A stretch of 57,721 bases of DNA, from IMG/VR virus record IMGVR_UViG_3300033153_005042, positions 1 to 57,721 of that record. One strand, written 5' to 3'. The translations under genes were made by a program, and so were the position numbers. Of the stretch, positions 1 through 57,721 are shown piece by piece. The notes below the pieces were generated by a model. That model worked only from the letters and a program-made list of their open reading frames with translations, ran no database searches and was not told the DNA's origin. The DNA comes from a virus. Lineage: Duplodnaviria; Caudoviricetes. The first letter of the stretch is position 1. Each line of letters opens with the position of its first letter.

Positions 1-705
1 TTTTACTACTGATTCTGAAATTGTTTTTCTTTTTTGTATAAAATCGAAACAACCCGTGCTCAGACTTCCGTCAGTGTCCATTAGGCCTGCCAATAACTCA
101 AGTCTGTTTTTTCTAGAGTTTACTAAGTATTCTAACGGTACGTGTTTGTTTTTGTACACTCCACAAGCTTTTAGTAAAGTTACGAACGCTGCATTATTCC
201 CAGTTAATGCGTGTGACGGGCATTTATCTCCGCTTACTGCGGTGGTCAACGATACTCCTATTTTACTTCCGTATTCTCTAAGAGCCTCTATAATAGGGCT
301 GTCGGACATTTGAGTAAAAATTCTAGCAGAATTATAAGCTCCGTAACCCAGCCACACCCCCATGATATAAGGGTCTATTAGAAGTTCTTGTTCTTTAAAA
401 TCTACAGAAGCTCTTAACATAGTATTACCTACACCTCCAGTAGTATATTTTTTCAAATACTCTTCTACAGTGCATTCTTTTCTTACTGCGTGAGAGTTTT
501 CGTACACTAGTATATGCGCTCCGTTCACAAAGAATTCTTCACCCTTAACAGGTTTTATTTTGTACATAGTGTCAGTGCCGTTGAACAAATTTAAAACCTC
601 TCTAGGAGATGAGTCTGCTCCCATAAGACTGTCTCCAACTAGAACGTCTTCCACCTTAGTAAAAGTTCCGTCAAACTTCATTACTTTCTCACCTTTTCTG
701 TGACA
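1..705 (-). mobile_element. Intein with LAGLIDADG endonuclease domain, inserted in the helicase P-loop (partial)
   Basis: After GATG the frame reads CHRKGEKVMKFDGTFTKVEDVLVGDSLMG (block A), VNGAHIL (block B), DPYIMGVWLGYG (block C), LELLAGLMDTDG (block E). Confidence 0.9.
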
Positions 706-1962
706 GCCTGTGGCTCCGCACAATAAGGTAGTAGTTCCTACAGCAATTTTCATATTATCGTCAATGAGTTTGATACCAGTTTTTACTGTATTGTTTTCGA
801 AGTTGGTAGCAAAGTTGTCAAAACTGTTCTCAATGCCAGAAATAGTAGTGGTAGTATTTGGAGCAACTTTTCTGTGATGTAAGCTGCAAGGTACGTCAGT
901 TAAGTGGTCAACTGAATCGCAATATTTTTTAAAGATTTCATTATCAGCATTGATTCCAGTGGTTCCTGGTTTTGTTTTCCAAGTACTAAACTTTCCGTAA
1001 ACGCTTTGTATAACTGTGTTCCAAATTTCCTCAGGCTCAAACTGGTCGTGCTCTGGGTATAACCTAGAGTTGTCTCTAGCCACTCCTTTAAGTGCTCCGT
1101 ACGCAGCCTCTTTTGTCATGCCTTGATTCTTATAGTAGGCGGCCAAACGCAAAAATATTTGACTTCTCTCACCTACACCAGATTCCATAATTCCGTGTGT
1201 TAGGGCGTAGACGCATCTAGGCATAGCATTTGGACAGTCTTTGAACTTTATTTCTCCTAAACCTCTGACTCCTTCATCACCGTCAACTACGACTGATTTA
1301 GTTTGTTTCGGTTTTAGTGTCTCTTCATATTTAGCCATAAAATCTAGACTTGCCGCTGCTACGCTAGCTAGAGACAAGCTTCTTGGTTTTGTTGCTAGTT
1401 TTTTGATCTCTTCTACTGTTTTTTGTTGTATCTCAGCAGCTGTCAATTGAATTTTGAATAGTCCTGATTTGTTGTGTTTAGTATTAGGAACTCTAAATAA
1501 TCTAGTAGTGTTATAAACAACTGCATCAAAACTTGTCAAACCTTTGGCTAAGTTAGTGCAAATAGTTTTTATTTCGTCGTTAGTTAGACTTTTTCCTACT
1601 GAAACGTGGATGTGGAATCCTTTGCCTCCTGAGAAATAAATTCTAACGTTCTTATTAAGGTCTAAACCTTCTCTTCTGAGGAGTTTTAGGAGAGCTATTC
1701 CGTCAGCCCTAGCAGACTCTACGTTGTTTTTGCAATCTAGGTCGAACACTAGTTCGTCTAAGGTAGCTTTCCCAGAGAAGCCGTTGATGCTTTTATTAGT
1801 GTTGAAATAATCGTCTGCTTCTTTTTCGTAGTGGAACAGTGAAGTGTACCAATCAGAATTAGGAGCTACTTTCACTCTTTTTTCTATGTCAGAACTCGTA
1901 GTCCATGGAATAATTTCACCCTTGGTATTAGTTGTCTTGCATAGTCTAACATACTTAGTCAT
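1..1962 (-). CDS. Primase-helicase (AEP primase + DnaB/RecA-like helicase), intein-containing, 3' end outside window
   Basis: Manual translation from ATG at 1962 (MTKYVRLCK) is open to base 1; AEP motifs LVFDLD and YFSGGKGFHIH; helicase start KTGIKLIDD...TTTLLCGATG leading into Walker A. Absent from the ORF track because it is truncated. Confidence 0.88.
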   Translation of the reverse strand, partial: MTKYVRLCKTTNTKGEIIPWTTSSDIEKRVKVAPNSDWYTSLFHYEKEADDYFNTNKSINGFSGKATLDELVFDLDCKNNVESARADGIALLKLLRREGLDLNKNVRIYFSGGKGFHIHVSVGKSLTNDEIKTICTNLAKGLTSFDAVVYNTTRLFRVPNTKHNKSGLFKIQLTAAEIQQKTVEEIKKLATKPRSLSLASVAAASLDFMAKYEETLKPKQTKSVVVDGDEGVRGLGEIKFKDCPNAMPRCVYALTHGIMESGVGERSQIFLRLAAYYKNQGMTKEAAYGALKGVARDNSRLYPEHDQFEPEEIWNTVIQSVYGKFSTWKTKPGTTGINADNEIFKKYCDSVDHLTDVPCSLHHRKVAPNTTTTISGIENSFDNFATNFENNTVKTGIKLIDDNMKIAVGTTTLLCGATGCHRKGEKVMKFDGTFTKVEDVLVGDSLMGADSSPREVLNLFNGTDTMYKIKPVKGEEFFVNGAHILVYENSHAVRKECTVEEYLKKYTTGGVGNTMLRASVDFKEQELLIDPYIMGVWLGYGAYNSARIFTQMSDSPIIEALREYGSKIGVSLTTAVSGDKCPSHALTGNNAAFVTLLKACGVYKNKHVPLEYLVNSRKNRLELLAGLMDTDGSLSTGCFDFIQKRKTISESVVK

Positions 1963-1985
1963 CAACGGCCTCTTATTGTTTGGGA

Positions 1986-2219
1986 TTAGTCTTCGATTGA
2001 GAACACAAAACGGACGTCTGGTTGATTGTCCTTCTCTTTGTTGTTGTCAAAGACGACGAAACTTTCAATGTCTACTGTCTGTCCGTCTTGGTTAATGGCT
2101 TGGAGTCTTACGTTCCCCTTATCATTAGCCTCTGCATTAGCTTTGCAAGAGATGTACTCTTTACCGTCTCCTCCTGTTTTTTTCCAACCTACACCAAAAT
2201 TAAAATATTGTTTCGACAT
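1986..2219 (-). CDS. DUF736-like small protein, possible ssDNA-binding
   Basis: GVGWKKTGGDGKEYIS and NKEKDNQPD resemble DUF736; next to the primase-helicase. Confidence 0.55.
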   Translation of the reverse strand: MSKQYFNFGVGWKKTGGDGKEYISCKANAEANDKGNVRLQAINQDGQTVDIESFVVFDNNKEKDNQPDVRFVFSIED

Positions 2220-2254
2220 TTTTTTCTCCTGTCAAAAAAGGGTTAACTGCGTCT

Positions 2255-2283
2255 ATAATAACTCTTTTAGCTCTCGCTGTCAA
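2255..2283 (-). promoter_or_regulatory. sigma70-type promoter
   Basis: Minus strand TTGACA-17bp-TATTAT upstream of 2219. Confidence 0.65.
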
Positions 2284-2298
2284 GAGGTTTTTAGTATC

Positions 2299-2730
2299 TT
2301 ATTCTGTGGGTAATCCTTCCAACTCCTCTGAAGTAGTTTCAGAAACGTCTACACCTTTATCTTGCTCGTCTTTCTCTCTGGCTCGGCGTTTCTTAACTTC
2401 TTGTACAATATGGTGCTGAGTAATAATAAACCTATCAGCTATAACACGCTGACCTATAGCAAATGCGAGTTTTTCTGTGTCACTGTTAAGGTATACAGGC
2501 ACTCCATCAGCAGGTAAGTCCAAAACTGCGTTAACTACTCTAACTTTACCTCTCGCACTCAAATTAGCAAAATGGTTGCTAAACAGTTTTCTATTTTTAA
2601 TGAAAGACATGGACGCTCTTGCAGCTAAGTCAGTGTCTGATAGGTTTGTTATCTTTTTTCCAGTTCTAATCTCTTCGTCCGCTACTGTAACGACTTCCGT
2701 TTTTAAAGTTTCTTGTTCCTTAGTCATCAA
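2299..2730 (-). CDS. Hypothetical protein
   Basis: 143 aa ORF, overlapping the stop of the upstream gene. Confidence 0.7.
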   Translation of the reverse strand: MMTKEQETLKTEVVTVADEEIRTGKKITNLSDTDLAARASMSFIKNRKLFSNHFANLSARGKVRVVNAVLDLPADGVPVYLNSDTEKLAFAIGQRVIADRFIITQHHIVQEVKKRRAREKDEQDKGVDVSETTSEELEGLPTE

Positions 2731-3254
2731 TGCTCCTTTGCGTAAGTGTTCATCTCTGTTAAATAATGTATTCTATTAGGGGAGTAGTAATAATGCTCTC
2801 CAACATTAAACGGATGCATAAGACTTTTTGGTACGGTTATCTCTCCATAGACCATCAGCTCTTTTGTGTGAGGTCTAGCCAAACTGCAGTGGCCTAGCTC
2901 GTGTAGAATCAAAGTCTCCCTGCTGTTATTTGAAGCCTTAATCCAATAAGACTCTTTTACTATTACTTCTGCATAAAGTATTACTCCTGCTGCTGTCCAT
3001 GCTCTACACTGCGCCACTGTGTTCACGTTAGATCCTTTTTCCATACTACCGAAATTTATAGGGATGTCTTCTACATCCTCTCCAGTAATATTTTCAAACA
3101 AGGTTACGTAGTCTGCAAACTCTTTGTTTGTATTCATATTAGTTCTAGGGTCTTTTCCAGTCGCTTTCATGTACGGAGTCACAAAATCATCTGCCTTGAC
3201 TTCTCCGCAACACACATTAGAAATAAGCAAAACGCTCAATAATAATAATTTCAT
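2727..3254 (-). CDS. Secreted zinc metalloprotease (metzincin-like)
   Basis: Signal peptide MKLLLLSVLLIS; HELGHCSLARPH (HExxHxxxxxxH); Met-turn-like SLMHP. Confidence 0.75.
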   Translation of the reverse strand: MKLLLLSVLLISNVCCGEVKADDFVTPYMKATGKDPRTNMNTNKEFADYVTLFENITGEDVEDIPINFGSMEKGSNVNTVAQCRAWTAAGVILYAEVIVKESYWIKASNNSRETLILHELGHCSLARPHTKELMVYGEITVPKSLMHPFNVGEHYYYSPNRIHYLTEMNTYAKEH

Positions 3255-3264
3255 ACTCTACTCC

Positions 3265-3819
3265 TTAAAATGGTATATCGTCCAAATCAATTTCTTTTTT
3301 CGTCGTTTTCGTTACGGATGCTCCAAACCCTTTTGGAGAGTTTGTTGTTTTTTCCTTAGTTGTCGGAGCACTTTTTGGGACGCTTTTTGGGACGCTTTTT
3401 GGAGCTGGTTTTGGTCTAGTGATTTGTTTTGGCTTTGAGTCTTTTTCTGGATCTTCGTCGCCAGCTATCATGAAAGATTTTAGTAGGAAATATTTGCTAG
3501 CTCCTGTAATAGCTTTGTATACTCCTTTGTCTTGGCCGTCCTTACCTTGACCAGCACTGAACACCTCATGAGTCTCTCCGCTATCAGAGTCAACGAACGT
3601 GTGTTTAGTTCTTACAGTTGTCATCTGACCTTCTAACGACACCTCTTCTACTGAAGAGAAAACAAAAACTTTGTTTTCTATTAAAGCGTCTCTAACTGCG
3701 TCTAGTAGGTCAGCTTCCATAACATAGGAATACTTGTTGTGGGAGTTATAGCCAGTTTTGCTCACTTTTCCAGACACCGACTTTAAAATATTAATCATTT
3801 TGGTAGCTAAATGTTTCAT
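3265..3819 (-). CDS. erf: ERF-family single-strand annealing protein
   Basis: KTGYNSHNKYSY...GQGKDGQDKGVYKAITGASKYFL; Pro/Lys linker; acidic C-terminus DLDDIPF. Confidence 0.82.
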   Translation of the reverse strand: MKHLATKMINILKSVSGKVSKTGYNSHNKYSYVMEADLLDAVRDALIENKVFVFSSVEEVSLEGQMTTVRTKHTFVDSDSGETHEVFSAGQGKDGQDKGVYKAITGASKYFLLKSFMIAGDEDPEKDSKPKQITRPKPAPKSVPKSVPKSAPTTKEKTTNSPKGFGASVTKTTKKEIDLDDIPF

Positions 3820-4052
3820 TTTTCCTCGCCTTTTTTTCGCTCTTTGTCAAATACTTTTACGGTGTTTTCTCTGTCGTAGATCAAACCGTGAATTAAGCTT
3901 AAGTGGTCGTTTGTTATCAGGGCGTACTTAGTTAGTAAGTACCCAGCTGCAAATGGTATTGATGCTGGAGGGTAAATCGCTTCAAACACTAAGTACCCTA
4001 CCATAGCTACTGCATAATGTAGTAGCATTATAAATACAGTTAATGCAATCAT
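3816..4052 (-). CDS. Small membrane protein
   Basis: Start refined to MIALTVF after GGAG; two hydrophobic segments. Confidence 0.55.
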   Translation of the reverse strand: MIALTVFIMLLHYAVAMVGYLVFEAIYPPASIPFAAGYLLTKYALITNDHLSLIHGLIYDRENTVKVFDKERKKGEEK

Positions 4053-4060
4053 TTTATCTC

Positions 4061-5158
4061 CTATTTTTTTATTAGGCCAGTTTTGTCGTTGTTGTGACAC
4101 GCTCCGTAAAAAGGGCATTGGCCTCCGTACCAGTTATTACATTTGTCTTGATTCTTATAAACTATTCCAGTAGACATAGCCTTCATTATACAACTAGCGT
4201 CTTTCAAAACTGCCTCTTTTTGTTCTGGAGTTTTCTGTTGAATTAGTACTTGCACTTGTGGGTCTAACTCTATATTAACGTCCCACTCACCCTTACACCT
4301 GTTACCTTCTGAATTATTGGCGAAACAGGTTCTGTGTTGGGTTGTTTTTAAGGTTCCGCAAGTCTTACATGTAGTAGTCTCTTTTTTATTTATGTTTTTA
4401 GATAACACTACATAACCTACCAAATCGGTTTTGTACTCTTCTCCTGCCATAGCGTAGTATAAGGTTAACTGGTCAGTAAGGTCGATCTTAGATTGGGCGT
4501 ACGGCCTAGCAGCAGTCTTCAAGTCGATGATTACTGGTTTGTCATACCCTTCTATTTCTGCTACAAAGTCCAAATAACCGAACATCATATCACCTTCTGG
4601 GGTAGTCACTTTACCAGATCTTTGAGTCTTTAGTACCTTTTTGATTTTAGGTTTAAACTGCGTAATAAAGGAGTCAATAAGTATCTCCCCTTTACGTTTC
4701 ATAGATAGCCAGCAACACCTACCAAAATATCTTTTTTGGTTGTCGGAGACTTTAACATACGGACTCTTAAGATTCTTTTTGATTAACTTAAATAGTTCTA
4801 TTGGGTCTGAGTGGAGTTTGGTTATTCTTAAACTCCTAGCCCACGCTTCCATATCTGCAAGATCCCCAGAAACTAACACGTCTTGATCAAAATCTGCCGC
4901 TGAGTAATTTACTGATAAGTTATCAAATAGTGTTATGTCTGGATTATTGCCGTAACCTCTAGCAGTAGTCCACCTACTATAAAACACTTCCATGTAATTG
5001 TCTTTGCCGTCAAGATTAGCCATCACTGCGTCGTCTACGGCTGAACCAAAATATAACGCTGCTGATTGTTTAGGTGATTTTAACTTCTCTACATACCCCC
5101 AATACCAGTGCTTTGGGCAAGTTATGTAAGTATTGTTTTGACTGTAACTACTTCTCAT
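4061..5158 (-). CDS. PD-(D/E)XK exonuclease (Cas4/AddB-like, probable Fe-S)
   Basis: N-terminal SYSQ...CPK, GYLDFV, IIDLKT, QLTLY, C-terminal C-x7-C-x5-C. Confidence 0.85.
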   Translation of the reverse strand: MRSSYSQNNTYITCPKHWYWGYVEKLKSPKQSAALYFGSAVDDAVMANLDGKDNYMEVFYSRWTTARGYGNNPDITLFDNLSVNYSAADFDQDVLVSGDLADMEAWARSLRITKLHSDPIELFKLIKKNLKSPYVKVSDNQKRYFGRCCWLSMKRKGEILIDSFITQFKPKIKKVLKTQRSGKVTTPEGDMMFGYLDFVAEIEGYDKPVIIDLKTAARPYAQSKIDLTDQLTLYYAMAGEEYKTDLVGYVVLSKNINKKETTTCKTCGTLKTTQHRTCFANNSEGNRCKGEWDVNIELDPQVQVLIQQKTPEQKEAVLKDASCIMKAMSTGIVYKNQDKCNNWYGGQCPFYGACHNNDKTGLIKK

Positions 5159-5372
5159 TTTTTTTCCTTTCGTCTAGTACGTCTTGTAGTACCATTGAAC
5201 ACGCTTTGTGAAACATAAGCTTATCCTTTAATACCATGATACGTCTAGCTAAGTCAATATCTTTTTTGTTTTTCTTAGTATTATTAAGTACTTCCAATTC
5301 TGTCGTTGTGGCTAAAGACTCAGCCTTATGGTCTGTCATCTTATTTATTATTATTTGTATTAACGTTTTCAT
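5148..5372 (-). CDS. Hypothetical protein
   Basis: Helical 74 aa ORF in the operon. Confidence 0.55.
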   Translation of the reverse strand: MKTLIQIIINKMTDHKAESLATTTELEVLNNTKKNKKDIDLARRIMVLKDKLMFHKACSMVLQDVLDERKKNEK

Positions 5373-5601
5373 AAATAGCCTTTGCTAGCTGGGTGTTAAG
5401 AGGTAGTAACTGACTTGTTCTGTAAAGTACTTTGTCCTCTACTAACGTAAATGAAACTTCTACACAATAAGGCTCAATGTCATTGGCAAATCTTACTATC
5501 TCTCCAACCATCCCTAAGAACTTCTGAAAATGTAAGGAAGATTCGTTAATTACTACTACTCTACTGCCTATCTTAAGTTCGTTGTCCATTAATCCCACCA
5601 T
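5341..5601 (-). CDS. KOW/SH3-like mini-protein with C-terminal tag
   Basis: LKIGSRVVV...TQLAKAIYE followed by a short extension. Confidence 0.7.
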   Translation of the reverse strand: MVGLMDNELKIGSRVVVINESSLHFQKFLGMVGEIVRFANDIEPYCVEVSFTLVEDKVLYRTSQLLPLNTQLAKAIYENVNTNNNK

Positions 5602-6164
5602 TTAGTGTGATGCTTTTTAATATGGTTGAACAAATACTCAGCGTCTTGCTTTTCCATATAATCAGAGTGAAGATACGCTTTCGTGCAAGCCTTTTCAAAT
5701 TGCTTTTTTTGCTGTTTCGTTAAATCTCTTTCAAATTTTTTGGTCATGCCTCTTTCATTGAACTCAAATTCCCAACTTCCATACTTCTTGTCTACGAGTT
5801 TCAAGGAGTTCTCTAAATGTTCGCTGTTGTTAAGCCTTTTTAGTAATACTCTAGCTATTTTTATACTGTGTGCAGTTTTGTCAGAATCTACGTGATGTCC
5901 TCTGACTGCCATGTAATTTTCCATACCTTGGAGTTGGAATTCCATCAACCTAAACAAGTAGCCTTGGTCAAATTCCCTAGTTCCCCAAATTACAGGCAGC
6001 CACCTAAACAATCTCCTAACGTTCTCAAAAAAACCTAAAGGTTTGACTATAATTATGTCTGACACTGAAAACCATAGATCCTCTAAGTGCATTTTCCATG
6101 CAGGGATTGGAGTTCCTGTAGCACTCAGCATAGATCTTTTTATTTTTCTAAAGGTTCTGCTCAT
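5589..6164 (-). CDS. Phage hypothetical protein
   Basis: 191 aa; RWLPVIWGTREFD...HTKWWD pattern I recall from other phage proteins of unknown function. Confidence 0.65.
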   Translation of the reverse strand: MSRTFRKIKRSMLSATGTPIPAWKMHLEDLWFSVSDIIIVKPLGFFENVRRLFRWLPVIWGTREFDQGYLFRLMEFQLQGMENYMAVRGHHVDSDKTAHSIKIARVLLKRLNNSEHLENSLKLVDKKYGSWEFEFNERGMTKKFERDLTKQQKKQFEKACTKAYLHSDYMEKQDAEYLFNHIKKHHTKWWD

Positions 6165-6421
6165 GAGTAGATACTTTCTGCTAATTGTGTGTAGATAATT
6201 AACTCGTCCTCAAACCAATTGGACTCCCAATCGCCTTCAGCTGTACTACTGAACGCAACTGTATAACCTTTTCTTCTGTGAAGGTTGTGAACAGGAGATC
6301 CCCAAAGTTCTGCTATGATCCCCTTTTTACCCACTGTTGCAACAAGATCTACAGCCTCGTATTCTGACTCGATCACTAACACTTCGTCACCTATCGCATA
6401 TTTGTGTTTATTACTATCCAT
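6161..6421 (-). CDS. KOW/SH3-like mini-protein with tag
   Basis: KYAIGDEVLV...TQLAESIYS; start refined to the coupled ATG. Confidence 0.7.
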   Translation of the reverse strand: MDSNKHKYAIGDEVLVIESEYEAVDLVATVGKKGIIAELWGSPVHNLHRRKGYTVAFSSTAEGDWESNWFEDELIIYTQLAESIYS

Positions 6422-6629
6422 AAAGCGACTCCGATAGGTTTCCTGTTGGTAGTAGTTCTTCAAACCAAAAATAACGGGCTTTTAGATCGCAGTTTTCTAC
6501 AAATATAACCTTAGCGTAATCCTCGTATACTTCATCAATACCAACAACTCCTTCATACTTATTGAGTCCATCGTTCCTTGGAAACTTTGAGGTGACGAGT
6601 ACTCTCTGTCCCACCTTAAACTTACTCAT
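6414..6629 (-). CDS. KOW/SH3-like mini-protein with tag
   Basis: MSKFKVGQRVLV...GNLSESLYG. Confidence 0.75.
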   Translation of the reverse strand: MSKFKVGQRVLVTSKFPRNDGLNKYEGVVGIDEVYEDYAKVIFVENCDLKARYFWFEELLPTGNLSESLYG

Positions 6630-7101
6630 AAATAGCTCCCATCAGATTACCTTCTGGCCAAGCTGCGCTGCTTAATACCATTAAAAATTTACTCGTATTA
6701 GCGTCTTTATGATAGATTTCTATGCGGCGGACGCACTCACTTAGGTCGGAGCTATTATCACTTGCCGCTCCTGCCAACATTCTGAAAAACAAACCGTCTA
6801 TCGTTTCGCCAGTTTTTACATAATCGTATTTTATGATTTGTAGCTCGGCTACGCTGTAGCCGTTAGAAAATACCTTTTCTAATTTTTTCTCAAACTGCTT
6901 AAGTTTTATTTTATGCGCTCTTAATGGAGTGCTCTTAATTAGTTCTAAGAGTCCGTGGCATATTGTGACCTTGTCACAGAGAGCGAATAATATATCACAA
7001 CACTTCAGACTGTTTCCTTTTTGAAACGCTACTAAAAACTGACTCCTGATCACTTCAGTACCTTCGGTACGTTGTATATTATTTTTGTTCCTTTTTTCCA
7101 T
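6622..7101 (-). CDS. Helical hypothetical protein with tag
   Basis: Not SH3-like; ends EGNLMGAIYE. Confidence 0.6.
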   Translation of the reverse strand: MEKRNKNNIQRTEGTEVIRSQFLVAFQKGNSLKCCDILFALCDKVTICHGLLELIKSTPLRAHKIKLKQFEKKLEKVFSNGYSVAELQIIKYDYVKTGETIDGLFFRMLAGAASDNSSDLSECVRRIEIYHKDANTSKFLMVLSSAAWPEGNLMGAIYE

Positions 7102-7913
7102 ACAAACTTAGTCCATTTTATATTATGTTTTGTTACTACTCTAGTAACCATCTGTTGAATAGCTTGCTTGCTTACTCCCGACTCTTTAGCCACGTCCACC
7201 AAAGTCACATTATCGTAATACACACGTTTCATAATAACTTGTTGTTTCTCTGTCAGCTTTGACAAACTCTTCGATAAGAATTCCCTAACTATAGCATATT
7301 CAGACACTGTTGTCAAGGCTGCATAATACTCGTACTTAGCTCTTGACTGATTGTTAATATCCAATTCCTTAGCTATATACTTAAAGTCTCTCCTATCATA
7401 CAGATGCAATTTAATTACAGCCCTTCGCCTATCTGATAATGCGTCCCAAGGTATGTTAGCGGTAAATGTGGTAGTATTTCCGTTATCTGTTATTGTGTAT
7501 ACACTGTCAAAAGGTTCGTTTGCCGAAGTTTTTATAGCTACGTTACGATCTCTATTAAGGTAGTCAGTCACTTGATTGCAAGGTTTTTTGCAGCTATCGA
7601 AAATTTTGCAGTTAGCGCAGTCAGTCTCAATAAATAGTAAATCATTTTCGATTTTGTTCGTTTTCGTCAGCACTTCCAAGTAAGGAAAAGCTGACTTTGA
7701 CTTCCATGGAAGCTCTCTCCCTAAACATTTCTTAGAAAAACATACCTTCCTTTTACTACATTCTCCTAATACGTCGTAGCCATACTCAGCTATTGATTCT
7801 TGCTTGATAGCTTCTAGAATAGCTTGTGAGCAGTCTTTAGGTATTAGGTGTTCTATTGGGTTAGATACGCATACAGCCGTTCTGTGAGACTGTTTGAAGC
7901 TTTCATCACTCAT
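7050..7913 (-). CDS. Cys-rich protein with two sigma70-region-4-like HTH repeats
   Basis: LSDRRRAVIKLHLYDRRDFKYIAKELDI and LTEKQQVIMKRVYYDNVTLVDVAKESGVSKQAIQQ; N-terminal Cys clusters. Confidence 0.65.
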   Translation of the reverse strand: MSDESFKQSHRTAVCVSNPIEHLIPKDCSQAILEAIKQESIAEYGYDVLGECSKRKVCFSKKCLGRELPWKSKSAFPYLEVLTKTNKIENDLLFIETDCANCKIFDSCKKPCNQVTDYLNRDRNVAIKTSANEPFDSVYTITDNGNTTTFTANIPWDALSDRRRAVIKLHLYDRRDFKYIAKELDINNQSRAKYEYYAALTTVSEYAIVREFLSKSLSKLTEKQQVIMKRVYYDNVTLVDVAKESGVSKQAIQQMVTRVVTKHNIKWTKFVWKKGTKIIYNVPKVLK

Positions 7914-8146
7914 AAATAAATAGCCTTTCCTAGCTCCGTAGAAAATGTTAACCAGCTCTCACAAAAATACCATTCTGCTCCCTCTAAGAGGTATATAACA
8001 TCCTCTTGACCTAGTACGCATTCCCGTATTTTTTGTACGGTTCCGTCAAACGAGTTCATTTCTCCAGTCCACGTAGGATGTGTCCTAACGTTTTTAGGTT
8101 TTTTTACTATTATTTGTTGTCCTTCTTTGTATTTATGTTTACTCAC
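7910..8146 (-). CDS. SH3-like mini-protein with tag (KPK..W..M subfamily)
   Basis: Ends STELGKAIYL. Confidence 0.75.
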   Translation of the reverse strand: MSKHKYKEGQQIIVKKPKNVRTHPTWTGEMNSFDGTVQKIRECVLGQEDVIYLLEGAEWYFCESWLTFSTELGKAIYL

Positions 8147-8363
8147 CGTAAATAGCCTCCGTTAATTCTCCTACAGGATATAACCAATCACAACTAAAAG
8201 CATAAGGTACTCCCTTAAGAAGGTAACTTAGACCTTCTCGTTGGCTTTGGTTAACTTCTTGTACGGTTTTGTCATATTTATCCATATTACTTATCCACGA
8301 CGGGTAAGCGTCGGTATTTTTTGGTCGTATGACTAGTACTGACTCTCCCACTTCAAACTTCAT
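8139..8363 (-). CDS. SH3-like mini-protein with tag (KPK..W..M subfamily)
   Basis: Ends PVGELTEAIYGE. Confidence 0.75.
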   Translation of the reverse strand: MKFEVGESVLVIRPKNTDAYPSWISNMDKYDKTVQEVNQSQREGLSYLLKGVPYAFSCDWLYPVGELTEAIYGE

Positions 8364-8373
8364 AGCAAACCTC

Positions 8374-8601
8374 TTAAGTATAAATAGCTGACGCCAACTC
8401 AGTACAGTGTTTCATCCGTGAAGGGATATACCTAAGAACTTCTATACTAGTTCCAGTACTCACTGTCATTGCGTGACCGTTCGATTTTAGTATTTTGCAA
8501 GGGTGGCCAGCGTGTATCAACATTACGTGATCTCTCTCGTACCCAGCTTTTATATCTTTTAAAAACATTACGATATCGCCCTGCTTAAACTCAGTCCTCA
8601 T
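8374..8601 (-). CDS. SH3-like mini-protein with tag
   Basis: FKQGDIV...TELASAIYT. Confidence 0.7.
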   Translation of the reverse strand: MRTEFKQGDIVMFLKDIKAGYERDHVMLIHAGHPCKILKSNGHAMTVSTGTSIEVLRYIPSRMKHCTELASAIYT

Positions 8602-8824
8602 AAATAGCCTCTCCTAGTTCTCCTATAGGCATTAACCAGTCAGGGTGGTAGTAATACTCATCCCCTTGTAACTTGTAGTATAGTCCGTCCTTTGAGTAGA
8701 TACTCTGAATAGTTTTGTGTTTAACGTCCATAGCATTACACCACGGTAATTGATCATACTCAAGGTGCTTATTTTTCTCAGGTTTTGTCACCAATACTTT
8801 ATCACCTACTTTAAACTTACTCAT
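8591..8824 (-). CDS. SH3-like mini-protein with tag (KPK..W..M subfamily)
   Basis: MSKFKVGDKVLV...PIGELGEAIYED. Confidence 0.75.
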   Translation of the reverse strand: MSKFKVGDKVLVTKPEKNKHLEYDQLPWCNAMDVKHKTIQSIYSKDGLYYKLQGDEYYYHPDWLMPIGELGEAIYED

Positions 8825-9056
8825 AGATAGCATTTCCTAAGTCAGTAAGAGGTGTATAGTCGCTCTCGAAATCTGTAACGAAAATAGTTACAATATCTCC
8901 GCAAGATCTGTCAATAAAAAGATCATAGTCATCAGACCAAACACGTAAAGGATCTCTAAGCAGCTCTGCTGCTACCTCCTCTTTATCTATTCTGATAACC
9001 TTAACGACGTCTTTATACTTAACGTCAATATAACTGTCACCTATCCTAATCTCCAT
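8817..9056 (-). CDS. SH3-like mini-protein with tag (KD.VKV..DP..W subfamily)
   Basis: Ends PLTDLGNAIYE. Confidence 0.7.
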   Translation of the reverse strand: MEIRIGDSYIDVKYKDVVKVIRIDKEEVAAELLRDPLRVWSDDYDLFIDRSCGDIVTIFVTDFESDYTPLTDLGNAIYE

Positions 9057-9276
9057 ACAACGCCTCACCCAAACGTCCTACGGGAATTAGCCAATCTTGG
9101 TGGTAGTAGTAACCATTGTTCACTAAACCGTAATAACCGTTTAGGTAGTCTTGTACAATCTGAATAGTTTTATCATAAATGTCCATAGACTCGCACCAAC
9201 CATAGCCGTCTGTATTGTGCGAGAATTGTTTAGGTTTTCTGACCAACACTCTCTGTCCCTTCTTAAACTTATTCAT
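9046..9276 (-). CDS. SH3-like mini-protein with tag (KPK..W..M subfamily)
   Basis: Ends PVGRLGEALYGD. Confidence 0.75.
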   Translation of the reverse strand: MNKFKKGQRVLVRKPKQFSHNTDGYGWCESMDIYDKTIQIVQDYLNGYYGLVNNGYYYHQDWLIPVGRLGEALYGD

Positions 9277-9472
9277 ACAAAGCCTTAGCTAATTCTGAAG
9301 TAGCTATTTCATCAAAACTCCACCACAACACTCTTCCGTTTTTGTGTTCCACTTCAACTGCGTTAACAAACTCGGACACTACTATTCCTACTGTTCCTAT
9401 ATACGCATCGTACCGATCTTCGCCAATGTTTTTTATTACTACCGCCTTACCGCCTACTTTAAGCTTACTCAT
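9269..9472 (-). CDS. KOW/SH3-like mini-protein with tag
   Basis: MSKLKVGGKAVV...TSELAKALYE. Confidence 0.75.
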   Translation of the reverse strand: MSKLKVGGKAVVIKNIGEDRYDAYIGTVGIVVSEFVNAVEVEHKNGRVLWWSFDEIATSELAKALYE

Positions 9473-9680
9473 AAATAGCCTTTCCTAGTTCGCTACTCCT
9501 AATATCGAGAGTTTTTAGGAAGGGTTCTTTGTGTTGCTGTCTATAGTGATCTGAATCCATACGAAATTCCAACATGCTCAAGCAGTTTTTTATGTGTGAG
9601 GTTTCCATATCACAAATTCTTATCATAACTCCTGTACGCATCTTCCATACCAAAGGGTCAAATTCTTTGTAAGCTTTCAT
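9465..9680 (-). CDS. Non-SH3 small protein with tag
   Basis: WKMRTG..I.ICDMETSHIKNCLSML core; ends SSELGKAIYE. Confidence 0.7.
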   Translation of the reverse strand: MKAYKEFDPLVWKMRTGVMIRICDMETSHIKNCLSMLEFRMDSDHYRQQHKEPFLKTLDIRSSELGKAIYE

Positions 9681-10243
9681 AAAAACCTGCTGACTGTTTT
9701 TAGGTACTGAAGTCTGTATTTAGGCGTAGCTGAATGGTAACACGTCCAAGCCTCAGCTCCGAACCTGCTACACCGTCTAATCTTATCTTTCAGTATGGTA
9801 TAATGTGCCTCTAGAGCATAGTCTACGTTGCCTGTTAGTAGTATTTCTACGTCCAGTCCGTAATCAATAGCAGTTTGTACGTTTATTTGAGCTATTGTCA
9901 TATCTAGCATTTCTTTTTGAGTAGTGATAGTTTGATAGCACTTGTTTTCTGTGCAATGCTCTACTACAGTAGTTTTAGTAGTTTTTGGTTTGAACGTGTT
10001 GATAGTTTTTAGTTCGCTCTCTGCGTTCAAAATAGCCAAACTTACGAACGGGTCTACACCGTAACGTTTTGCTTTGTGATAAATCATATCAGATAGTGCC
10101 ATCGCCAGCGATTTGTTCATCTTGGGCTGGAGTTTCATAACCTTACAATAAATCTTATGCTGATTGCAATTAACTTTTCCCCATGCGATGTTAGAGTTTA
10201 GTAACACCCCTGCGAAAAATAACACTATTAATAATTTTTTCAT
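9677..10243 (-). CDS. SLT/lytic-transglycosylase-like protein with signal peptide
   Basis: Signal MKKLLIVLFFAG; RYGVDPFVSLAILNAES, IAQIN, CYHS lysozyme-like motifs. Confidence 0.7.
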   Translation of the reverse strand: MKKLLIVLFFAGVLLNSNIAWGKVNCNQHKIYCKVMKLQPKMNKSLAMALSDMIYHKAKRYGVDPFVSLAILNAESELKTINTFKPKTTKTTVVEHCTENKCYQTITTQKEMLDMTIAQINVQTAIDYGLDVEILLTGNVDYALEAHYTILKDKIRRCSRFGAEAWTCYHSATPKYRLQYLKTVSRFL

Positions 10244-10251
10244 ACTATCTC

Positions 10252-10440
10252 CTATTTTATTGAATAGTCTCTCAACACTTTTTTGTTGTTTTTTAATCTA
10301 TCTTCAACCTTCTTTTTTGCTTTGTCTTCGTTAGCTTTTAGTGCCGCTTCAAAATCAAATTCGTCGTCTTTCGTAGTATCTTCTGTAGTATCTTTGTCAG
10401 TCATTAATCTCTCCTTTTGAGAATAGAGTTCCTGTGTCAA
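10252..10440 (-). CDS. Small charged hypothetical protein
   Basis: Acidic-then-basic ORF in the operon. Confidence 0.55.
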   Translation of the reverse strand: MTQELYSQKERLMTDKDTTEDTTKDDEFDFEAALKANEDKAKKKVEDRLKNNKKVLRDYSIK

Positions 10441-10877
10441 AAATCGTCTGGAAACACCATCATCTCCAACCCAACTTCTATACCGTCTAAATCAACAGGT
10501 AAATTTCCTGTCATTTCTTCTTCTGTGAGCTTTCTGTTCAAAGCTTTTTCTAATCTTTTTACTTGCATAGGGTCTGGCATTAATACTCTATTATCAGGTA
10601 ATGAGGAGAAGATTTTGCTAGTGTATCCACAAGAGAAGTTAGACCTATTACCGTCAGGATCAATGTGCGACCATCTTGTGAACAGTTCCGTAAATCTTTC
10701 TGAATCTGAAAACGAAATTAAAAACTTTTGTTTTTCTGTGTTGTTCATTTTTTCATACCTTTTAAAATCTCCTACCCATACAGTTAATCTACTACCTGTG
10801 CAAGACATTATGCCGCTATTGTCCAACAGTTTTGACATGCAGTGAGGACAGGTGTTATCTTTTGTTCTACTTTTCAT
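10437..10877 (-). CDS. Hypothetical protein with Zn-ribbon-like CPHC motif
   Basis: CPHC plus two further Cys. Confidence 0.6.
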   Translation of the reverse strand: MKSRTKDNTCPHCMSKLLDNSGIMSCTGSRLTVWVGDFKRYEKMNNTEKQKFLISFSDSERFTELFTRWSHIDPDGNRSNFSCGYTSKIFSSLPDNRVLMPDPMQVKRLEKALNRKLTEEEMTGNLPVDLDGIEVGLEMMVFPDDF

Positions 10878-11061
10878 CTACTTTCTCGATCTTATACCCT
10901 TTTGATTTCAAAAAGGCGGTTATTGCTTTGAAATATGACTCTACTACCAATGATTTGTCGGTGCGTTTGAGTCCGTCAACTACTTGAGTATCTTGTGACC
11001 ACTCTCTGTGGGCTAGGTCAAACACAGTTTGTACGTCTTCTTTGGTTAAGTTGTAAATCAT
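10867..11061 (-). CDS. Hypothetical protein
   Basis: 64 aa ORF in the operon. Confidence 0.55.
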   Translation of the reverse strand: MIYNLTKEDVQTVFDLAHREWSQDTQVVDGLKRTDKSLVVESYFKAITAFLKSKGYKIEKVDEK

Positions 11062-11079
11062 ATTATAACCCTTTCGACA

Positions 11080-12378
11080 TTAATTGTCCAGTTTTTTCTT
11101 CACTGTTACTGTTGTTCTAGCTCCCCATTCGTATTGAGGCTGCGACCCACTCTCTAAACAAGCCCAAAGAACTGGTACTTTTGGTTTCTTTACTGCATCT
11201 ACGTCCCAATTCTCCATATCAGAAAACATAATAATTCCGTCAACTTCTAATTCCTTAGCCTTATTGAAAGGTGGTGCGAAAGCTGTTCCTCCTCGACCTT
11301 TGGCTTTCTGTAACTTATTGCCCTTTTCCATTCTGTACGTGTTGTGTACTTGAGTGTCGAAGTCAATAATGTATAGTACTACGTCTTGTTTAGTGATATT
11401 GTAAAGCTCTGCGCCAAATTGTCCTAGCTCTTCGTCACTGACGCTGCCAGAAGCGTCTACCATACACGCTAAGGTAAGTCTTTGATATGTAGTATTCCCA
11501 GAGTACATCGTCCCGTAGCGACGATTTCTGCGCTTTCTAGAGGGTTCTACCACAATCTCAGCAGTCCTAGCTACAAATCTACGTAAATCTGATTTCCAGT
11601 CTCTAGGCTTGTAGTGTAATGCTTCTATTGCTGCCAACACGTCGCCAGATATATTACCAGCTTCTCTACCTCCTACAGCCTCTACTGCTTTCCCTACCAC
11701 TTGTTTGATTTTTTCAGTGATATACTCTGGATCGTTACTTCCTTTTTGCCATATCGAATGATCGTCTATTGTCTGTCCACCAGATTTTTTATCTTCTGGT
11801 TGTTCTTTCTCCAACTTCTTGATGATATCATAGTAATACTCAGTGCTTTTTAAGTTTTCTACTTTGATGCCATACTGTTTAGCTTCTTTTTTCAAATCTT
11901 TTACAAGGCAAGGTCTTGATATAACAACTTTACCATCATCACCTTTGACTGCGTTTCCGTCTTTATCAAAAATCTTAAACTTTTGCGGTAAGTTAGGTAA
12001 ATATTCATTGATAGCGTGATCTCCTGCCACGTTCAATCTACCAGCGTTCTTATTGGCTTCTATTTTATCCTCAAAAGTCATATCCTCCCATTTTGTTTTG
12101 TAGGTGGAAGGTTCTAACTCTGCGAACCTTGCAAAATGGTTATATATAACGTGTCCGCACTCATGTTTTAGGATGTCTACTTGTGCAGCTAACGTTAGGT
12201 CTTTCCAAAAATGAGGGTTAACCACTAAGTTGACTGTTTCATTGACATACACACCGATAGTTGGGATATTGTAGTCATATTGCCTAGTCATATTAAGTAG
12301 TAAGCTGGCGAAAAATGGTTCTGTGTGAACTAGTTCCATCATTGAACGTTCTAGTATGTTTTCTGAATATTCCATCAA
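11080..12378 (-). CDS. DUF2201-type metallopeptidase-like/VWA protein
   Basis: LKHECGH, DHAINE, DDHSIW, MIDAS DASGS, GRGGTAF, FSD. Confidence 0.85.
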   Translation of the reverse strand: MMEYSENILERSMMELVHTEPFFASLLLNMTRQYDYNIPTIGVYVNETVNLVVNPHFWKDLTLAAQVDILKHECGHVIYNHFARFAELEPSTYKTKWEDMTFEDKIEANKNAGRLNVAGDHAINEYLPNLPQKFKIFDKDGNAVKGDDGKVVISRPCLVKDLKKEAKQYGIKVENLKSTEYYYDIIKKLEKEQPEDKKSGGQTIDDHSIWQKGSNDPEYITEKIKQVVGKAVEAVGGREAGNISGDVLAAIEALHYKPRDWKSDLRRFVARTAEIVVEPSRKRRNRRYGTMYSGNTTYQRLTLACMVDASGSVSDEELGQFGAELYNITKQDVVLYIIDFDTQVHNTYRMEKGNKLQKAKGRGGTAFAPPFNKAKELEVDGIIMFSDMENWDVDAVKKPKVPVLWACLESGSQPQYEWGARTTVTVKKKLDN

Positions 12379-12433
12379 TAACCCTTTCGTTGTTTGTTGT
12401 TGATACGGGAGGCAAACCTCCCGTCAATACTTA

Positions 12434-12449
12434 TGCAAGTATTATACCT
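12434..12449 (-). promoter_or_regulatory. sigma54-type -24/-12 element
   Basis: AGGTATAATACTTGCA upstream of the VWA gene. Confidence 0.55.
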
Positions 12450-13533
12450 TTCCTCTAGCCTTAAGAATAATATCTTTTAGTTGAGAATCAGCGTCTAACG
12501 ACTTTCTAAACACGTCGTTGTAGTAAAGCTCTTTGATATTAGCGAACATCATTTCCACGGGTATTGCTTTTAAGAATTTGGTTAAGTTGTTGCCTTCTGC
12601 TTTAGTCAGAGCCTTGGTTCGTTTTTTTGCGTGTCGTAGTAAGTTGTCGCACGTAGCCTTTAAAATGTCGCCTCGGTTATCCTTAGGGTCTGAATATTGT
12701 TTGATTTTTTTCTCAATCTTACTGAACTCTTTTAAAATTTGAGTAGCTTTAAAAGGTCTGTCTGCTGATTTTCTAGCCTCCATGAAGGCGATGGCGGCAG
12801 TGCTTCCAACAATACCTATAGAAAGCTCTTGTAATATGTTTATAGGAGTCTTAACTTTAATTAGTCTGTCGACAAATTCATAAGATCTAGCCGAAGGTTT
12901 GATCTCCAAAGAGAAATCATCTCCTTTACTGGATAGCATCTCTGGTTGATCTCTAATAAAATCTACGATATCAGAATCAAATCCAGTGCTTGTTGCGTGG
13001 TCTAAAAACTCTGATACAGTGGGAGCTAACTTAATGTGACAGAACCTGTCCAAGAAGGCTGCGTCACCGATATCAGTTACGATATATTCTTCAGTATTAG
13101 GATTACAAGCTCCTACAACTACCCAACCTTTAGGTAATTCGTACTCATGAATCCTTTTGTCTAATACTAGTTGGAAAGCTGCTTGCAAAACGTCACGTCT
13201 AGCTCTGTTGATCTCATCTAAGAACAAAATACCACAACTATCAGGATCAGTCGGCAACCAACTAGGTCGCATGAACTTGGTGGCGACGTTGTTACCCTTC
13301 TCATCCTTTTCGAAGTCAGCTAAACCTAATAAATCACCTACTTCCATGTTACCTAACCTAAGGTCAATAAAACCGAAAGATTGTTTACCTGTTTTGGGGT
13401 GATCGTACGTCATTTCTTGTGATACTTGTTTAACTGATTGCGACTTACCTACTCCATGCCTACCCCAAATAAGAGTTGGGATATTAGCTTCGAATAAAAA
13501 TGGTAGTGCGTTCTTCATTGATTTGATTTGCAT
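12442..13533 (-). CDS. MoxR-type AAA+ ATPase
   Basis: Walker A GRHGVGKS, Walker B ILFLDE(INRA), GACNP, AFLDRF; next to the VWA gene. Confidence 0.9.
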   Translation of the reverse strand: MQIKSMKNALPFLFEANIPTLIWGRHGVGKSQSVKQVSQEMTYDHPKTGKQSFGFIDLRLGNMEVGDLLGLADFEKDEKGNNVATKFMRPSWLPTDPDSCGILFLDEINRARRDVLQAAFQLVLDKRIHEYELPKGWVVVGACNPNTEEYIVTDIGDAAFLDRFCHIKLAPTVSEFLDHATSTGFDSDIVDFIRDQPEMLSSKGDDFSLEIKPSARSYEFVDRLIKVKTPINILQELSIGIVGSTAAIAFMEARKSADRPFKATQILKEFSKIEKKIKQYSDPKDNRGDILKATCDNLLRHAKKRTKALTKAEGNNLTKFLKAIPVEMMFANIKELYYNDVFRKSLDADSQLKDIILKARGKV

Positions 13534-13583
13534 GAGTAACCTTTCAAGTTAGTTATGAGCTTATTGCTCTTGTATATATTATA

Positions 13584-13599
13584 TGCAGTTATTATGCCA
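13584..13599 (-). promoter_or_regulatory. sigma54-type -24/-12 element
   Basis: TGGCATAATAACTGCA about 50 bp before the AAA+ start. Confidence 0.7.
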
Positions 13600-13603
13600 G
13601 TTA

Positions 13604-14464
13604 TTACTTCTTAATGATATTGTCCCACCTTTTTAAGTCTGTTGCTGGAACAATTCCGCAACCCTCAAATAATTGAGCTAACTGTCTTATAGAACTTTTA
13701 CGGGTACGGTACAAACCGTTCAATAAGCTGTCTAATACTACTACGTCTGATATACCGAAGTCTGTGTAAGGCGTTCGTACCAATTCTTGGTATAACTTAC
13801 ACATAGTGGAGTTCTTTGCTACTACTACTCCGTACAAATACTCGCACACAAACGCTCGTTTTTCTGCGGTACTTAACCATACTATATGTGACTTCAAAGA
13901 ACCTGAACGGAACGTTCTGTAGCGTACGTCGTACGTATCTCTAATATTGTTATTACTTACTAAAGTACTATCTAACTTTTCTCTGAAATACTTGTCGGGC
14001 GACTTTCCTCCCTTACGATAATTTATCGAACTTTCTCTCAGCGTGTTTTTAGATGTCCTTAATAATTTTATTGTAAGAAGTATCGGTTTCGGGGTCGAAT
14101 GTTTATAAATATCTAACAACTTTACCAAGTCCATATCAGCTTTTGAAAAGATTTTGGTTTGTTTGCCTTCGTCGTCCGTAACCTGCAACTCAAAAGTTTC
14201 AGGCAGTCCTTCATAAGTGTAAGGAGCGTTAACATGAAAATGAGGGACTATTGTAGTGAAAAGTCCTAATAACTTAGTATTACCGTGAAGCAATTCCACT
14301 TCAATATCAGCTAGGTCTTTTGTGATTATTTTAGCGCAGTATAAAACTCCGTAATAAGAGTTCTCAGGCACTAAGCTAATTTTTGCTGTAATTTCTTCAG
14401 GAGCGTTTCTTATGTTGTCGCTGTCGCTGTCGTAGTATAACCCTAAAATTTCTCGTAAGTCCAT
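13604..14464 (-). CDS. Hypothetical protein
   Basis: 286 aa ORF with GGAG RBS. Confidence 0.7.
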   Translation of the reverse strand: MDLREILGLYYDSDSDNIRNAPEEITAKISLVPENSYYGVLYCAKIITKDLADIEVELLHGNTKLLGLFTTIVPHFHVNAPYTYEGLPETFELQVTDDEGKQTKIFSKADMDLVKLLDIYKHSTPKPILLTIKLLRTSKNTLRESSINYRKGGKSPDKYFREKLDSTLVSNNNIRDTYDVRYRTFRSGSLKSHIVWLSTAEKRAFVCEYLYGVVVAKNSTMCKLYQELVRTPYTDFGISDVVVLDSLLNGLYRTRKSSIRQLAQLFEGCGIVPATDLKRWDNIIKK

Positions 14465-14483
14465 AATAATCTCCTATCTTATA

Positions 14484-14741
14484 TTATGCAAGGTCTATGC
14501 CATCGAAAGTATCAACTGAAGTCATATTTACTGAAGGTTCTACTACGTATTCATTCATAGTTATACTAACTGAGATTACTTTAATTATCTGTACTGTAGC
14601 TGGCATGTTAGTTATACCTAATATGACCGATAAATCCCTTACGTAAGTTCTAGCTCCGCTCAAAGAAACGAACGCCTCCAAAAACACTCCGTCTCCTTTG
14701 ACTACGTACTCAACTGTTTTGTTTTTATTTTCCGTTGTCAC
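14484..14741 (-). CDS. Hypothetical protein
   Basis: 85 aa ORF. Confidence 0.6.
   Translation of the reverse strand: MTTENKNKTVEYVVKGDGVFLEAFVSLSGARTYVRDLSVILGITNMPATVQIIKVISVSITMNEYVVEPSVNMTSVDTFDGIDLA
14487..14502 (-). promoter_or_regulatory. sigma54-type -24/-12 element
   Basis: TGGCATAGACCTTGCA, within the last codons of the upstream ORF. Confidence 0.7.
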
Positions 14742-14791
14742 CTTCTCACCTTTATCATCACGCTCAGTTTTGAGTGCTTATTAAGTATTAA

Positions 14792-14807
14792 TGCAAGTCT
14801 CATACCA
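14792..14807 (-). promoter_or_regulatory. sigma54-type -24/-12 element
   Basis: TGGTATGAGACTTGCA. Confidence 0.65.
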
Positions 14808-15072
14808 ACTCACCGTAAATAGCCTTTCCTAGTTCTGAGTCATATATAGCTAAGAAGTCTGAACTACACACAACCTTAGTACACTCTAACCGAATTGAGT
14901 AATCACTCCCGTAATATAACATCCCTGCTTTCGATACGCACAAATGATTGTAAGTGAGGCCTAAGAATCTATTTTTAGTGTTTTGTTTTAGGTTAGGACA
15001 CAGTATGTCTATAATCTTTTCTTTGTCCTCTTCTTTAATGTCAAAAACCATCAGTTCATAGTGATTAGTCAT
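14800..15072 (-). CDS. Small protein with tag (YE-hhh-D/N family, non-SH3)
   Basis: YELMVFDI...DSELGKAIYGELV. Confidence 0.7.
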   Translation of the reverse strand: MTNHYELMVFDIKEEDKEKIIDILCPNLKQNTKNRFLGLTYNHLCVSKAGMLYYGSDYSIRLECTKVVCSSDFLAIYDSELGKAIYGELV

Positions 15073-15364
15073 AAATAACCTTTGGCAATTCTTGTTGTAC
15101 TATTTTTGTACACTCCGTAGTAATCCTATTCTCGTAATAATTAGAGTAAGTTGACTTACCTTTTAATGATACGTACTCAATGGTATATAACCAATCGTAT
15201 ACTGATCTTACAGGTGCTTTTACTTTACTTCTACTACTCTTTTGTAACATTGTTTTAAACTCTTTGTCAACTATTTTAAACAGTTTGTTTTTTTCGTCTT
15301 GTACAAAATAGTCTCCAACTTTGTATAACGCTTTAGTTTGTTCTTTCTGGGTGTTATTATTCAT
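15065..15364 (-). CDS. SH3-like protein with divergent tag
   Basis: KALYKVGDY...QELPKVIYD. Confidence 0.65.
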   Translation of the reverse strand: MNNNTQKEQTKALYKVGDYFVQDEKNKLFKIVDKEFKTMLQKSSRSKVKAPVRSVYDWLYTIEYVSLKGKSTYSNYYENRITTECTKIVQQELPKVIYD

Positions 15365-15385
15365 AGTATTTCCTCTACCTTAAGT

Positions 15386-15583
15386 TTAATGTACTGTAGC
15401 TGGCTCATAGCTATCAAAATCGAAAATATCTGACATTTTTACTTCAATCTGACACTCTACTTCTTCTAACTCAGTTCTATAGTTTTCAATGTCAGAGCCT
15501 TCGGCCTCTATTAACAGATAGTTAATATCTTCAGCTCTCTGTTGTAGTGAAGCTAGCTCAATTTGTAATTCCTCTAAAATCAT
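15386..15583 (-). CDS. Acidic coiled-coil mini-protein
   Basis: Start refined to MILEEL after GGAG. Confidence 0.6.
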   Translation of the reverse strand: MILEELQIELASLQQRAEDINYLLIEAEGSDIENYRTELEEVECQIEVKMSDIFDFDSYEPATVH

Positions 15584-15630
15584 AATATCTCCAAAAAGTA
15601 AGGTAGCTTTATTACTACTGTTATTATATA

Positions 15631-15646
15631 TGCAACGTTCGTGCCA
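15631..15646 (-). promoter_or_regulatory. sigma54-type -24/-12 element
   Basis: TGGCACGAACGTTGCA, full match to TGGCACG-N4-TTGCA. Confidence 0.8.
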
Positions 15647-15647
15647 A

Positions 15648-15914
15648 CTACTCTCCATAAATAACATCAGTTAACTCTGAGGCATGGATCAACCAATTAC
15701 AGCTGAACCAAAAGTCAAAATTGCGTGGGTGTTTGGTGTTAGCTGTTCTACAAAAACGTACGGAGTTGCGCTTGACCAGCTCGGTGTGTCCAATTGTTTG
15801 TATAGTGTTGTGGTACCCATCCATATCTTTATTCCACACAGGCTCCAACCAAGAGTTATGAATTGGTTTGCGTACTAGTACTCTATCTCCAACTTTGTAT
15901 AACGCTTTAGGCAT
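15648..15914 (-). CDS. SH3-like mini-protein with tag (KPK..W..M subfamily)
   Basis: KVGDRVLVRKP...ASELTDVIYGE. Confidence 0.72.
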   Translation of the reverse strand: MPKALYKVGDRVLVRKPIHNSWLEPVWNKDMDGYHNTIQTIGHTELVKRNSVRFCRTANTKHPRNFDFWFSCNWLIHASELTDVIYGE

Positions 15915-16119
15915 CCTCGCTCCCATCAGTGCTTGTGTCAGACTTAGCTTTTAGCTCGCCTAACAAGGCTCTAATTCTCTCTAAGCTTTCTTGTACTCTC
16001 CGCTGTCTGGTAGGAAAGTCGTCACCTCTATCTATCTTTACTGGATCTCGTTTCCTTACTAGTAGTTCCTTCTCTGTGACTTTTCGTTTGTATTCTTCCA
16101 AGCTCACTACGTTTGACAT
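15907..16119 (-). CDS. Hypothetical protein
   Basis: Starts MSNVVSLEEYK. Confidence 0.6.
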   Translation of the reverse strand: MSNVVSLEEYKRKVTEKELLVRKRDPVKIDRGDDFPTRQRRVQESLERIRALLGELKAKSDTSTDGSEDA

Positions 16120-16208
16120 AATAGGTATCCTCAAATAATTTCGTTAATTTACTGTCCAATGATTTAAAATTCTCTTTAAACCACTTCCTAAATTCATCTT
16201 GATTCATA

Positions 16209-16418
16209 TCAGTCCTCATAAATAGCCTCTCCTAGCTCTCCTAGCGGTTGTATATCGGACATGTGATAATACCAATCACCACTAATAGTTGCCACTAAAA
16301 CGTCAGACTTACCTATAAATTCGATAGTTCCGATCGTTCCGATTAAATACGTATTATCAAGCCCATAATTATAACCACTCACAATTATAACTCGTTGACC
16401 TTTTTTATATTTTTTCAT
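16209..16418 (-). CDS. KOW/SH3-like mini-protein with tag
   Basis: KKGQRVIIVSG...PLGELGEAIYED. Confidence 0.75.
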   Translation of the reverse strand: MKKYKKGQRVIIVSGYNYGLDNTYLIGTIGTIEFIGKSDVLVATISGDWYYHMSDIQPLGELGEAIYED

Positions 16419-16561
16419 CCTAATAACTTTTTAGACACTTTGTCTATTTTATCATTTACGTTTCTTATTAAGGAGTCAATAGTTGTTTTTTGTTTGATTA
16501 AGGATTCTTTCTCCTTCTTTAGTTCTTGCAATTCTTGTACCAGTTTTAGTGTATTACTCAT
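16415..16561 (-). CDS. 48-aa coiled-coil mini-protein
   Basis: Manual translation MSNTLKLVQELQELKKEK...; fills the gap and is coupled at both ends. Confidence 0.55.
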   Translation of the reverse strand: MSNTLKLVQELQELKKEKESLIKQKTTIDSLIRNVNDKIDKVSKKLLG

Positions 16562-16766
16562 AGATAGCCTTTCCTAGTTCTGACAACGGAGCCATTTCAA
16601 ACTCTTTCCATACTAAAATATCACCATTAAACATCCGAACCTGCCAATCTGGATAGAAATTATCGATTATAATTCCGCCAGTACCTACATAAAAGTCATA
16701 GTATTTTGAACATCCGTTCAGTATTATTAATACTTCGTCACCTTTTAAAAACATTGATTCCCTCAT
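16554..16766 (-). CDS. KOW/SH3-like mini-protein with tag
   Basis: KGDEVLII...PLSELGKAIYE. Confidence 0.75.
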   Translation of the reverse strand: MRESMFLKGDEVLIILNGCSKYYDFYVGTGGIIIDNFYPDWQVRMFNGDILVWKEFEMAPLSELGKAIYE

Positions 16767-16869
16767 AACGTATTACTTGACTTAAGTAGTCAAATAGTGT
16801 ACCCTAACATTAAGTTTATAATCTGAACAACTAAGTTCTTACCTTATAGGAAGATTATAAACTTAGGGA

Positions 16870-17181
16870 TTAAATACTAAGTACGTCTAAAAACACGGCA
16901 GCCTCTAAAGAAGACAGTTTTCTGTGAGTAGTGTCAATAATACAACACTCTTCACTCTTCCTTTTACCTAGCTTCTCAGACCATAATTGGTAGCTTGTTC
17001 CACCGCCACCTAACAGAACTAAAACTCTTTTAATTTCTAGTATGTTAGGATTTTTGACGTTGTTTAATCCTTTAGAGGAACACCTAACAATAAAATCACC
17101 TACCTCAAATGAGGGCGTATACTCGCCGCCCAACCTAATCTCGGCAATTACTTCTTTGGTTGTTTTTGGAGCTTTGATCAT
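16870..17181 (-). CDS. SH3-like protein, DSLEY-type tail variant
   Basis: FEVGDFIVR...LSSLEAAVF. Confidence 0.6.
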   Translation of the reverse strand: MIKAPKTTKEVIAEIRLGGEYTPSFEVGDFIVRCSSKGLNNVKNPNILEIKRVLVLLGGGGTSYQLWSEKLGKRKSEECCIIDTTHRKLSSLEAAVFLDVLSI

Positions 17182-17183
17182 TA

Positions 17184-17342
17184 TTACCCTTTCTTCAGTT
17201 TAGAGTTCTTTGTAGAACTTGGTAATACTAATGCAATACCTATACCAACTCTTTTGACTGCCCTACAGTTAATACAAACGTTGTTTAGGTATACTGATGG
17301 ATGTTTGTTGTTACAGTTATTACAAACTTCGTAAATATTCAT
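17184..17342 (-). CDS. 52-aa CxxC-x12-CxxC zinc-finger-like protein
   Basis: Manual translation MNIYEVCNNC...CINC; GGAG RBS. Confidence 0.55.
   Translation of the reverse strand: MNIYEVCNNCNNKHPSVYLNNVCINCRAVKRVGIGIALVLPSSTKNSKLKKG
17232..17247 (-). promoter_or_regulatory. sigma54-type -24/-12 element
   Basis: TGGTATAGGTATTGCA about 50 bp before 17181. Confidence 0.6.
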
Positions 17343-17350
17343 AATATCTC

Positions 17351-17632
17351 CTATAAATATATAGCATTAGCCATATCTGTTATATATTCGTCGCAAAATT
17401 GCTCAAAAGTTACTGTTGCTGGGTCGTCCTGAAGAGCCTCTGGGCTAGCGCCTGATGAGAACGTTACATCAAAATCTGACCACCCCTCACCTTTTTTATA
17501 GGCGAATAACGTCGCAGCTTCTTCATACTTAACACTAGGAGCTACTCGAAAGCCCATCAACTTCAATATAGGAAGTACTACTAAGTGTCCATCCATCGGC
17601 AGATTAGTTATAATGAATTCGTACTTACTCAC
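17351..17632 (-). CDS. Small protein with tag (YE-hhh-D/N family)
   Basis: YEFIITNLP...ITDMANAIYL. Confidence 0.68.
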   Translation of the reverse strand: MSKYEFIITNLPMDGHLVVLPILKLMGFRVAPSVKYEEAATLFAYKKGEGWSDFDVTFSSGASPEALQDDPATVTFEQFCDEYITDMANAIYL

Positions 17633-17976
17633 AAACCCTCCCCAACTTCACAGTCTATCTCTACTTTTGTACGAGCTAACCTATTCTCCAAGGCATTCCG
17701 ATCAGCCTCAGACTCATCTGCATGAGTGCTGTAGGAACCTCCAACATACATATTTACATATAGTGTCTTTTTAATCCTTGGGAGCACTTCTACTAAGTCG
17801 TCGGAGTCTACACCTTCTGGATTATCAGTATAACAAGAACCATTAGAACGCCACCTCTCTACATCCGCACCTATAGCACCATGTACTGTATATACATCAT
17901 GCTTTACGTCTACAGCGTAGATTGTTACGTCAGCTCCAGCTCTTGTCTTATACTTTTTATCCATTGAAATTTTCAT
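17629..17976 (-). CDS. Hypothetical protein (KYxTRxG family), paralog of 27044-27250
   Basis: KKYKTRAGADVTI vs TKYTTRDGTEVLI. Confidence 0.65.
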   Translation of the reverse strand: MKISMDKKYKTRAGADVTIYAVDVKHDVYTVHGAIGADVERWRSNGSCYTDNPEGVDSDDLVEVLPRIKKTLYVNMYVGGSYSTHADESEADRNALENRLARTKVEIDCEVGEGL

Positions 17977-18188
17977 AGTCCTGTTTCTCCTATATTTAAG
18001 AAGTTACTAACTGCCTCTAGTTGTTGGTCAACAGCGATATTTAGAGCTACCACATCCGCTGGAGTAAGTAGTTTAGTGTCTAGACAGCGTATCTCAATGA
18101 AATTAAATGCTCCACTAATACCCTTATCAAACACAAGCTCCTTAGCTGCTTGTGTGGCTGTCATGGCTCTACCGTTGTACTTAATCAT
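17973..18188 (-). CDS. Hypothetical protein
   Basis: Coupled ORF. Confidence 0.55.
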   Translation of the reverse strand: MIKYNGRAMTATQAAKELVFDKGISGAFNFIEIRCLDTKLLTPADVVALNIAVDQQLEAVSNFLNIGETGL

Positions 18189-18387
18189 GCCCTACCTCAC
18201 TTAAGATTGTTTCCAAGCTATAGCCGCATAATTCTATAAAGATATTATCTAGCTTAACCTTGTCTAAGGAATTTTCATACATATATTTAATGTTACAATC
18301 TGCCTTTGATGAATAACTATCGTCACTAGCTATGTAATCCATCACTATTGTTCTAATACTACTCATGTCAGTGATCTCCCAAATCAA
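18181..18387 (-). CDS. Hypothetical protein
   Basis: Coupled ORF. Confidence 0.55.
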   Translation of the reverse strand: MIWEITDMSSIRTIVMDYIASDDSYSSKADCNIKYMYENSLDKVKLDNIFIELCGYSLETILSEVGHD

Positions 18388-18673
18388 GGTTGCCTATAAT
18401 TTGCATACACCTGCTTATTTCTTCAACAACTTCAGTGTGCGTATACTCTTTGTTTATCGCATCGTCACCAAACACTTGCTCAAACACTTGCTCTTGAAAC
18501 AGTTTGCTTTGCTTTGCCTCTCGTTTCAATTTCCTTATAGCTTTTAGTAGATCCTTACCATCATACTCCCCACCCTTATAACTGCCTCGCTTAAGGACTA
18601 GATTAAATACGCTAGTAATTAGCTCTAGTTCTGCTTGTAGTTCGTCCTCGTCATTAAATCCTATGTAACTCAT
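18368..18673 (-). CDS. Hypothetical protein
   Basis: 101 aa with GGAG RBS. Confidence 0.6.
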   Translation of the reverse strand: MSYIGFNDEDELQAELELITSVFNLVLKRGSYKGGEYDGKDLLKAIRKLKREAKQSKLFQEQVFEQVFGDDAINKEYTHTEVVEEISRCMQIIGNLDLGDH

Positions 18674-18681
18674 ATGTTCTC

Positions 18682-18951
18682 CTAAATGTAATAGTTACCC
18701 AATTCAGTTACTAAACCTTTTAACTGGTACGTCTCGTATACTAACTTAGCTCTATCGTGTATCTCTGACATAACATCCTTAGGCGGCCAGCCCTCAAACG
18801 GCTGCCAAATATTCTCTATAATTAGCTCATCTTGCTCTTCTTCCGACAACTCAAAGAAATTGTTAGGCAAATCCCCAGACAAATAGCTACCAGAAGCCTC
18901 TAACCATGCGTCAATCTCTAATTGAGTCATTCCGTATTCATTCTTGATCAT
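18682..18951 (-). CDS. Acidic protein with degenerate tag
   Basis: Ends VTELGNYYI. Confidence 0.6.
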   Translation of the reverse strand: MIKNEYGMTQLEIDAWLEASGSYLSGDLPNNFFELSEEEQDELIIENIWQPFEGWPPKDVMSEIHDRAKLVYETYQLKGLVTELGNYYI

Positions 18952-18978
18952 AATATCATCCTTTCTATTAATGTTATA

Positions 18979-18994
18979 TGCAATAGTAGTGCCA
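18979..18994 (-). promoter_or_regulatory. sigma54-type -24/-12 element
   Basis: TGGCACTACTATTGCA. Confidence 0.78.
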
Positions 18995-18996
18995 AA

Positions 18997-19209
18997 CTAC
19001 TCGTATAGAGCTGACCACAATGCACCACAAAGCGTGTAATTCTCACTAAAAGTTTCAAAATGAAACCAGTCTGTACAAGTTCCTGCCCAATGAAGGCCTT
19101 CAGGATCACTGAGTATATCAAAACTAATAATATCGTCTACTACCTTAATAACCTTAACAATATCCTTATCTACACAGTCAATGTATATATTACCTACTAT
19201 TATGTCCAT
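18997..19209 (-). CDS. SH3-like mini-protein with tag (KD.VKV..DP..W subfamily)
   Basis: Ends GALWSALYE. Confidence 0.7.
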   Translation of the reverse strand: MDIIVGNIYIDCVDKDIVKVIKVVDDIISFDILSDPEGLHWAGTCTDWFHFETFSENYTLCGALWSALYE

Positions 19210-19444
19210 TGTTGCTCCCAACTCTTAACAAATATTCCAAAGAATCTTCCTTTAGTTTTTTTGCATTATACATATACCACCCCTTCGAACTTATAGTAAA
19301 AAGAGAATAGTCGCCACTCTTACTCCACAAACATTTGCAATGAATGTGAAATATATTATCCGCACTAGCTTCTAGTTTAAGTAGCTTATAAATTAAGTAC
19401 TCACCTTCAGCATTAACAACATATATGTCTCCTACTTTAAACAC
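19190..19444 (-). CDS. SH3-like mini-protein, DSLEY-type tail
   Basis: GTG start after GGAGG; FKVGDIY...KEDSLEYLL. Confidence 0.62.
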   Translation of the reverse strand: MFKVGDIYVVNAEGEYLIYKLLKLEASADNIFHIHCKCLWSKSGDYSLFTISSKGWYMYNAKKLKEDSLEYLLRVGSNNGHNSR

Positions 19445-19472
19445 AACACCTCCAAAAGTTACCATGACTACC

Positions 19473-19599
19473 CTAATAGTACAAAGCTTTAGAAAGATTA
19501 CCCTCAGGAATAATAACACAATCTTTGTTCGGTATACACAACAGCATTACCTCTCATCTTAACTTTATCTCCAACTTTAATCGCTCGTTCAATCTCCAT
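19473..19599 (-). pseudogene. Internally deleted/frameshifted tagged mini-gene
   Basis: One frame gives MEIERAIKVGDKVKM and stops at codon 32; a second frame gives ...IIPEGNLSKALYY*. Confidence 0.6.
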
Positions 19600-19801
19600 A
19601 AATAACCTCCGCTAACTCTCCTAAAGGAGTATACCAAAGAGAGAAGTTTTGTGAAGTCATGTAAGTGTTTTTAGTGTTGTCCCAAACCGAATGAGGATCT
19701 AAAATTACCTCAAAGAAAATCTCATCACTTCTTATTTTAGCGACCTTAACAATGTCCTTATCGTCTAAGTCAGTATAAATGCCACCTACTATTATGTTCA
19801 T
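19589..19801 (-). CDS. SH3-like mini-protein with tag (KD.VKV..DP..W subfamily)
   Basis: Ends PLGELAEVIYGD. Confidence 0.72.
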   Translation of the reverse strand: MNIIVGGIYTDLDDKDIVKVAKIRSDEIFFEVILDPHSVWDNTKNTYMTSQNFSLWYTPLGELAEVIYGD

Positions 19802-19809
19802 TATTACTC

Positions 19810-20028
19810 CTATAAGTACAAAGCTTCTGTTAGTTTGCCACAAATAACGTAATCACGTAGTATACACCCACCGTACCACCAACCACTATCACTACCCTTC
19901 CACAAACCATTAGGATCTTTAATTATATCAAATTCAACCTCATCATCAGTTATCTTAGTAATCTTGATAACATCTCTATCCTTAGGATCAATATAAATAC
20001 TGCCTACTATTATTATGTTCATTATCAC
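19810..20028 (-). CDS. SH3-like mini-protein with tag (KD.VKV..DP..W subfamily)
   Basis: Ends CGKLTEALYL. Confidence 0.72.
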   Translation of the reverse strand: MIMNIIIVGSIYIDPKDRDVIKITKITDDEVEFDIIKDPNGLWKGSDSGWWYGGCILRDYVICGKLTEALYL

Positions 20029-20063
20029 TCCGAATGTTATATTAGCGTATTGCTAGGTATTAA

Positions 20064-20079
20064 TGCAAGTAGTATACCA
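20064..20079 (-). promoter_or_regulatory. sigma54-type -24/-12 element
   Basis: TGGTATACTACTTGCA. Confidence 0.65.
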
Positions 20080-20128
20080 ATAATAGAATTATAGTATGTT
20101 ATACTAAGGTATTGCTATAGGTAGGTTA

Positions 20129-20353
20129 TCAATCACAGTACAAAGACTCACTAAGACCGCCAGCTTTGACTAAGCCGTCCTCAAAAAACCAATACCTAAC
20201 AACCTCATCACCAGTTATCTTAGTAATCTTTATTTTAACCCCATATCCGACAGAAAAAGAAGTAGAGTCAAAGACAACTCCGTAAAGACTTTTATACTGA
20301 CCTTTAATAACGAGTACCTTATCACCTACCTTAAATTTGCAACTACTCTCCAT
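20129..20353 (-). CDS. KOW-like mini-protein with tag
   Basis: FKVGDKVLVIKGQYK...GGLSESLYCD. Confidence 0.72.
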   Translation of the reverse strand: MESSCKFKVGDKVLVIKGQYKSLYGVVFDSTSFSVGYGVKIKITKITGDEVVRYWFFEDGLVKAGGLSESLYCD

Positions 20354-20573
20354 AAATAGCCTCCGATAACTCTCCTACAGGTGTTAACCACAGTCTAGAA
20401 AAGTAGAAACCACTTCCGACACGAAACGTAATATCACCTTCCTCATCAATGAATCCAATAACTTGTATCGTATTGTGTTCCAGATCCATTGCCTCAATCC
20501 ACCTACAAGTTAGAGCACCCAATTTTTTAGGTTTACGTACTAATACTCTCTGTCCCACCTTAAACTTACTCAT
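20343..20573 (-). CDS. SH3-like mini-protein with tag (KPK..W..M subfamily)
   Basis: Ends PVGELSEAIYGE. Confidence 0.75.
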   Translation of the reverse strand: MSKFKVGQRVLVRKPKKLGALTCRWIEAMDLEHNTIQVIGFIDEEGDITFRVGSGFYFSRLWLTPVGELSEAIYGE

Positions 20574-20778
20574 AAATAGCCTCCGCTAACTCTCCTAAAG
20601 ATACGTAACTACTTAAAGCCTTAGCATCAGCCCAATGACCAAAAAGACCACCACTCCACAACATCAAATCATCTTTAAGTACTTCAAACACAATAACATC
20701 AGCCATAATACTAGTAACCTTAACAATGTCCTTATCGTCTAAGTTAGTATAAATACCGCCTACTTTAAACTTACTCAT
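20566..20778 (-). CDS. SH3-like mini-protein with tag (KD.VKV subfamily)
   Basis: Ends SLGELAEAIYE. Confidence 0.75.
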   Translation of the reverse strand: MSKFKVGGIYTNLDDKDIVKVTSIMADVIVFEVLKDDLMLWSGGLFGHWADAKALSSYVSLGELAEAIYE

Positions 20779-20971
20779 AAATAGCCTCCGTTAAATTACC
20801 GATAGGAGCGATATAACTTCTATCCATCCAAACCCTATTATCATACTCTTCCTCTTCGTAGGGATCTAAGTCCACCAACACCAATAACCTATTAGTAGAG
20901 AATTTAATAAGCTGGGCTGTCTTACCCTTAGACAAACCCTTAACAATCAACACCTTATTACCTTTAACCAC
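20771..20971 (-). CDS. KOW-like mini-protein with tag
   Basis: KGNKVLIVKGLSKG...PIGNLTEAIYE. Confidence 0.72.
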   Translation of the reverse strand: MVKGNKVLIVKGLSKGKTAQLIKFSTNRLLVLVDLDPYEEEEYDNRVWMDRSYIAPIGNLTEAIYE

Positions 20972-21115
20972 AATTAACCCCCAAATCAGACTAGCGCACC
21001 ATGATTACCTAATATAACCATAAACAACAGTAACTAAGTAACTAACATTAGTATATACACAGTAAGAAATAATAAACATAACACTACTAGACATAATAGT
21101 CTACATAGTAGTACA

Positions 21116-21131
21116 TGCAATAATAGTACCA
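21116..21131 (-). promoter_or_regulatory. sigma54-type -24/-12 element
   Basis: TGGTACTATTATTGCA. Confidence 0.6.
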
Positions 21132-21139
21132 GTATATTG

Positions 21140-21350
21140 AGGTAGCTGTAGTATTGCTAGTTTATTACTATAGTATTGCTATAGGTAAGGTATTGTGTAG
21201 ATAGACTAAGGTATTGCTGTAGGTAGTAGGGTAGTTAGTTAGTAGTAACATGGTAGTATTGCTACTTATGATATATTGTGTATTGCTATGGTATTGCTTT
21301 ATGATAGATAAAGTATACTTGGTTATTGATAGATAGTATTATATGGTACT
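21140..21350. repeat. AT-rich non-coding tract with GTATTGCT repeats
   Basis: About six copies of GTATTGCT in a G/T-skewed tract; further copies near 20048, 20109 and 31625. Confidence 0.55.
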
Positions 21351-21559
21351 AATAGTATGGTTTACCACACTACGTATTGTGTAACCTATTGTAATCATTA
21401 GATTAATTACTAGTGTATCTTATAGGACACTGTACGGATATGGACTACGGTTTCCCTCTCATGCCCTCCCTAACCCCCGAAATCGTAAAAATACACCCCT
21501 TTTCTCTCAAAAAACCACTAAACTTTACTAAAAATAACCTTTTAACTTTATTTCAGAAA

Positions 21560-21793
21560 CTATAACCACTTTGTCGGACAATGTAAGGCATATTCTAAGG
21601 AATCTTTGGTCAATACTTGATAATGATTCTCAAAATGTCTACAGGATAGAGTGTACGTTCTATCGCTCTCCTTTAGTTTGACTTTGTATTGCTTGTACCG
21701 AGTACCATCTACCTCGTCTATTATTAATCTCAAAACAACATCGCCATCACCAAGATAACAAATTATAACGTCACCAACCTTAAATAAACTCAC
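21560..21793 (-). CDS. SH3-like mini-protein, DSLEY-type tail
   Basis: FKVGDVI...KDSLEYALH. Confidence 0.7.
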   Translation of the reverse strand: MSLFKVGDVIICYLGDGDVVLRLIIDEVDGTRYKQYKVKLKESDRTYTLSCRHFENHYQVLTKDSLEYALHCPTKWL

Positions 21794-21804
21794 AATTCAC
21801 CCTC

Positions 21805-22038
21805 CTAAAAAAATATAGCGTATTCTAACGAGTCTTCCTTAACTACGCAGTAACATAAGTCTAAATAACTACACTCCAAAGAAAAAGGCTCGCCATTGCC
21901 TACAACCTTACAGAAATTCTTGTCCTGAACACTGTACACTCCTAATACCTTTCTCACCCTCCTACTACGGTTACTCCCGTACTTTTCCGCATTATCCAGC
22001 TTCTCTAATAAAATGTCCCCAACCTTGTATTTACTCAT
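21805..22038 (-). CDS. SH3-like mini-protein, DSLEY-type tail
   Basis: YKVGDIL...KEDSLEYAIFF. Confidence 0.72.
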   Translation of the reverse strand: MSKYKVGDILLEKLDNAEKYGSNRSRRVRKVLGVYSVQDKNFCKVVGNGEPFSLECSYLDLCYCVVKEDSLEYAIFF

Positions 22039-22049
22039 TGATTCCCCCT

Positions 22050-22283
22050 CTAAGGATAAAATATAGCGTATTCTAACGAGTCTCGCTCTAATACTCGATA
22101 CCTAGTGTCGACAAACCTTTTTTCCATAGAATACCTTTTCGGCGACTCAATACAGACACCAACAGCAGTAAATTTCACAAGCAGGACATAAGAGTAATCA
22201 AAAACTGTTACTATCTCCCTAATTAACATTCCATTGTAGCCTTCCCTAATTATTAAATCACCTACGTTAAAACTAGTTTCCAT
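22050..22283 (-). CDS. SH3-like mini-protein, DSLEY-type tail
   Basis: FNVGDLI...RDSLEYAIFYP. Confidence 0.72.
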   Translation of the reverse strand: METSFNVGDLIIREGYNGMLIREIVTVFDYSYVLLVKFTAVGVCIESPKRYSMEKRFVDTRYRVLERDSLEYAIFYP

Positions 22284-22569
22284 ACAATGCCCCAAATAAT
22301 TCACCGTTAACCAGTTCAATAAACTCGTTGTACGTGTAAGTCTTGTTAGCGAGTACGCCTAAACTATCACTACCACCTTGAAGAGGAATTCCATGAGCGC
22401 TTACTACTACTAAACTACTCTTAGAGTAAACCTGCACCTTAAAGTTGTAAGTAATACTACTCACGTCACCTTTAGCTAGGTTGTGTTTAAATAACAGCTC
22501 CAATACTTCCATCTTACTATCGTGATTAGGTATATCCTTAATAAGCATTTCATACACAGTTCTACTCAT
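22273..22569 (-). CDS. Small protein with tag (YE-hhh-D/N family)
   Basis: YEMLIKDIP...NGELFGALYGN. Confidence 0.68.
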   Translation of the reverse strand: MSRTVYEMLIKDIPNHDSKMEVLELLFKHNLAKGDVSSITYNFKVQVYSKSSLVVVSAHGIPLQGGSDSLGVLANKTYTYNEFIELVNGELFGALYGN

Positions 22570-22828
22570 AAATAGCCCTCCCAAGCTCTCCTAAGGGTAT
22601 TAAGCATAGTTCATCTACGTAGTTAAGTTCATCTTCCTTAGTTAGTATATGATAGTCATACACAGCATCCTTCCCGTCATGATTACCTAACTTAACTATA
22701 GTGTGTATAGTATTAGGATTATTATCAGCTCTTAAGTGTGTACCGTAGTTGTGACTTATACCTACCGTGAAGTTCACCATTACTTTGTCCCCCACCTTAA
22801 ACTTATGGGGGGTAGTTCTCTTAGTCAT
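22562..22828 (-). CDS. SH3-like mini-protein with tag
   Basis: FKVGDKVMV...PLGELGRAIYE. Confidence 0.75.
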   Translation of the reverse strand: MTKRTTPHKFKVGDKVMVNFTVGISHNYGTHLRADNNPNTIHTIVKLGNHDGKDAVYDYHILTKEDELNYVDELCLIPLGELGRAIYE

Positions 22829-22890
22829 ACCTGTCCTCGCTGTTACTATTACCCTATATAGGGATTCAAAATGGATGTGTTGCCGTTTCG

Positions 22891-23130
22891 TTAAACGAAT
22901 ATAGCGTACTCTAAGCTGTCTTTAGGCATTAACCTACTGTTCAGGTAGTATTCTCCCTCAATTAGAAAGTTCCAGTCGCCAAGTACTTCTAGGCCTATAT
23001 AACCTTCATAACGTAGTATAGCAACCTGCATAACCTCCTTAGAGATAGCAATCACTTTATATACTATGAAATAGCCCTCTTTATCAGGGTTGGTGTACCT
23101 ATAAACTTCTCCTACATGAGGCTCACGCAC
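22891..23130 (-). CDS. SH3-like mini-protein, DSLEY-type tail
   Basis: HVGEVYRY...KDSLEYAIFV. Confidence 0.7.
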   Translation of the reverse strand: MREPHVGEVYRYTNPDKEGYFIVYKVIAISKEVMQVAILRYEGYIGLEVLGDWNFLIEGEYYLNSRLMPKDSLEYAIFV

Positions 23131-23175
23131 TGTACTACTCCTAAAATATTAACCATAACACTCACCAAATACTAC

Positions 23176-23191
23176 TGCAAGCTCTGTGCCA
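23176..23191 (-). promoter_or_regulatory. sigma54-type -24/-12 element
   Basis: TGGCACAGAGCTTGCA at the head of the left-arm operons. Confidence 0.78.
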
Positions 23192-23680
23192 AAATGAAAT
23201 TCGATTTAATTCCGTTTCGTAAATGAAAATGGATTTCATTCCGTTTCGTAGACATTGACTACTTTTCCAGAATTTTTTCCGTTCGGATGATTCGGATGAT
23301 TCGGACGCAGGATTGCCTTTGGCATAGAAATTGCGTTAGCAAGAACCGTGCCAGTTCCGCCCATAGCAAGAACCGTGCCAGCTGGAAACTGTCCAGAAAC
23401 TTGACACCTGTAAACCTTCAAGAACCGTGCCAGCTAAAAAACCCAGTCCGGATAGGCAGTTACAGTACGGGTGTTAGAATCCTGACACGTTGCGAAAATG
23501 TACATTGTAACCAACTGATATCACTACTAATTTTCGGGTGACCAACGATTAGACACCTTTGGTTAAGGATTAGACACTAGCAAGAATCGTGCCAGCTAAT
23601 TCTCTAGTCCGGATAGGGGGGTTACTGGTATGGCTATAGTCCGTATAAGTACTTACAGCTATGGCATAAGTGTTGCATAT
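23191..23680. repeat. Repeat-dense divergent control region
   Basis: CAAGAAyCGTGCCAG x4 (23338, 23365, 23417, 23579), TTCGGAYG x3, GTCCGGATAGG x2, IHF-like site, AAATGAAAATG boxes. Confidence 0.8.
23662..23677 (+). promoter_or_regulatory. sigma54-type -24/-12 element
   Basis: TGGCATAAGTGTTGCA about 40 bp before the Gp88-like start. Confidence 0.75.
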
Positions 23681-23717
23681 AGGTATATACAGCAATGCAG
23701 CTGTAGGAGGTAACAAT

Positions 23718-24380
23718 ATGACAAAACTACTAGTAAAGAATGCTAAGATTGCTAAGAGTAGTAACGATACAACTACTATATATAACTTCGGAATTCCAGC
23801 ATTTCAGGCAGCAAGCGGTTTGAGTACTTGCCCATTAGCTGGACAATGCTCTAAAGGCTGTTATGCGCAAGCTGGTGCCTACGCTTGGAGCAATGTTAAG
23901 CAAGCCTATGAATTCAGACTTAAGGCAAGCCAGCAAGCTAATTTTGCTGCTATGGTTCAATTAGAGCTTAACCCTAAAATAAAGACAGCAATCAGACAAA
24001 ACAAACAGTTGACCATAAGGATTCACGATAGTGGTGATTTTTATGATCTAACTTATACCAAAAAATGGCTCAAGCTGATGCGAGACAATCCTACTGTAAA
24101 ATTCTACGCTTATACCAAAATGGTACCAATGTTTAAGGCGCTGCAAAAATCGTGCCAAATACCTGAGAATTTCACCATTATTTTCAGTGAGGGCGGCGTG
24201 ATGGATAGCATGATTCTTGCAGGAGACAGGCATAGCCGAGTGTTCCCTGATGAAAGTTCTTTAATCTCAGCAGGTTACGACAACGCTAGTAAGAATGATC
24301 TAGTAGCAATAGAAGCAGTGAGCGGTAAAATAGGCCTGATATATCACGGGGTTAAGAGTCGGGCTTGGACTACCGACTAA
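23718..24380 (+). CDS. Gp88-like protein (Cys-triad, radical-SAM-like)
   Basis: TCPLAGQCSKGCYA, IRIHDSGDFY, FYAYTK; start refined to MTKLL after GGAGG. Confidence 0.75.
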   Translation: MTKLLVKNAKIAKSSNDTTTIYNFGIPAFQAASGLSTCPLAGQCSKGCYAQAGAYAWSNVKQAYEFRLKASQQANFAAMVQLELNPKIKTAIRQNKQLTIRIHDSGDFYDLTYTKKWLKLMRDNPTVKFYAYTKMVPMFKALQKSCQIPENFTIIFSEGGVMDSMILAGDRHSRVFPDESSLISAGYDNASKNDLVAIEAVSGKIGLIYHGVKSRAWTTD

Positions 24381-24406
24381 TCCTTAGACACTATTGAGCT
24401 GGTACG

Positions 24407-24547
24407 TGCAACAACCGTGCCAGTTCTTAATTTTCGGGCATAGTCCGGATAGGCACTTACAGAATATACACCTGTCAATTCCTTATACACCATGACTACC
24501 CCTAACATACTGTTATCACTATAGCCACACTTGGCACACATACTGCA
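24407..24547 (+). promoter_or_regulatory. Intergenic module 1: reverse sigma54 site / GTCCGGATAGG / TGT-N11-ACA / IHF-like / forward sigma54
   Basis: Reverse site 24407-24422; box 24443; forward TGGCACACATACTGCA 24532-24547. Confidence 0.75.
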
Positions 24548-24575
24548 TTACTATAGATAGAAGGAGGGACTAGAT

Positions 24576-24722
24576 GTGAATATTATAGACCTAATACTTA
24601 TAGTAATAACCAGCATACTGTTTATAAGTTTTCTGTATAGGCTTCATAAGCTAGGAACTATGTTAGACAAAATAACGGAGGTATACAATGACCAACAAAG
24701 CACATTTAACAGCAATAAGTAG
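24576..24722 (+). CDS. 48-aa single-pass membrane protein
   Basis: GTG start after GGAGG; IIDLILIVITSILFISFLY. Confidence 0.5.
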   Translation: MNIIDLILIVITSILFISFLYRLHKLGTMLDKITEVYNDQQSTFNSNK

Positions 24723-25125
24723 AAATAGCCCTAGCGTACCTATGAGACGTTTAAACAAAGCAGGAAGGCTAGGAGCTAAAAGAATGCTAGACTTTGGCTG
24801 TGGTAGAGGTTTGGACGCTACAACGTACGGTCTAGACAAGTATGACCCTCATTATTACCCTGAGAAAGACTGGAAAGTAGCTAAGTATGATGTTATTACA
24901 TGTAATTATGTATTGAACGTTATACCTACTAAGGAGGAACGTACCGCAGTCATAGAGGATATTAGAAACCTGTTAACAAAAGGAGGTATTGCCTACATAA
25001 CTGTAAGAAGAGACATAAAAACACAAGGTTACACTAAGAGAGGGACATTTCAAGAAAATATAACCCTTAACCTAGCTAAACTATGGGAGAATTCTAGCTA
25101 TTGCACATACGTGTTACATTATTAA
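24688..25125 (+). CDS. Class I SAM-dependent methyltransferase
   Basis: LDFGCGRG, YDP, YDVITCNYVLNVI. Confidence 0.82.
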   Translation: MTNKAHLTAISRNSPSVPMRRLNKAGRLGAKRMLDFGCGRGLDATTYGLDKYDPHYYPEKDWKVAKYDVITCNYVLNVIPTKEERTAVIEDIRNLLTKGGIAYITVRRDIKTQGYTKRGTFQENITLNLAKLWENSSYCTYVLHY

Positions 25126-25130
25126 CCCTT

Positions 25131-25298
25131 AGCAAGAACTGTGCCAGTTATTACTGGCGCTTTCTTCTGTAGGTTGTCGTCCGGATAGGTAGTTACGTAA
25201 AGTGTCAATTTATTGTGTACAGGTGTATAATGCTTGGTCAGTTAGGTAAGGTGTAAGTACTTGATATTGCTATAGCTAGACATGGCATGGGTTGTGCA
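25131..25298 (+). promoter_or_regulatory. Intergenic module 2
   Basis: Reverse site and hairpin from 25131; GTCCGGATAGGTAGTTAC 25179; IHF consensus TAAGTACTTGATA 25254-25266; forward TGGCATGGGTTGTGCA 25283-25298. Confidence 0.78.
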
Positions 25299-25326
25299 TT
25301 ATATAATAGTGAAAGGAAGGTGATTT

Positions 25327-25578
25327 ATGCAAGTACACGGAACAATACAATGGCACGACGATAAGGGTTGGGTTACTCATGATATCGAGTACGAAGCTAC
25401 TCTAGAGATAGAGAAGAACTACGGTTGTGACGCTGATGGTAATAGAGGTATCAAGATAGCCTATATATCCGATTACGATTACGAACTACCTTATAGCGAT
25501 ATGTCAGACAAGGACAAAGCTGAAATATACGAACTAGTAGAAGAACATGCAGCAGAGCAAGAACCCTACAACATTTAA
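25327..25578 (+). CDS. Acidic hypothetical protein
   Basis: 83 aa; YGCDADGNRG motif. Confidence 0.65.
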   Translation: MQVHGTIQWHDDKGWVTHDIEYEATLEIEKNYGCDADGNRGIKIAYISDYDYELPYSDMSDKDKAEIYELVEEHAAEQEPYNI

Positions 25579-25589
25579 AAGGAGTTATT

Positions 25590-26165
25590 ATGACTAAGGC
25601 AAAAAAAGTTACTGTTATTCAACCATCTACCAATTTTGGAGGATTGTTAGATATCAAGTTAGGGATGAAAGACGTTATTGACATTATCATGCAAGAAGAG
25701 GAGGATAAACTCACTGCTGAATTAGAACAAGCTATAGTACTAGCTACACAAGCGCAAAAGAATAAGGAGGATTACATAACGGCTATGAAGAGTAAACTGG
25801 AAAAATCATTCCTAGAATTGGTAGCCGCCGCTTTTGGATTGAAAGAACAGGATTGTACCGCTAGTAACTATTCTTATAGAGATAATATTGAAATATCCGT
25901 AACTCATGATAAATCTGACCTTTCTGTAAATAAAAGGTTCCCTTACACCAAAAAATACCTCAAAGGCAGAATCAAGTTAGGTAAAATTTGCAACGATTTA
26001 CAGGACATCGTCTGGCGGTGTGAGCAACGTGTGACACAACTCAATAAGAAATCGAGGAAAGCTAGGACTTTGATCGTCAAACAATTACTTGCCAATACGC
26101 CCGAAGGTGCTACTTTATTACAGCAAGTTACCAAAGCTAAACAATTATTAATAACCCCTAAATAA
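25590..26165 (+). CDS. Coiled-coil hypothetical protein
   Basis: 191 aa, GGAG RBS. Confidence 0.7.
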   Translation: MTKAKKVTVIQPSTNFGGLLDIKLGMKDVIDIIMQEEEDKLTAELEQAIVLATQAQKNKEDYITAMKSKLEKSFLELVAAAFGLKEQDCTASNYSYRDNIEISVTHDKSDLSVNKRFPYTKKYLKGRIKLGKICNDLQDIVWRCEQRVTQLNKKSRKARTLIVKQLLANTPEGATLLQQVTKAKQLLITPK

Positions 26166-26169
26166 CCTT

Positions 26170-26340
26170 AGCAAGAAGTATGCCAGTTAACGCTGGTATA
26201 TTTTCTACAACCTACTGTCCGGACTATGACTACCTTATCCGTAGTGTCTACCATTTTTAGACACCTGACCAATCCTTAAACAGTCTTGCTTACCCTAACT
26301 AGCTGATATTACTAGCACAGGGCTTGGCACACAATCTGCA
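26170..26340 (+). promoter_or_regulatory. Intergenic module 3
   Basis: Reverse site and hairpin from 26170; GTCCGGAC 26217; IHF-like TAACTAGCTGATA; forward TGGCACACAATCTGCA 26325-26340. Confidence 0.75.
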
Positions 26341-26383
26341 TTATATATAGTACAAGGCAATCAAGCCTTATAGGAGGTTCATT

Positions 26384-26722
26384 ATGAAAGCTATTTTAAT
26401 CGACGTAGTAAAAAGGGCGGTTACTCAGATTGATATCCCAGCAGGTATCGAAGCAATCAAACAACAGCTCGGCGTTAGCTGTTTTACAGTTGTCTGTCCT
26501 TTAGACAGTTCGGACGCCGTCTATTGTGACGACGAAGGATTACTAAATAACCCACAAGATTTTTTCACCTTGGGCAATTACCCTCAGCCTATCGCTGGTA
26601 ACGGCTTAATTCTTGGTACAGATTCTGAAGGCCGCTCGGTAGACTGTGAAGCCTTGCTAGAAGATATTCAAAACGACGTTATTTTTATGGACTTGGGAGC
26701 GGTGCTCGCAAACCACGCATAA
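26384..26722 (+). CDS. DUF3846-like protein
   Basis: VYCDDEGLLN...IAGNGLILG. Confidence 0.65.
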   Translation: MKAILIDVVKRAVTQIDIPAGIEAIKQQLGVSCFTVVCPLDSSDAVYCDDEGLLNNPQDFFTLGNYPQPIAGNGLILGTDSEGRSVDCEALLEDIQNDVIFMDLGAVLANHA

Positions 26723-26728
26723 CCTCCT

Positions 26729-26898
26729 TTCAAGAAGTGTGCCAACTTTGTTGGTGCATTTCGCTTAACCTTTCATAGTCCGGACAGGTAGTTACAGGCT
26801 AGTGTCAATTTATTATATACAACTGTCAATTCCTTAGACAGATAGTCACCCAGTAACTAGGTGTTATCACTAGGTAGGGACTTGGCATACTACCTGCA
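26729..26898 (+). promoter_or_regulatory. Intergenic module 4
   Basis: Reverse site and hairpin from 26729; GTCCGGACAGGTAGTTAC 26778; TGTCAATTCCTTAGACA; IHF-like TAACTAGGTGTTA; forward TGGCATACTACCTGCA 26883-26898. Confidence 0.75.
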
Positions 26899-26924
26899 TT
26901 AGTAATAGTGAAAGGAGTACTAAC

Positions 26925-27044
26925 ATGGACAAAAGAGACATAGGCGACATCGTATTAATATTCGTACTAGTGACAGGGATCGGAACAATCGGATTCTTAG
27001 CAGCTTTAGCGACAGTAAAATTATTAAGTCTGGGAGGATACTAA
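26925..27044 (+). CDS. 39-aa membrane protein
   Basis: Manual translation MDKRDIGDIVLIFVLVTGIG...; AAGGAG RBS; stop overlaps the next ATG. Confidence 0.55.
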   Translation: MDKRDIGDIVLIFVLVTGIGTIGFLAALATVKLLSLGGY

Positions 27045-27250
27045 TGAAATTACTACCGAATACTAAGTACACCACTAGGGACGGCACTGAAGTGCTAATA
27101 ACAGACGTTAACACTGAAAATGGCACTAGTTACAAGATTACTGGTAATATTGTCGACAGCTCGGTTAAGATGTCGTGGTTGGATAACGGATCATATTTAG
27201 CCCCAACAGTTAAACACTCATTCGACATAACCCAAGGAGAGAATCCATGA
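27044..27250 (+). CDS. Hypothetical protein (KYxTRxG family)
   Basis: Paralog of 17629-17976. Confidence 0.62.
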   Translation: MKLLPNTKYTTRDGTEVLITDVNTENGTSYKITGNIVDSSVKMSWLDNGSYLAPTVKHSFDITQGENP

Positions 27251-27442
27251 CTACCTCAGAAAAACAAACAGAATACCAAGGATTAACAGATCACCCTAAG
27301 GAACGTTCAGCAAGATTAGACAGATTAAGAGCTATGAGCAAGGCTGTAACAAAGACTACAACCCCACCCCCTACAATAAACTAGGGGGGTAGTTTTACCC
27401 ATATACATATACCCTATATAACACACCACTAAGGAGATTATC

Positions 27443-27772
27443 ATGGAAGCATTCAAAAGAACAACTAAGTCCGCCTCAGGCACTAGCTTAAAAACACATA
27501 TCACAGTATCTTATCCAAAGCTTATTGAGCTATTTGGTCAACCCGACGAAGGTTGCGGTTATAAGGTCAGCGGAGAGTTCACGTTTGAGGCCTCTAATGG
27601 AGAGCTGGTGACGTTGTACGACTGGAAGAGTACCTCACTATACGACGGCCTCTCACAGTCTCCTCAGCAGCTTAGAGAGCGTACTAGCGTAGAGCTGAAT
27701 ATTGGTGGCAATAACGCTATCACAGCTCAGATATTCGCTTTATGGTTACAAGGGAGTTTAGCTACTGCGTAG
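27443..27772 (+). CDS. Phage hypothetical protein
   Basis: GTSL..I..SY..L...FG.P...KV..E...TLYDWK pattern; AAGGAG RBS. Confidence 0.68.
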   Translation: MEAFKRTTKSASGTSLKTHITVSYPKLIELFGQPDEGCGYKVSGEFTFEASNGELVTLYDWKSTSLYDGLSQSPQQLRERTSVELNIGGNNAITAQIFALWLQGSLATA

Positions 27773-27840
27773 GTGAAATGAAAATGAAATTCGATCCGTT
27801 TCCCTTTCGGTAGTGTTTTTACTGCTGGAGGGGAAAAATC

Positions 27841-27872
27841 GGTAATGAGAATGGTAATGAGAATCATTCTCA
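27841..27872. promoter_or_regulatory. Fur-box-like operator
   Basis: GGTAATGAGAATCATTCTC at 27853-27871 matches GATAATGATAATCATTATC at 16/19; perfect TGAGAAT-C-ATTCTCA; preceded by a 12-bp duplication. Confidence 0.6.
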
Positions 27873-27880
27873 AAATCGCC

Positions 27881-27986
27881 TGTGGTATTTTTGACACATG
27901 TCAAAATCCTGACATGTTAGAATCCTGACATGTTAGAATCCTGACACCCTGTCAAATTTTTTGACACTTTGACCAAATTATGGTCA
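27881..27986. repeat. Tandem TGT-N10-ACA boxes
   Basis: TGTCAAAATCCTGACA then TGTTAGAATCCTGACA x2 at 16-bp period (27899-27946), with related boxes on both sides. Confidence 0.8.
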
Positions 27987-27996
27987 CATCTATATA

Positions 27997-28042
27997 TGCA
28001 AGTACCATGCCAGCAACCCACCATAGCAATATCAACCACTTA
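27997..28042 (-). promoter_or_regulatory. sigma54-type element plus IHF site with no obvious downstream ORF
   Basis: TGGCATGGTACTTGCA (28012-27997); IHF consensus TATCAACCACTTA 28030-28042. Confidence 0.65.
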
Positions 28043-28561
28043 GCTCAAATCGACCAATCCTTAGACAGTTTGTGTATATTCTTTACACACTATCGCTTGG
28101 CCTGTTTATAGCATTAGCAAGAACCATGCCAGCGACCCAGATTTTTCTTGGTACGTATATTGCATACGTCCGACCTATCCGGATAAGCAAGTATCATGCC
28201 AACCGTAAAACATAACCTACCGTAATTACAGTAATTCGCTCCAGATCGCCGAGGAAATTTATTACATACTAGTACTAGCAAACTAGCCTAAACGCTCTAG
28301 AGGCTTTATATAGGCGTTATAGAGGCTATATTGTTCTACTATATATACCAGTTTTTGTCATGCCTAGTAAACCTGTAACCTATAGATATTACAGCGTTAT
28401 TCGGCCTCCGCAGAAATAGCCCATTTATTCTCATATTTTAACCTTGCAATATCAGAGACTTACAAGGTTTATTCACTTTTTTTTACTTTACCTCTCAAGT
28501 TATTGCACCCAATGCCGATAGGTAAGTATAACAAGAAACAAACAACAACAAAGGAGTTAAC

Positions 28562-28675
28562 ATGGTAGCGGTTTTAATGATGGTAGGAATTTTACTAGCG
28601 TTTTCAATCGGTTGCGAGCTTGACAATATCAAGCGACAAAAAAGACTTAATAGAATCTGGAATATTAACAAGTAA
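28562..28675 (+). CDS. 37-aa membrane/lipoprotein-like peptide
   Basis: AAGGAG RBS; MVAVLMMVGILLAFSIGC. Confidence 0.45.
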   Translation: MVAVLMMVGILLAFSIGCELDNIKRQKRLNRIWNINK

Positions 28676-28700
28676 TATCAACACCTTAAGGAGGTACATT

Positions 28701-28976
28701 ATGTGTAACCAAGCGAAATTACAGAAGAAAATTAACAGTTCAGCTCAATTCAACCAAGTTGCCAGTTTCATCAAAGAAATCAGCGACTTAGAAGGTAACT
28801 TAGTAGACAAGTGGTTTTTCTACTTTGCAGTTTGTCCTTGGACGAACGAAAGCTTGCCTTTGAAGGTATCTAACATCAATACTACGCTATTCTGTCAATT
28901 GTTCCCTAGAATGAAGCCCACTAGTTGTGAGCGCCATCTACGGCTCTACAAGGAGCTTACACGAGAGATCAAGTAA
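28701..28976 (+). CDS. Hypothetical protein
   Basis: Start refined to MCNQAK after AGGAGG. Confidence 0.62.
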   Translation: MCNQAKLQKKINSSAQFNQVASFIKEISDLEGNLVDKWFFYFAVCPWTNESLPLKVSNINTTLFCQLFPRMKPTSCERHLRLYKELTREIK

Positions 28977-29053
28977 TTACGGGGGGTTACGACCCCTCAA
29001 CCTTACAAGAATATAAGATTCACTCTAACTAACTAATATAACAGGAGAATATC

Positions 29054-29248
29054 ATGCAAGTAGAAATCTCAATAGAGCTAGATCACCTTTATCCTAATGA
29101 TATCATAGAGTTACACCGATCGGGGATTATTTCACTGGCTGAAATCGCTGCAACCGACTGTATTCACAAGGAATTCGGGGATATTCTGAAAGATTACGTA
29201 TCCTTACAGAAATATAAGGATCTGGGGATAACTAAGGTAACTGGCTGA
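29054..29248 (+). CDS. Hypothetical protein
   Basis: AGGAG RBS, 64 aa. Confidence 0.58.
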   Translation: MQVEISIELDHLYPNDIIELHRSGIISLAEIAATDCIHKEFGDILKDYVSLQKYKDLGITKVTG

Positions 29249-29386
29249 TATTACAGGGAATTAATATAAAAAGGTGTATAATTCAAGGGGGTTACGCCCT
29301 TTTGAGCGCCGAAATGTCCAGACTAGGGTCACACATGCTTTAAAGAAAATTTTTAGAAAAAAAATAAAAAAGATTCCGCTAAGGAA

Positions 29387-29632
29387 TCATAAATATATAG
29401 TTCTGGCTAGTTCTGAAAAGGGTACCACTTCTTCCTGGATGGCGTACAGAACGCCTTCTTGCTGATGTGGAACATCTTCAGACGGTAAGGGCCTTGACGC
29501 TCCTATAACGTTTGAGAGACAGTAAATGTCGTTCATATTTGAAAAATAGTAGATATGAGTGATTTGTCCTTTAGCACCTTTAAAAGGACCTTTAATAATC
29601 AGCACCTCATCCCCAACAACGTATTTTTTCAT
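29387..29632 (-). CDS. KOW-like mini-protein with tag
   Basis: VGDEVLIIKGPFKGAKGQI (classic KOW)...FSELARTIYL. Confidence 0.75.
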   Translation of the reverse strand: MKKYVVGDEVLIIKGPFKGAKGQITHIYYFSNMNDIYCLSNVIGASRPLPSEDVPHQQEGVLYAIQEEVVPFSELARTIYL

Positions 29633-29671
29633 ATTGACTCCATAATAGTGGTACATGTTGATATTACTGCG

Positions 29672-29890
29672 TTATTCGTACAAAGCTTTTGACAACTCGG
29701 TAGACAGCCCTACAATCTCATCTAAAAACACTATACGCTCTTCAACCTGTCCGCCCACCCTTAGAGACACTAAAAAGTTTTGATTACTAACGTTACCACC
29801 TTCTAGACCTTTAAGTATAAAACCTGTCGTAATACTTCCTAAATACCACAAGTTACAAATAATCTCATCACCAACAGTAAAATCTCTCAT
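29672..29890 (-). CDS. SH3-like mini-protein with tag
   Basis: Ends STELSKALYE. Confidence 0.7.
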   Translation of the reverse strand: MRDFTVGDEIICNLWYLGSITTGFILKGLEGGNVSNQNFLVSLRVGGQVEERIVFLDEIVGLSTELSKALYE

Positions 29891-30093
29891 AAGTATAAAG
29901 CCTTTGTTAACTCTGTAACAAACCCTACTATCGAAGGTCCCCAAACTACCGTCCTATTACCCCAATCATCGTCTGAATCAACTATTACATAAAAACCCTG
30001 GTATACATCCAAAGTACCTACTGCATACCCACTCAGCAATGGACGCTTGTATATGACCTTATCACCTTTTTTGTATTTATTATCTTTTGTCAT
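29887..30093 (-). CDS. SH3-like mini-protein with tag
   Basis: YKKGDKVI...VTELTKALYL. Confidence 0.72.
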   Translation of the reverse strand: MTKDNKYKKGDKVIYKRPLLSGYAVGTLDVYQGFYVIVDSDDDWGNRTVVWGPSIVGFVTELTKALYL

Positions 30094-30132
30094 GTCAAAG
30101 GACCCATACTAATGTTATACTATTGTAAATAG

Positions 30133-30345
30133 TTACGTTGAACAGTACAAAGCTTCTGCCAACTCTCCACAAGGGACTAACTCTTTAGGCAATAGAACGT
30201 AAGGCTCATTTTCGTAAACAACTTTAACAACTCCGTCAGACCCGTAAGAAGCTACCTCAACTACAGAACCTTTAGGCAGCTTTGAATACTCTGAGTGGTA
30301 GGTGCCGTACACTACCACTAGCTTCTGACCTTTAGTGAACATCAT
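30133..30345 (-). CDS. SH3-like mini-protein with tag
   Basis: Ends PCGELAEALYCST. Confidence 0.72.
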   Translation of the reverse strand: MMFTKGQKLVVVYGTYHSEYSKLPKGSVVEVASYGSDGVVKVVYENEPYVLLPKELVPCGELAEALYCST

Positions 30346-30524
30346 AAGTATAAAGCCTCCGTTAGTTCTCCCACTACAGAAAGTTCACTAATAAACCAAT
30401 AACCTGTAATTTCTCCTAACTCTGGAGAACTTACTTCACACCCCCTCTCCCAACTGTTCACAACAGTTCCTATAAGACCTCTAGGTATGATCAACACTTC
30501 ATCTCCTACCTCAAATTCACTCAT
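30342..30524 (-). CDS. KOW/SH3-like mini-protein with tag
   Basis: FEVGDEVLI...VGELTEALYL. Confidence 0.72.
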   Translation of the reverse strand: MSEFEVGDEVLIIPRGLIGTVVNSWERGCEVSSPELGEITGYWFISELSVVGELTEALYL

Positions 30525-30927
30525 ATATAGCCTTTGTCATCTCAGTTCTTTCTAACACTTCTTCTAAGCTTACCCAAGTAGTACCTTCTGAATGAGCTAG
30601 TAATACCTCTAACTTATAGTCCATACAACCTTTGTTAATACTACCGAACTCAGACTCAGATATATAGAACTTTTGTATTAAGCAAGTACCTAGTCGGTTA
30701 TGATGTACTATAGAACCTTTATCATAAGGACACTCTTGCAAAGATTTTGATAAAGTCTTTAGAAGCTCCTTCTGATCACATAACATGTCAACAAGGGAAT
30801 TAATCTCCGTGCTTACTACCTCTTTACCAGGATTAAAAGACTTATTCACGCCTTGTTTTGGTGTAGACGCAGTATTACTAGTAGGAGTGTATAGGCCGCT
30901 GGCGCTATTGCTCAAAATATCATTCAT
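30517..30927 (-). CDS. Extended SH3-like protein with tag
   Basis: Ends RTEMTKAIYE. Confidence 0.68.
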   Translation of the reverse strand: MNDILSNSASGLYTPTSNTASTPKQGVNKSFNPGKEVVSTEINSLVDMLCDQKELLKTLSKSLQECPYDKGSIVHHNRLGTCLIQKFYISESEFGSINKGCMDYKLEVLLAHSEGTTWVSLEEVLERTEMTKAIYE

Positions 30928-31186
30928 ATAAAACTCCTGTTAACGCTCCGATGGGAACTATTGTGAATATTTTATTAAAACTGGAAATAGGCATACTTTG
31001 GCCTCCGCCGTCAGCAAATGCTATCCTAATATCTTTAGTAGAATCTCCAATATCTGCCAAGGAGTCAATGAACATATATCCTTTGTCTCTATCGTATACA
31101 CTGAGAATAGCCTCTATCAAAGCTCCTTTGTCTCTATACGGATAAGAACTAGTATTATTAATCTTGACGTACACAGTTTTACTCAT
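30920..31186 (-). CDS. Small protein with tag
   Basis: Ends PIGALTGVLYE. Confidence 0.65.
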   Translation of the reverse strand: MSKTVYVKINNTSSYPYRDKGALIEAILSVYDRDKGYMFIDSLADIGDSTKDIRIAFADGGGQSMPISSFNKIFTIVPIGALTGVLYE

Positions 31187-31406
31187 ATATAGCCTCACTA
31201 AGATCAGTAAGCAATGCTACTTCATCAACAGTAGTAATATACCTGTCTAAAGTATAACTTAAGTCGCCACACCTTACAGTAAACTGCTCATCAAACACGA
31301 CTTCAACCTCATCACTATTACCGTGATACTCATATTCACTCACAGTACCTGTAACTCCTTTACAAGTACCTTTAGTAAGTATAACTCTATCTCCAAGAAC
31401 AAACAT
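31179..31406 (-). CDS. KOW-like mini-protein with tag
   Basis: GDRVILTKGTCKGVTGTV...LTDLSEAIYE. Confidence 0.75.
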   Translation of the reverse strand: MFVLGDRVILTKGTCKGVTGTVSEYEYHGNSDEVEVVFDEQFTVRCGDLSYTLDRYITTVDEVALLTDLSEAIYE

Positions 31407-31424
31407 AACACCTCCTAACTAACT

Positions 31425-31453
31425 ACTATAGTATACTATAAGTCTATTGTCAA
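31425..31453 (-). promoter_or_regulatory. sigma70-type promoter for the second tagged-ORF array
   Basis: TTGACA-17bp-TATAGT; IHF consensus TATCAACTAGTTA upstream at 31494-31506. Confidence 0.72.
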
Positions 31454-31756
31454 GTATATAATGAAATAACTACCTAAAAATACATATCTATGATATCAAC
31501 TAGTTATAAAATACTTTATTTTTGATAGATTGTCTTAGTAGATACTTTCTGCTAAAAGTACCATATATCCCACTATAGGAAGACTATTATAATAAGACTA
31601 CAAAGTATTACTATAGTTACTAGGGTATTGCTAGTAAATATTACTACTAAAGTTATTACTTGGGTTATGTAAGCAATAACGTAGTAATATTTATATTACA
31701 GTAAGATTATTACAGTAATAACCTGTAGTCTTACTATAGTATCTAAAACAACGTAT

Positions 31757-31969
31757 TTGAAAGTTAGTATGAAGAAGACTAATGTAATAAGGTTCCCTGA
31801 CGCTAAGTCTAGGAAACAGAGAGACAAACTCCGTAATGAAGACTACTATTCTGAGTTGACTAGTAGTAAACGTAAATCGTGGTTTACTTTTGCAGGGGTC
31901 ATGTTACTACTGTTGACATTGGGGCTGTCCCTAATATACCTAATATCATTGTTGATTCCCCTAAAGTAA
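31757..31969 (+). CDS. Membrane protein (C-terminal TM)
   Basis: NVIRFP N-terminus, hydrophobic C-terminus. Confidence 0.55.
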   Translation: MKVSMKKTNVIRFPDAKSRKQRDKLRNEDYYSELTSSKRKSWFTFAGVMLLLLTLGLSLIYLISLLIPLK

Positions 31970-31981
31970 GAATGGAGAGCT

Positions 31982-32260
31982 ATGACAAGACACGTATTTA
32001 AGCCTGGAGAATTTGCGTACTTCTCTGGAAAAGGAGAAATAGTAAGGATTGTGAGTAGTTACGATAAAAAAGGACTACTAGGCACAAAACAGGTTCTTAG
32101 GGTAATGAGCTTAAAAGATGTAGAGGCTTCCACTGGAAGACCTTCTAGATATATAGATTGTCCGATTTCTTCTATATTGCCGATAAAAGACGACGACGTA
32201 CAGCTTATGTTCAAGTTGTTGTATTTAACTGAGGAGTTCACTCTTCTAAGGTACTTGTAG
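31982..32260 (+). CDS. SH3-like small protein
   Basis: FKPGEFAY...FKLLYL near the C-terminus. Confidence 0.6.
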   Translation: MTRHVFKPGEFAYFSGKGEIVRIVSSYDKKGLLGTKQVLRVMSLKDVEASTGRPSRYIDCPISSILPIKDDDVQLMFKLLYLTEEFTLLRYL

Positions 32261-32367
32261 TAGGCGTCTTGTTGACATAGTGTATACGCCGTCTGTAAGA
32301 AGTCAGGTGATGAAAGCAGCTCTTTTGATCAGAGAAGCAGCGTGTTCACCTTTTACATATTAGAGGT

Positions 32368-32691
32368 GTGCTAGAATCCCTAGAGGGTCAGATTTTACTA
32401 CCTGGTGACAGTCAGGTCGAACTTCTTCATGTTATGAGGTTTACTGTGATAGGAGAGTTTGTAGAGTATCTAGGAGACTACTACATACTGGTAATGTGCA
32501 GTAATAGATACTACGGAGTAGTGACGCTACGCAGTAGCCCTTGTTCTCTGAAGGTTGTCCTAGTGATTGAACAAGCTTGCGCTAGCATCGTCATAGGAAA
32601 AAAAAGAACAATGCTGTTAACCTTATACGGCGATCCTGCGGATGTATCTGAGTACTATGTAGGTAATATCCTAGATCGGAGAGACTTGTGA
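32368..32691 (+). CDS. Hypothetical protein
   Basis: ORF coupled to 32688; start uncertain. Confidence 0.45.
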   Translation: MLESLEGQILLPGDSQVELLHVMRFTVIGEFVEYLGDYYILVMCSNRYYGVVTLRSSPCSLKVVLVIEQACASIVIGKKRTMLLTLYGDPADVSEYYVGNILDRRDL

Positions 32692-32924
32692 AAGTTGGAG
32701 ATTATTTTAGAATAAGCGTACCTAGAACAGAATCAAAGGTCATTTATCAATCAGTAGTATTGAGTTCAGATCAAGAGTGGGTATCTGCAGTAGTAGTGTA
32801 CCCTACTAGGTTAGCAAGACAACTAAAGAATTCAGGAGTATTTAAACTCCATTTGAATACTTTGAATATTGTGGTACTGGGGAACCCCAACGACAAACCT
32901 GTACTAAAGGCTATTTATGGCTAG
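32688..32924 (+). CDS. SH3-like mini-protein with divergent tag
   Basis: MKVGDYFRI...VLKAIYG. Confidence 0.65.
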   Translation: MKVGDYFRISVPRTESKVIYQSVVLSSDQEWVSAVVVYPTRLARQLKNSGVFKLHLNTLNIVVLGNPNDKPVLKAIYG

Positions 32925-33117
32925 ATACCTTACAGGAGAGTGCGTACTATTGAACATAGAGGACGACATTTATTTCTGTGAGATAGTAAGCATACAAGCA
33001 TACGGCAACTACTACGTCAGTATAACTGACGGATCGATAGGTACTAGAAGTAGTAAGTACCCTAACATAACTGTAGTACACCATACTTTGATTGAAGAAC
33101 ACACAATAGACATATAG
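32917..33117 (+). CDS. SH3-like mini-protein (untagged)
   Basis: Starts YLTGECVLL. Confidence 0.55.
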   Translation: MARYLTGECVLLNIEDDIYFCEIVSIQAYGNYYVSITDGSIGTRSSKYPNITVVHHTLIEEHTIDI

Positions 33118-33125
33118 AGGGGATT

Positions 33126-33425
33126 ATGGAAGATTCAGACTTTATTGACAAGATCTTAGACGAAGTAGTATTTGAAAGAGATTTTTACAAAGTTCTTGCT
33201 AATACTGACGAATATGATGTAGTAGCAGTTGACGCTAACTCTTCTTCCCCTATACTAGCTTCTGAAGATTTTCAACGTAAAGCGTTGGAGACTCAATGTG
33301 ATAGAACAGGAGTTAAAGTATTATACCAAATTTCTTACGGAACCTACGCTGTAGTAGTATGTAAGGAAGGCGGAGATTTAATAGGAATTGTACCAGAACT
33401 TTACCCAGACGGCTGGCCCTGCTGA
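33126..33425 (+). CDS. Acidic hypothetical protein
   Basis: 99 aa with GAGG RBS. Confidence 0.6.
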   Translation: MEDSDFIDKILDEVVFERDFYKVLANTDEYDVVAVDANSSSPILASEDFQRKALETQCDRTGVKVLYQISYGTYAVVVCKEGGDLIGIVPELYPDGWPC

Positions 33426-33525
33426 GATCAGAAATCTTTTCACTCGAATAACGTATAAATTACTTACAAAAAAATCGAGATTACCTGACAGTAGCAAGAA
33501 GAACCGTCTTTACACGAGGAATATT

Positions 33526-33789
33526 ATGACTAACGCTCACCAACTTAATAGGTATATTGTCTATACCTGCAAAAAATGCGAATGGCAAACAGCTGTTATA
33601 GCACTTTGGCCAGACTTAAAACCTAAGTCCTGTCAGAATGCTAAGTGTAGGTGCTCTTTTATTAGAGAACCTGACATGCTAAGAACAAAAGCTCCGAAAA
33701 AACTTACGACAAAACCTACTAAAAAGGTTGTAGAAGTCTCTGAAGAGAAAAAAACTAGCAAGAGAGCCTCTAAACGGAAGAAGAAGTAA
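33526..33789 (+). CDS. Zinc-finger-like basic protein
   Basis: CKKC...CQNAKC; start refined to MTNAHQ. Confidence 0.6.
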   Translation: MTNAHQLNRYIVYTCKKCEWQTAVIALWPDLKPKSCQNAKCRCSFIREPDMLRTKAPKKLTTKPTKKVVEVSEEKKTSKRASKRKKK

Positions 33790-34325
33790 TGTCTGACGAA
33801 GATATCAAAAAAAAACGTAAAGAAGCTGCTCATCTAAGAGTAACTAGTCTTACGGAAGTTAGAGCGTTACAAACAGACTCTGATTGGAACCTTTTGGAAG
33901 AGATTATCCAAGATGTCATGGCAGTGTACGTAATAAAGAACCCTAGTAAGCAGAATCAGTCTATGAAAAAACTTAGAGCTGATACTGAAGGGGAAATTAA
34001 ATTACGTTACGCTAAACAGGCAGACTTGAGAGATTTACTACTAAACGCACTCCCTTCAGAGATATCTTTGTCTAAGTGGGTAAAACCTAGCAAGTGGGTA
34101 GACGCAGTATGGAATAAAGTACGTACTGATGGATTGTTCACAGCTGAGAGTAGATCTACTATGATTAACGCTCTGTACACCAGAGGTTTAGATAAATCTG
34201 ATACGGCAGCTAAAATTTGGCTAACGTTGTCTGGAGACTATAGCGATAAGTTAGACGTGTCCACTGATAAGACTTTAGAGAAATACCGTGAAATTAACGA
34301 AATTTTACATAAGAAGAAAGATTAG
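33789..34325 (+). CDS. Putative terminase small subunit
   Basis: Helical 178 aa ORF directly upstream of TerL; assigned by position and the DTAAKIWL-type C-terminal region. Confidence 0.5.
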   Translation: MSDEDIKKKRKEAAHLRVTSLTEVRALQTDSDWNLLEEIIQDVMAVYVIKNPSKQNQSMKKLRADTEGEIKLRYAKQADLRDLLLNALPSEISLSKWVKPSKWVDAVWNKVRTDGLFTAESRSTMINALYTRGLDKSDTAAKIWLTLSGDYSDKLDVSTDKTLEKYREINEILHKKKD

Positions 34326-35938
34326 TGAGTAAGTTGGAAGCTCCTGGAGTAGAAGAGGGAAAACCGTTACGTATACACGAACTAGATGTTGAGTCACTAG
34401 CGCAGTGGTTATGTGACAATAAGGTTAGAACTACTCAAGGAAAGCTTATACAACCTCTCCACGAAGGTCATAAGATAGTACTGGATGACGACGCTAGGTT
34501 TAAAGTGTTGGCAGCAGGAAGACGTTTCGGAAAAACATTACTAACATCTTTGATGGCTTTGTCAGTACTGATGCAGATGAATAGACGAGTCTGGATATTA
34601 GGACCTGATTACGGACTATCTGAGAAAGTATTTAGAGAGATTTACAACATACTGGTTACCCAACTCAAAATCATTGAGCCTGGAAAACCTGGAAAAGGTA
34701 GAGCGAGGTACCAAAAAGGTGATTTTTATTTACAGACACCCTGGGGAAGTGTGTTGGAAGCTAAGTCAATGGAGCGTCCAGACAGTTTAGCTGGAGAGGC
34801 TTTGGATTTTATTATTATAGACGAAGCCGCACTAGACAACAACTTAGAGAATATTTGGAATCAAATGCTACAGCCTACCTTGATGGATAAGGAAGGTAGC
34901 GCCATTTTTATTTCCACTCCTCGTGGACGTAATTCTTTTTATAAGTTGTACTTAATGGGTCAGACAGGACTAGCGCAAAAGAACGGCACTTCTCCTATAA
35001 CAACAAACGACGACGGAATATCAAACGATATGACTGATTGGAGTTCCTTTCAGAGAACTTCCTACGATAACCCTTTACTGTCCTCTACTCCAGAGAAATC
35101 TAGAGAAGAAGTAGACGCAGCTTACAGACGTGCTGTATTGAGCGGTAAAGTGGTACAGTTTAAGCAAGAGTATTTGGCAGACTTTGAAGCAGTTTCTGAT
35201 ATAGTATTTCCAGGATTTATAACCGAAGTAACAGAAACTAAAAAATACTCGAACGTAGTTGATTACGACTGGCACCCTGACAACGGACCTATATACGCAG
35301 CGTGTGATCATAACTTTGCAAAACCTGCTGCAACTATATTCGCTCAAATCAACCAATACGGAGACGTGATTATATTTGACGAGAGGTTCACTAAACACAC
35401 TACCACTCAAATGCAAGGCCAACAAATAGTCAACAAGCAGGCAGACCTTCACAAAAAGGCTGTAGGCATTTGGCAAAAAGACGAAGTAGAACAGAAGTTC
35501 AGAAGACATATACACTTTGAAAAAGTAGTAGCAGACGTGTCAGGTAACCAAGTACAGTTGAACGGAAGAGCCGCTTGGGATGATATGGAAGTAGCTTTAG
35601 GGTACAGACCAGTAGGTTTGAAACAGCCTAGAGACATCGGCGCAAACATGATGAGAACTTGGATGCAGTTCCCACAATTCGACGAAAAGGGTAAACCTTT
35701 ATTTGACGAACATAAAGAACAAATAACAGTACCAAAACTATTCGTTAATAGAGGCTGTGTCAATACTATCTATGCTTTAACAACAGCAAAGTTCAAGGCT
35801 GGTAAATCTGGAATCCTTAAAGAAGATTATGCAGAGTCTCCAGAAGGTTACGAAGGATTATTAGACGCAATAAGATATTTAATGGTTTATTTGTTCCATG
35901 ATCGTGGAAATCACATTTCAATTACTGGAGGCTTTTAA
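34325..35938 (+). CDS. terL: Terminase large subunit
   Basis: Walker A AGRRFGKT, Walker B FIIIDEAA, ISTPRG, FKQEYLADF, C-terminal DAIRY. Confidence 0.95.
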   Translation: MSKLEAPGVEEGKPLRIHELDVESLAQWLCDNKVRTTQGKLIQPLHEGHKIVLDDDARFKVLAAGRRFGKTLLTSLMALSVLMQMNRRVWILGPDYGLSEKVFREIYNILVTQLKIIEPGKPGKGRARYQKGDFYLQTPWGSVLEAKSMERPDSLAGEALDFIIIDEAALDNNLENIWNQMLQPTLMDKEGSAIFISTPRGRNSFYKLYLMGQTGLAQKNGTSPITTNDDGISNDMTDWSSFQRTSYDNPLLSSTPEKSREEVDAAYRRAVLSGKVVQFKQEYLADFEAVSDIVFPGFITEVTETKKYSNVVDYDWHPDNGPIYAACDHNFAKPAATIFAQINQYGDVIIFDERFTKHTTTQMQGQQIVNKQADLHKKAVGIWQKDEVEQKFRRHIHFEKVVADVSGNQVQLNGRAAWDDMEVALGYRPVGLKQPRDIGANMMRTWMQFPQFDEKGKPLFDEHKEQITVPKLFVNRGCVNTIYALTTAKFKAGKSGILKEDYAESPEGYEGLLDAIRYLMVYLFHDRGNHISITGGF

Positions 35939-36276
35939 TGGCAGGTACTACGCCTAGAGGCATTACGAAAAAACAACTAGAGACTATGTACAATCCAGGC
36001 TCTCAAAATGGAGTCAAAACCGCTACTAAGGTTCTAGACGGATCAGAACTAACTGAGACTATTAAGTTCGGAGACGTTGTAGCAAAGCTTACCGTACAGG
36101 CTACGGACAGTTTGGTATGTGACGTCACTGTATCCGTAAATGGAACGGACTTCGTCACAGCTTTAACAGCCGTAGATAAAGTAGCTCCGCAGAGTTACGA
36201 AGTACACAACGTAACAGCAATAAAAGTAACTAGAACAGCAGGCTCAGGAAGATTACATATATCAGGAACTTTATAA
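35938..36276 (+). CDS. Hypothetical beta-rich protein
   Basis: Coupled to terL. Confidence 0.6.
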   Translation: MAGTTPRGITKKQLETMYNPGSQNGVKTATKVLDGSELTETIKFGDVVAKLTVQATDSLVCDVTVSVNGTDFVTALTAVDKVAPQSYEVHNVTAIKVTRTAGSGRLHISGTL

Positions 36277-36512
36277 TGATCGCCCCTGTAATAATAAGAA
36301 GAAACAGATTATTTAAGATTGATGAGTCAGTCTTACCAGAAACTGCAAACACTAACCCAATAAAAGGGGCTTTGTACGCAGCTATTTACACAGAGTTTAA
36401 AGGAAGTGCCTACTCTGATAAATACAAAGATCTGTCAGCAGAACAAAGAATGCAATCTATAAATGACTACGCATGGGCGTGGCTAAACACAAGAGGTTAC
36501 ACTAATGGCTAA
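36276..36512 (+). CDS. Hypothetical protein
   Basis: Coupled ORF. Confidence 0.55.
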   Translation: MIAPVIIRRNRLFKIDESVLPETANTNPIKGALYAAIYTEFKGSAYSDKYKDLSAEQRMQSINDYAWAWLNTRGYTNG

Positions 36513-36714
36513 AAAAGCAACTAAGAAACCTACCAAACCTAAATCTAAAGACGTAAAAACTGGAGCGTTAGGGCTGGGAGATGCATATGCATACGCAGTA
36601 GAAGGACTTACAGAAGATCAGAGCGAAAGCCAGGAAGCATGGTTAGGAGTTTCAAAGAAAACTTTAGATCCAAAAGCTTACGTAGGCGGAGACAAGCTCA
36701 ATGTCAAAAAGTAA
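36505..36714 (+). CDS. Small basic protein
   Basis: Coupled ORF. Confidence 0.55.
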   Translation: MAKKATKKPTKPKSKDVKTGALGLGDAYAYAVEGLTEDQSESQEAWLGVSKKTLDPKAYVGGDKLNVKK

Positions 36715-36925
36715 AGTATACAAACCAAAAGGAAGTTCTAATATACCACCAGCTCCTAGGTACGACCCTGATACAGGAGAGTCGGTAACTGTTGACAAGA
36801 GAGCAGCTCTTAGACAATGGTTCAAGGACGCAAAGGTAGATAAGATAGCCGAAGATGAAAGTTATTCAGTTTCGATAGACCCTAAACAAGCAGTTTATGC
36901 TAGAAAACAAAAAAAGGAAAAATAA
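36701..36925 (+). CDS. Small basic protein
   Basis: Coupled ORF. Confidence 0.55.
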   Translation: MSKSKVYKPKGSSNIPPAPRYDPDTGESVTVDKRAALRQWFKDAKVDKIAEDESYSVSIDPKQAVYARKQKKEK

Positions 36926-37215
36926 TGTCAGATATTAAACAAGGAGAGTCAATCTCTATTGACCACACAGAAGCAGTAAAATCAGCACCTAGTACTAAAG
37001 GTAAATCAACTGCAGCAAAAGGAAAGTCTTGCGACAAGGCAACCGAAGAGAAAGCATCAGCTGCCCCTAGTACTAAAGGACAGAAGAATATGTACGGAGG
37101 CCCTTATAGAGCTGACCACCCTTCTACTGATCCAGCTTCAATCGCCACTCCATTCGACTCAAGTAAGTCTGAACTGGACGGACATTCTTTGAAGAAGCCT
37201 ACACAACGTAAGTAA
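36925..37215 (+). CDS. Low-complexity protein with APSTKG x2
   Basis: Coupled ORF with an internal repeat. Confidence 0.55.
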   Translation: MSDIKQGESISIDHTEAVKSAPSTKGKSTAAKGKSCDKATEEKASAAPSTKGQKNMYGGPYRADHPSTDPASIATPFDSSKSELDGHSLKKPTQRK

Positions 37216-37291
37216 TAAGTTACGTTTGTTTTTTTTAACCTTCTTAGCAGAGGCTAAGAACTTCAATTCTTGAGAGAGTAGGAGGTATAAT

Positions 37292-40171
37292 ATTTCTTTT
37301 AATTTAGGTGTTAGCAATCACCCATTGAGTAGGTTAGGTGGACTAAGTTCCATTGGCATCTATCTTTATGAAGACGTCTACTATAGACAGTGGATAAGTG
37401 AAATAGCATTAGCATTTTACGAAGGTCGGCAAGACGAGTTTGTTTGGTTGGACCTTGTAAGACAGTTTAGAAATCCAGAAAAAGCCTAAATGAATTTAAT
37501 CGGGTGAATTGCTGGAAAACCTTAAAGATCATAATACTACAAAGTAACTGGAAACGGTAAGCTTGACACGTTTAAAAAATTATGATATGTTCTGTAATGG
37601 ATAAATAGGCAATCAGCAGCCAAGCGTAGTAGGGTACAAGTTACTGCGAAGGTTCAACGACTAGGAGGTGAGTCCCAACAATAACCCTCCCTGAGAGTTC
37701 CCGACCCTTAACAGGTAAAACTGAAAGGTGAAGATATAGTCTACTCTTTATTGAAAGGTAAAGTATGAATATTAGAAAGTTAAAATCTAGTGAGTTAGAT
37801 GCAGCAATGTACGCAATCATTTTAGGAGACGGTTGTATTCAAAAGTCTGGCGGTAATTTTACTTCAGGTAGTAATTACGTTTTTCAGATGGGACATTGTG
37901 AAAAGCAGCGTGAATATTTATTGTGGAAACGTGACATAATAGACCAGGTAGGGTCAGTAAAGACTTCTATACGAGACTATGAAAAAACCAACTCAGTATA
38001 CTTGAGAACTAACGCAAGAAAATATTTCACTAAACTAGAAAAAGTATTTTATATAGATAGAAAAAAAACTATAAATAAAAAAATACTCACTAAGATGAAT
38101 GTACTATCCTTAGCTATATGGTTTATGGATGACGGTTACGTTTCAGCTAATAAGTCTGGATCTGTTTACGGAGAGTTGTGCACTGACCAATTCTCACTAG
38201 AACAAGTGACCCAAATTCAAAGCTGGTTCATATCAAAATTCTCTATGAACGTTGGAATTAGAGAACTTAGATATAAATCAGGCAAGAACTCAGGAAAAGT
38301 AGCTTACAGGATAAAATTCAACAAAGAGAATTGCTCAAAATTAAAATCGTTGATTGGGCAATATGTAAATCAAATAGATTGCATGAAATACAAACTTTCT
38401 AAGATTAAATAGTTTCTCTGGCTCAACAGAAATGTTGAAGATTTTCTAAAAAATTGACAAAATCTGAAGGAAACAGCAGATTTTACCTATCAATATCACT
38501 AAAGAGATAATTGATGAGATTTCTTTACTATATCGTGAAGACCCTATCTATCAGGTAGTAGACGACAACGGTAAAGTATTGACTAAAGACCAAAAACTCT
38601 GGGAAGAGTTGATGAAAGATTCCAGGTATCTATCTTTTATGGATAAGTTAGATAGGTGGACTCGTTTGTTAGGGACAGTACTAGTAAAAGTGAGTTTCGT
38701 AGATCCTACGACTGGATCATTAGTAAAAGAGACTGAAGGCGGCAAAGTACAGTTAGATATGATGCACGGAGGAGTGTACGACATTAAGACGGGTGCGTCT
38801 CCTTACTATATCACAGAACTTATGATAGGTTTTGGTAAAGGTTTTAAAGGGTTTAACAACTCTACTAACCCTAATCCAGGACACTTGACTGGACAAGACG
38901 TACTATCTCAAACTATTAACTTGACTAACCCCTCTAAGTTAGGCCCAGTAAACGAAATTTATTGGAGTTTAGACTCCCATAAAATAACGGACAATGATAA
39001 TAACGAATACTCTACCAAAAATCCTTACGGAGTTATTCCGGCAGTACCTTTCTTTAATCAAGATCCAGCGCATTATTATTTTTTGCCTATTGACGAACCT
39101 TTAATATACGCTAATCACGCATTAAACATGAGAATGACGGACCTTAACCATATTGCCAAGTTTCAATCTTTTGGAATACCTGTGATAAAAGGAGTAGAAA
39201 GACCTACTTCTACTAGACAAGGTAGACCCGTAGATGATTTCAACATCTTGCGAGGAGGAAGCGCACAGAACTCTTTTGGAGGTTTGAGCGGAGTTAGTGG
39301 AGCTGGAGCAGGAGGAAGTTTTAGATCCTTCGACGCTGGTTTAGGAGTGAATAGAGATGGCAACGCCGACGCTAACGCATTAGGAATGTCACTCGGTCCA
39401 GACACAGCAGTAGCTGTAGGTGAAAAAGGCGATTTCAAGTTCGCACACCCTCAAGCAGATATAACAGGACTACTAAAAACTATCGAATCTGTTACTGATA
39501 TGGTTAGAATAAACCACGGACTAAAACCCAAATTCAGTAATACGTTACCGGATTCTGGTTTCGGGCAGATGATAGAGAAGATGGGAGTTATAGAAGATAA
39601 CGTTAGACGAGGAAAACTATTTAATGAGAGAGAGCAACAACTTTTTCAAGTAATAAAATCCTTGTGGAACTCACATAACTCAAAAACAAATTCTAAGAAG
39701 TTTTCTGATAACGCTTCACTAAAGATATTTTATAAGACTCCAGAATTTCCAACTGACCCAAAAACTCAAATGGAGACTATTATTATGGAGCAGAATATAC
39801 TGCACTCAGGAGATAAGATAGCCTATAAGAAACTTTACCCTCACCTAAGCGACAAAGAAATAGTCAAATTGGTAGCAGAAGTTCGTAAGAACAAGCTAGA
39901 ACAAGCTAAATCAGACGCTGAGTTAGAAGTAGAGCGAGCTAAAATACTACAAGAAGCTGGAATATTGCAAGCAGATTCGTCTGCTTCCTTGGCTAGTGGA
40001 TCTACTAGGTTGGACATAAGTTCTGACATAACGTTAGGGCAATTGGCTGGAGAAGCTGGTGATATGCCTAATCCTAAGATAGACAACAAAGCCAAACACG
40101 CAGAAGATTCAGGGAAACAAGGAAGCGATTCTAGAAAAACTGACAAATCTAGCAAACCTAAAAAGAAGTAA
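37292..40171 (+). CDS. Portal protein, split by a group I intron (exon 1 about 37292-37474, exon 2 about 38471-40171)
   Basis: Exon 1 ...LAFYEGRQDEFVW...FRN; exon 2 KQQILPINITKEIIDEISLLY... in frame with 38579; KNPYGVIPAVPF portal motif; lies between terL and scaffold. Confidence 0.82.
37475..38470 (+). ncRNA. Group I intron (IA-like); boundaries approximate
   Basis: P AATTGCTGGAAA 37507, Q AATCAGCAG 37611, R GTTCAACGACTAG 37652, S AAGATATAGTCT 37731. Confidence 0.88.
37765..38412 (+). CDS. Intron-encoded LAGLIDADG homing endonuclease
   Basis: YAIILGDG and LAIWFMDDG motifs; lies 3' of the S element. Confidence 0.92.
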   Translation: MNIRKLKSSELDAAMYAIILGDGCIQKSGGNFTSGSNYVFQMGHCEKQREYLLWKRDIIDQVGSVKTSIRDYEKTNSVYLRTNARKYFTKLEKVFYIDRKKTINKKILTKMNVLSLAIWFMDDGYVSANKSGSVYGELCTDQFSLEQVTQIQSWFISKFSMNVGIRELRYKSGKNSGKVAYRIKFNKENCSKLKSLIGQYVNQIDCMKYKLSKIK

Positions 40172-40183
40172 ACGAGGCAATAA

Positions 40184-40531
40184 ATGAGTAACCCAGCGAA
40201 ATACTTAGTAAAATTGATAAGAAATGATGGATCAACAGTTGACTTAGTAGAAACTAGTGAGTTTAGTGAAGCTAAGGAGGTTTGGAAAGAGTCTTATTCA
40301 AAGTGGACCACTTCTGTATCAGAAAGAATCCCCTTTATAGTAGACAAACCGACTGAAACAGGATTTATGACGGCTTTCGACCCGTCTTTGATCCGAGAGA
40401 TATTAATATTACCTTTACAGAACAAGCAAGAGTCCGACAATCCTTACTACAACAGGATGAACAAGGAAGGTCTATCTGCTATGTTAGGTGGAGGAATATC
40501 GTCTGAATTGACAGACGGAGGATATAGATAA
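40184..40531 (+). CDS. Hypothetical protein
   Basis: 115 aa between portal and scaffold. Confidence 0.65.
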   Translation: MSNPAKYLVKLIRNDGSTVDLVETSEFSEAKEVWKESYSKWTTSVSERIPFIVDKPTETGFMTAFDPSLIREILILPLQNKQESDNPYYNRMNKEGLSAMLGGGISSELTDGGYR

Positions 40532-40536
40532 CCCCA

Positions 40537-40558
40537 ACAACTGGTAGAGCCAGTGAGG
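40537..40558 (+). promoter_or_regulatory. 22-bp hairpin element, copy 1
   Basis: ACAACTGGTAGAGCCAGTGAGG, identical to 42867-42888. Confidence 0.7.
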
Positions 40559-40568
40559 AGAATGAAGA

Positions 40569-41441
40569 ATGCCTAGTAATGACTTGATTAACCAATTAGG
40601 GAATATACCAGCTCCAGATGGTGCTAACAACACCCAACACGCTAAGCAGGAAGAGCCTGCGAAGAGTATTGAAGAGCCTGCTCCTGCTGCCACGGAAAGT
40701 AAGGCTAGTGGTGATACTGGTACAGCAGATAATAAAACTACTGTAAAAGATCCCGACGATTGGTCAAAAGAAAGTGCTTTGAAAGAAGTCATAAAACTTC
40801 GAGAAGAGCAAAAAATCCAACGACTCAAGTATACCGAAAAGTTAGACCAGTTCAAAGAAGAAATTGCAGCATCGCAAGGACCTCTAAAAGAAGAGCTGGA
40901 AGAACTTAAGAAGTACAAACAGGAGTTAGGTAAGATCAAAGCTGCCGAAGAAGACAAGAAGAGAACTCTAGAAGACAAAGTGTCTCACAGAGAAACTCGA
41001 ATTGGCGAATTGGAAGCTAAGGTTGAAGAGATGTCCGCTGACAGAGACACTGAGTCTCAAAGTTTCAAAGAGCGTTTGTCTGTGTATGAGGCACAGGAAG
41101 AAGCTCGAAAACAATTGTATATGGATAAGCTTAAAGTAGAACTTGACGCTATTCCAGAAAAATTCAGGGAACAAGCAGAATTGATTTCAAGAGGAGCAGG
41201 AGATCCTAGCGAAGCTTTAGTAGCAATTAGCGAAGCTCGTCTAAAAGGGTTCTTTGAGGACAAAACGGTTATTGTTAACCACGCAGTCCCAGGAGCATCT
41301 GATGGAGCGAGAGCAACTAAAGAGCAGTTAGAAGGAGCAGCGAGAGCAGGTAGAGACAGTATGTCCTCTACTGATAAAGTTCGAACAGCCCTTAAAGAGA
41401 TCCGTCAAGGAGAAGGAAACTCTGCGTTTAGAACCCGTTAA
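40569..41441 (+). CDS. Capsid scaffold protein
   Basis: Charged coiled-coil directly upstream of the major capsid gene. Confidence 0.72.
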   Translation: MPSNDLINQLGNIPAPDGANNTQHAKQEEPAKSIEEPAPAATESKASGDTGTADNKTTVKDPDDWSKESALKEVIKLREEQKIQRLKYTEKLDQFKEEIAASQGPLKEELEELKKYKQELGKIKAAEEDKKRTLEDKVSHRETRIGELEAKVEEMSADRDTESQSFKERLSVYEAQEEARKQLYMDKLKVELDAIPEKFREQAELISRGAGDPSEALVAISEARLKGFFEDKTVIVNHAVPGASDGARATKEQLEGAARAGRDSMSSTDKVRTALKEIRQGEGNSAFRTR

Positions 41442-41463
41442 CACTTTAGGAGTATCATAAAAA

Positions 41464-42780
41464 ATGCCACAGGTAGTAACACTAACTGAAGCAGCAAAAC
41501 TATCTAACAACCTTTTGGTTGAAGGAATTGTTGCCGATATCGTAACCGTCGATGAATGGTTTCGTTATCTCCCTTTCGTAACGTTTGAAGGATTAGCTTA
41601 TACTTTCACTCGTGAGAAAACATTAGCTTCTGCAGATTTTGCATCTAGAGGAACTAACCTTAGCCAAGCCAAATATACTGACGGCGCTAAGTTTGAGAAC
41701 ATCAACGTTAACTTGTCTGCAATTATTGCTGATATTATCATTGATGGTCAAATCGAAGATCAATTTTCAGAAACAAACGACCAACTACAAGTTCAAATCA
41801 GTTCTAAAGCAAAACAAATTGCAAGAATTTATATGAACGCAATCGTTAACGCTCACCGTTCAGCTGCTCTTACGCAGTCTAACAACGGCCCTATCGGTAT
41901 TGCTGACCGTTTCGAAGGAATGGCTTCCATTCTTGAAGCAGAAGCAGGAAACACTGATGACGTTAACCACCCGTTTTACAGCCAAGGTGCTGGAACTCAA
42001 ACTCTTTCTCTAGAAGAAGATGATCCTTCATCTCCTCGTGTAGGCAAAGCTGGACGAGTTTATACTTTAGAGGATCTTGACGATCTTCTTGATCGATGTA
42101 CTGCAGCACGTCCAGACTTCATTATGATGAATTCTCGTGAAATCCGTACTCTACGTGTTCTACTTAGAAACACTGGTGGTGGAACTGACTCGTACATGAT
42201 TCAGCAACAAGGTCTAGGTAATCAAAAGCCAATGCTTTATTATCAAGACATTCCAGTATTCCGTAACGATTTTGTATCTAAAGCTCAGGGAGTTCAAAGC
42301 ACAGCGCACACTTCCCATACAGCAGCATCAGCAACACAAACTGTACTAAGTTCAGCAACAGCTGCTGACGCTACAGAACTTCACATTCGTAATGACGAAG
42401 GTGTTATGATGAGATACCCTATCACAGGCGGAGCAGGAACAGCAACTGTAGATGTTACTTCAACTGGTTCATTTTTTGATCCAGAGCAAAACAGAGTTGT
42501 TGCTAGAGTGGCATTGGATGACGCATCCATGTCAGCAGCATCAGACTTAGTATCTCACGAACGAGTTGACGGATCTTCCGTTTACGCTGGTTCTTGGGGA
42601 GAGTTTAAAGGTATTACAGGTTTTACTTCAGCTAATAACGCTGGACTAAAAATGGAATACGTAGGTCCTCGTGAAGATGAGAACGCTTACCAGTACCGTA
42701 TGAAGTGGTATTGCGGCTTCGATCTTTATAACCGTCTTGCATTAGCAAGAATGAAAGGTTGTTTGCCACTAGGCTCATAA
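41464..42780 (+). CDS. Major capsid protein
   Basis: VTLTEAAKL, LPFVTFEGLAYTFTRE, LEDLDDLLD, YRMKWYCG...ALARM; terminator follows. Confidence 0.85.
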   Translation: MPQVVTLTEAAKLSNNLLVEGIVADIVTVDEWFRYLPFVTFEGLAYTFTREKTLASADFASRGTNLSQAKYTDGAKFENINVNLSAIIADIIIDGQIEDQFSETNDQLQVQISSKAKQIARIYMNAIVNAHRSAALTQSNNGPIGIADRFEGMASILEAEAGNTDDVNHPFYSQGAGTQTLSLEEDDPSSPRVGKAGRVYTLEDLDDLLDRCTAARPDFIMMNSREIRTLRVLLRNTGGGTDSYMIQQQGLGNQKPMLYYQDIPVFRNDFVSKAQGVQSTAHTSHTAASATQTVLSSATAADATELHIRNDEGVMMRYPITGGAGTATVDVTSTGSFFDPEQNRVVARVALDDASMSAASDLVSHERVDGSSVYAGSWGEFKGITGFTSANNAGLKMEYVGPREDENAYQYRMKWYCGFDLYNRLALARMKGCLPLGS

Positions 42781-42790
42781 TTTTTTGTGA

Positions 42791-42858
42791 AGGCGTTGGG
42801 ACTTTTGTCCCAACGTTTTAGGAGGCGTTATGGATAACCTGGCGTCTCCTTTTTTTTT
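42791..42858 (+). terminator. Double hairpin with T-tract after the capsid gene
   Basis: GGCGTTGGGAC/GTCCCAACGTT, then AGGAGGCG.../GGCGTCTCCT followed by a run of T. Confidence 0.75.
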
Positions 42859-42866
42859 ACTAACCG

Positions 42867-42888
42867 ACAACTGGTAGAGCCAGTGAGG
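42867..42888 (+). promoter_or_regulatory. 22-bp hairpin element, copy 2
   Basis: Identical to 40537-40558. Confidence 0.7.
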
Positions 42889-42895
42889 GAGAATA

Positions 42896-43534
42896 ATGTC
42901 ATATTACACAACAAAGTCGAACACACTCAATAGAGAATACGTAGTTATTAAGCACGGAATCCCTAACGTAAATTCCACAGTAATGGGAGTTAGGTTTAGA
43001 GGAGGCTGGGCAGTCGTAGACAAAGGTAGCAAAATTTACCACAATCTTACGAAATTACCGATGTTAAAGAATCCTAAAGAGATGCCTTTATCATTCCTAA
43101 AACAACTACCTTTTATTACCAGAGCTATGGACGTAAAACTTATTTACGGTGCTGACGTATTCGCAAAATACGTAACACTGAGCGATAAGATAGAAGTAGA
43201 AGAAGCTGTAGCTAAAGTAACAAAAGCTGAGAAAACTCACCTAGAGAATAAAGCTATTTGTTGTCACAGACTAGACAACGGAATGCTATGTAAAATTAAC
43301 GTAGCAGATGAGAAAGTGTCTTCATACTGCTCACACCACATACTACAAGACCCTAAATTAGAAGAGATAGGTTTCGAAATACCTAAAGTGATGTTACCGA
43401 AACAACGAAAGAAGTTAAGAAAAACAGCTTTTAACGAAATTAGGAAATCTTTAAATAAGAGGAACAAGAAAAATGATAAAGTGGTGGAAACAACGCCAAC
43501 GAACGAAGACGTTATCAATAAAAAAGAAGCTTAA
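42896..43534 (+). CDS. Hypothetical protein with C-x8-C-x11-C-x2-H motif
   Basis: CCHRLDNGMLC...YCSHH. Confidence 0.65.
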   Translation: MSYYTTKSNTLNREYVVIKHGIPNVNSTVMGVRFRGGWAVVDKGSKIYHNLTKLPMLKNPKEMPLSFLKQLPFITRAMDVKLIYGADVFAKYVTLSDKIEVEEAVAKVTKAEKTHLENKAICCHRLDNGMLCKINVADEKVSSYCSHHILQDPKLEEIGFEIPKVMLPKQRKKLRKTAFNEIRKSLNKRNKKNDKVVETTPTNEDVINKKEA

Positions 43535-43811
43535 TAACAAGATAACCGTATTAGAAGGTCGCTTAGAAGATTCCGATACTCTATTGACTATAAAGACTAA
43601 ACAGTACGACGATTATATGTTAAAAGCTAACAAAGATTTAGAAAGAGTTTTGGAACTTTTGGACGAAGAGAAGTCCAACAACGACATTACTATGGGGGCT
43701 AGGCTAAATCAAATAAGAGATTTAAAAGCTAGACTGAAAACCGAGACCAACGCCTTAAGAGCTTCAGAAGATAACAACGAGACTCTAAAAACTACGTTAG
43801 GTCATTTTTAA
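43473..43811 (+). CDS. Coiled-coil protein
   Basis: 112 aa, heptad-rich. Confidence 0.55.
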   Translation: MIKWWKQRQRTKTLSIKKKLNNKITVLEGRLEDSDTLLTIKTKQYDDYMLKANKDLERVLELLDEEKSNNDITMGARLNQIRDLKARLKTETNALRASEDNNETLKTTLGHF

Positions 43812-43826
43812 TAGTGAGAGTTATTT

Positions 43827-44468
43827 GTGGGAACTAAATCTACCAGGTCTTCTGGAACTCAACACAATATGCGAGGAGTTGCCCAAGGTAATACGTTAGT
43901 AGATCCTGTAACAGGACTACCAGTAGACGTATTATTAGATTCTGAAGGCGTACGTAGGTTAGCAGTAGACACGTCAATTCAACTAGACGGAATAACAATA
44001 AACGTCGACCCTTTGACTCCATTAGTAGACGGAGTGCATATAGGAGACGCAGACGGAGATCTCCTAGAGATTAACCCTGACGGAAGTGTTAATGTTAATA
44101 CTTCCATAGACGCAGCTGACGGCGATAACATAGCCATTAGCGGCCACGCATCCCCAGTGTTCGATGAAGCTGCTGACACCATCACTACGGCCTCCTACGA
44201 GGAAGTTTACTCATACGTAGCCACAGCAATAACTAACGTAGAGAAGATAGAAGCTACTATAGATACTACCACTACTTTTAGAGTAAAGCTTAATGGAGTA
44301 GTTATAAAAGTGCTGAGATCAAGTGCTTTAGAAAAGAACGTAGTTTTCACTTTCAAAGAGCATAGAGTACTAGCTGATACTGATGAGATTTCGGTAGAAG
44401 CTAGAGTAGATAGATTTAGACGAACTAGTTACGATACTTTTGTATCATTAGAGGGGTATTTAGTTTAA
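43827..44468 (+). CDS. Putative virion structural protein
   Basis: Acidic, beta-rich; shares LxINxDGSxN with 44729. Confidence 0.55.
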   Translation: MGTKSTRSSGTQHNMRGVAQGNTLVDPVTGLPVDVLLDSEGVRRLAVDTSIQLDGITINVDPLTPLVDGVHIGDADGDLLEINPDGSVNVNTSIDAADGDNIAISGHASPVFDEAADTITTASYEEVYSYVATAITNVEKIEATIDTTTTFRVKLNGVVIKVLRSSALEKNVVFTFKEHRVLADTDEISVEARVDRFRRTSYDTFVSLEGYLV

Positions 44469-44707
44469 TGTACGTACAATTCAATAAAAACAAAATGCAT
44501 ATACAAGTTATATGCGGAGTGAACGAAGATTACAAAGCAACAGAGAAGATCAAAGAACTACAGAAAAAAGTAACTGACACTAAGACTAAGATGGAAGAGT
44601 TTTCCAAGGAAGTAATAGTACCAGCACTAACAGATATAGAAGCATTGTTAAAGGAAATCAACCAAGAGGTTGATACCGAGGAAGTTCGAACAAAAGCCGA
44701 GGAATAA
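44468..44707 (+). CDS. Hypothetical protein
   Basis: Coupled ORF. Confidence 0.55.
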   Translation: MYVQFNKNKMHIQVICGVNEDYKATEKIKELQKKVTDTKTKMEEFSKEVIVPALTDIEALLKEINQEVDTEEVRTKAEE

Positions 44708-44728
44708 CCTAATTAGGAGGCTTATAGA

Positions 44729-45496
44729 ATGGATGATTTTGGATTATTGGTAGCGCAATATAACGCATCACTACCAACGTTAACGGACGGAACGTTAACA
44801 GAATTGCAAGTAGACGTTAATGGACGTCTGTTAGTACAAGCAGACGTAACAGTATTAGTAGATTTTTTAGGATTGAACGGAGCAGGAGACAGCTCCAATA
44901 TTTTAATCGTAGGTACTGAAGACGGTACTCCAACAGGAACTCCTCACGTAATTCAAGTGGGAGCAAACGGAGAGATTACTGTAGTAGCTACTGATTTAGA
45001 TATCAGAGACTTGTCAGCTACTCAAGATAACGTAGCTATCAGTGACGGAACTAACACTCTGTCTATCAACGCTGATGGAAGTATCAACACAGTGACTAGT
45101 GCAGGAGTAACAGGTACTACTGCTTACGCAGTAACAGACGCACTAGCGGCGGCTGGAGACGGACTAGCTACCATCACAGCAACAGCAACACCTTGGGTAA
45201 CAGTAGCCAGTTTGGCAGTGCCTGCAGGAACTACTGCATTGCTATTTGGATACCAGTGGAGTTGTGATGATAATGCTCAAGTACGAGTCATTACTGATGA
45301 CACTACTGACATCAAAGTTTACAAGACAGGACTAAACAGCTCAGCAGAGCCTGGATACAGCGAACACTTTTCTTCCGAAGGTAGAATTGAAGTGGCAGGA
45401 GCTACCAGTTTAGAGCTGAAGGTACAGATTAAGAAGAGGAAAGCTGCTGGCGGAGACGCTAACGGTACAGGATCAATGCACCTTAGAACAGTATAA
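44729..45496 (+). CDS. Putative virion structural/fibre protein
   Basis: Thr/Ala/Gly-rich; LQVDVNGRL, DLDIRDL, LSINADGSIN. Confidence 0.6.
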   Translation: MDDFGLLVAQYNASLPTLTDGTLTELQVDVNGRLLVQADVTVLVDFLGLNGAGDSSNILIVGTEDGTPTGTPHVIQVGANGEITVVATDLDIRDLSATQDNVAISDGTNTLSINADGSINTVTSAGVTGTTAYAVTDALAAAGDGLATITATATPWVTVASLAVPAGTTALLFGYQWSCDDNAQVRVITDDTTDIKVYKTGLNSSAEPGYSEHFSSEGRIEVAGATSLELKVQIKKRKAAGGDANGTGSMHLRTV

Positions 45497-45500
45497 TAAG

Positions 45501-45520
45501 CTGAGGGCTTTCGCCCTCAG
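45501..45520 (+). terminator. Hairpin
   Basis: CTGAGGGC-TTTC-GCCCTCAG; weak T-tract. Confidence 0.5.
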
Positions 45521-45532
45521 TTACGAGGACTT

Positions 45533-45892
45533 ATGATACAAGACAACGAACTTAATGTCAAAGAGTTTAAAGACTTTTTTTGTAATTTGGAGTGGATAAA
45601 AGTACCGAGAACTTTATCAAACGAAACTTCGGATTATTTCTACGTAGGCACTTATGAAACAGAAGATAGAAAAGTACACGTTTCGGTAAGACCTTCAATG
45701 AGAATGCAGATAACAGACACCAATAAAAAGTGTACTAAGAACGGAGACACTCCACTAGACACTTATAACGGAAGATTTTACCACTACTCAACTTCAGCAG
45801 AAGTTTTGGTAGAAAAATCACTAATAAATAAGATTGAGTCCGTAGCAAAAGAATTACCAAAACAAAAAAACCAGACAGTTAGTTGGGAGTAG
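45533..45892 (+). CDS. Hypothetical protein
   Basis: 119 aa. Confidence 0.6.
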   Translation: MIQDNELNVKEFKDFFCNLEWIKVPRTLSNETSDYFYVGTYETEDRKVHVSVRPSMRMQITDTNKKCTKNGDTPLDTYNGRFYHYSTSAEVLVEKSLINKIESVAKELPKQKNQTVSWE

Positions 45893-46230
45893 TTATGGGA
45901 GATTTCAATGATTTCGACCTAGAGATAGAAAACTTAAGAGGATCTACTCCAGAGTCATTTATAACTACAATAACCACAGCTGGATCACCAGTAACGGTTT
46001 CTCCTTCTTCTGGAGATAGTATAAAAGTAGCCTACGTAAACGTACCTTTGATTGGTCCGAACTCAACAAACAACACAATAAACCGATACATATTATATAG
46101 TACTGATTCTGGCACAACATACCACACACTACGAGTGAACGAATCAATAAATATTCCTGGAGTCTTTCAAGATCTTAGGATAGACTCTAGTCATAATGGT
46201 ATGAAAGTAGAAATAGAGATGAGGTCTTAA
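45883..46230 (+). CDS. Putative structural protein
   Basis: Beta-rich; start probably MGDFND. Confidence 0.5.
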   Translation: MGVVMGDFNDFDLEIENLRGSTPESFITTITTAGSPVTVSPSSGDSIKVAYVNVPLIGPNSTNNTINRYILYSTDSGTTYHTLRVNESINIPGVFQDLRIDSSHNGMKVEIEMRS

Positions 46231-46721
46231 TGTCTGAATTCTCAGGATTCAAAAAGAAGAAAATACAAATAGCAGAAGAAACCCCGTTTGACAACAGTAC
46301 TAATGGGTTTATTGCCAATGAGACACAATCCGCAATAGAAGAGGTAAACCAAAACTCAATAACATCAGCCTCCCCAGGTTTTGGGTTCGGAAGAGCTAGT
46401 AGAGTTAATACTGGTACTTGGTTACAGTGCGAGTCAGTACCTTCAAACAAAGCTGGTAGGCACGTATACATAAACAACGCAAAAGTAGTGTCAGTGTTCG
46501 TATCTTCAGAAAACATAGATACTTTTGATATAAGTGTGTACCATCACACTGGAGATGAGACTAATCTAACGTACTTGGGAACCGTATCTGTAGTAGCATC
46601 CAGAGGATTAACAGCGACAGTTAATTGGACTGTTCCAACAAATACACAACTAGCATTAAAACTTTCTTCAGGCTCAGGTCGTAATTTAGTGTGTGGACTA
46701 GAACTATCAGGTACTAACTAA
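46230..46721 (+). CDS. Putative fibre/whisker-associated protein
   Basis: AEETPFDNSTNGFIANETQSAIEEV fibre-type motif. Confidence 0.5.
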   Translation: MSEFSGFKKKKIQIAEETPFDNSTNGFIANETQSAIEEVNQNSITSASPGFGFGRASRVNTGTWLQCESVPSNKAGRHVYINNAKVVSVFVSSENIDTFDISVYHHTGDETNLTYLGTVSVVASRGLTATVNWTVPTNTQLALKLSSGSGRNLVCGLELSGTN

Positions 46722-47785
46722 TGAGTAAAATAGTAAAAAACGTAACTGCGTCAGACATAACAATATCGGACACTGGAGTAACAATATCTGCCAACTCTCA
46801 AATAACTATACCACCAGTAGATTACTTATTGTGGGCAGAGAGTTCAAACGTAATTACTCACATAGGCTCAAGCGACTTAGTAGTAAGTGACGGGTCTTAC
46901 GACCTTTCTATATCAGACGGCACAGACCTAATAAAAGGTTTATTTACAAAAGAAGTAAAACTGACTGACGGTAACACAACAATAACTTTTATTGACGATA
47001 ACGGAATTCCTAGAATTCCAGTAGACGCTAATGTAACTGCGATTGTGGAACCCTCTGAATTTTATTTTAGCGTTGTTCAAGGAAATGTTTCAGGACATAC
47101 TGGACACACTACTTACGGAAGAATTCCAGAGTTAGACATAAACGAAGTCCACGAAGTAACTCCATTCGGAACTGTTAACTGGCTAACGTCAGCAGAAATA
47201 GTACAAATATCATCGGACAGCATCAACGACACATCTGCAGGAACAGGACTTAGAACAGCCACAATTTATGGATTAGACGACAACCACGTAGAACAATTCG
47301 AAGTTATAACTCTTGATGGAACAACTTTAGTAGACTCAGTGAACACTTACTTACGAGTCAATATGGTGGTAGGAGAGGGCAAAGGATCTTTAGAAAAAAA
47401 CGAAGGTACTATAAAACTCCAAGCTAAAACATCTTTACATACACTAGCTCAAATAGAACCTGAAAAAGGTGTGACAGAACAATTAGCGTTCACCATACCT
47501 GCAGGAAAAACCTGCTACATAACTAACTTACGAGCTTCTATTACAGCTTCTATAGGAACTGGACCAAAAGAAGGGCTACTACAGTTTTGGGCAAGATCTC
47601 CAGGAACTGTTTGGAGGATGTTGGCTAGTGAAGGTTTGACTAGTAATGGAGGCCCTGCCTGGTTTAACCCTATGATGCCGTTAGTATTACCTGAGAAGAC
47701 AGACGTTAAAATGGTAGCTGCATCAAGACAGAATAACTCCCAGATAACTTCTATAACACAGTACGTGATGGTGGAAAATGCGTAA
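46721..47785 (+). CDS. Putative virion structural protein
   Basis: ISSDSINDTSAGTGLRTATIYGLD motif; 354 aa, beta-rich. Confidence 0.55.
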   Translation: MSKIVKNVTASDITISDTGVTISANSQITIPPVDYLLWAESSNVITHIGSSDLVVSDGSYDLSISDGTDLIKGLFTKEVKLTDGNTTITFIDDNGIPRIPVDANVTAIVEPSEFYFSVVQGNVSGHTGHTTYGRIPELDINEVHEVTPFGTVNWLTSAEIVQISSDSINDTSAGTGLRTATIYGLDDNHVEQFEVITLDGTTLVDSVNTYLRVNMVVGEGKGSLEKNEGTIKLQAKTSLHTLAQIEPEKGVTEQLAFTIPAGKTCYITNLRASITASIGTGPKEGLLQFWARSPGTVWRMLASEGLTSNGGPAWFNPMMPLVLPEKTDVKMVAASRQNNSQITSITQYVMVENA

Positions 47786-48383
47786 TATACAATACAACGA
47801 TTTTACAGATTACATAACCGCTACTACATCTCACGCAAAAGTTAGGTACATAGAATCAGAAGGAAGTTATTATATACACCTGTCTGACAAAGGCGTAGAA
47901 ATATCAACAGAGATAAGTCCAAGACAAACGGCAGACATAACAGACTTTGAGACTAACTTTAAACCGTTAGCAAACCAATCTATATACACCGTAGTAGAGG
48001 CTCTACCTGCTCCAGCAGGGTTCTCATTCGAAGGGAATAGGACTCACGTAGGATCAGCAACGAACGAAACTATAACTGTTGATTACACCGTACCAGCAGA
48101 AAGATACCTTACTGGAGTAATGGTAAAAGGGTTCGGAACGCATTGGGAAGACCTAGCAACATTCTCCATAGTAATGCCAGCAGCACACGCAGGAAACCCT
48201 ACAGAGAACGAAATAACAGTAAATACTTTCGCACCAACTTGGGCTATCAGCGACGACCTACAACACTTAGATATTTATAGGGCAAAGGTGCCAGCAGGCA
48301 TGTTAATAAGAGTTGAGTATACTACAAGTAGTACTACTGCAGTAAACTTTTGGGTAAACACCTTCCTACATGAGAGAACTTAA
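47778..48383 (+). CDS. Putative virion structural protein
   Basis: DFETNFKP motif, beta-rich. Confidence 0.5.
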   Translation: MRNIQYNDFTDYITATTSHAKVRYIESEGSYYIHLSDKGVEISTEISPRQTADITDFETNFKPLANQSIYTVVEALPAPAGFSFEGNRTHVGSATNETITVDYTVPAERYLTGVMVKGFGTHWEDLATFSIVMPAAHAGNPTENEITVNTFAPTWAISDDLQHLDIYRAKVPAGMLIRVEYTTSSTTAVNFWVNTFLHERT

Positions 48384-48619
48384 TGAAAAAAGAATGCGAA
48401 CTATGTAAGTACTTCTGGAACGTGTTGATAGCTATTGACCAACTAGCAAATACTATATTTCTTAGGGGTGACCCAGATGAAACGATTTCTTCTAACGCAG
48501 GAAAAAAACAACACAAAGCAAGATGGGCCAAAACATTATGTTGGCTGTTGAATAAATTAGACACAAATCACTGCAAAAAATCAATAGAATTAGATGAGGG
48601 CGATGATGGCATCGTATAA
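48383..48619 (+). CDS. Small phage protein (IAIDQLAN...PDETISS family)
   Basis: Motif I recall from proteins near tail and lysis genes. Confidence 0.6.
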   Translation: MKKECELCKYFWNVLIAIDQLANTIFLRGDPDETISSNAGKKQHKARWAKTLCWLLNKLDTNHCKKSIELDEGDDGIV

Positions 48620-48767
48620 CAGAACTACAACGAGAGTAAAAAACAACAAGAAAAACACTGTACAAAGACTATTAAAAATAAACATAGTATTAACTATTTT
48701 TATACTCTTATCACACCCCACTATAGTATCCTTAGTTAAGGGTATAATAGCAGAAATACAGAGATAA
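48606..48767 (+). CDS. 53-aa membrane protein
   Basis: Manual translation: basic N-terminus plus INIVLTIFILLS. Confidence 0.4.
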   Translation: MASYNRTTTRVKNNKKNTVQRLLKINIVLTIFILLSHPTIVSLVKGIIAEIQR

Positions 48768-48821
48768 TACATTGTTTTAGTGTATATAGACTAAGTTATA
48801 AGGACGTATTCGAGGGACTAC

Positions 48822-49010
48822 ATGAAACGAGAAGTGCTAGTAGATTTGGAAGCTTTGAACGATATTACTAAGTATATGGTAAACAGGCCTTATAAAGAAG
48901 TGGTAGGACTTTTAGATAATCTAAAGTCCAGTATAAGAGAGATTCCAGATGAAAAAGAAACCAAGAAAAAACAAGATTACACCATCAAAACAGCTCAAGA
49001 AAGAAGTTAA
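48822..49010 (+). CDS. Hypothetical protein
   Basis: RPYKEV motif, 62 aa. Confidence 0.55.
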   Translation: MKREVLVDLEALNDITKYMVNRPYKEVVGLLDNLKSSIREIPDEKETKKKQDYTIKTAQERS

Positions 49011-49081
49011 CTGGGAGGATTTAAACGTCCTTAGCGAAGACGCTAGCAGTACTTTAGGGGAGCAGGATACGGAATCAAAAG

Positions 49082-49600
49082 ATGAGCGACCAACAGACTA
49101 ACGTAGAAACCAAATACGCCCTACAAGCTCAGAGAACGGAGTTCGAACTCTCCAAACTCAACGATAAGTACGAAGAGCACGTAGAGTTATTTAAGTCTCA
49201 TACAGAAGATGATAAAAAGACTAACCAGACTCATATTGACATATTAACTAAGGTATCTGATCAAGTAGAGTTTACTCAGAAATGTTTAGATAACTTGAAC
49301 AATAAATTAGAACTTAGTACACAAAAGCTTCAGTCTGAGATTGAGAAAATCAATCACCTAGACGAACAACAGAATAAGATATTGGACGAACATATTGCTG
49401 GAGTTAATACTCTCAAAGATATACTAGCAGTACAGAAAGAAGAAGTTCGATTATTAGAGAAGTCAATAAACCTTAAAATAACTGCTTTAGAAAAACCTGC
49501 AGTCTGGTTGAGTACTACTAGCAAAGTATTACTTGCTTTTGGAGCAGCAGCAGGAGCTGTAACATTAATCTTGAAACTAATAGAGAAATTTAATGGCTAA
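49082..49600 (+). CDS. Coiled-coil protein with C-terminal TM (holin-like architecture)
   Basis: Long heptads, then VLLAFGAAAGAVTLILKLI. Confidence 0.5.
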   Translation: MSDQQTNVETKYALQAQRTEFELSKLNDKYEEHVELFKSHTEDDKKTNQTHIDILTKVSDQVEFTQKCLDNLNNKLELSTQKLQSEIEKINHLDEQQNKILDEHIAGVNTLKDILAVQKEEVRLLEKSINLKITALEKPAVWLSTTSKVLLAFGAAAGAVTLILKLIEKFNG

Positions 49601-50348
49601 AGTAATAAGCTCAACAACAGGCACAAGAATAGAGCCTTTGGACACATACAAATTTATTCGTGGTACTACAGGTACTTTCAAAGTGATGTTCCATAGTGAC
49701 GGAAAACCTACAACAGTTTCTGTAGGAACTAAACCGACAATAGTCATACTAAAACCATCCTTCCTTAATAAATCAGGAGCTGGGCCAGCTATAGTAGCTA
49801 CTATAGAAGGTGAGTTAGTAGCAGGACAAGAATACGAATACAAGTTTGATTGGGAGATCCCACCATCAATAGAACCACTAAACAATTTCGTAGTTAGGTA
49901 CCAAGCCACTATAGGAGCTATAACTAACATTTTCGGAGACGAGTTCTTTGAGATAGTTTCAGAATTAGGTATGATATCTATTAAGACTGCAGGGTACGCA
50001 ACTATTTCAGACGTACGCTCAAAGAAGTTCAACATAGATGACTACATGCCAGTAGCAATTAAGAAAGACCTCGACGCTAGAAACTCTATGATACAATCTC
50101 ATATTGACGACGCAACTAGTAAGCTTAGAGAAGAGATGCCACTATTCAAACAAAGAGGTAACACAGAAAACTACAGACTCTTTGTAATTTATTATACAGT
50201 ATGGAGCCTTTTGTTAGCTTCTAGAGGAGAAGACGGAAGTTCAGTATCCGACAGAAACTTACAATACTGGAGAACTGAGTGGAAACAAATACTGAACCAA
50301 GAGAAACGTAAGGGCGGCATACAAGGAATCCCTCTAGGACGTGGTTAG
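49593..50348 (+). CDS. Putative head-tail adaptor with N-terminal beta domain
   Basis: GYATISDVR begins a helical adaptor-like domain; gene position. Confidence 0.5.
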   Translation: MAKVISSTTGTRIEPLDTYKFIRGTTGTFKVMFHSDGKPTTVSVGTKPTIVILKPSFLNKSGAGPAIVATIEGELVAGQEYEYKFDWEIPPSIEPLNNFVVRYQATIGAITNIFGDEFFEIVSELGMISIKTAGYATISDVRSKKFNIDDYMPVAIKKDLDARNSMIQSHIDDATSKLREEMPLFKQRGNTENYRLFVIYYTVWSLLLASRGEDGSSVSDRNLQYWRTEWKQILNQEKRKGGIQGIPLGRG

Positions 50349-50357
50349 GATAAACAA

Positions 50358-51653
50358 ATGACAAAACTAACCATGACTTCTGACGTAAAGAAATTAGAAA
50401 AACAGCTAAAGTTATACGAGAAGAGATTAACACAAAATATACAAAAAAAAACTGAAGAAGCATTGAACAGAACAGTAAAGAAACTCAAAGCTCAACTAAG
50501 GATTATATACAACGACAGCATTAGATCCTCAACCAGTACGCTAGCCTCCGCCCCCCAGTCCACAGCACAAGAGATAGCTGAAATATCCACTCTAGGAAGT
50601 TCTAAGAGTATAGGAGAATCTGGAGAGTTTTACAGTGACGCAAGCAGTAATATCATCAAAGCTCATTTAGTGAATACTGGTACTAATAGCTCTAAGAGTG
50701 GTAACATAGTTTCCAGAGTTAGAAGTATTATAGAAGAAGGCGACACTTACGAAGACCATTTAGAGAATTTTAAAAGTAGCGTTTTAGAGAAGATATTCGC
50801 CATCCAACAATCGGACGGGAACTACAAATATTTCATCATACCAAAAGGCAGTGGGTTAGAAGACGACGTTATGGACAACGTAAAAATATTTTGTTCTTCT
50901 TATATTGATAATACCAACTCACTAGTGGAAACAGACGGCGGAGAATTAGTAAGAAAAGGTACTGCAGCAGGTAGAGAGAAGTTTGAGAAAGATAAGAACA
51001 GAGGAGACGAACCTTTCACAGAGTTCACACTAAAAGAAAAAGCATTCAAACTAATACAAGAAAGAGGCACAGACGTAACGGAAATCATAACCAACGTCCA
51101 GTACGGAGAGTACACTAAAGCTTCTGAGTTAGCAAAACAATTAGTAGCCAAAAAGATGGCACCAATGCAGGCTGACTATTTAGACAAAACTACTACTAGA
51201 ATGGCAAAAGGTGTAGACCTTTCAAGTGACCAAGCCGCACTAGGAAAAGGTAACAAAAGTATCAGCGGACTCACAGTTAAGATACAAAGATACAAAGGAA
51301 CTGGAGCTATTTTAGCTTACGACGTAGTTATAAAAGCTACAGGAGAAGAGTTCTCAATAGAACATAACGGCAGCAACAGCGGTGATATGTGGAACCTCAA
51401 GGAAGGCAACTACGACACTTCAGTATTAAAAGCGCCAGACGACTCTTTCCCAACAAAAAAAGCCGCATTAGCTTATTTAGAACCAAACGTACAACAAGAA
51501 CACCTACTTACTAAAGCAGAAAAATTAGACAAACTATCAAAAGATATATCTAGAGAAGTTAATATATGGACAAGAGAAACTAAAGGTGTTTTAGAGAGAG
51601 AACTATCACTAGCTATAAACAGAGCTATGAAAGAATTTAACGGAAAAAGGTAA
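50358..51653 (+). CDS. Putative neck/tail-completion protein
   Basis: Position only; 431 aa. Confidence 0.4.
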   Translation: MTKLTMTSDVKKLEKQLKLYEKRLTQNIQKKTEEALNRTVKKLKAQLRIIYNDSIRSSTSTLASAPQSTAQEIAEISTLGSSKSIGESGEFYSDASSNIIKAHLVNTGTNSSKSGNIVSRVRSIIEEGDTYEDHLENFKSSVLEKIFAIQQSDGNYKYFIIPKGSGLEDDVMDNVKIFCSSYIDNTNSLVETDGGELVRKGTAAGREKFEKDKNRGDEPFTEFTLKEKAFKLIQERGTDVTEIITNVQYGEYTKASELAKQLVAKKMAPMQADYLDKTTTRMAKGVDLSSDQAALGKGNKSISGLTVKIQRYKGTGAILAYDVVIKATGEEFSIEHNGSNSGDMWNLKEGNYDTSVLKAPDDSFPTKKAALAYLEPNVQQEHLLTKAEKLDKLSKDISREVNIWTRETKGVLERELSLAINRAMKEFNGKR

Positions 51654-51656
51654 ACA

Positions 51657-53087
51657 ATGTCGGTAAGAATATTTAAAGACATAGAAGAAGCGTTAGCAAG
51701 GGAAGTGAGAAGGCTTACCTATCACGACCAAGTAACAGCTACTGACACCGTACTGCAAGACGCTTTCGACCCTTTTACTGGAGAGGTAGTAAGTATACCA
51801 GTAGAACCACAATTCTACGACTCAAGCGCAGATACACAAAGCATTGATTACCCTAATATATTCATTAAGCTACTACGTACTAGAGAAGACAGATTCTCAA
51901 AAAGAGTGACGCCTCAATACGGAAGAGATATATTAGTACCAGTAGCATCAGCTCCAAAAGCATACGAAATAGTAGCTAACGGAGTTTCACAAACTGTTAC
52001 CCCAGGGAACGACTTAATAACGCCCCTGTTCAAAATACTAAAAGTACAACCAGGACACTTGTTACGAATACTTAACGGAACTAACCAAGGAACGTATACT
52101 ATCGCTAGTACTACCCTTGATAGTGGTGGCAGCCATACAATCTCCGTTGACAACGTATTACTAACTAGTTTATCTGAAGTATTTTTCGACTCCATTACAA
52201 GGGATATTATTTTTCAAGAAGATACCGATTTAAATACGATTAAAGCTGGAGACGTCTTTACTGATAACTCTTTAAACACTTTTAACGTAATTTCGGCTGA
52301 CCCGATCAATAATAGAATTGTAATAGACGGAAGCACAGCCCCAGACCTAAACAGCGGAGGAAACTTAGCTAGGACTGGAGATGTTTTTATTAGTGACTTA
52401 GATTTAGTGAGGTATTTGGTCTTAGACCCTACCAAACCAATTCAAGTTCAAACTCCAGGAGGACTCTGTAACGCTACTAGCGAATTTTCAGGCACTAGTC
52501 CTTCTATACCATTAGATATGTATTACCTCATTAGGATAGATTCCAAAGAAAGGCAAACACATATCGAAATTTTAAATAGGATGTGGGAAGAGTTTAATCC
52601 TCCTAGAACAGGGCTACCAGTGGTAGTTAGAAGTTCTAAGAGCGCAGACACTTTACTCACAGAAGACGTTCCTACTGGTGGCAGCCAGACCATTACTGTT
52701 AAAGATATCAGTAAAATTAACGTTGGAGATCCTATAGTATTATTTGACGAACTGACACCGAGTAAGGACACCAGTTCAGAAGGTTTTGAAGATTTGTTCT
52801 CAACTTACGTAACAGGTAAAGTAGGTACGAATCAATTACAACTACAAGACGTAGTTCCAGAAACATTCACTGTCAATAATATAGCTCGTGCAGTCACACA
52901 TACTACGACGCAAATACTAATGTTTCATTTTGTAGACCACAAAACTAGAGACGTAGAATCAGCTCAGTACTGGGTACACGAGTTTACTTTTTGGGTACAA
53001 GCTACAATAGATAGGTTGGGAGACGCTGAAAAAACTACTACTGTGACAGACATAGACGCCGACATAGAAATAGGCGTAGACTGTTAA
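51657..53087 (+). CDS. Putative tail terminator with large insertions
   Basis: DYPNIFIKL...PLDMYYLI...FTFWVQA core directly before the sheath gene. Confidence 0.5.
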   Translation: MSVRIFKDIEEALAREVRRLTYHDQVTATDTVLQDAFDPFTGEVVSIPVEPQFYDSSADTQSIDYPNIFIKLLRTREDRFSKRVTPQYGRDILVPVASAPKAYEIVANGVSQTVTPGNDLITPLFKILKVQPGHLLRILNGTNQGTYTIASTTLDSGGSHTISVDNVLLTSLSEVFFDSITRDIIFQEDTDLNTIKAGDVFTDNSLNTFNVISADPINNRIVIDGSTAPDLNSGGNLARTGDVFISDLDLVRYLVLDPTKPIQVQTPGGLCNATSEFSGTSPSIPLDMYYLIRIDSKERQTHIEILNRMWEEFNPPRTGLPVVVRSSKSADTLLTEDVPTGGSQTITVKDISKINVGDPIVLFDELTPSKDTSSEGFEDLFSTYVTGKVGTNQLQLQDVVPETFTVNNIARAVTHTTTQILMFHFVDHKTRDVESAQYWVHEFTFWVQATIDRLGDAEKTTTVTDIDADIEIGVDC

Positions 53088-53119
53088 TTTAACTTAAAAT
53101 AATTGGAGAACAATAAAAA

Positions 53120-54913
53120 ATGGCAATACTTAACACTAATGTTGGACCAGAACGAGTACAAACGTTGGACCAACCTTTAGGAGTAGTGCAAGTACCTGGA
53201 GCAGGTACTGCAGTTGCTGGTATTCTAATTTCCTCTTCTAAAGCTGGAGCACCTTTAAACGCTCCGACAAGAGTACAAAGTTTAACTGACTTTGTTGATA
53301 CTTTTGGAGACGCTGACGAAGTTTCTGGAGATGGGTACTACGCAGTAAAAGGATTTTTTGATAACGCAGGTACGGGAAGCACTGCTGTAATTGTGCATGT
53401 AGGAACTACTCCTACAGCATCAGATTGGATTGGCGACGGAATGTCTACAGGACTAAGAGCATTGGATTCTGTAGATGACCTTACTTTGGTAATGGTTCCT
53501 GGACTACCCTTAGAAACAGCGTACTTAGTACACCCACAAGTAATCGATTATAGTGAGACTGTTAGAGCAGAGTTTGGCGCAGCCTTAACTACTGTGTTTT
53601 CTTTAGTTTCTATTCCAGACGCTATTAGTTCAGCTCAATCTGACGAATTAGTAACAAGCTTACCTTTGAACAGCGTAAACCCAGCAGGAGATAACTTCGA
53701 CTTAGCAGTAGGTACTACAACACTAGGTAGCAAAGCGGAAGCAACAGTGGAAATCAATTCTTCAGGCACAGTAGCGTCGGTAGATATGGTTACTGGAGGG
53801 CCTACGACTACTGTCTCCGTTAATAGCGGCGTCTCTGTTTCACCCAGCCAGCTTCGGGACATGTTAGTAGCACAAATAAACTTATCTTTAGGTAGCTTAG
53901 TCACTGCGACCCCCGAAGCAACGACTAAAATACTCATAGAAGTAAACACGACTGGTAGTGCTGGAAACAACTTCTCCGTCGTAGCTCTCACTAACACAAA
54001 CGTTATACAGCCTTTTTCCGGAGGTGTAGACGGAAGTATTACTCCTGAAGACTTGTCAAACGTTACTCCAGGAATGGTAGTTACAAACACTGCTGATGAT
54101 TTTATCGCAGTGGTTATTGCAGTAGATGACATACTAGATACTGTAACAATCGCAGTAGACCCTACAACTTCTTTCGACGCTGACAGCTTGGTACATATAT
54201 CAACACCATCAGCAATTACGTACAAAGAAACCGTAGTGAACAACCCTTCAAGGTTTGCAGCATGGTACTACAACACACTAACTGTCCTTGACTCCTCTAC
54301 AGGAGCAGCAGACGGAGCAACAGTAACAGTAGACCCAGTCGGTCACGTTGCTGGAGTAATGTCTAGAATGGATTCCAATCTAGGAATTGGAGGAGTTTCT
54401 CACGCACCTGCAGGAATTAAGTACGCAGGTATTGCAGGTATCCAAGGACTAAGACTTCAGATTTCTGAAAGACTAGACGGCGGAGCATTACGTTTGAACT
54501 TTATCAACCGTATTACTTCTTTCCCTGGATCAGGTAATGTTATCTTTGGAGGCTATACAGCTGACTCAGGAACAACTCCAGCACTAACTGCAGACGAGCA
54601 GTTAATTCAAGTTATGAGAACTATACAATTTATTAAAGCTTCTTTAGACATAGGTCTGAGATCTTTCCTTTGGGAAAACTTTAGTCCTGATACACAAGCT
54701 CAAGTAGCAGCGTCTATTCAATCTTTCCTTAGAAACAACGGTCATTTGTTTCCTGCAGGATTGGCAGAAGCTCAACAGTTTAAAGTAATTTCTGTAGAAG
54801 CTACTCAAGACGAACTTGATTTAGGGTTATTGAAAGTAAGAATTCAACTGAGACCTAACAAAGCAGTAAGGTTTATTGAAATCAACTTAGAATACCCAAT
54901 CCCAGTAGCATAA
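53120..54913 (+). CDS. Tail sheath protein
   Basis: PTRVQSLTDFVDTFG, KGFFDNAG, GHVAG, SHAPAG, LRPNKAVRFIEI. Confidence 0.9.
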   Translation: MAILNTNVGPERVQTLDQPLGVVQVPGAGTAVAGILISSSKAGAPLNAPTRVQSLTDFVDTFGDADEVSGDGYYAVKGFFDNAGTGSTAVIVHVGTTPTASDWIGDGMSTGLRALDSVDDLTLVMVPGLPLETAYLVHPQVIDYSETVRAEFGAALTTVFSLVSIPDAISSAQSDELVTSLPLNSVNPAGDNFDLAVGTTTLGSKAEATVEINSSGTVASVDMVTGGPTTTVSVNSGVSVSPSQLRDMLVAQINLSLGSLVTATPEATTKILIEVNTTGSAGNNFSVVALTNTNVIQPFSGGVDGSITPEDLSNVTPGMVVTNTADDFIAVVIAVDDILDTVTIAVDPTTSFDADSLVHISTPSAITYKETVVNNPSRFAAWYYNTLTVLDSSTGAADGATVTVDPVGHVAGVMSRMDSNLGIGGVSHAPAGIKYAGIAGIQGLRLQISERLDGGALRLNFINRITSFPGSGNVIFGGYTADSGTTPALTADEQLIQVMRTIQFIKASLDIGLRSFLWENFSPDTQAQVAASIQSFLRNNGHLFPAGLAEAQQFKVISVEATQDELDLGLLKVRIQLRPNKAVRFIEINLEYPIPVA

Positions 54914-54916
54914 AGT

Positions 54917-54940
54917 ACAGGCCCTTTCGAGGGCCTGTTT
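54917..54940 (+). terminator. Hairpin after the sheath gene
   Basis: ACAGGCCCT-TTCG-AGGGCCTGT-TT. Confidence 0.6.
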
Positions 54941-54971
54941 ACAACCACACAACTAAACGGAGATTAAATAA

Positions 54972-55568
54972 ATGGCAAGATCAGCAGCACTAGAACCTTT
55001 AGAAAAGTTTAGGTTTAGAGTAACACTAAGCGGAGCAACTGCAGATTCAGGCTCAGCAGCTACTGCTGGAACTGTAGCAGGATTCCACGACGTACAATTA
55101 CCAAAAAGAACTACCAACAAAGGCACTTATAGAGAAGGTGATGACAATGACGTCAGTCAATTGTTTGCTGGACTGAGTTCTATGGAAGATATAGTATTAA
55201 GTAGAGGTTTAGTACCTTTCAAGACAGCTACCCCAAACGCACTGTATGAGTGGATGAGCGCAATACACAAACCATCAGCAGGAAACAAAGCCAGAACAGC
55301 AGACGCAGCATCGCACGAATATAGAAAAGACGTCACTATCACAATGTTAGATAGAGAAGGAAAAGAAGCTAGAAAGTGGAAACTACATAATGCGTGGCCT
55401 GTAAATTTTGTTCCTGGCTCAGACCTAAACGCTGGGGAAGATGGAGAAAAGTCTCTAGAGCAGTTAACATTAGCTTACGAAGATTTTGAAGAAATTAATG
55501 CAGGAGGTTCAGAGTCAGCCACTGTTTCAAGCTCACTACCATCCACCACCCCAACAACTGGCGGATAA
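54972..55568 (+). CDS. Tail tube protein (T4 gp19-like) 1
   Basis: FRFRV, YREG, IVLSRG, RKDVTITMLD, NAWPV, EQLTLAYE. Confidence 0.88.
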   Translation: MARSAALEPLEKFRFRVTLSGATADSGSAATAGTVAGFHDVQLPKRTTNKGTYREGDDNDVSQLFAGLSSMEDIVLSRGLVPFKTATPNALYEWMSAIHKPSAGNKARTADAASHEYRKDVTITMLDREGKEARKWKLHNAWPVNFVPGSDLNAGEDGEKSLEQLTLAYEDFEEINAGGSESATVSSSLPSTTPTTGG

Positions 55569-55616
55569 CCATAACGTAGTAACGGACGTTTCATAGAGTT
55601 ATTTTAGAGGTATTAA

Positions 55617-56258
55617 ATGGCTAGAAGTTCTGTAACAGAACCAGTAGAAAAATTTAGGTTTAAAGTAACTTTCCTTTCGTTAGGCTTTGACGCCAATTTC
55701 GAAGAGTTAGTAATTCCAGCAGGATTTACCGAAGTTACTATACCAAAAGCTAACGTTAATGTCATGGAATACAGAGAAAATTCTGATATGAATAGGACTA
55801 TAAAAATACCTGGGTTGATATCGTATGACCCAGTAGTATTAAGAAAAGGCGTAACTACCGACAAAAGTTTGTACAATTGGTATAAACAAGTACACAACGA
55901 CGTTACTAATTTGTCAGCAGCCAACGAAGTGTTAGCTGGCATTAATATAGTACCTGTACATAGTCCAGATTTTAGAAGAGAGATGTTAATAACTTCTTTG
56001 GATAGAGAAGGAAACGCAGTTAAGCACTGGATGTGTTTTAATTGTTTTCCTGTCTCTTATCAAGGAGGAGACTCCTTCAACGCTCAAGATAATGGAAAAC
56101 TGATAGAAGAGTTGACCATTACTTACGAAGCTATGGCAGAGTTGCAAGGTAAGACAGTACTAGACGCAATACAAGACCTTACAGAAGAGTCAACCAAAGC
56201 TGGTATAGAAGCTATAAGAAACGCAATCAAGGGCGCTGTAATTGGAGCTGTTCTTTAA
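55617..56258 (+). CDS. Tail tube protein (T4 gp19-like) 2
   Basis: KIPGLISYDPVVLRKG, NCFPV, IEELTITYE. Confidence 0.85.
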   Translation: MARSSVTEPVEKFRFKVTFLSLGFDANFEELVIPAGFTEVTIPKANVNVMEYRENSDMNRTIKIPGLISYDPVVLRKGVTTDKSLYNWYKQVHNDVTNLSAANEVLAGINIVPVHSPDFRREMLITSLDREGNAVKHWMCFNCFPVSYQGGDSFNAQDNGKLIEELTITYEAMAELQGKTVLDAIQDLTEESTKAGIEAIRNAIKGAVIGAVL

Positions 56259-56273
56259 TCTTAGGAGTAATAA

Positions 56274-56873
56274 TTGGCAAGATCAGCATTAAGAGATCCT
56301 TTAGATAAATATAGATGGACTGTGAGTATTTCTGGTTTCAGTAAGATGGGCTTCCAAGAGACGTCCGTACCAGGGTACAGCATAACAACTAAAAAATATG
56401 CTGAAGGAGGCGCTCACTTAACTCCGAGAAAGATAATCAACTCCGTAGAAACTAAGACAGTCAAACTCTCTCGTGGAGTAACTAACGATACAAGTTTCAA
56501 CAGATGGGCAAACGGGTTTATAGACAAAGTTACCAACAACCACTCTTTTGCAGATTCTGGTGAAGTGCTAACGTCAAGCCCCATACTAACTGCGGCGAAC
56601 AACAACGGAGCCAAACCAATCAGAAGTATGATAAGTACTGGAGAAAGTATTAAGTACAGAAGAGATGTTAAGATAGAACACGTTAATAGAGTAGGTCAAG
56701 TAGAAGTTGTGTATATGCTATACAACGCATTCCCAATAGAATATTCACCAGCATCTGACTTTGATTCCACCGCAGATGACGGAGTTAGTATAGAATCAAT
56801 AACATTAGAGTACGAGAGTTTTGAAGTGTTGTACTCAGGGATAGCAGGTACAGCAGCCAATTTGATAACTTAA
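56274..56873 (+). CDS. Tail tube protein (T4 gp19-like) 3
   Basis: YAEGG, VKLSRG, RRDVKI, NAFPI, IESITLEYE. Confidence 0.85.
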   Translation: MARSALRDPLDKYRWTVSISGFSKMGFQETSVPGYSITTKKYAEGGAHLTPRKIINSVETKTVKLSRGVTNDTSFNRWANGFIDKVTNNHSFADSGEVLTSSPILTAANNNGAKPIRSMISTGESIKYRRDVKIEHVNRVGQVEVVYMLYNAFPIEYSPASDFDSTADDGVSIESITLEYESFEVLYSGIAGTAANLIT

Positions 56874-56896
56874 GCAATCAACCGAGGAGACGATTA

Positions 56897-57682
56897 ATGC
56901 TTATACAATTACCTAACGGTCTTATTGATGGTACAGACCTTTTTAATTACGCAGACGTAGACGAACTTAGAGGTAAACAGCAGAATTACTTAGCCAACCA
57001 AGATTTGGTAGTAGGTAACATTGGACACGTACCTAAAATTTTAGAAGATATGATACTAAGCCTACAAACAAAAGAAGGCCTTAAGTGGAAAGGGGATGTG
57101 TCCAAAGCTATTTGGAAATTACCTACAGGAGACATAGAAACAATCCTAATAAACATTAGAAAGAATACTTATGGAGGTAAGTTCTATCATGTGGCTGAGT
57201 GTACGCACTGTGACCATGAGATGGGCGACCTCCTTTTACAGCTAGAGGACTTAAAAACAAAGCCTTTCGATTTGACAGAAATGATAAAAAGTAAGTACAT
57301 AACACTACCTAAAGCTAAAATAGAAGTTGAAGTTAAGCCTACGTACTTAAGAGACATCTTTGACATGATCAAAATCACTACAGGCAAAAAAGACAAACTA
57401 GTAACTTCGTTGATTCCCTTATCAATCAAGAGTATAAAATCAGGCACTGAAGAACAGCCTGTAATAACAAGTCCAATAAATAGCTCACATATAGAAGACT
57501 TACCAGTAAGTGACTTACTTCACCTACAAGACCAACTTGATAAGACTAAAGTAGAAGGTTCTATAGACACTACTATTGAAATAGAATGTTCAGAGTGTCA
57601 CAAAGATTTTGAAACAAAGTTAAATGTGTTTGATTCAACTTTTTTCGACCCTACCAAGGGATCTACGTCTGGGAGTATGTAG
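56897..57682 (+). CDS. Baseplate hub assembly/tail chaperone (T4 gp26-like)
   Basis: IQLPNG, ILINIRKNTYG, two CxxC motifs, C-terminal FF. Confidence 0.65.
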   Translation: MLIQLPNGLIDGTDLFNYADVDELRGKQQNYLANQDLVVGNIGHVPKILEDMILSLQTKEGLKWKGDVSKAIWKLPTGDIETILINIRKNTYGGKFYHVAECTHCDHEMGDLLLQLEDLKTKPFDLTEMIKSKYITLPKAKIEVEVKPTYLRDIFDMIKITTGKKDKLVTSLIPLSIKSIKSGTEEQPVITSPINSSHIEDLPVSDLLHLQDQLDKTKVEGSIDTTIEIECSECHKDFETKLNVFDSTFFDPTKGSTSGSM

Positions 57683-57721
57683 ATCATAAATCCGATCTCT
57701 TGGGAGATTACACATTTTTCG

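What the first reader, a model, noticed from the sequence alone, without database searches (positions are those of the whole stretch)
5341..32924. About 37 mini-proteins share one C-terminal tag, [GST]EL[GAST][EK]A[IL]Y-X
Seen: by my count 37 ORFs, mostly 60-100 aa, in clusters at 5.3-9.7, 14.8-22.8 and 29.4-31.4 kb (plus 32688), end in the same roughly 10-aa amphipathic helix (GELGEAIYE, SELAKALYE, TELTKALYL). 25 stop exactly one residue after the Tyr and 9 stop two after. Most have a KOW/SH3-like start (F/Y-K-V-G-D/Q-x-V) and very divergent middles. The Tyr persists as TAC where no downstream ATG overlaps (18997, 20129, 29672, 30133), so the peptide itself appears selected. Inference: a library of variable binding domains with a common docking handle, such as adaptors for one machine, a packaging/injection signal or a degron. 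Hydrophobic-Tyr-X also matches the HbYX pattern that docks into protease rings, which may be coincidental. I know of no description of this family.
Basis: partly seen in the sequence, partly recalled or inferred. Interest (0 to 1): 0.92.

Follow-up and report, generated by a model that had tools for sequence, protein, structure and literature searches.

The report
Shared C-terminal tail on phage mini-proteins
Three dozen small proteins of an uncultivated phage end in the same short helix, whose DNA also carries the ribosome-binding site and start codon of the next gene; related phages keep the peptide even without that overlap, so it is probably a common handle with an unknown partner.

Summary
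36 ORFs (35 on the minus strand) end in [GTS]-E-L-x-[EK]-A-[IL]-Y, followed by 1 residue (24 ORFs) or 2 residues (9 ORFs). A strict form of the motif occurs 28 times, against 0.2-0.3 in shuffles.

Two layers of constraint overlap.
- **Nucleotide layer.** The last four codons (RAG GCT ATT TAT-G) are the Shine-Dalgarno site, the 6-nt spacer and the ATG of the next gene. This holds at 21 of 36 junctions. It explains the skewed codon choice and why the stop falls 1-2 codons after Tyr.
- **Peptide layer.** Leu(-5) and Glu(-6) are kept although their synonymous sites are saturated. 15 Tyr codons are not part of a start codon. A variant tail (DSLEYAIF) does not overlap a start region.

Related uncultivated ~100-119 kb myophages carry lineage-specific versions: 11 of 14, 21 of 23 and 11 of 14 genes in three arrays. 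Often the next start does not overlap the Tyr codon there.

About 25 bodies are SH3-like barrels (AlphaFold2; the Mind bomb repeat is the nearest fold). Others are not.

My best reading, at about 0.5, is a shared interaction handle on a fast-evolving accessory mini-proteome, secondarily used for translational coupling. No partner was identified. A strict HbYX reading is not supported. I found no description in print.

The parts
5341..5601 (-). tail ORF m5341, ...TQLAKAIYENVNTNNNK; barrel type
   Evidence: the next gene starts at the TATG
6161..6463 (-). tail ORF m6161, ...TQLAESIYS; barrel type
   Evidence: Tyr is TAC; the next ATG overlaps the stop (TCATGA)
6414..6629 (-). tail ORF m6414, ...GNLSESLYG; barrel type
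6622..7101 (-). tail ORF m6622 (159 aa), ...GNLMGAIYE; no barrel HMM match
7910..8146 (-). tail ORF m7910, ...TELGKAIYL; barrel type
   Evidence: the ATG of the sigma-like gene overlaps the stop (TTATGA)
8139..8363 (-). tail ORF m8139, ...GELTEAIYGE; barrel type
   Evidence: Tyr is TAC; the next gene has a GTG start
8374..8601 (-). tail ORF m8374, ...TELASAIYT; barrel-like start but no HMM match
   Evidence: SD and ATG lie after the stop; a homologue in G002 ends TEAAIVLFGGK
8591..8833 (-). tail ORF m8591, ...GELGEAIYED; barrel type; modelled
   Evidence: AlphaFold2 pLDDT 89.7, helix at residues 69-75; Foldseek top hit Mind bomb Mib repeat 4tse, TMq 0.65
8817..9068 (-). tail ORF m8817, ...TDLGNAIYE; IIVG-type body
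9046..9276 (-). tail ORF m9046, ...GRLGEALYGD; barrel type
9269..9472 (-). tail ORF m9269, ...SELAKALYE; barrel type
9465..9680 (-). tail ORF m9465, ...SELGKAIYE; non-barrel body
   Evidence: no homologue other than itself
14800..15072 (-). tail ORF m14800, ...SELGKAIYGELV; non-barrel body
   Evidence: Tyr is TAC; its tail DNA matches that of m16554 at 22 of 24 nt although the bodies are unrelated
15065..15364 (-). tail ORF m15065, ...QELPKVIYD
   Evidence: a homologue in G001 ends KDLVKNLYL
15648..15926 (-). tail ORF m15648, ...SELTDVIYGE; barrel type
   Evidence: followed by TGGCAC-N5-TTGC
16209..16418 (-). tail ORF m16209, ...GELGEAIYED; barrel type
   Evidence: its tail DNA matches that of m8591 at 23 of 24 nt
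16554..16766 (-). tail ORF m16554, ...SELGKAIYE; barrel type
17351..17632 (-). tail ORF m17351, ...TDMANAIYL; non-barrel body
   Evidence: SD and ATG lie after the stop
18997..19221 (-). tail ORF m18997, ...GALWSALYE; IIVG-type body
   Evidence: Tyr is TAC; no overlapping start; followed by TGGCAC-N5-TTGC
19589..19843 (-). tail ORF m19589, ...GELAEVIYGD; IIVG-type body
   Evidence: the TATG opens a frame of fewer than 38 codons
19810..20028 (-). tail ORF m19810, ...GKLTEALYL; IIVG-type body
   Evidence: Tyr is TAC; SD and ATG lie after the stop
20129..20353 (-). tail ORF m20129, ...GGLSESLYCD; barrel type
   Evidence: Tyr is TAC; no start within 70 nt
20343..20573 (-). tail ORF m20343, ...GELSEAIYGE; barrel type
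20566..20778 (-). tail ORF m20566, ...GELAEAIYE; IIVG-type body
20771..20971 (-). tail ORF m20771, ...GNLTEAIYE; barrel type
22273..22584 (-). tail ORF m22273, ...GELFGALYGN; non-barrel body
22562..22828 (-). tail ORF m22562, ...GELGRAIYE; barrel type
29387..29656 (-). tail ORF m29387, ...SELARTIYL; barrel type; last gene of its array
   Evidence: a hairpin and T-run follow; no next start
29672..29944 (-). tail ORF m29672, ...TELSKALYE
   Evidence: Tyr is TAC; the G006 counterpart ends TEMSKAIYL
29887..30093 (-). tail ORF m29887, ...TELTKALYL; barrel type
   Evidence: Tyr is TAC; ATGA overlap
30133..30345 (-). tail ORF m30133, ...GELAEALYCST; barrel type
   Evidence: Tyr is TAC; no start within 70 nt
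30342..30524 (-). tail ORF m30342, ...GELTEALYL; barrel type
   Evidence: Tyr is TAC; ATGA overlap
30517..30927 (-). tail ORF m30517 (136 aa), ...TEMTKAIYE; N-terminal extension, then a barrel-like half
   Evidence: counterparts in G006 and G007
30920..31198 (-). tail ORF m30920, ...GALTGVLYE; non-SH3 beta-rich body; modelled
   Evidence: AlphaFold2 pLDDT 81.9, tail helix at 79-86 in a block of pLDDT 59; no Foldseek match with TMq above 0.40
31179..31406 (-). tail ORF m31179, ...TDLSEAIYE; barrel type
32688..32924 (+). tail ORF m32688, ...KPVLKAIYG; the only plus-strand member
   Evidence: 88% identical counterpart in G006
21560..23130 (-). four ORFs (21560, 21805, 22050, 22891) with the variant tail [KRE]DSLEYA[IL][FH]...; a fifth lies at 19190-19519
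   Evidence: the stop precedes the SD and start of the next gene; the Ser codons are TCC, TCG, TCG, AGC and TCT
18682..18951 (-). possible degenerate tail, ...TELGNYYI
   Evidence: read only
16870..17181 (-). possible DSLEY-type tail with an extension, ...SSLEAAVFLDVLSI
   Evidence: read only

Best explanation
**Setting (shown).** The window is a 57.7-kb fragment of an uncultivated myophage whose relatives are 104-119 kb. Its minus-strand accessory regions are packed with mini-genes.

**What is shown.**
- 36 of them, plus 5-7 variants, end in a two-turn amphipathic helix: N-cap G/T/S, then Glu, then a hydrophobic face of Leu(-5), Ala(-2), Ile/Leu(-1) and Tyr(0).
- The last four codons are dual-coded. 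RAG-GCT supplies the Shine-Dalgarno GAGG/AAGG, CTATTT is the spacer, and TAT-G contains the next gene's ATG. The arrays are therefore built for translational coupling.
- The residues after Tyr are just the next protein's M-S-K or M-E-S start read one frame off.
- The peptide is also conserved by itself.

**What is inferred.**
- The tail is a common interaction handle that presents many fast-evolving small domains to one shared partner. Most of these domains are SH3-like barrels and some are other folds.
- The partner could be a host or phage hub, an unfoldase or protease (as an adaptor tether or degron), or a targeting receptor.
- The handle drifts together within each phage lineage.
- The overlap with the start region is a secondary economy that became nearly fixed in this lineage.
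For: **The motif is not chance.** 28 observed against 0.23-0.34 in shuffles, and 28 of 31 occurrences are C-terminal.

**Dual coding.**
- At 21 of 36 junctions the ATG inside TAT-G opens the next ORF, and 20 of these 21 have an SD-like word 4-17 nt upstream.
- Codon choice is skewed in the tail relative to 32 long genes:

| Codon | In the tail | Background |
|---|---|---|
| GCT (Ala -2) | 26 of 28 | 43% (p=4e-8) |
| GAG (Glu -3) | 12 of 15 | 34% |
| AAG (Lys -3) | 10 of 11 | 33% |
| ATT (Ile -1) | 17 of 24 | 35% |
| TAT (Tyr 0) | 26 of 36 | 42% |

**Selection on the peptide.**
- Leu(-5) is present in 33 of 36 and uses five codons: pS 0.90, pN 0.14.
- Glu(-6): pS 0.91, pN 0.37. The flank at -12..-8 has pN/pS 0.91.
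- 15 of 36 Tyr codons are not used as a start.
- The DSLEYAIF variant tails end before the next SD, and their Ser is encoded by both TCN and AGC.

**Relatives.**
- G006: 7 of 8 genes carry the tail. G007: 11 of 14. These include Phe variants.
- G001 array: 11 of 14 genes, with only 4 Tyr codons overlapped by a start and the SD encoded after the Tyr.
- G012 array: 21 of 23 genes end TExxxLLY plus 1-3 residues.
- None in G003, G004 or G005.
- 18 of 19 non-window small representatives in a 1.84-billion-protein HMM search carry the tail.

**The tail behaves as a separate module.**
- 11 of 36 bodies match neither the barrel HMM nor the BLAST cluster.
- The m30920 model is beta-rich and has no SH3 match.
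- Tail DNA identity does not depend on whether the bodies are related: 14.8 against 14.2 of 24 nt.
- Barrel homologues without this tail exist (G001_72961, G004_98119, P0136).
- In six window/G006 counterpart pairs the tail is 35/48 identical and the body 219/482.
Against: - No partner was identified by any test here, and the host is unknown.
- In the barrel model the tail is a helix directly after the last strand, with a block pLDDT of about 75. It may simply pack on its own barrel. The tool gives no coordinates, so burial could not be measured.
- Tail-less barrel homologues in G004 also end in an amphipathic-looking stretch of different sequence. A C-terminal helix may therefore be an old structural part of the fold.
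- The claim of unrelated bodies rests on failed sequence searches and on one model built from 3 sequences.
- Expansion from one founder per lineage, with fast divergence of the middles, could mimic a shared tag.
- Ala(-2) and E/K(-3) are explained by the SD alone. Position -2 is variable in G001, where the SD lies elsewhere.
- The pN/pS figures pool non-independent paralog pairs at saturated sites.
Confidence: 0.5

Rival explanations
1. The helix is a structural cap within each protein. It is the last secondary-structure element of a rapidly diverging paralog family and packs on its own barrel. It looks like a tag only because the middles diverge fast, while the C-terminus is held by the fold and by the overlapping start region of the next gene.
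For: - 25 of 36 bodies are one SH3-like family.
- AlphaFold2 places a helix directly after the last strand with moderate confidence.
- Several apparent non-barrel members keep the strand-Pro-x-Gly lead-in seen in barrels (m30920, m6622, and G006/G007 proteins).
- Tail-less barrels in G004 also end in an amphipathic-looking stretch.
- The SD overlay explains Ala(-2) and E/K(-3).
Against: - The same tail sits on bodies with no detectable similarity, and on a model that is not SH3-like, where the tail block has pLDDT 59.
- Tail similarity does not track body relatedness.
- Each genome has its own tail flavour across all its bodies, and homologous bodies in different genomes carry the local flavour in 3 of 3 pairs found.
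- Barrels lacking this tail exist.
Confidence: 0.3
2. The conservation is at nucleotide level only. The conserved unit would be a junction cassette (start region, or a recombination or shuffling site) and the peptide a by-product.
For: - The RAG GCT ATT TAT G block is fixed at synonymous sites.
- Junction repeats of 42-73 nt span the tail and the next gene's first codons (D1, D3, D8, D10, D20).
- Near-identical tail DNA occurs on unrelated bodies, for example m14800 and m16554 at 22 of 24 nt.
- An Erf-like annealing protein and an exonuclease are encoded nearby.
Against: - Leu(-5) and Glu(-6) are kept with saturated synonymous sites.
- 15 of 36 Tyr codons are not start codons.
- The DSLEYAIF tails do not overlap a start region.
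- In G001 the SD is encoded after the Tyr and only 4 of 11 Tyr codons are overlapped by a start, yet the Leu-Tyr core persists with five different Leu codons.
- All members use the same reading frame relative to the ATG.
Confidence: 0.07
3. The tail is an HbYX-type C-terminal plug that docks into pockets of a protease ring (20S proteasome or HslV-like).
For: Ile/Leu-Tyr-X with Tyr penultimate occurs in 24 of 36.
Against: - Tyr is not penultimate in 12 of 36 here. In G001, G012 and G007, 1-5 residues follow it.
- Phe, and rarely His or Ser, replace Tyr in relatives.
- The one-residue spacing is explained by the next gene's M-S-K start read one frame off.
- The carriers are monomer-sized mini-proteins, not ring ATPases.
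- The host is unknown.
Confidence: 0.05
4. The conserved C-terminal nascent peptide acts inside the ribosome at termination, promoting re-initiation at the overlapping start.
For: The tail always lies within a few residues of the stop, in tightly coupled arrays.
Against: - The distance to the stop varies (1-5, 9 and 13 residues).
- The tail is kept on last genes of arrays and before gaps or promoter-like sites, where there is no coupled start (m29387, m18997, m20129, m30133).
- The pattern is that of an amphipathic helix with an N-cap.
Confidence: 0.05

Closest known systems
Overlapping, translationally coupled genes with the downstream Shine-Dalgarno inside the upstream coding end (general bacterial and phage gene organisation; recalled knowledge)
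   Same: The SD (GAGG/AAGG), a 6-nt spacer and the ATG of gene n+1 lie in the last codons of gene n. Stops fall 1-2 codons after the start, with ATGA- and TATG-type overlaps.
   Different: Here the same junction is reused at 21 or more junctions and coincides with a peptide that is itself conserved, also where no overlap exists.
Mind bomb Mib-repeat / Pfam SH3_15 and other SH3-like barrels (KOW, L21e)
   Same: The model of m8591 is an SH3-like barrel. The best PDB matches are 4tse (TMq 0.65-0.66) and archaeal L21e. The family HMM also hits multi-repeat proteins that score for SH3_15.
   Different: These are single-domain phage proteins of 60-100 aa with an added conserved C-terminal helix. The Pfam score of m8591 is below the cut-off (16.9 against 24 bits). 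No Foldseek E-value is at or below 0.001.
HbYX motif of proteasomal activators (recalled knowledge)
   Same: Hydrophobic-Tyr-X at the C-terminus in 24 of 36.
   Different: The penultimate position is not kept. Phe substitutes for Tyr. The carriers are not ring ATPases.
Adaptor tethers and C-terminal degrons of AAA+ proteases, such as the SspB C-terminal ClpX-binding tail, the ssrA tag and the SulA C-terminus for Lon (recalled knowledge)
   Same: The concept is the same: a short C-terminal peptide shared by, or appended to, different bodies and read by one machine.
   Different: There is no sequence match to the LAA-type end. No linker separates the body from the tail. Nothing was tested here.
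Shared targeting or recognition peptides on many cargo proteins, such as the T4 capsid-targeting sequence and the conserved leaders of prochlorosin precursor libraries (recalled knowledge)
   Same: One short conserved peptide sits on many otherwise divergent products of one genome.
   Different: Those peptides are N-terminal and removed, or mark short peptides for modification. Here the peptide is a C-terminal helix on folded mini-domains in early-type arrays, and there is no sign of processing.

Membership tests
HbYX C-terminal motif | Tyr is the penultimate residue, preceded by a hydrophobic residue | tested here: not met
   Met in 24 of 36 and not in 12 of 36. In the G001 array, 1 of 11 tails has a single residue after Tyr. 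Phe, His or Ser occupy the Tyr position in relatives.
HbYX C-terminal motif | The carrier is a ring-forming activator or ATPase, and the organism has a matching protease ring | not testable with these tools
   The carriers are 60-160 aa proteins. The host is unknown.
SH3-like barrel (Pfam SH3_15 / Mib repeat) | Score above the Pfam gathering threshold | tested here: not met
   m8591 scores 16.9 bits against a cut-off of 24, E=0.0079. The 9 other members tested gave no SH3 hit.
SH3-like barrel (Pfam SH3_15 / Mib repeat) | Five-stranded SH3-like barrel fold | tested here: met
   AlphaFold2 pLDDT 89.7. Foldseek top hits are the 4tse Mib repeat (prob 1.00, TMq 0.65), L21e and classical SH3 domains. 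All E-values are above 0.001.
Translationally coupled overlapping gene array | The downstream start codon overlaps or abuts the upstream stop, with an SD 4-17 nt upstream inside the upstream ORF | tested here: met
   21 junctions of TATG type (20 with an SD-like word) plus 5 where the start overlaps the stop, of 36 (with m7910 read). Coupling itself was not measured.
ssrA/ClpX C-motif-1 degron | Terminal L-A-A-COOH-like end | tested here: not met
   The tails end in Y-E, Y-L, Y-G-E and so on.
One paralogous protein family (tail inherited with the body) | All carriers share detectable body homology | tested here: not met
   25 of 36 are linked by HMM or BLAST and 11 are not. The m30920 model has no SH3 match. 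Remote homology cannot be excluded.

The most novel reading that the evidence does not exclude
The Leu/Ile-Tyr tail is a clade-wide address label. Each phage of this group marks its fast-evolving accessory mini-proteome (about 36 or more proteins here, and about 40-50 in the complete 118.8-kb relative G012) with one short C-terminal helix read by a single receptor. The label and receptor would co-evolve lineage by lineage (ELxEAIY here, TExxxLLY in G012, ELxKxLY in G001). The receptor could be an unfoldase or protease for timed removal or target delivery, or a host hub. The genome then reuses the label's codons as the start region of the next gene.
Probability: 0.4. Interest if true: 0.85.

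Novelty: new variant of a known kind. Interest (0 to 1): 0.62.

Why it matters
A single short peptide shared by dozens of otherwise unrelated accessory proteins could be one route by which a phage handles its early mini-proteome, whether by delivery, tethering or timed destruction. It would also give a ready sequence marker for finding such proteins in metagenomes.

The locus is a clean natural example of dual coding. The same 13 nucleotides are constrained as peptide and as Shine-Dalgarno site, spacer and start codon. Relatives separate the two constraints, so each can be measured on its own.

The mini-proteins evolve far faster than the capsid (24-68% against 95% identity to the nearest relative). 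This is the pattern expected of host-interaction or counter-defence genes.

If the tail proves to be only a structural cap, the result is still a large, undescribed SH3-like phage family.

Tried and rejected
**Family and database searches**
- Pfam and PHROGs on 10 members gave only sub-threshold SH3_15 and unknown-function PHROGs.
- The ESM Atlas gave only unnamed viral clusters.
- tblastn of m8591 against 50,697 isolate phage records found no match.
- No isolate phage is close: capsid at most 33.5% and AAA+ at most 29.3% identity among the rows listed.
- An exact DNA pattern of the junction in viral contigs gave 0 hits.

**Attempts to fetch the contigs of non-window members**
- P0003, P0015 and P0043 found nothing in viral contigs.
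- P0003 found nothing in metagenome contigs.
- P0015 found only a distant tail-less relative, L066.
- A homologue search for the non-barrel member m9465 returned only itself.

**Complex prediction**
- A two-copy co-fold of m8591, meant to test tail-mediated self-association, returned "no answer" (score 0.00, mark 0.42; controls not run). This is evidence neither for nor against binding.
- No co-fold with the AAA+, the VWA protein, the sigma-like protein or any host protein was run.

**Phyletic test for a phage-encoded partner**
- The MoxR-like AAA+ and its VWA/HExxH neighbour are present in G001 (tails) and in G004 (no tails), and absent from G003. This gives no support.
- Window genes found in G001 but in neither G003 nor G004 are mostly small proteins of unknown function plus the Erf-like protein. 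The window holds only part of its genome, and G001 is estimated 56% complete.

**Other**
- The sigma-70 promoter and terminator scans showed no excess in 5-24 kb.
- Host inference failed. Relatives sit in MAG bins assigned to four different phyla, and there are no tRNAs.
- I considered but did not test a programmed frameshift at GCTATTTATG that would fuse neighbouring barrels, prompted by the multi-repeat SH3 proteins. No slippery heptamer is evident.
- I rejected covalent chemistry on the Tyr hydroxyl because Phe replaces Tyr in G006 and G007.
- Burial of the tail helix could not be measured, because the structure tool returns no coordinates.
- Paper supplements were not consulted, and no relevant paper was found. 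Of the papers I saw only the search listings and abstract starts.

Full report
**What the window is.** The window is the whole record held: 57,721 bases in one contig. It encodes a terminase, a major head protein and a tail sheath on the plus strand. On the minus strand it encodes a primase-like protein, an Erf-like annealing protein, an exonuclease, a sigma-like protein, a MoxR-like AAA+ and a VWA/HExxH protein. No isolate phage is close: capsid identity is at most 33.5%. 48 viral contigs encode a capsid 49-95% identical, and several are 104-117 kb with terminal repeats. The window is therefore about half of an uncultivated myophage genome.

**The observation.**
- 36 ORFs end in [LMV]xx[AVST][ILV]Y plus a few residues. 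The scan listed 39 hits, of which I dropped 3 obvious chance matches outside the arrays.
- 35 lie on the minus strand in three clusters, and one lies on the plus strand at 32688.
- One residue follows the Tyr in 24 ORFs and two follow in 9.
- A strict form of the motif occurs 28 times, against 0.23-0.34 in 400 shuffles. 28 of its 31 occurrences in ORFs of at least 40 aa are C-terminal.
- Consensus: G/T/S(-7) in 34 of 36, E(-6) in 22, L(-5) in 33, E/K(-3) in 26, A(-2) in 28, I/L(-1) in 36 and Y(0) in 36.
- Five further ORFs carry a related tail, [KRE]DSLEYAIF.

**Layer 1: the tail is also the start region of the next gene.**
- The tag DNA reads RAG GCT ATT TAT G. GAGG or AAGG is a Shine-Dalgarno word, CTATTT is a 6-nt spacer, and the ATG is made of the last two bases of the Tyr codon plus the next G.
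- At 21 of 36 junctions that ATG opens the next ORF of at least 38 codons. 20 of those 21 have an SD-like word 4-17 nt upstream.
- The residues after Tyr are the next protein's N-terminus read one frame off. ATG AGT AAR (M-S-K) gives TAT GAG TAA (Y-E-stop). ATG GAG AGT AG (M-E-S) gives Y-G-E-stop. This explains why the stop comes one or two residues after Tyr.
- Codon choice in these four codons departs from the genome's usage in 32 long genes:

| Codon | In the tail | Background |
|---|---|---|
| GCT (Ala -2) | 26 of 28 | 43% (p=4e-8) |
| GAG (Glu -3) | 12 of 15 | 34% |
| AAG (Lys -3) | 10 of 11 | 33% |
| ATT (Ile -1) | 17 of 24 | 35% |
| TAT (Tyr 0) | 26 of 36 | 42% |

- Repeat families of 42-73 nt span the tail and the first codons of the next gene.

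**Layer 2: the peptide is selected in its own right.**
- Leu(-5) uses CTA 11, TTA 12, TTG 6, CTT 3 and CTG 1, with pS 0.90 and pN 0.14.
- Glu(-6) has pS 0.91 and pN 0.37.
- The five codons upstream of the tag have pN/pS 0.91. Ala(-2) has pS 0.16, which is a nucleotide constraint.
- These figures pool paralog pairs at saturated sites and are indicative only.
- 15 of 36 Tyr codons are not used as a start.
  - In 5 the start overlaps the stop instead (6161, 7910, 8139, 29887, 30342).
  - In 3 the SD and start follow the stop.
  - In 7 there is no suitable start within 70 nt, including m29387, the last gene before a hairpin and T-run.
- The DSLEYAIF tails end before the next SD, and their Ser is encoded by TCC, TCG, AGC and TCT.

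**Relatives.** The two constraints separate in related phages.

| Relative | Capsid identity | Tails |
|---|---|---|
| G006 | 95% | 7 of 8 genes (two with Phe) |
| G007 | 83% | 11 of 14 consecutive genes (10 Tyr, 1 Phe); two more have His or Ser at that position |
| G001 | 75% (GC 31%, syntenic) | 11 of 14 genes in array 76793-81184 end [LIMV]xxx[ILMV]Y plus 1-5 residues; 13 of 14 end [LI]Y plus 1-5 residues |
| G012 contig 4 | 71% (118,850 bases) | 21 of 23 consecutive genes end [TSND]ExxxLLY plus 1-3 residues; several more arrays |
| G002 | 70% | about a dozen ...LYG-type ends |
| G003, G004, G005 | 57-66% | none convincing |

- In G001 only 4 of the 11 Tyr codons are overlapped by the next start. 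The SD is usually encoded after the Tyr (K-K-D, S-R-I, K-R-D), and the Leu before Tyr uses five codons. More tails lie in G001's early region.
- With the pattern [ED]xxxx[LIM]Y plus 1-4 residues, counts per ORFs of at least 45 aa are 26/255 here, 15/261 in G001 and 39/424 in G012. They are 2/396, 2/466, 0/482 and 0/389 in G002-G005.
- An HMM search of 1.84 billion representatives gave 466 hits. Among the best 150, I fetched 35 of 60-99 aa. 16 are the window's own, 18 of the other 19 carry the tail, and one (P0136) does not. Ten that I looked up come from JGI contigs of about 12 kb.

**Bodies.**
- A barrel-only HMM hits 20 members at E below 1e-7. BLAST links 5 more of an "IIVG" subtype.
- The AlphaFold2 model of m8591 (34-row alignment) has pLDDT 89.7. 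It shows strands, then helix 69-75, with a last block of pLDDT 75.
- Its best PDB matches are the Mib repeat of Mind bomb 1 (TMq 0.65) and L21e. All E-values are above 0.001.
- The family HMM also finds long proteins with 3-9 SH3-like repeats, some scoring for Pfam SH3_15.
- Eleven members match neither the barrel HMM nor the BLAST cluster. By eye some still begin like barrels, and m30517 has a barrel-like C-terminal half. About six look different: m6622, m9465, m14800, m17351, m22273 and m30920.
- The model of m30920 (3-row alignment, pLDDT 81.9) is beta-rich with a tail helix at 79-86 in a block of pLDDT 59. It has no PDB match with TMq above 0.40.

**Tail against body.**
- Tail DNA identity does not track body relatedness. 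The mean is 14.8 of 24 nt for 38 pairs with related bodies and 14.2 for 509 pairs without.
- m14800 and m16554 share 22 of 24 nt on unrelated bodies.
- In six window/G006 counterpart pairs the tail is 35/48 identical and the body 219/482, while the capsid is 95% identical.
- Three homologous body pairs across genomes carry each genome's own tail flavour.
- Barrel homologues without this tail exist in G001, G003, G004 and G012. Two in G004 end in a different amphipathic-looking stretch.

**Interpretation.**
- A purely nucleotide-level explanation is largely excluded. The dual coding is nevertheless real, and it explains the position of the stop and the fixed Ala and E/K.
- Between a structural cap within each protein and a shared handle, I favour the handle at about 0.5 against 0.3. 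The reasons are that the tail sits on dissimilar bodies, that it does not co-vary with them, and that each lineage has one flavour across all bodies.
- No partner is known, and burial of the helix could not be measured.
- The strict HbYX reading fails on the penultimate-Tyr rule and on Phe substitution.
- The AAA+/VWA pair is not phyletically linked to the tails.
- One co-fold (two copies of m8591) gave no verdict and is not used as evidence.

**Novelty.** Four literature searches found no description: tail peptides, phage paralog or SH3 terms, HbYX with bacteriophage, and shared C-terminal or early genes (listings only). Pfam, PHROGs, the Atlas and the isolate-phage collection do not name the family. 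The parts are of known kinds: an SH3-like barrel, overlapping coupled genes, and the concept of shared terminal signals. The combination, and the clade-wide tail, appear undescribed.

**Side observation.** The word TGGCAC-N5-TTGC occurs 24 times with at most one mismatch, against 1.72 expected, and mostly on the minus strand. From memory, this is the -24/-12 consensus of sigma-54 promoters. Several copies sit 30-45 nt upstream of an SD and start, and two sit directly after tails that lack an overlapping start, m15648 and m18997. It may be the promoter type that drives these arrays.

Noticed in passing
window 14488-28201 (for example 23177-23191, 23339-23353, 23366-23380, 18980-18994, 15632-15646 on the minus strand; 23662-23676, 24532-24546, 26325-26339 on the plus strand): TGGCAC-N5-TTGC occurs 24 times with at most one mismatch, against 1.72 expected in shuffles, with 9 exact copies. 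From memory, this is the -24/-12 consensus of sigma-54 promoters. Many copies read TTGCATATA and lie 30-45 nt upstream of an SD and start. One precedes the start of the 23130 array, and two directly follow tails. The word is also enriched in G002 (15 against 2.6) and G012 (11 against 2.9), and weakly or not elsewhere. The AAA+ at 12442 contains no GAFTGA motif when its translation is read.
   Followed up: partly
window 23334-23440, 23575-23605, 24409-24430, 25127-25157, 26166-26196, 28118-28209: Repeat family AGCAAGAACCGTGCCAG, which is the reverse complement of the word above with extra conserved flanks. Four tandem copies about 26 nt apart lie at 23340-23440, in a gene-poor stretch between the divergent modules (D9, D12, D15).
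   Followed up: no
window 37431-37763 (+): Group I intron: Rfam RF00028, 77.8 bits, full model. It lies just upstream of a 215-aa ORF (37765-38412) and near a 530-aa ORF at 38579, with no PHROGs match, whose position suggests the portal gene.
   Followed up: no
L057:771-1226 (-) in G006; L058:1644-2126 (+) in G007: Proteins with hydrophobic, membrane-like N-terminal segments followed by a barrel-like part and the same tail (GNLTEALFL, GDLTGALYED). They are homologous to each other and absent from the window's cluster.
   Followed up: no
window 29350-29390 (-), just downstream of m29387: An inverted repeat (GATTCC...GGAATC) followed by a T-run directly after the stop of the last gene of the 29.4-31.4 kb array. 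It looks like an intrinsic terminator (read).
   Followed up: no
window 29387-31406 against L057 (G006): The mini-proteins are 24-68% identical between two phages whose capsids are 95% identical. One G006 member appears truncated: a 42-aa ORF at L057:441-569, followed by a separate frame ending GKLAAALYE.
   Followed up: partly
window 23192-23249, 27782-27810, 7639-7667; and 24464-24521, 26257-26314, 26815-26872: Two further repeat families, of 29 nt and 58 nt, in the 23-28 kb region (D17, D13). Their function is unknown.
   Followed up: no
L085-L088 (genome contigs): Contigs encoding a capsid 67-71% identical sit in MAGs labelled Verrucomicrobiota, Saccharibacteria, Ignavibacteriaceae and Pseudobdellovibrionaceae. 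Two are phage-genome-sized (113 and 119 kb). This looks like mis-binning, so it gives no information on the host.
   Followed up: partly
window 11080-12378 (-): The VWA-type protein next to the MoxR-like AAA+ contains an HExxH word (HECGH, read). Its PHROG family is labelled HNH endonuclease, which looks like a misleading label.
   Followed up: no

What the first reader, a model, noticed from the sequence alone, without database searches (positions are those of the whole stretch)
12434..28201. A phage regulon built on sigma54 (-24/-12) promoters
Seen: 15 elements of form (T)GGYAY-N7-TGCA with exact GG-N10-GC spacing lie upstream of and co-oriented with genes: minus 12434, 13584, 14487, 14792, 15631, 17232, 18979, 20064, 21116, 23176; plus 23662, 24532, 25283, 26325, 26883. 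All but 21116 are about 20-60 bp from a start codon. I noticed none in the structural arm. Established: TGGCAC-N5-TTGC is the RpoN consensus, and such promoters need an AAA+ enhancer-binding protein. Inference: early/middle transcription, including many tagged mini-proteins, depends on host sigma54 and so on host physiological state. That is unusual for a phage.
Basis: partly seen in the sequence, partly recalled or inferred. Interest (0 to 1): 0.9.

Follow-up and report, generated by a model that had tools for sequence, protein, structure and literature searches.

The report
Phage regulon of sigma-54-type promoters
An uncultured tailed phage carries about thirty copies of the bacterial sigma-54 promoter signature, many of them placed just ahead of its small early genes, which suggests that it relies on an unusual, tightly gated host transcription route that had been reported for only single phage promoters.

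Summary
The pattern as written (N7) is off by one. GGYAY-N6-TGCA, which has the stated GG-N10-GC spacing, occurs 20 times against 0.86 expected. A matrix scan finds 31 sites, all within 12,448-28,200 and none in the other 42 kb.

Positions not used in the search also fit the sigma-54 consensus TGGCAC-N5-TTGCW. There are two classes:
- Class A: 19 sites (TTGCAT type). 14 lie 24-57 nt upstream of a co-oriented start codon with a Shine-Dalgarno sequence (random: about 1-2). The 12 with long leaders have a hairpin that starts 11-17 nt after the -12 C.
- Class B: 12 near-consensus sites with no gene ahead. They form tandem or face-to-face pairs or lie over terminator-like hairpins.

No enhancer-binding protein or rpoN was detected in the window or in ten other viral records tested. 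The phage AAA+ protein is MoxR/NorQ-like.

Three of five relatives carry the motif in the same genome region. The face-to-face palindrome occurs in at least 119 IMG/VR stretches (control 0), usually 0.7-2.9 kb upstream of the large terminase gene.

Best reading: host sigma-54 promoters with an unknown activator (0.6). Rivals: a phage factor's site, a packaging site, an RNA element. The host is unknown and no transcript data exist.

The parts
12433..12449 (-). class A site (AGGTAT-N5-TTGCAT); GC 57 nt before the start of the VWA/DUF2201 gene 11080-12378
   Evidence: hairpin GGGAGG/CCTCCC starts 12 nt after the -12 C
13583..13599 (-). class A site; GC 52 nt before the start of the MoxR-like ATPase gene 12442-13533
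14486..14502 (-). class A site; GC 24 nt before the start of ORF 13604-14464
14791..14807 (-). class A site (TGGTAT); GC 52 nt before the start of ORF 14484-14741; overlaps the stop of ORF 14800-15072
15630..15646 (-). class A site (TGGCACGAACGTTGCAT, full consensus); GC 49 nt before the start of ORF 15386-15583
16526..16542 (-). class A-scoring site (TTGCAA); 146 nt before the next called start, so its role is uncertain
17231..17247 (-). class A site; GC 52 nt before the start of ORF 16870-17181; hairpin AGTTCT/AGAACT follows
18978..18994 (-). class A site; GC 29 nt before the start of ORF 18682-18951
20063..20079 (-). class A site; GC 43 nt before the start of ORF 19810-20022
21115..21131 (-). 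class A site inside a 600-bp non-coding stretch; 164 nt before ORF 20771-20953; six AGCAATAC boxes lie upstream (21151-21298)
23175..23191 (-). class A site; first promoter-like site of the leftward arm; GC 47 nt before the GTG start of ORF 22891-23130
23320..23354 (.). face-to-face pair: + site 23320-23336 (TTGCGT) and - site 23339-23353 (CTGGCACGGTTCTTGCTA)
23366..23380 (-). class B site, 27 bp from the previous one (tandem)
   Evidence: (D1)
23418..23432 (-). class B site (TTGA variant)
23580..23594 (-). class B site
23662..23678 (+). class A site; GC 42 nt before the start of the GP88-family gene 23718-24380
24143..24157 (-). class B-scoring site inside and antisense to the GP88-family gene
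24206..24220 (+). weak site (TAGCAT), 14.8 bits, inside the GP88-family gene; may be chance
24406..24422 (-). high-scoring site 26-42 nt after the GP88-family stop, antisense to it
24532..24548 (+). class A site; GC 30 nt before the GTG start of the 48-aa ORF 24576-24722
25132..25146 (-). class B site just after the stop of gene 24688-25125; its -24 half is the 5' arm of the + strand terminator-like hairpin 25141-25160
25283..25299 (+). class A site; GC 30 nt before the start of ORF 25327-25578
26171..26185 (-). class B site just after the stop of gene 25590-26165; overlaps a hairpin followed by a T-rich run
26325..26341 (+). class A site; GC 45 nt before the start of the DUF3846 gene 26384-26722
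26730..26744 (-). class B site (TTGA variant) just after the stop of gene 26384-26722; overlaps a hairpin
26883..26899 (+). class A site; GC 28 nt before the start of ORF 26925-27044
27996..28012 (-). highest-scoring site (26.1 bits) in the second regulatory region; no gene called ahead; a hairpin follows
28117..28131 (-). class B site
28149..28201 (.). face-to-face pair: + site 28149-28165 and - site 28187-28201, with a CCTATCCGGATAAG near-palindrome between them
24381..24580 (+). repeated intergenic cassette of the rightward arm (also 25126-25330, 26166-26387, 26723-26928). Order of elements: minus-strand site, hairpin, AGTCCGGATAGG..TTACAG box, CAATCCTTAGACA box, TGnTATyrCTA, plus-strand class A site, Shine-Dalgarno sequence
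   Evidence: (D4, D6, D8, D9)
12442..13533 (-). AAA+ ATPase P0001, MoxR/NorQ-like. It was considered as an activator and rejected
   Evidence: its orthologues do not track the motif
7050..7913 (-). P0002, a protein with a sigma-70 region-4-like C-terminus. It was considered as the reader of the motif
   Evidence: orthologues occur in all five relatives, whether or not they carry the motif

Best explanation
The repeated element is a true sigma-54 (RpoN) -24/-12 promoter element read by the host's sigma-54 RNA polymerase.

In this phage, about 14-19 'class A' copies (TGGYAY-N5-yTGCAT) serve as promoters of short transcription units for the small early or middle genes of both arms that flank the divergent control region at 23.2-23.7 kb. 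Transcripts would start about 12 nt after the GC. Many would begin with a short stabilising hairpin, followed by a Shine-Dalgarno sequence and the start codon.

The 'class B' copies are near-perfect consensus sites, CTGGCACGGTTCTTGCTA. They stand in tandem, face to face with another site, or on the antisense strand at the 3' ends of rightward genes. I read them as strong holoenzyme binding sites that act as compact bidirectional or antisense promoters, or as bound closed complexes that insulate neighbouring units.

Sigma-54 closed complexes cannot open without an ATP-driven activator, and no recognisable activator is encoded. The activator would therefore be a host enhancer-binding protein, possibly acting from solution at the leftward promoters, or an unrecognised phage factor.

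Shown: the motif, its statistics, its placement, the hairpins, its recurrence in relatives, and the lack of a recognisable phage EBP or rpoN.
Inferred: that sigma-54 reads it, where transcripts start, and who activates.
For: 1. Statistics: 20 sites against 0.86 expected; 21 against 0.50 for the stricter consensus; 31 matrix hits, all within 16 kb of the 57.7-kb window.
2. Fit to the consensus quoted in PMC12316311 (TGGCAC-N5-7-TTGCT, passage) at positions not used in the search: T before GG 19/20, Y then R after TGGCA, T before TGC 15/20, T after TGCA 16/20, spacer variable.
3. Placement: 14 of 19 class A sites lie 24-57 nt before a co-oriented start codon with a Shine-Dalgarno sequence, against 1.07 (largest 5) or 2.1 (largest 8) for random placement.
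4. Hairpins: at the 12 long-leader sites a hairpin begins 11-17 nt after the -12 C. Mean energy is -5.9 kcal/mol against -2.07 +/- 0.60 for random segments (0 of 1000) and -1.7 for shuffles (0 of 300).
5. No competing promoter class: sigma-70-like sites are not enriched in 12-31 kb (53 found, 59.0 +/- 7.9 expected), and no fixed -10 or -35 column flanks the motif.
6. Relatives: three of five near-complete relatives (capsid 65-69% identical) carry clusters in the same genome region. Their early genes are otherwise unrelated, and the layout around the GP88-family gene is alike in the window and in G002.
7. No phage protein tracks the motif. The sigma-like P0002 has orthologues in all five relatives (40, 43, 23, 23 and 29% identity), and the two ORFs with a matching pattern are a phosphoesterase and a glycosylase.
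8. The same half-site recurs in unrelated viral contigs of 30-68% G+C. Unselected positions again fit sigma-54: R after TGGCAY 97%, W after TTGC 86%. That points to one reader conserved across hosts.
Against: - No transcript 5' end, no host and no rpoN test are available. The look-up of sequencing runs listed nothing.
- No PF00158 activator and no PF04552 sigma-54 domain were detected in the window, in five relatives (one 13.4-bit hit below cut-off in G004) or in five unrelated motif-bearing records. No GAFTGA or RpoN-box peptide appears in the six frames.
- The 11 leftward class A sites share no upstream 8-mer in more than 3 of them, so no common enhancer is visible.
- 12 sites face no gene.
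- Tandem sites 27-29 bp apart, and face-to-face sites whose -12 elements are 3-8 bp apart, look like operators of a multimeric DNA-binding protein. Two holoenzymes could hardly occupy a pair at once (inference).
- In other phages the arrays lie 0.7-2.9 kb upstream of the large terminase gene in 52 of 53 loci, which also suits a packaging site.
- Two of five relatives (G001, G005) carry 1 and 0 sites. The two related phage contigs in MAG bins had no match to the stricter pattern.
- The three nearest cultured phages by terminase have 0, 2 and 0 matches.
- The 12 hairpin sites were chosen after seeing the data.
Confidence: 0.6

Rival explanations
1. The motif is read by a phage-encoded factor: the sigma-like P0002, another unrecognised sigma or RNA polymerase cofactor, or a multimeric repressor or activator. 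Class A copies would then be phage-specific middle promoters or operators, and the arrays would be cooperative operator clusters. The likeness to the sigma-54 consensus would be chance, or mimicry that competes with sigma-54.
For: - The phage encodes a protein with sigma-70 region 4 (PF04545, E 1.6e-10; weak FliA/sigma matches).
- Tandem spacing of 27-29 bp and palindromic pairs resemble operator arrays.
- No EBP is encoded.
- Four TGnTAGAATCC elements, all rightward and intergenic, could be the true host sigma-70 early promoters that would express such a factor first.
- Presence among relatives is patchy.
Against: - The two conserved blocks are 5 nt apart, which no sigma-70-family factor is known to use (established knowledge). 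No -35 or -10 columns appear.
- P0002 orthologues do not track the motif. G001 (40% identical) has 1 site, while G003 and G004 (23%) have clusters.
- No other protein has the matching phyletic pattern. tblastn can miss small, fast-evolving proteins.
- The same motif appears in phages of 30-68% G+C whose neighbouring genes fall into many families.
- A chance match to about 11 consensus positions at the right spacing is very unlikely.
Confidence: 0.2
2. The arrays and face-to-face pairs (class B) are not promoters. They would be binding sites for the packaging machinery (small terminase; a pac- or cos-type recognition region) or for a replication or partition protein. Class A copies would be secondary or unrelated uses of the same sequence.
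For: - In IMG/VR the palindromic pair lies upstream of a large terminase gene (phrog_2 type) in 52 of the 53 loci that hold one within 3 kb, at 0.7-2.9 kb.
- Arrays with periods of 41-54 bp resemble centromere- or cosB-like repeats.
- Several arrays lie near contig ends.
- In the window's family the clusters lie 1-10 kb upstream of the terminase genes.
Against: - It cannot explain 14 co-oriented sites at a fixed distance from start codons over 16 kb.
- The ORF in the small-terminase position belongs to at least 15 different blastp clusters while the motif stays the same.
- In G004, whose record is classed as having direct terminal repeats, the cluster is about 20 kb from the record's ends.
- In the window the nearest site is 5.2 kb from the candidate small-terminase ORF at 33388.
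- A position upstream of the packaging operon equally suits a late or bidirectional promoter.
Confidence: 0.1
3. The conserved block plus the hairpin acts in RNA. It would be a processing or stabilising signal in long transcripts that start at other promoters, so the motif would be transcribed rather than being a promoter.
For: - Hairpins directly follow 12 sites.
- Three minus-strand copies overlap + strand terminator-like hairpins.
- The genes are densely packed in long co-oriented arms and could be read through.
Against: - The two blocks are not complementary to each other, and the spacer is free to vary.
- 12 copies lie antisense to, or outside, any transcript this model needs.
- No Rfam family matches there.
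- The match to the sigma-54 DNA consensus would be unexplained.
Confidence: 0.05

Closest known systems
Bacterial sigma-54 (RpoN) -24/-12 promoters with enhancer-binding proteins
   Same: The GG and GC doublets are exactly 10 bp apart. The extended consensus TGGCAC(G/A)-N4-TTGC(A/T) is present and the spacer is variable. The sites lie upstream of genes and face them (consensus from a passage in PMC12316311).
   Different: There are about 31 copies in 16 kb of a phage. By contrast, two 3.5-Mb rpoN-bearing MAGs have 2 and 0 strict matches. No cognate EBP gene lies nearby or anywhere in the phage records tested. No shared upstream enhancer is seen at the leftward sites. Tandem and face-to-face arrangements are present.
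Sigma-54-like promoter of Pseudomonas phage YuA
   Same: This is a phage promoter assigned to host sigma-54. A passage in PMC10914365 cites Ceyssens et al. 2008, which I did not see.
   Different: YuA has one such promoter region (P015) beside a sigma-70 promoter and phage-specific promoters. Here it is the dominant recurring promoter-like motif. The nearest cultured relatives by terminase have no cluster.
Tandem strong early promoters of T7-like phages (A1, A2, A3), recalled and not checked in a call
   Same: Several strong promoter sites for host polymerase are packed into a few hundred bp of a control region.
   Different: Those are sigma-70 promoters, all pointing one way. Here the sites are sigma-54-type, many stand face to face, and sigma-54 cannot fire without an activator.
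Htm (Gp204) of Mosigvirus AV110, a phage AAA+ protein structurally like bEBPs (preprint 10.64898/2026.10.06.757011; passages)
   Same: It is a proposal that a phage AAA+ protein without GAFTGA could act on sigma-54 polymerase. The window also encodes an AAA+ protein inside the regulon.
   Different: The window's AAA+ protein (P0001) is closest to NorQ/CbbQ MoxR ATPases and is paired with a VWA protein. Its orthologues are absent from motif-bearing G002 and G003 and present in motif-free G001 and G005.
Operator or centromere-like repeat arrays (lambda operators, F sopC, lambda cosB), recalled and not checked in a call
   Same: They are short palindromic or repeated sites at 27-54 bp periods in a control region, near packaging genes in other phages.
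   Different: Those sites are specific to one element's own protein. Here the same half-site recurs across phages of 30-68% G+C and equals a host sigma factor's consensus.

Membership tests
sigma-54 (RpoN)-dependent promoter | Conserved GG and GC doublets exactly 10 bp apart (the -24 and -12 elements) | tested here: met
   20 of 20 sites by construction of the pattern, against 0.86 expected. The N7 version gives 1 against 0.82.
sigma-54 (RpoN)-dependent promoter | Extended consensus TGGCAC(G/A)-N4-TTGC(A/T) at positions not used in the search | tested here: met
   T before GG 19/20; R after TGGCAY 18/20; T before TGC 15/20; T after TGCA 16/20. In 320 IMG/VR half-sites: R 97%, W 86%.
sigma-54 (RpoN)-dependent promoter | Lies upstream of a gene and faces it, at a promoter-like distance | tested here: met
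   14 of 19 class A sites, against about 1-2 by chance. Not met by the 12 class B sites.
sigma-54 (RpoN)-dependent promoter | Transcription starts 11-13 nt after the GC and depends on rpoN | not testable with these tools
   No RNA run was listed. The only indirect support is hairpins that start 11-17 nt after the C.
sigma-54 (RpoN)-dependent promoter | An AAA+ enhancer-binding protein (GAFTGA loop) is available | tested here: not met
   Tested for a phage-encoded one only. There is no PF00158 match in the window or in 10 other viral records and no GAFTGA-like peptide. A host EBP cannot be tested because the host is unknown.
sigma-54 (RpoN)-dependent promoter | Enhancer (UAS) about 80-150 bp upstream | tested here: inconclusive
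   Rightward cassettes share boxes about 50-115 bp upstream of the -24 GG (AGTCCGGATAGG, CAATCCTTAGACA). The 11 leftward sites share no 8-mer in more than 3 of them.
sigma-54 (RpoN)-dependent promoter | The host encodes rpoN | not testable with these tools
   The host is unknown. MAG bins that hold related phage contigs disagree in taxonomy. 3 of 4 bins have rpoN, which is weak evidence.
sigma-70-type promoter | -35 and -10 hexamers 16-18 bp apart, with invariant A and T in the -10 | tested here: not met
   The conserved blocks are 5 nt apart. Columns downstream of TGCAT carry only about 0.3 bit each. Sigma-70-like sites are not enriched (53 against 59.0 +/- 7.9).
bacterial enhancer-binding protein (tested for P0001, 12442-13533) | Sigma54_activat domain with a GAFTGA loop | tested here: not met
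   Pfam gives AAA_5 only. No GAFTGA is present. The best structural matches are NorQ and CbbQ; EBPs rank lower (model pLDDT 75.7).
packaging recognition site (pac/cos, small-terminase binding) | Repeats next to the terS-terL genes, bound by the phage's own small terminase | tested here: inconclusive
   Other phages have arrays 0.7-2.9 kb upstream of terL in 52 of 53 loci. In the window the nearest site is 5.2 kb from the candidate terS. Proteins in the terS position are diverse. Binding cannot be tested.

The most novel reading that the evidence does not exclude
Sigma-54-type sites may be a widespread, unrecognised control element of tailed phages. Arrays of face-to-face TGGCAY-N5-TTGC half-sites stand upstream of the packaging operon in at least 119 IMG/VR stretches from phages of 30-68% G+C. 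In this phage family the element has spread to become the main promoter of the early genes. None of the ten other viral records tested encodes a recognisable enhancer-binding protein or sigma-54. These phages would therefore do one of two things. They may open sigma-54 closed complexes with a new kind of activator, or tap a host activator that infection itself switches on. Alternatively they may use the arrays to capture the cell's scarce sigma-54 polymerase, either as a timing switch or to starve sigma-54-dependent host responses.
Probability: 0.25. Interest if true: 0.9.

Novelty: new variant of a known kind. Interest (0 to 1): 0.8.

Why it matters
Sigma-54 promoters are silent until an ATP-driven activator opens them. 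A phage whose early genes hang on them would tie its infection programme to a host signalling state, or to a phage activator of a kind not yet described.

It would add a promoter class to phage annotation. It would give a sequence marker for host prediction, because the host must carry rpoN. It would also offer tightly off, orthogonal parts for engineering.

The recurrence of the same palindromic pair in at least 119 viral stretches (control 0) suggests that the window is one case of something general. My literature searches did not find this described.

Tried and rejected
- Literal pattern with N7: 1 hit, at chance level. It was replaced by N6.
- Close relatives among cultured phages: none by DNA. 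Terminase identity is at most 28%.
- Nearest cultured phages by terminase (Stenotrophomonas ANB28, Rhizobium RHph_Y2_11, Pseudomonas nickie): 0, 2 and 0 motif hits.
- Arrays from L221 and L185, and the regions around the sites of L169 and L174, blasted against cultured phages: no match or only trivial matches. A 35-nt class B query gave only short hits in coding regions.
- P0001 as the activator: rejected. It is AAA_5/NorQ-like, has no GAFTGA, and has the wrong phyletic pattern.
- P0002 as the reader of the motif: disfavoured by its phyletic pattern.
- The 83-aa G004 ORF with a 13.4-bit Sigma54_DBD hit: below cut-off and has no RpoN box. Dropped.
- Phyletic profiling for a motif-linked phage gene: it gave only a phosphoesterase and a glycosylase.
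- Shared enhancer upstream of the leftward promoters: none found.
- Host through MAG bins: Verrucomicrobiota, Saccharibacteria, Ignavibacteriaceae and Pseudobdellovibrionaceae bins each hold a related contig. That is inconsistent, so the host stays unknown.
- tRNA genes: none.
- Late-promoter motif in the structural arm: none seen by eye.
- ORFs 13.6-23.1 kb and the rightward-arm ORFs: Pfam gave almost nothing for them.
- RNA evidence: the look-up of sequencing runs listed no run, so no RNA holder was listed.
- Complex prediction, the homologue searches and the atlas were not used.
- Supplementary tables of PMC12316311 (class-specific sigma-54 matrices) could bear on the host guess but are closed.
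- The first look at relatives with the ATPase and the sigma-like gene gave 1 distant locus and 0 loci. ORF 13604-14464 gave 0.

Full report
WHAT THE WINDOW IS. The window is a whole IMG/VR viral record of 57,721 bp, estimated to be about half a genome. It encodes:
- a large terminase, a major head protein and a tail sheath on the + strand from about 32 kb onward;
- replication and recombination genes, a protein with a sigma-70 region-4-like C-terminus (P0002, 7050-7913) and a MoxR-type ATPase with a VWA partner on the - strand below 13.5 kb;
- between these, some 50 small ORFs without known families.

Genes run leftward from about 23.1 kb and rightward from about 23.7 kb. No cultured phage is close. 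Capsid searches found 48 related IMG/VR loci, among them five long records of 104-117 kb (G001-G005; CheckV completeness 56, 91, 94, 100 and 100%).

THE OBSERVATION. Read literally (N7), the pattern gives one chance hit.
- GGYAY-N6-TGCA gives 20 hits against 0.86 expected, and no shuffle exceeds 4.
- The stricter TGGCAYG-N4-TTGC with one mismatch gives 21 against 0.50.
- In the logo of the 20 sites, the flanking T before GG (19/20), the T before TGC (15/20) and the T after TGCA (16/20) were not part of the pattern. The five spacer positions are free, and no -10-like or -35-like column appears.
- A matrix from these sites finds 31 sites at 10 bits or more, every one between 12,448 and 28,200.

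This is the consensus quoted for sigma-54 promoters (TGGCAC-N5-7-TTGCT; passage in PMC12316311).

TWO CLASSES. Nineteen sites score 19 bits or more (class A, TTGCAT type).
- Fourteen have the GC 24-57 nt before a co-oriented start codon with a Shine-Dalgarno sequence. Random placement gives 1.07 (largest 5 of 2000 trials), or 2.1 (largest 8) with the strand matched.
- The other five face no nearby start: 16541, 21130, 24421, 28011 and 28150.
- At the twelve class A sites with leaders of 42 nt or more, or with no nearby gene, a hairpin begins 11-17 nt after the -12 C. Mean energy is -5.9 kcal/mol against -2.07 +/- 0.60 for random segments of the region (0 of 1000 as low) and -1.7 for shuffles (0 of 300).
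- I chose these twelve after seeing the sequences. The five short-leader sites run straight into the Shine-Dalgarno sequence.
- A hairpin at the very 5' end of the predicted transcript is what a start about 12 nt after the GC would give. This is indirect support, not a mapped start.

Twelve sites score lower only because they end in TTGCT or TTGA (class B).
- Most are near-identical copies of CTGGCACGGTTCTTGCTA, a full match to the consensus.
- Ten lie on the - strand and two weak ones on the + strand (23321, 24207). None has a gene within 200 nt ahead.
- Four stand in the divergent control region at 23.3-23.6 kb, two of them 27 bp apart.
- Two pairs are face to face with a + site (23320/23353 and 28149/28201).
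- In the rightward arm they follow the stop codons of the genes. Three of them lie over + strand terminator-like hairpins.
- The four intergenic spacers of that arm are copies of one cassette. Its order is minus-strand site, hairpin, AGTCCGGATAGG box, CAATCCTTAGACA box, plus-strand class A site.

WHO COULD READ IT.
- Sigma-70-type sites are not enriched in 12-31 kb (53 against 59.0 +/- 7.9). Four TGnTAGAATCC elements, all rightward and intergenic, could be host extended -10 promoters.
- P0002 is a possible phage sigma-like factor. Its orthologues occur in all five relatives at 40, 43, 23, 23 and 29% identity. The motif (TGGYAY-N6-TGCW) is counted 1, 13, 13, 12 and 0 times in G001-G005, against 26 in the window. 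Motif and P0002 similarity therefore do not go together.
- A search for any G002 ORF shared with G003 or G004 but absent from G001 and G005 gave four ORFs. The two scanned are a phosphoesterase and a pyrimidine-dimer glycosylase.
- The AAA+ protein P0001 inside the regulon is AAA_5 by Pfam and lacks GAFTGA. It models with pLDDT 75.7 and matches NorQ and CbbQ best, with NtrX, FleQ, NtrC1 and PspF lower. Its orthologues are in G001, G004 and G005 and not in G002 or G003. It is not the activator.
- No Sigma54_activat and no Sigma54_DBD domain was detected in the window or in G001-G005 (one hit below cut-off).

RELATIVES.
- In G002, ten of the 13 sites lie at 2.9-10.7 kb. In G003, ten lie at 7.7-12.1 kb. 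In G004, five lie at 92.6-96.6 kb. In each case this is the block of small genes next to the terminase arm.
- The early ORFs themselves have no detectable homologues between these phages, yet the layout recurs. G002 has a face-to-face pair in its divergent region, promoter-like sites before rightward genes, a pair just after the GP88-family gene (the window has a site there too), and a site 57 nt before a leftward start.
- G003 has three tandem sites 29 bp apart.
- G001 has instead ten copies of TATTATAATA in the matching region.

BEYOND THE FAMILY.
- The exact 18-mer of class B occurs in 10 other IMG/VR contigs of 43-64% G+C. Eight of them hold further sites within about 100 bp.
A control with each half-site read backwards gives 0.
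- In the 320 half-sites, the positions I did not fix again follow the sigma-54 consensus: R after TGGCAY 97%, A or T after TTGC 86%, T or C before TGG 75%. The loci span 30-68% G+C.
- Twenty-five loci hold two to four pairs in tandem at periods of about 41-54 bp.
- Five of the records found with the 18-mer scan (G006-G010), searched whole, have no EBP and no sigma-54 domain.
- Gene neighbourhoods: 53 of 128 loci hold a phrog_2-type large terminase within 3 kb, and in 52 of these the nearest site is 0.7-2.9 kb upstream of it.
- These terminases form 33 clusters at 90% identity and 16 at 50%.
- The ORF in the small-terminase position falls into at least 15 blastp clusters.

WEIGHING.
- For the window, promoter function of class A is the most economical reading. 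Sigma-54 is the only known factor with this geometry and sequence.
- The cross-phage constancy of the half-site, against a varied gene background and G+C content, points to a conserved host reader.
- The weak points are serious. No activator is visible. Twelve sites do not behave as gene promoters. The arrays look like operators and sit where a packaging signal or a late promoter could sit. Nothing has been measured.
- I put 0.6 on host sigma-54 promoters, 0.2 on a phage factor's promoter or operator, 0.1 on a packaging or similar DNA site for the arrays, and 0.05 on an RNA-level element.

WHAT IS KNOWN. My searches found the following.
- A sigma-54-like promoter in Pseudomonas phage YuA (PMC10914365, passage).
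- A weak structural likeness of a Pectobacterium phage protein to sigma-54 (PMC7693777, passages).
- Phage inhibitors acting on sigma-54 polymerase (PMC5053324 and PMC7064336, listings only).
- A 2026 preprint proposing a phage AAA+ protein that resembles EBPs (passages).
- No paper describing a phage regulon of sigma-54 promoters or these palindromic arrays. The library does not cover most subscription journals.

I therefore rate this a new variant of a known kind, with high interest. The claim of sigma-54 dependence remains an inference from sequence.

Noticed in passing
window 37431-37763 (+): A group I intron (Rfam RF00028, 77.8 bits). A 54-aa ORF (37325-37489) that is 78-89% identical in four relatives (47% in G001) precedes it, overlapping its 5' end by about 60 nt. 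A 215-aa ORF (37765-38412) follows it. It probably splits the gene that continues as the 501-530-aa ORF ending at 40171.
   Followed up: partly
window 1-1965 (-): The primase-like ORF at the left edge carries a Hint / homing-endonuclease-associated domain (PF05203, residues 421-498), so it is probably an intein. Terminase-like PHROG hits cover the same stretch. Several array-bearing IMG/VR phages have a LAGLIDADG-containing terminase piece.
   Followed up: no
window 21151-21298 (-), also 20047 and 20109: Six AGCAATAC boxes lie within 150 bp, in a 600-bp non-coding stretch upstream of the 21130 site (12 in the window against 2.5 expected). They could be iterons of an origin or an activator binding array.
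   Followed up: partly
window about 27840-27872; L174 about 10815-10835; L221 about 535-555: A Fur-box-like perfect palindrome, TGAGAATnATTCTCA, lies next to the sigma-54-like arrays in the window and in two unrelated IMG/VR contigs. L169, L174 and L221 also share gcgcacgcgag and aatgtggt strings beside it.
   Followed up: partly
window 23472, 27899-27946, 32369 (+): TGTTAGAATCCTGACA occurs three times in tandem (16-bp period), once more at 23472, and as TGCTAGAATCC at 32369. All copies are rightward and intergenic. They are candidate host sigma-70 extended -10 promoters and possibly the true immediate-early starts.
   Followed up: partly
window 23192-23249 and 27782-27810: Two tandem 29-bp repeats, each holding an AATGAAA..TTTCATT palindrome, lie directly upstream of the first leftward site. 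A third copy lies in the second control region. They are probably a regulator's binding sites.
   Followed up: no
window ORFs 14800-15072 (-) and 16554-16766 (-): Two small ORFs end in the same peptide (ELGKAIY...), encoded by near-identical DNA just before a class A site.
   Followed up: no
window 11080-13533 (-): A MoxR/NorQ-like AAA+ ATPase sits next to a VWA plus metallopeptidase-like protein (DUF2201). This is a NorQ-NorD-type pair of unknown role in a phage, and it is conserved in most relatives.
   Followed up: partly
G001 (L147-L152), region 64-82 kb: The relative with 31% G+C lacks the motif. It has ten TATTATAATA copies in the matching early region, which suggests a swap of promoter class between related phages.
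   Followed up: partly

Follow-up and report, generated by a model that had tools for sequence, protein, structure and literature searches.

The window, the whole stretch of DNA that was analysed (57,721 nucleotides), covers about half of the genome of an uncultured myovirus of roughly 110 kb. The left control hub (23131..23717) lies between the leftward arm, whose first gene occupies 22891-23130 on the minus strand, and a GP88-like gene (ATG 23718). It contains repeats, five orphan sigma-54 sites, two copies of a palindromic operator, and one forward promoter, and a relative, L232, has a homologous hub. A perfect sigma-54 site at 23177..23191 (minus strand), 46 bp upstream of the first leftward gene, is, as far as its sequence indicates, an ordinary left-arm promoter. 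The face-to-face pair at 23320..23353 consists of TGGCATAGAAATTGC on the plus strand, GTTA, and GCAAGAACCGTGCCA on the minus strand; it makes a poor RNA hairpin (z -1.4), and its layout recurs in L028, L034/L043, L069, L071, L080, and L232. A perfect reverse site at 23366..23380 (minus strand) is followed by two minus-strand units: 23418..23456, with a reverse site of the TTGA variant (23418-23432) and the operator GTCCGGATAGG at 23446-23456 (centre about -43.5), and 23580..23617, with a perfect reverse site (23580-23594), which has no hairpin (z -0.13), and an operator at 23607-23617 (centre about -42.5). The forward sigma-54-type promoter of the GP88-like gene is at 23662..23676 (plus strand), and a perfect antisense site lies within its coding sequence at 24143..24157 (minus strand); on reading the matching stretch of the GP88 homologue in relative L144, no standout site was found.

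The right control hub (27773..28619) shares its types of repeat with the left hub, namely a 29-mer at 27782, 16-bp iterons at 27899-27956, and the GAGAATCATTCTC palindrome. Its reverse sites are at 27998, 28117, and 28187 (minus strand), and its plus-strand sites are a weak partner at 28098 and one with TGGTAC at 28149; an operator (28174-28184) lies between 28149(+) and 28187(-). A comparable gene-free hub with minus-strand sites, flanked by plus-strand genes, is present in the relative L222.

Census of the sigma-54-type motif

The whole window was scanned with the 14-position pattern YTGGCAYRR-N3-YTGCW, in which GG and GC were obligatory. A score of 13 or more was reached by 23 sites, as compared with a mean of 0.26 (maximum 2) in 200 dinucleotide-shuffled versions; perfect sites numbered 12, as compared with 0.02 (maximum 1). 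Fifteen of the 23 fall in 23300-28210, 10 on the minus strand and 5 on the plus strand. Twelve copies of the direct-repeat family GCAAGAAC(C/T)GTGCCA, the reverse complement of CTGGCACGGTTCTTGC, are at 23339, 23366, 23418, 23580, 24143, 24408, 25132, 26171, 26730, 27998, 28117, and 28187. Among the good orphan sites in 23300-28210, 12 of 14 are on the minus strand, a count that does not represent independent events because the copies in the window are paralogues. For the same reason copy number alone is no proof of selection; conservation in relatives does show it.

An earlier note had listed fourteen orphan or antisense sites in this region. Its observation as a whole is confirmed, with the motif present at every position; 13 of the sites are good and the one at 28098(+) is weak (TGGCCTGTTTATAGC), whereas 28149(+), described as near-consensus, has the motif but carries TGGTAC. 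GA replaces GC in the sites at 23418 and 26730, and the perfect antisense site at 24143-24157 had been overlooked. Both face-to-face pairs exist, with 4 nt separating TTGC and GCAA. The description of the sites as not serving a gene is not established for the four minus-strand sites in 23339-23594, because these have the same direction as the leftward arm.

The orphans appear to be genuine sigma-54-type (-24/-12) recognition sites and the most consensus-like of this phage. In the sense orientation the motif stands 23-51 bp upstream of genes in both arms, and in the plus-strand arm the -12 box of the forward promoters is mostly weaker, four of five having CTGC or GTGC. An AT-rich stretch follows the GC in all 15 gene-serving promoters of the window (mean AT fraction 0.84), whereas the 14 orphans have the genome average at this location (0.62, P = 1.7e-4); in the relatives the difference is a trend (0.73 versus 0.67, P = 0.09). 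The AT content in the window suggests that the orphans are not selected for efficient opening.

Junction modules and their conservation

The sites between the small accessory-gene cassettes are parts of a junction module that recurs and spans about 200 bp. After the stop codon come the reverse sigma-54 site and the hairpin, then the 14-bp palindromic operator, and finally the forward sigma-54 promoter and the next gene. As noted earlier, the gene-end sites point back into the gene, and they start 27, 6, 5, and 7 nt past the stop codons. The earlier note had also described hairpins at 25132, 26171, and 26730; these are real and use the GTGCCAG half, and a further one, absent from that list, is present at 24408. 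At all four gene ends the -24 half contributes one arm to a hairpin whose plus-strand RNA form is more stable by 6-10 kcal/mol.

In the first module the terminator-like hairpin and T-rich tail occupy 24396..24436 on the plus strand (hairpin proper 24396-24426). The reverse site 24408-24422 (minus strand) supplies its 3' arm with the -24 half and its loop with the -12 box, and the folding energy of the hairpin is -17.5 kcal/mol as plus-strand RNA and -10.9 as minus-strand RNA; this combined element is conserved in L233, L234, and L144. The operator (24443..24453) stands at about -50.5 relative to the reverse site and at about -111.5 relative to the forward promoter (24532..24546, plus strand), which reads TGGCACACATACTGC and then ATTACTATAG. 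The second module (25132..25170) has its reverse site at 25132-25146 (minus strand), starting 6 nt past the methyltransferase stop codon, and a plus-strand hairpin at 25141-25160 with the tail TTTCTTCTGT (z -5.0; -22.0 kcal/mol as plus-strand RNA and -16.0 as minus-strand RNA), followed by the operator at 25179..25189 (about -62.5 of the reverse site) and the forward promoter at 25283..25297 (plus strand). The third (26171..26204) follows a gene for 191 amino acids, with the reverse site at 26171-26185 (minus strand), 5 nt past the stop codon, a plus-strand hairpin at 26175-26204 (z -3.0; -14.8 and -7.2 kcal/mol as plus- and minus-strand RNA, respectively), an inverted operator with one mismatch at 26214..26224 (about -61.5), and a forward promoter at 26325..26339 (plus strand), 44 bp upstream of the DUF3846 gene. 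In the fourth (26730..26762) the reverse site, a TTGA variant at 26730-26744 (minus strand), starts 7 nt past the DUF3846 stop codon, the plus-strand hairpin is at 26734-26762 (z -4.4; -16.6 and -7.0 kcal/mol, respectively), the operator at 26778..26788 (about -63.5), and the forward promoter at 26883..26897 (plus strand).

The operator is a 14-bp palindrome with the core GTCCGGATAGG (CCTATCCGGATAGG in a relative). With at most one mismatch, GTCCGGAYAGG has seven copies in the window, every one beside a reverse site. The operator centres are at -43.5 and -42.5, at -50.5, and at -62.5, -61.5, and -63.5 in the window, and at -42.5, -41.5, -43.5, -51.5, -52.5, and -67.5 in the relatives, so that the operator's upstream distance from the reverse site is about 42.5, 51.5, or 62.5 bp, changing by about one helical turn per step. 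Its distances from forward promoters, -63.5 to -136.5, are unphased.

The reverse site is retained behind the same genes in relatives whose proteins are 43-69% identical: after GP88 in L144 (43% amino acid identity), L232 and L233 (69%), and L234 (67%), and after the methyltransferase in L233 (65%). In the post-GP88 element of five relatives TGCAA and GTGCCAG are invariant and the spacer is variable; the conserved feature is therefore the sigma-54 pattern and not a fixed 16-mer. Arrays in unrelated viral contigs likewise have invariant boxes with a variable spacer. The motif is common to contigs of 38-65% G+C with almost no genes in common, which points to a universal host factor. The cassette between the second and third modules (25327-26165) is missing from L233, where the methyltransferase gene is followed by one module and then the DUF3846 start.

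Interpretation of the reverse sites

This phage is predicted to transcribe its early genes from bacterial sigma-54 promoters, and the extra backward sites point to a putative built-in layer of control. We tentatively favour a reading in which they are regulated leftward or antisense promoters in divergent pairs, although we give it somewhat less than an even chance. Each orphan, at the junctions and in the two hubs, would be the left-pointing member of a divergent sigma-54 pair that flanks the 14-bp operator; at the four cassette ends its GC-rich -24 half doubles as an arm of the plus-strand terminator hairpin of the preceding gene. Host RNA polymerase-sigma-54 would dock on the reverse site, under the control of a protein that occupies the operator at a distance of one, two, or three helical turns upstream, and the site would fire leftward. 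In the left hub this may feed the leftward arm, and at the cassette ends antisense transcripts would start at about the stop codon (near 24396, 25120, 26159, and 26718) and converge on the cassette gene, with the early accessory genes damped or shut off.

An antisense-promoter role, one of three proposed in the earlier note together with decoy and roadblock, fits the strand bias, the conserved orientation, and the phased operator, and these also fit an oriented complex; overall the three proposals are partly supported. In the part of PMC3844500 used here, four of eight tested intragenic sigma-54 sites of Salmonella were promoters with a promiscuous activator, antisense roles were proposed, and the usual enhancer distance is given as 80-150 bp. 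Against antisense promoters, the operator at -42 to -63 is nearer than usual enhancers, with a single palindrome per unit; the orphans are without the AT-rich start region; and one operator acting both for the next gene's forward promoter and for the preceding gene's antisense promoter would be wasteful unless their timing differs. Neither an activator gene nor a sigma-54 gene was found in the window, nor in four larger contigs from relatives, which are 56-100% complete by CheckV.

The main rival, which we consider less probable, is that the reverse sites are non-transcribing docking sites that hold RNA polymerase-sigma-54, or sigma-54 alone, in stable closed complexes. At cassette borders they might then serve as a local reservoir or an insulator; they might be an oriented barrier against read-through; or, after genome replication, they might be a sponge that depletes a small pool of host sigma-54, thereby terminating early transcription as well as the sigma-54 responses of the host. 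The best cores, those of CTGGCACGGTTCTTGC and the 12 perfect sites, are among the orphans, which lack the AT-rich start region, and the weaker -12 box is found in most forward promoters of the plus-strand arm. The dense arrays and face-to-face pairs with sites about 20 bp apart, in the hubs and in many other viral contigs, cannot all fire. PMC4591121 describes RNA polymerase-sigma-54 bound to promoters in an inactive state and discusses a decoy role for non-canonical sites, and PMC3844500 proposes that secondary sites near promoters speed promoter search. However, strand bias, orientation kept in relatives, and a phased operator are unnecessary for plain binding, and the ten left-arm promoters would work without such sites nearby. 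A pure decoy is disfavoured because titration alone needs neither orientation nor an in-phase operator, and sigma-54 titration may be a side effect. As to a roadblock, each gene end already has its own terminator hairpin, and the E. coli precedent, as far as PMC4591121 was drawn on, is negative: RNA polymerase-sigma-54 bound within genes did not lower overlapping-gene expression.

It is improbable that selection acts only on RNA, with the plus-strand terminator or 3'-end hairpin as the selected feature and the sigma-54 likeness left over from copied promoter sequence, for example from a face-to-face pair decayed into a hairpin. Such a pair after GP88 in L144 forms a stem of 17 bp ahead of a T-rich tail (-30.0 kcal/mol), folding strongly favours plus- over minus-strand RNA in each of the four gene-end elements, and G-U pairs and partner arms track changes in the site (CCAG/CTGG, CCAAC/GTTGG). 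On the other hand, seven orphan sites are located in the hubs, where no hairpin (z about 0) is formed at 23580, 27998, or 28187 and folding of the two face-to-face pairs is weak (z -1.4 and -2.0); the individual folding covered these three sites and two pairs. Moreover, the GCAA box is conserved although it is outside the stem or in the loop, it is always in the partner arm that T-for-C changes erase the motif, the reverse copy remaining perfect, and after the methyltransferase in L233 the site and the hairpin are separate. Least probable of all is binding by another protein, from the phage or a different host factor, perhaps at a replication origin or partition-like hub with incidental sigma-54 likeness: the iteron-like hub repeats common to relatives (29-mers, 16-bp tandem repeats, and GAGAATCATTCTC palindromes) and the resemblance of face-to-face pairs to dimer sites would suit it, but the conserved positions are exactly the sigma-54 consensus with a free spacer, sense copies precede genes in both arms, the motif spans that wide range of G+C, and neither the window nor the relative contigs encode a sigma-54 DNA-binding domain.

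Comparison with known systems

As candidate promoters, the reverse sites resemble bacterial enhancer-dependent sigma-54 promoters in having GG and GC 10 bp apart in YTGGCACG-N4-TTGCW, and bacterial divergent pairs in having an upstream palindromic site from which the members point away. They differ in the phage setting, in that the reverse member serves no gene and faces the 3' end of the preceding one, and in that the palindrome is at -42 to -63 instead of 80-150 bp, with no activator identified. Good sites that are no promoters of the neighbouring gene, some of them antisense, are described for E. coli and Salmonella in the portions of PMC4591121 and PMC3844500 used here, with antisense RNA, interference, and decoy roles likewise discussed; relative to those accounts, the present sites are intergenic, stand at set positions past stop codons, and are joined to terminator hairpins, operator-coupled, module-repeated, and conserved between phages. 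The gene-end elements share with intrinsic (Rho-independent) terminators a G+C-rich stem-loop and T-rich tail directly past the stop codon, strand-specific through G-U pairs, but one arm is a putative protein-recognition motif conserved beyond the needs of pairing.

Pseudomonas phage YuA has no RNA polymerase of its own and uses host sigma-54 (PMC10914365), as is predicted here, and the window encodes a major capsid protein with distant similarity to those of the YuA group. No published description of sigma-54 site arrays on phage DNA was found. The YuA record has three annotated promoters with the -24/-12 consensus; these are sense promoters of the late region, with no annotated arrays, pairs, or antisense sites, and TGGCAC-N5-TTGC is absent from five other isolates of the YuA capsid group. 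A parallel in layout is provided by the PeSL cassettes of T4-like phages, in which, according to PMC4122927 (see also PMC2839356), short repeated modules of a terminator and an early promoter lie between small variable genes and bound differences in gene content. The modules described here may similarly be joints for cassette gain and loss, and recombination at them is inferred from the one comparison with L233. As compared with the PeSL modules, they carry sigma-54-type promoters instead of early promoters of the host main sigma factor, and they extend over about 200 bp with an additional backward-facing site and an operator.

Sigma-54-type sites in the early region

Sites were scored over 14 positions (YTGGCAYRR-N3-YTGCW, with GG and GC required), and 200 dinucleotide shuffles served as the null. 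The window contains 23 sites scoring at least 13/14, as compared with 0.26 in the shuffles (maximum 2), and 12 perfect 14/14 sites, as compared with 0.02 (maximum 1). The stretch 23300-28210 contains 15 of the 23, ten on the minus strand and five on the plus strand, and a repeat finder returned one 12-copy family, GCAAGAAC(C/T)GTGCCA, which is the reverse complement of CTGGCACGGTTCTTGC. The window sites conform to the sigma-54 pattern TGGCAC-N5-TTGC, with GG and GC 10 bp apart. The leftward gene arm begins at about 23130 and the rightward arm at 23718, and a motif scan of the structural half of the window found no sigma-54-type site.

The earlier note had listed 14 orphan or antisense sites, that is, sites not serving a gene. 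The motif is present at every listed position, with GA replacing GC in two orphans, and 13 of the 14 are good sites; the exception is 28098(+), which is weak, and 28149(+) has TGGTAC. The orphans at gene ends and in the right hub (27773-28619) do point into the 3' end of plus strand genes, but the description is less secure for four minus strand sites of the left hub (23131-23717), at 23339-23594, which face the leftward arm and so are not clearly orphans. The list missed a perfect site at 24143-24157 (-), antisense within the coding sequence of the GP88-like gene that starts at 23718. When the matching stretch of the homologue in L144, a related viral contig, was read, no site stood out.

Fifteen sense sites serve genes: ten belong to the left arm (13585 to 23177), and the other five are forward promoters on the plus strand of the right arm, at 23662, 24532, 25283, 26325, and 26883. 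Placement upstream of a gene and co-oriented with it was found only for these 15 and possibly for the four left-hub sites; 7 of the 15 stand 23-51 bp upstream of an ORF of 70 aa or more in the same orientation. All 15 have an AT-rich stretch after the GC (GC-ATTA-TATA type; mean AT 0.84), whereas the 14 orphans have better cores but an AT content of 0.62 at this place, which is the genome value (one-sided Mann-Whitney P = 1.7e-4). The corresponding values in the relatives, 0.73 vs 0.67, show a trend only (P = 0.09), and the AT-rich start region was therefore rejected as a class marker. The base at -11 (A in promoters, T in orphans) separated the classes in the window only, failed in the relatives, and was dropped. 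The good orphans are paralogous copies, 12 of 14 of which are on the minus strand. Two of the forward promoters, at 26324-26351 and 26882-26909, also match TTGGCA-16-TATAGT or AATAGT, a weak sigma-70-type likeness, and a dual sigma-54/sigma-70 reading of these two is possible.

Junction modules, operator, and gene-end hairpins

The junction module was defined by aligning five right-arm intergenic regions, in which the mean column identity is 55%. Islands conserved within otherwise diverged DNA recur across all five in the order stop codon, CCTTA with the reverse site, hairpin, AGTCCGGATAGGnAnTTACAG, a TGTC-N9-GACA motif, forward promoter, and ribosome-binding site. Among the genes between the modules are those for a methyltransferase, a DUF3846 protein, and proteins of unknown function.

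The operator core, GTCCGGAYAGG with at most one mismatch, has seven copies in the window, all within 23446-28184 and each adjoining a reverse site; in L234, a related metagenome fragment, the operator is a perfect 14-bp palindrome, CCTATCCGGATAGG. Relative to the reverse site, the operator centre is at -43.5 and -42.5 in the hub units of the window, at -50.5 after GP88, and at -62.5, -61.5, and -63.5 at the other three cassette ends. In the relatives the positions are -42.5, -41.5, and -43.5; -51.5 and -52.5; and -67.5, so that the distances fall into classes approximately one helical turn apart. The distances to the forward promoters, -63.5 to -136.5, are unphased. A further operator copy separates 28149(+) from 28187(-); its position is +5.5 relative to the first site and -5.5 relative to the second. 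Each unit has one palindrome, at -42 to -67 of its reverse site and at -64 to -137 of the forward promoter; the enhancers of AAA+ activators are usually 80-150 bp upstream. Searched for in viral contigs, the operator pattern gave seven single matches, none beside a sigma-54 site, which were read as chance.

The hairpin stems that the earlier note had seen in the TGCCA half at 25131, 26170, and 26729 are present, and the site at 24408 also folds. At these four gene ends the GTGCCAG half of the site provides one hairpin arm, the 3' arm at 24408 and the 5' arm at the other three (z = -2.9, -5.0, -3.0, and -4.4). The stabilities of the plus and minus strand RNAs are -17.5/-10.9, -22.0/-16.0, -14.8/-7.2, and -16.6/-7.0 kcal/mol, so that the plus strand RNA is favored by 6.0-9.6 kcal/mol in 4/4 cases; it is also favored in three of four elements from relatives. 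This advantage comes from G-U pairs in the partner arms (CTGGTAT, GTTGGTG), and with these changes a mirror sigma-54 site is lost. The gene-end hairpins have T-rich tails, although a simple terminator scanner called only 25141-25160, the other three tails being poorer in T. The elements have the features of intrinsic terminators: a stable G+C-rich stem-loop with a T-rich tail at the 3' end of a gene, and a strand-specific structure. No hairpin was found at the hub sites 23580, 27998, and 28187 (z about 0), and the face-to-face hub pairs, considered as hairpins, fold only weakly (z = -1.4 and -2.0) and were rejected as such. Conservation of the GCAA box of the reverse site extends to elements in which this box is in the loop or is not part of the stem. 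Because the hub sites lack hairpins and the pairs fold weakly, the sense-strand terminator hairpin and the reverse site appear to be under selection separately.

The TGTC-N9-GACA motif, 17 bp with inverted ends (TGWCYAATCCTTAGACA), recurs in modules and hubs at 23560, 24374, 24473, 26266, 26824, and 28050, and one copy spans the GP88 stop codon. Both hubs also share a 29-bp repeat (four copies), a 16-bp iteron, TGTTAGAATCCTGACA, and short tandem repeats, located at 22863-23249, 23472-23497, and 27782-27956; the iteron has three tandem copies in 27899-27956 and one at 23472. Pieces like these hub repeats occur in the related fragment L232 and in another contig, L222. The repeats might represent an origin of replication or a further set of operators.

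Relatives and possible roles of the reverse sites

IMG/VR has relatives whose capsids are 57-95% identical to that of the window; their largest contigs measure 104-117 kb, and CheckV puts three of these at 91-100% completeness. L144 (GP88 43% identical) is part of a 105-kb genome with the same plan as the window: sigma-54-type sites on leftward genes, a face-to-face pair in the divergent region, and a forward promoter before the first rightward gene. Immediately past GP88 in L144, a face-to-face pair folds into a 17-bp stem (-30.0 kcal/mol) ahead of a T-rich tail. Closer by GP88 identity are the metagenome fragments L232 and L233 (69%) and L234 (67%). The hub of L232 is homologous, with a 29-mer-like repeat, a GAGAATCATTCTC palindrome, three face-to-face pairs at a 41-bp period, two units of reverse site plus operator, and the GP88 forward promoter. 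Past the GP88 block, L233 and L234 have a reverse site in a hairpin, then the palindrome and a forward promoter (L234 has a small ORF between GP88 and this element); the plus/minus RNA stabilities of these hairpins are -18.9/-7.8 and -19.6/-13.7 kcal/mol. A five-way alignment of the region after GP88 leaves TGCAA and GTGCCAG invariant and the spacer variable.

The L233 methyltransferase is 65% identical, and a reverse site starts a few bases past its stop codon; here a nearby hairpin excludes the site and is no more stable on one strand than on the other. A single module separates the methyltransferase from the start of DUF3846 (45% identity over 33 aa, pairwise E = 4e-8) in L233, where the window has module M2, two extra genes (25327-26165), and module M3. 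In this one comparison, with a 1.8-kb fragment, the modules look like cassette joints, since L233 lacks the two genes. The GP88 relatives L141-L143 from IMG/VR (54-55% identity) have zero, one, and zero sites and are uninformative. Early-region DNA had no match among isolate phages, a 69-base hub query gave chance-level matches only, and metagenome contigs offered no relative of the 191-aa cassette protein.

The base pattern of the sites, their sense use before genes, and their spread across hosts argue that they would be read by host RNA polymerase-sigma-54. A pure decoy or sponge array, for which orientation and context are irrelevant, fits poorly, although titration may occur as a side effect: the orphans are strand-biased (12/14, among paralogous copies), their orientation is kept in the relatives, and the operator is phased, which together point to a directional, regulated unit. 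On these grounds we tentatively favor a reading, possible though short of probable, in which each junction would be a divergent sigma-54 pair sharing one operator; the leftward member would act as an antisense promoter, and the left-hub reverse sites would act as extra leftward promoters. The main rival, somewhat unlikely in our judgment, makes the reverse sites non-productive docking sites for RNA polymerase-sigma-54, in keeping with perfect cores that lack AT-rich start regions and with arrays too dense to fire, but at odds with the orientation bias, with the operator phasing, and with the finding that intragenic RNA polymerase-sigma-54 is no roadblock in E. coli (PMC4591121).

It is distinctly unlikely that the perfect reverse sites are no promoters at all and are instead traps under operator control in which host RNA polymerase-sigma-54 is parked on phage DNA. 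If they were, genome replication would produce hundreds to thousands of sites soaking up a small host sigma-54 pool, the end of the sigma-54-driven early phase of the phage would be timed and host sigma-54 stress responses silenced, and the sites together would be a sponge, encoded in DNA, for a host sigma factor, common to many unrelated phages. An RNA-only reading of the elements is quite improbable and leaves the hub sites and the conserved GCAA box unexplained, and recognition by a different binding protein or an origin organizer, which leaves the exact sigma-54 pattern unexplained, is very improbable.

Besides its sense promoters, the phage has a second class of better-than-promoter sites with a grammar of its own, comprising reverse orientation, positions fixed relative to stop codons, fusion to a terminator, and helical phasing to an operator. 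The modules resemble PeSL cassettes, in which a terminator-plus-early-promoter unit is repeated between small variable genes, in that five aligned intergenic modules are present here; they differ in that the early promoter of PeSL cassettes is that of the host main sigma factor, whereas the conserved boxes of the window are of the -24/-12 type. At approximately 200 bp, the modules are defined fragments with which antisense control, docking, and titration could be separated at the bench.

Occurrence elsewhere and gene content of the window

The sole published phage use of sigma-54 found in the literature is that of the sense promoters of YuA, whereas in the window the whole early region is on sigma-54-type promoters. 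The YuA record has three annotated -24/-12 promoters, and a published account describes YuA as relying on sigma-70 as well as sigma-54 (PMC10914365). A literature search limited to main texts outside subscription journals turned up no account of sigma-54 arrays or antisense sites in phages. The TGGCAC-N5-TTGC pattern is present in none of five capsid-group isolates (Mallos, Xp12, V45iii, VPv62, and DLP4).

An exact 16-mer query matched 86 IMG/VR stretches. At least three core-matching sites within 400 bp are present in 27 of 85 loci around such matches, a count that leaves out the coding repeat L057 and in which L014, L040, and L067 rest on chance-like one-mismatch matches. The loci range from 38 to 65% G+C and have almost no proteins in common with the window. 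The arrays take the form of tandem rows approximately 25 bp apart (L033) or face-to-face pairs (L028, L034/L043, L069, L071, and L080), with free spacers. Such arrays and pairs in many unrelated viral contigs suggest a widespread phage route to use or capture an activator-needing host transcription system. TGCACCA-N3-TGGTGCA palindromes, which we take to be of the NtrC type, lie beside sigma-54 arrays in the unrelated viral contigs L015 (5460-5800) and L050 (3760-3890). Palindromes of the GAGAATGATTCTC type occur in L050 and also in the window at about 27860.

When genomes were scanned for face-to-face TGGCAC...GTGCCA pairs, 15 stretches came up, seven of them in Leptospira, and the scan was rejected as a lead to the host because the Leptospira matches lie in a G+C-rich repeat of approximately 130 nt and the loci have no proteins in common with the window. 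The Leptospira loci are L313, L316, L317, L319, L322, L323, and L326, and L314 is from a Spirochaetota MAG; the repeat occurs in saprophytic Leptospira genomes, often at contig ends, and L314, L317, and L319 matched no Rfam family.

The window is a 57.7-kb IMG/VR viral contig with an estimated completeness of about 50%. Among its products are a large terminase, a major head protein with distant resemblance to that of the YuA/Xp12/DLP4 phage group (approximately 32% identity), a tail sheath, a primase-like protein with a Hint domain, ERF, a PD-(D/E)XK nuclease, and an AAA_5 ATPase with a VWA partner. Searches for a sigma-54 gene and for Sigma54_activat came up empty in the window and in four larger relative contigs of 56-100% CheckV completeness; a search for an HU/IHF gene was likewise negative. 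A match to Sigma54_DBD that stays below threshold (13.4 bits, E = 0.003), in an 83-aa ORF at 407-658 of L312 (G005:C1:8406-8657), was read as chance; the ORF is unlike a DNA-binding domain on reading, and sub-threshold matches occur in control genomes too. The 287-aa product of 7050-7913 (-) contains sigma-70 region 4; it may be a phage sigma factor that serves the structural genes, where sigma-54-type sites are absent. The primase-polymerase-like ORF at 1-1965 (-) has a Hom_end-associated Hint domain at residues 421-498 and therefore probably contains an intein. At 37431-37763 (+), the Rfam model RF00028 for a group I catalytic intron matches over its full length (77.8 bits), within the gap between the terminase ORF, which ends at 35938, and an ORF starting at 37765.
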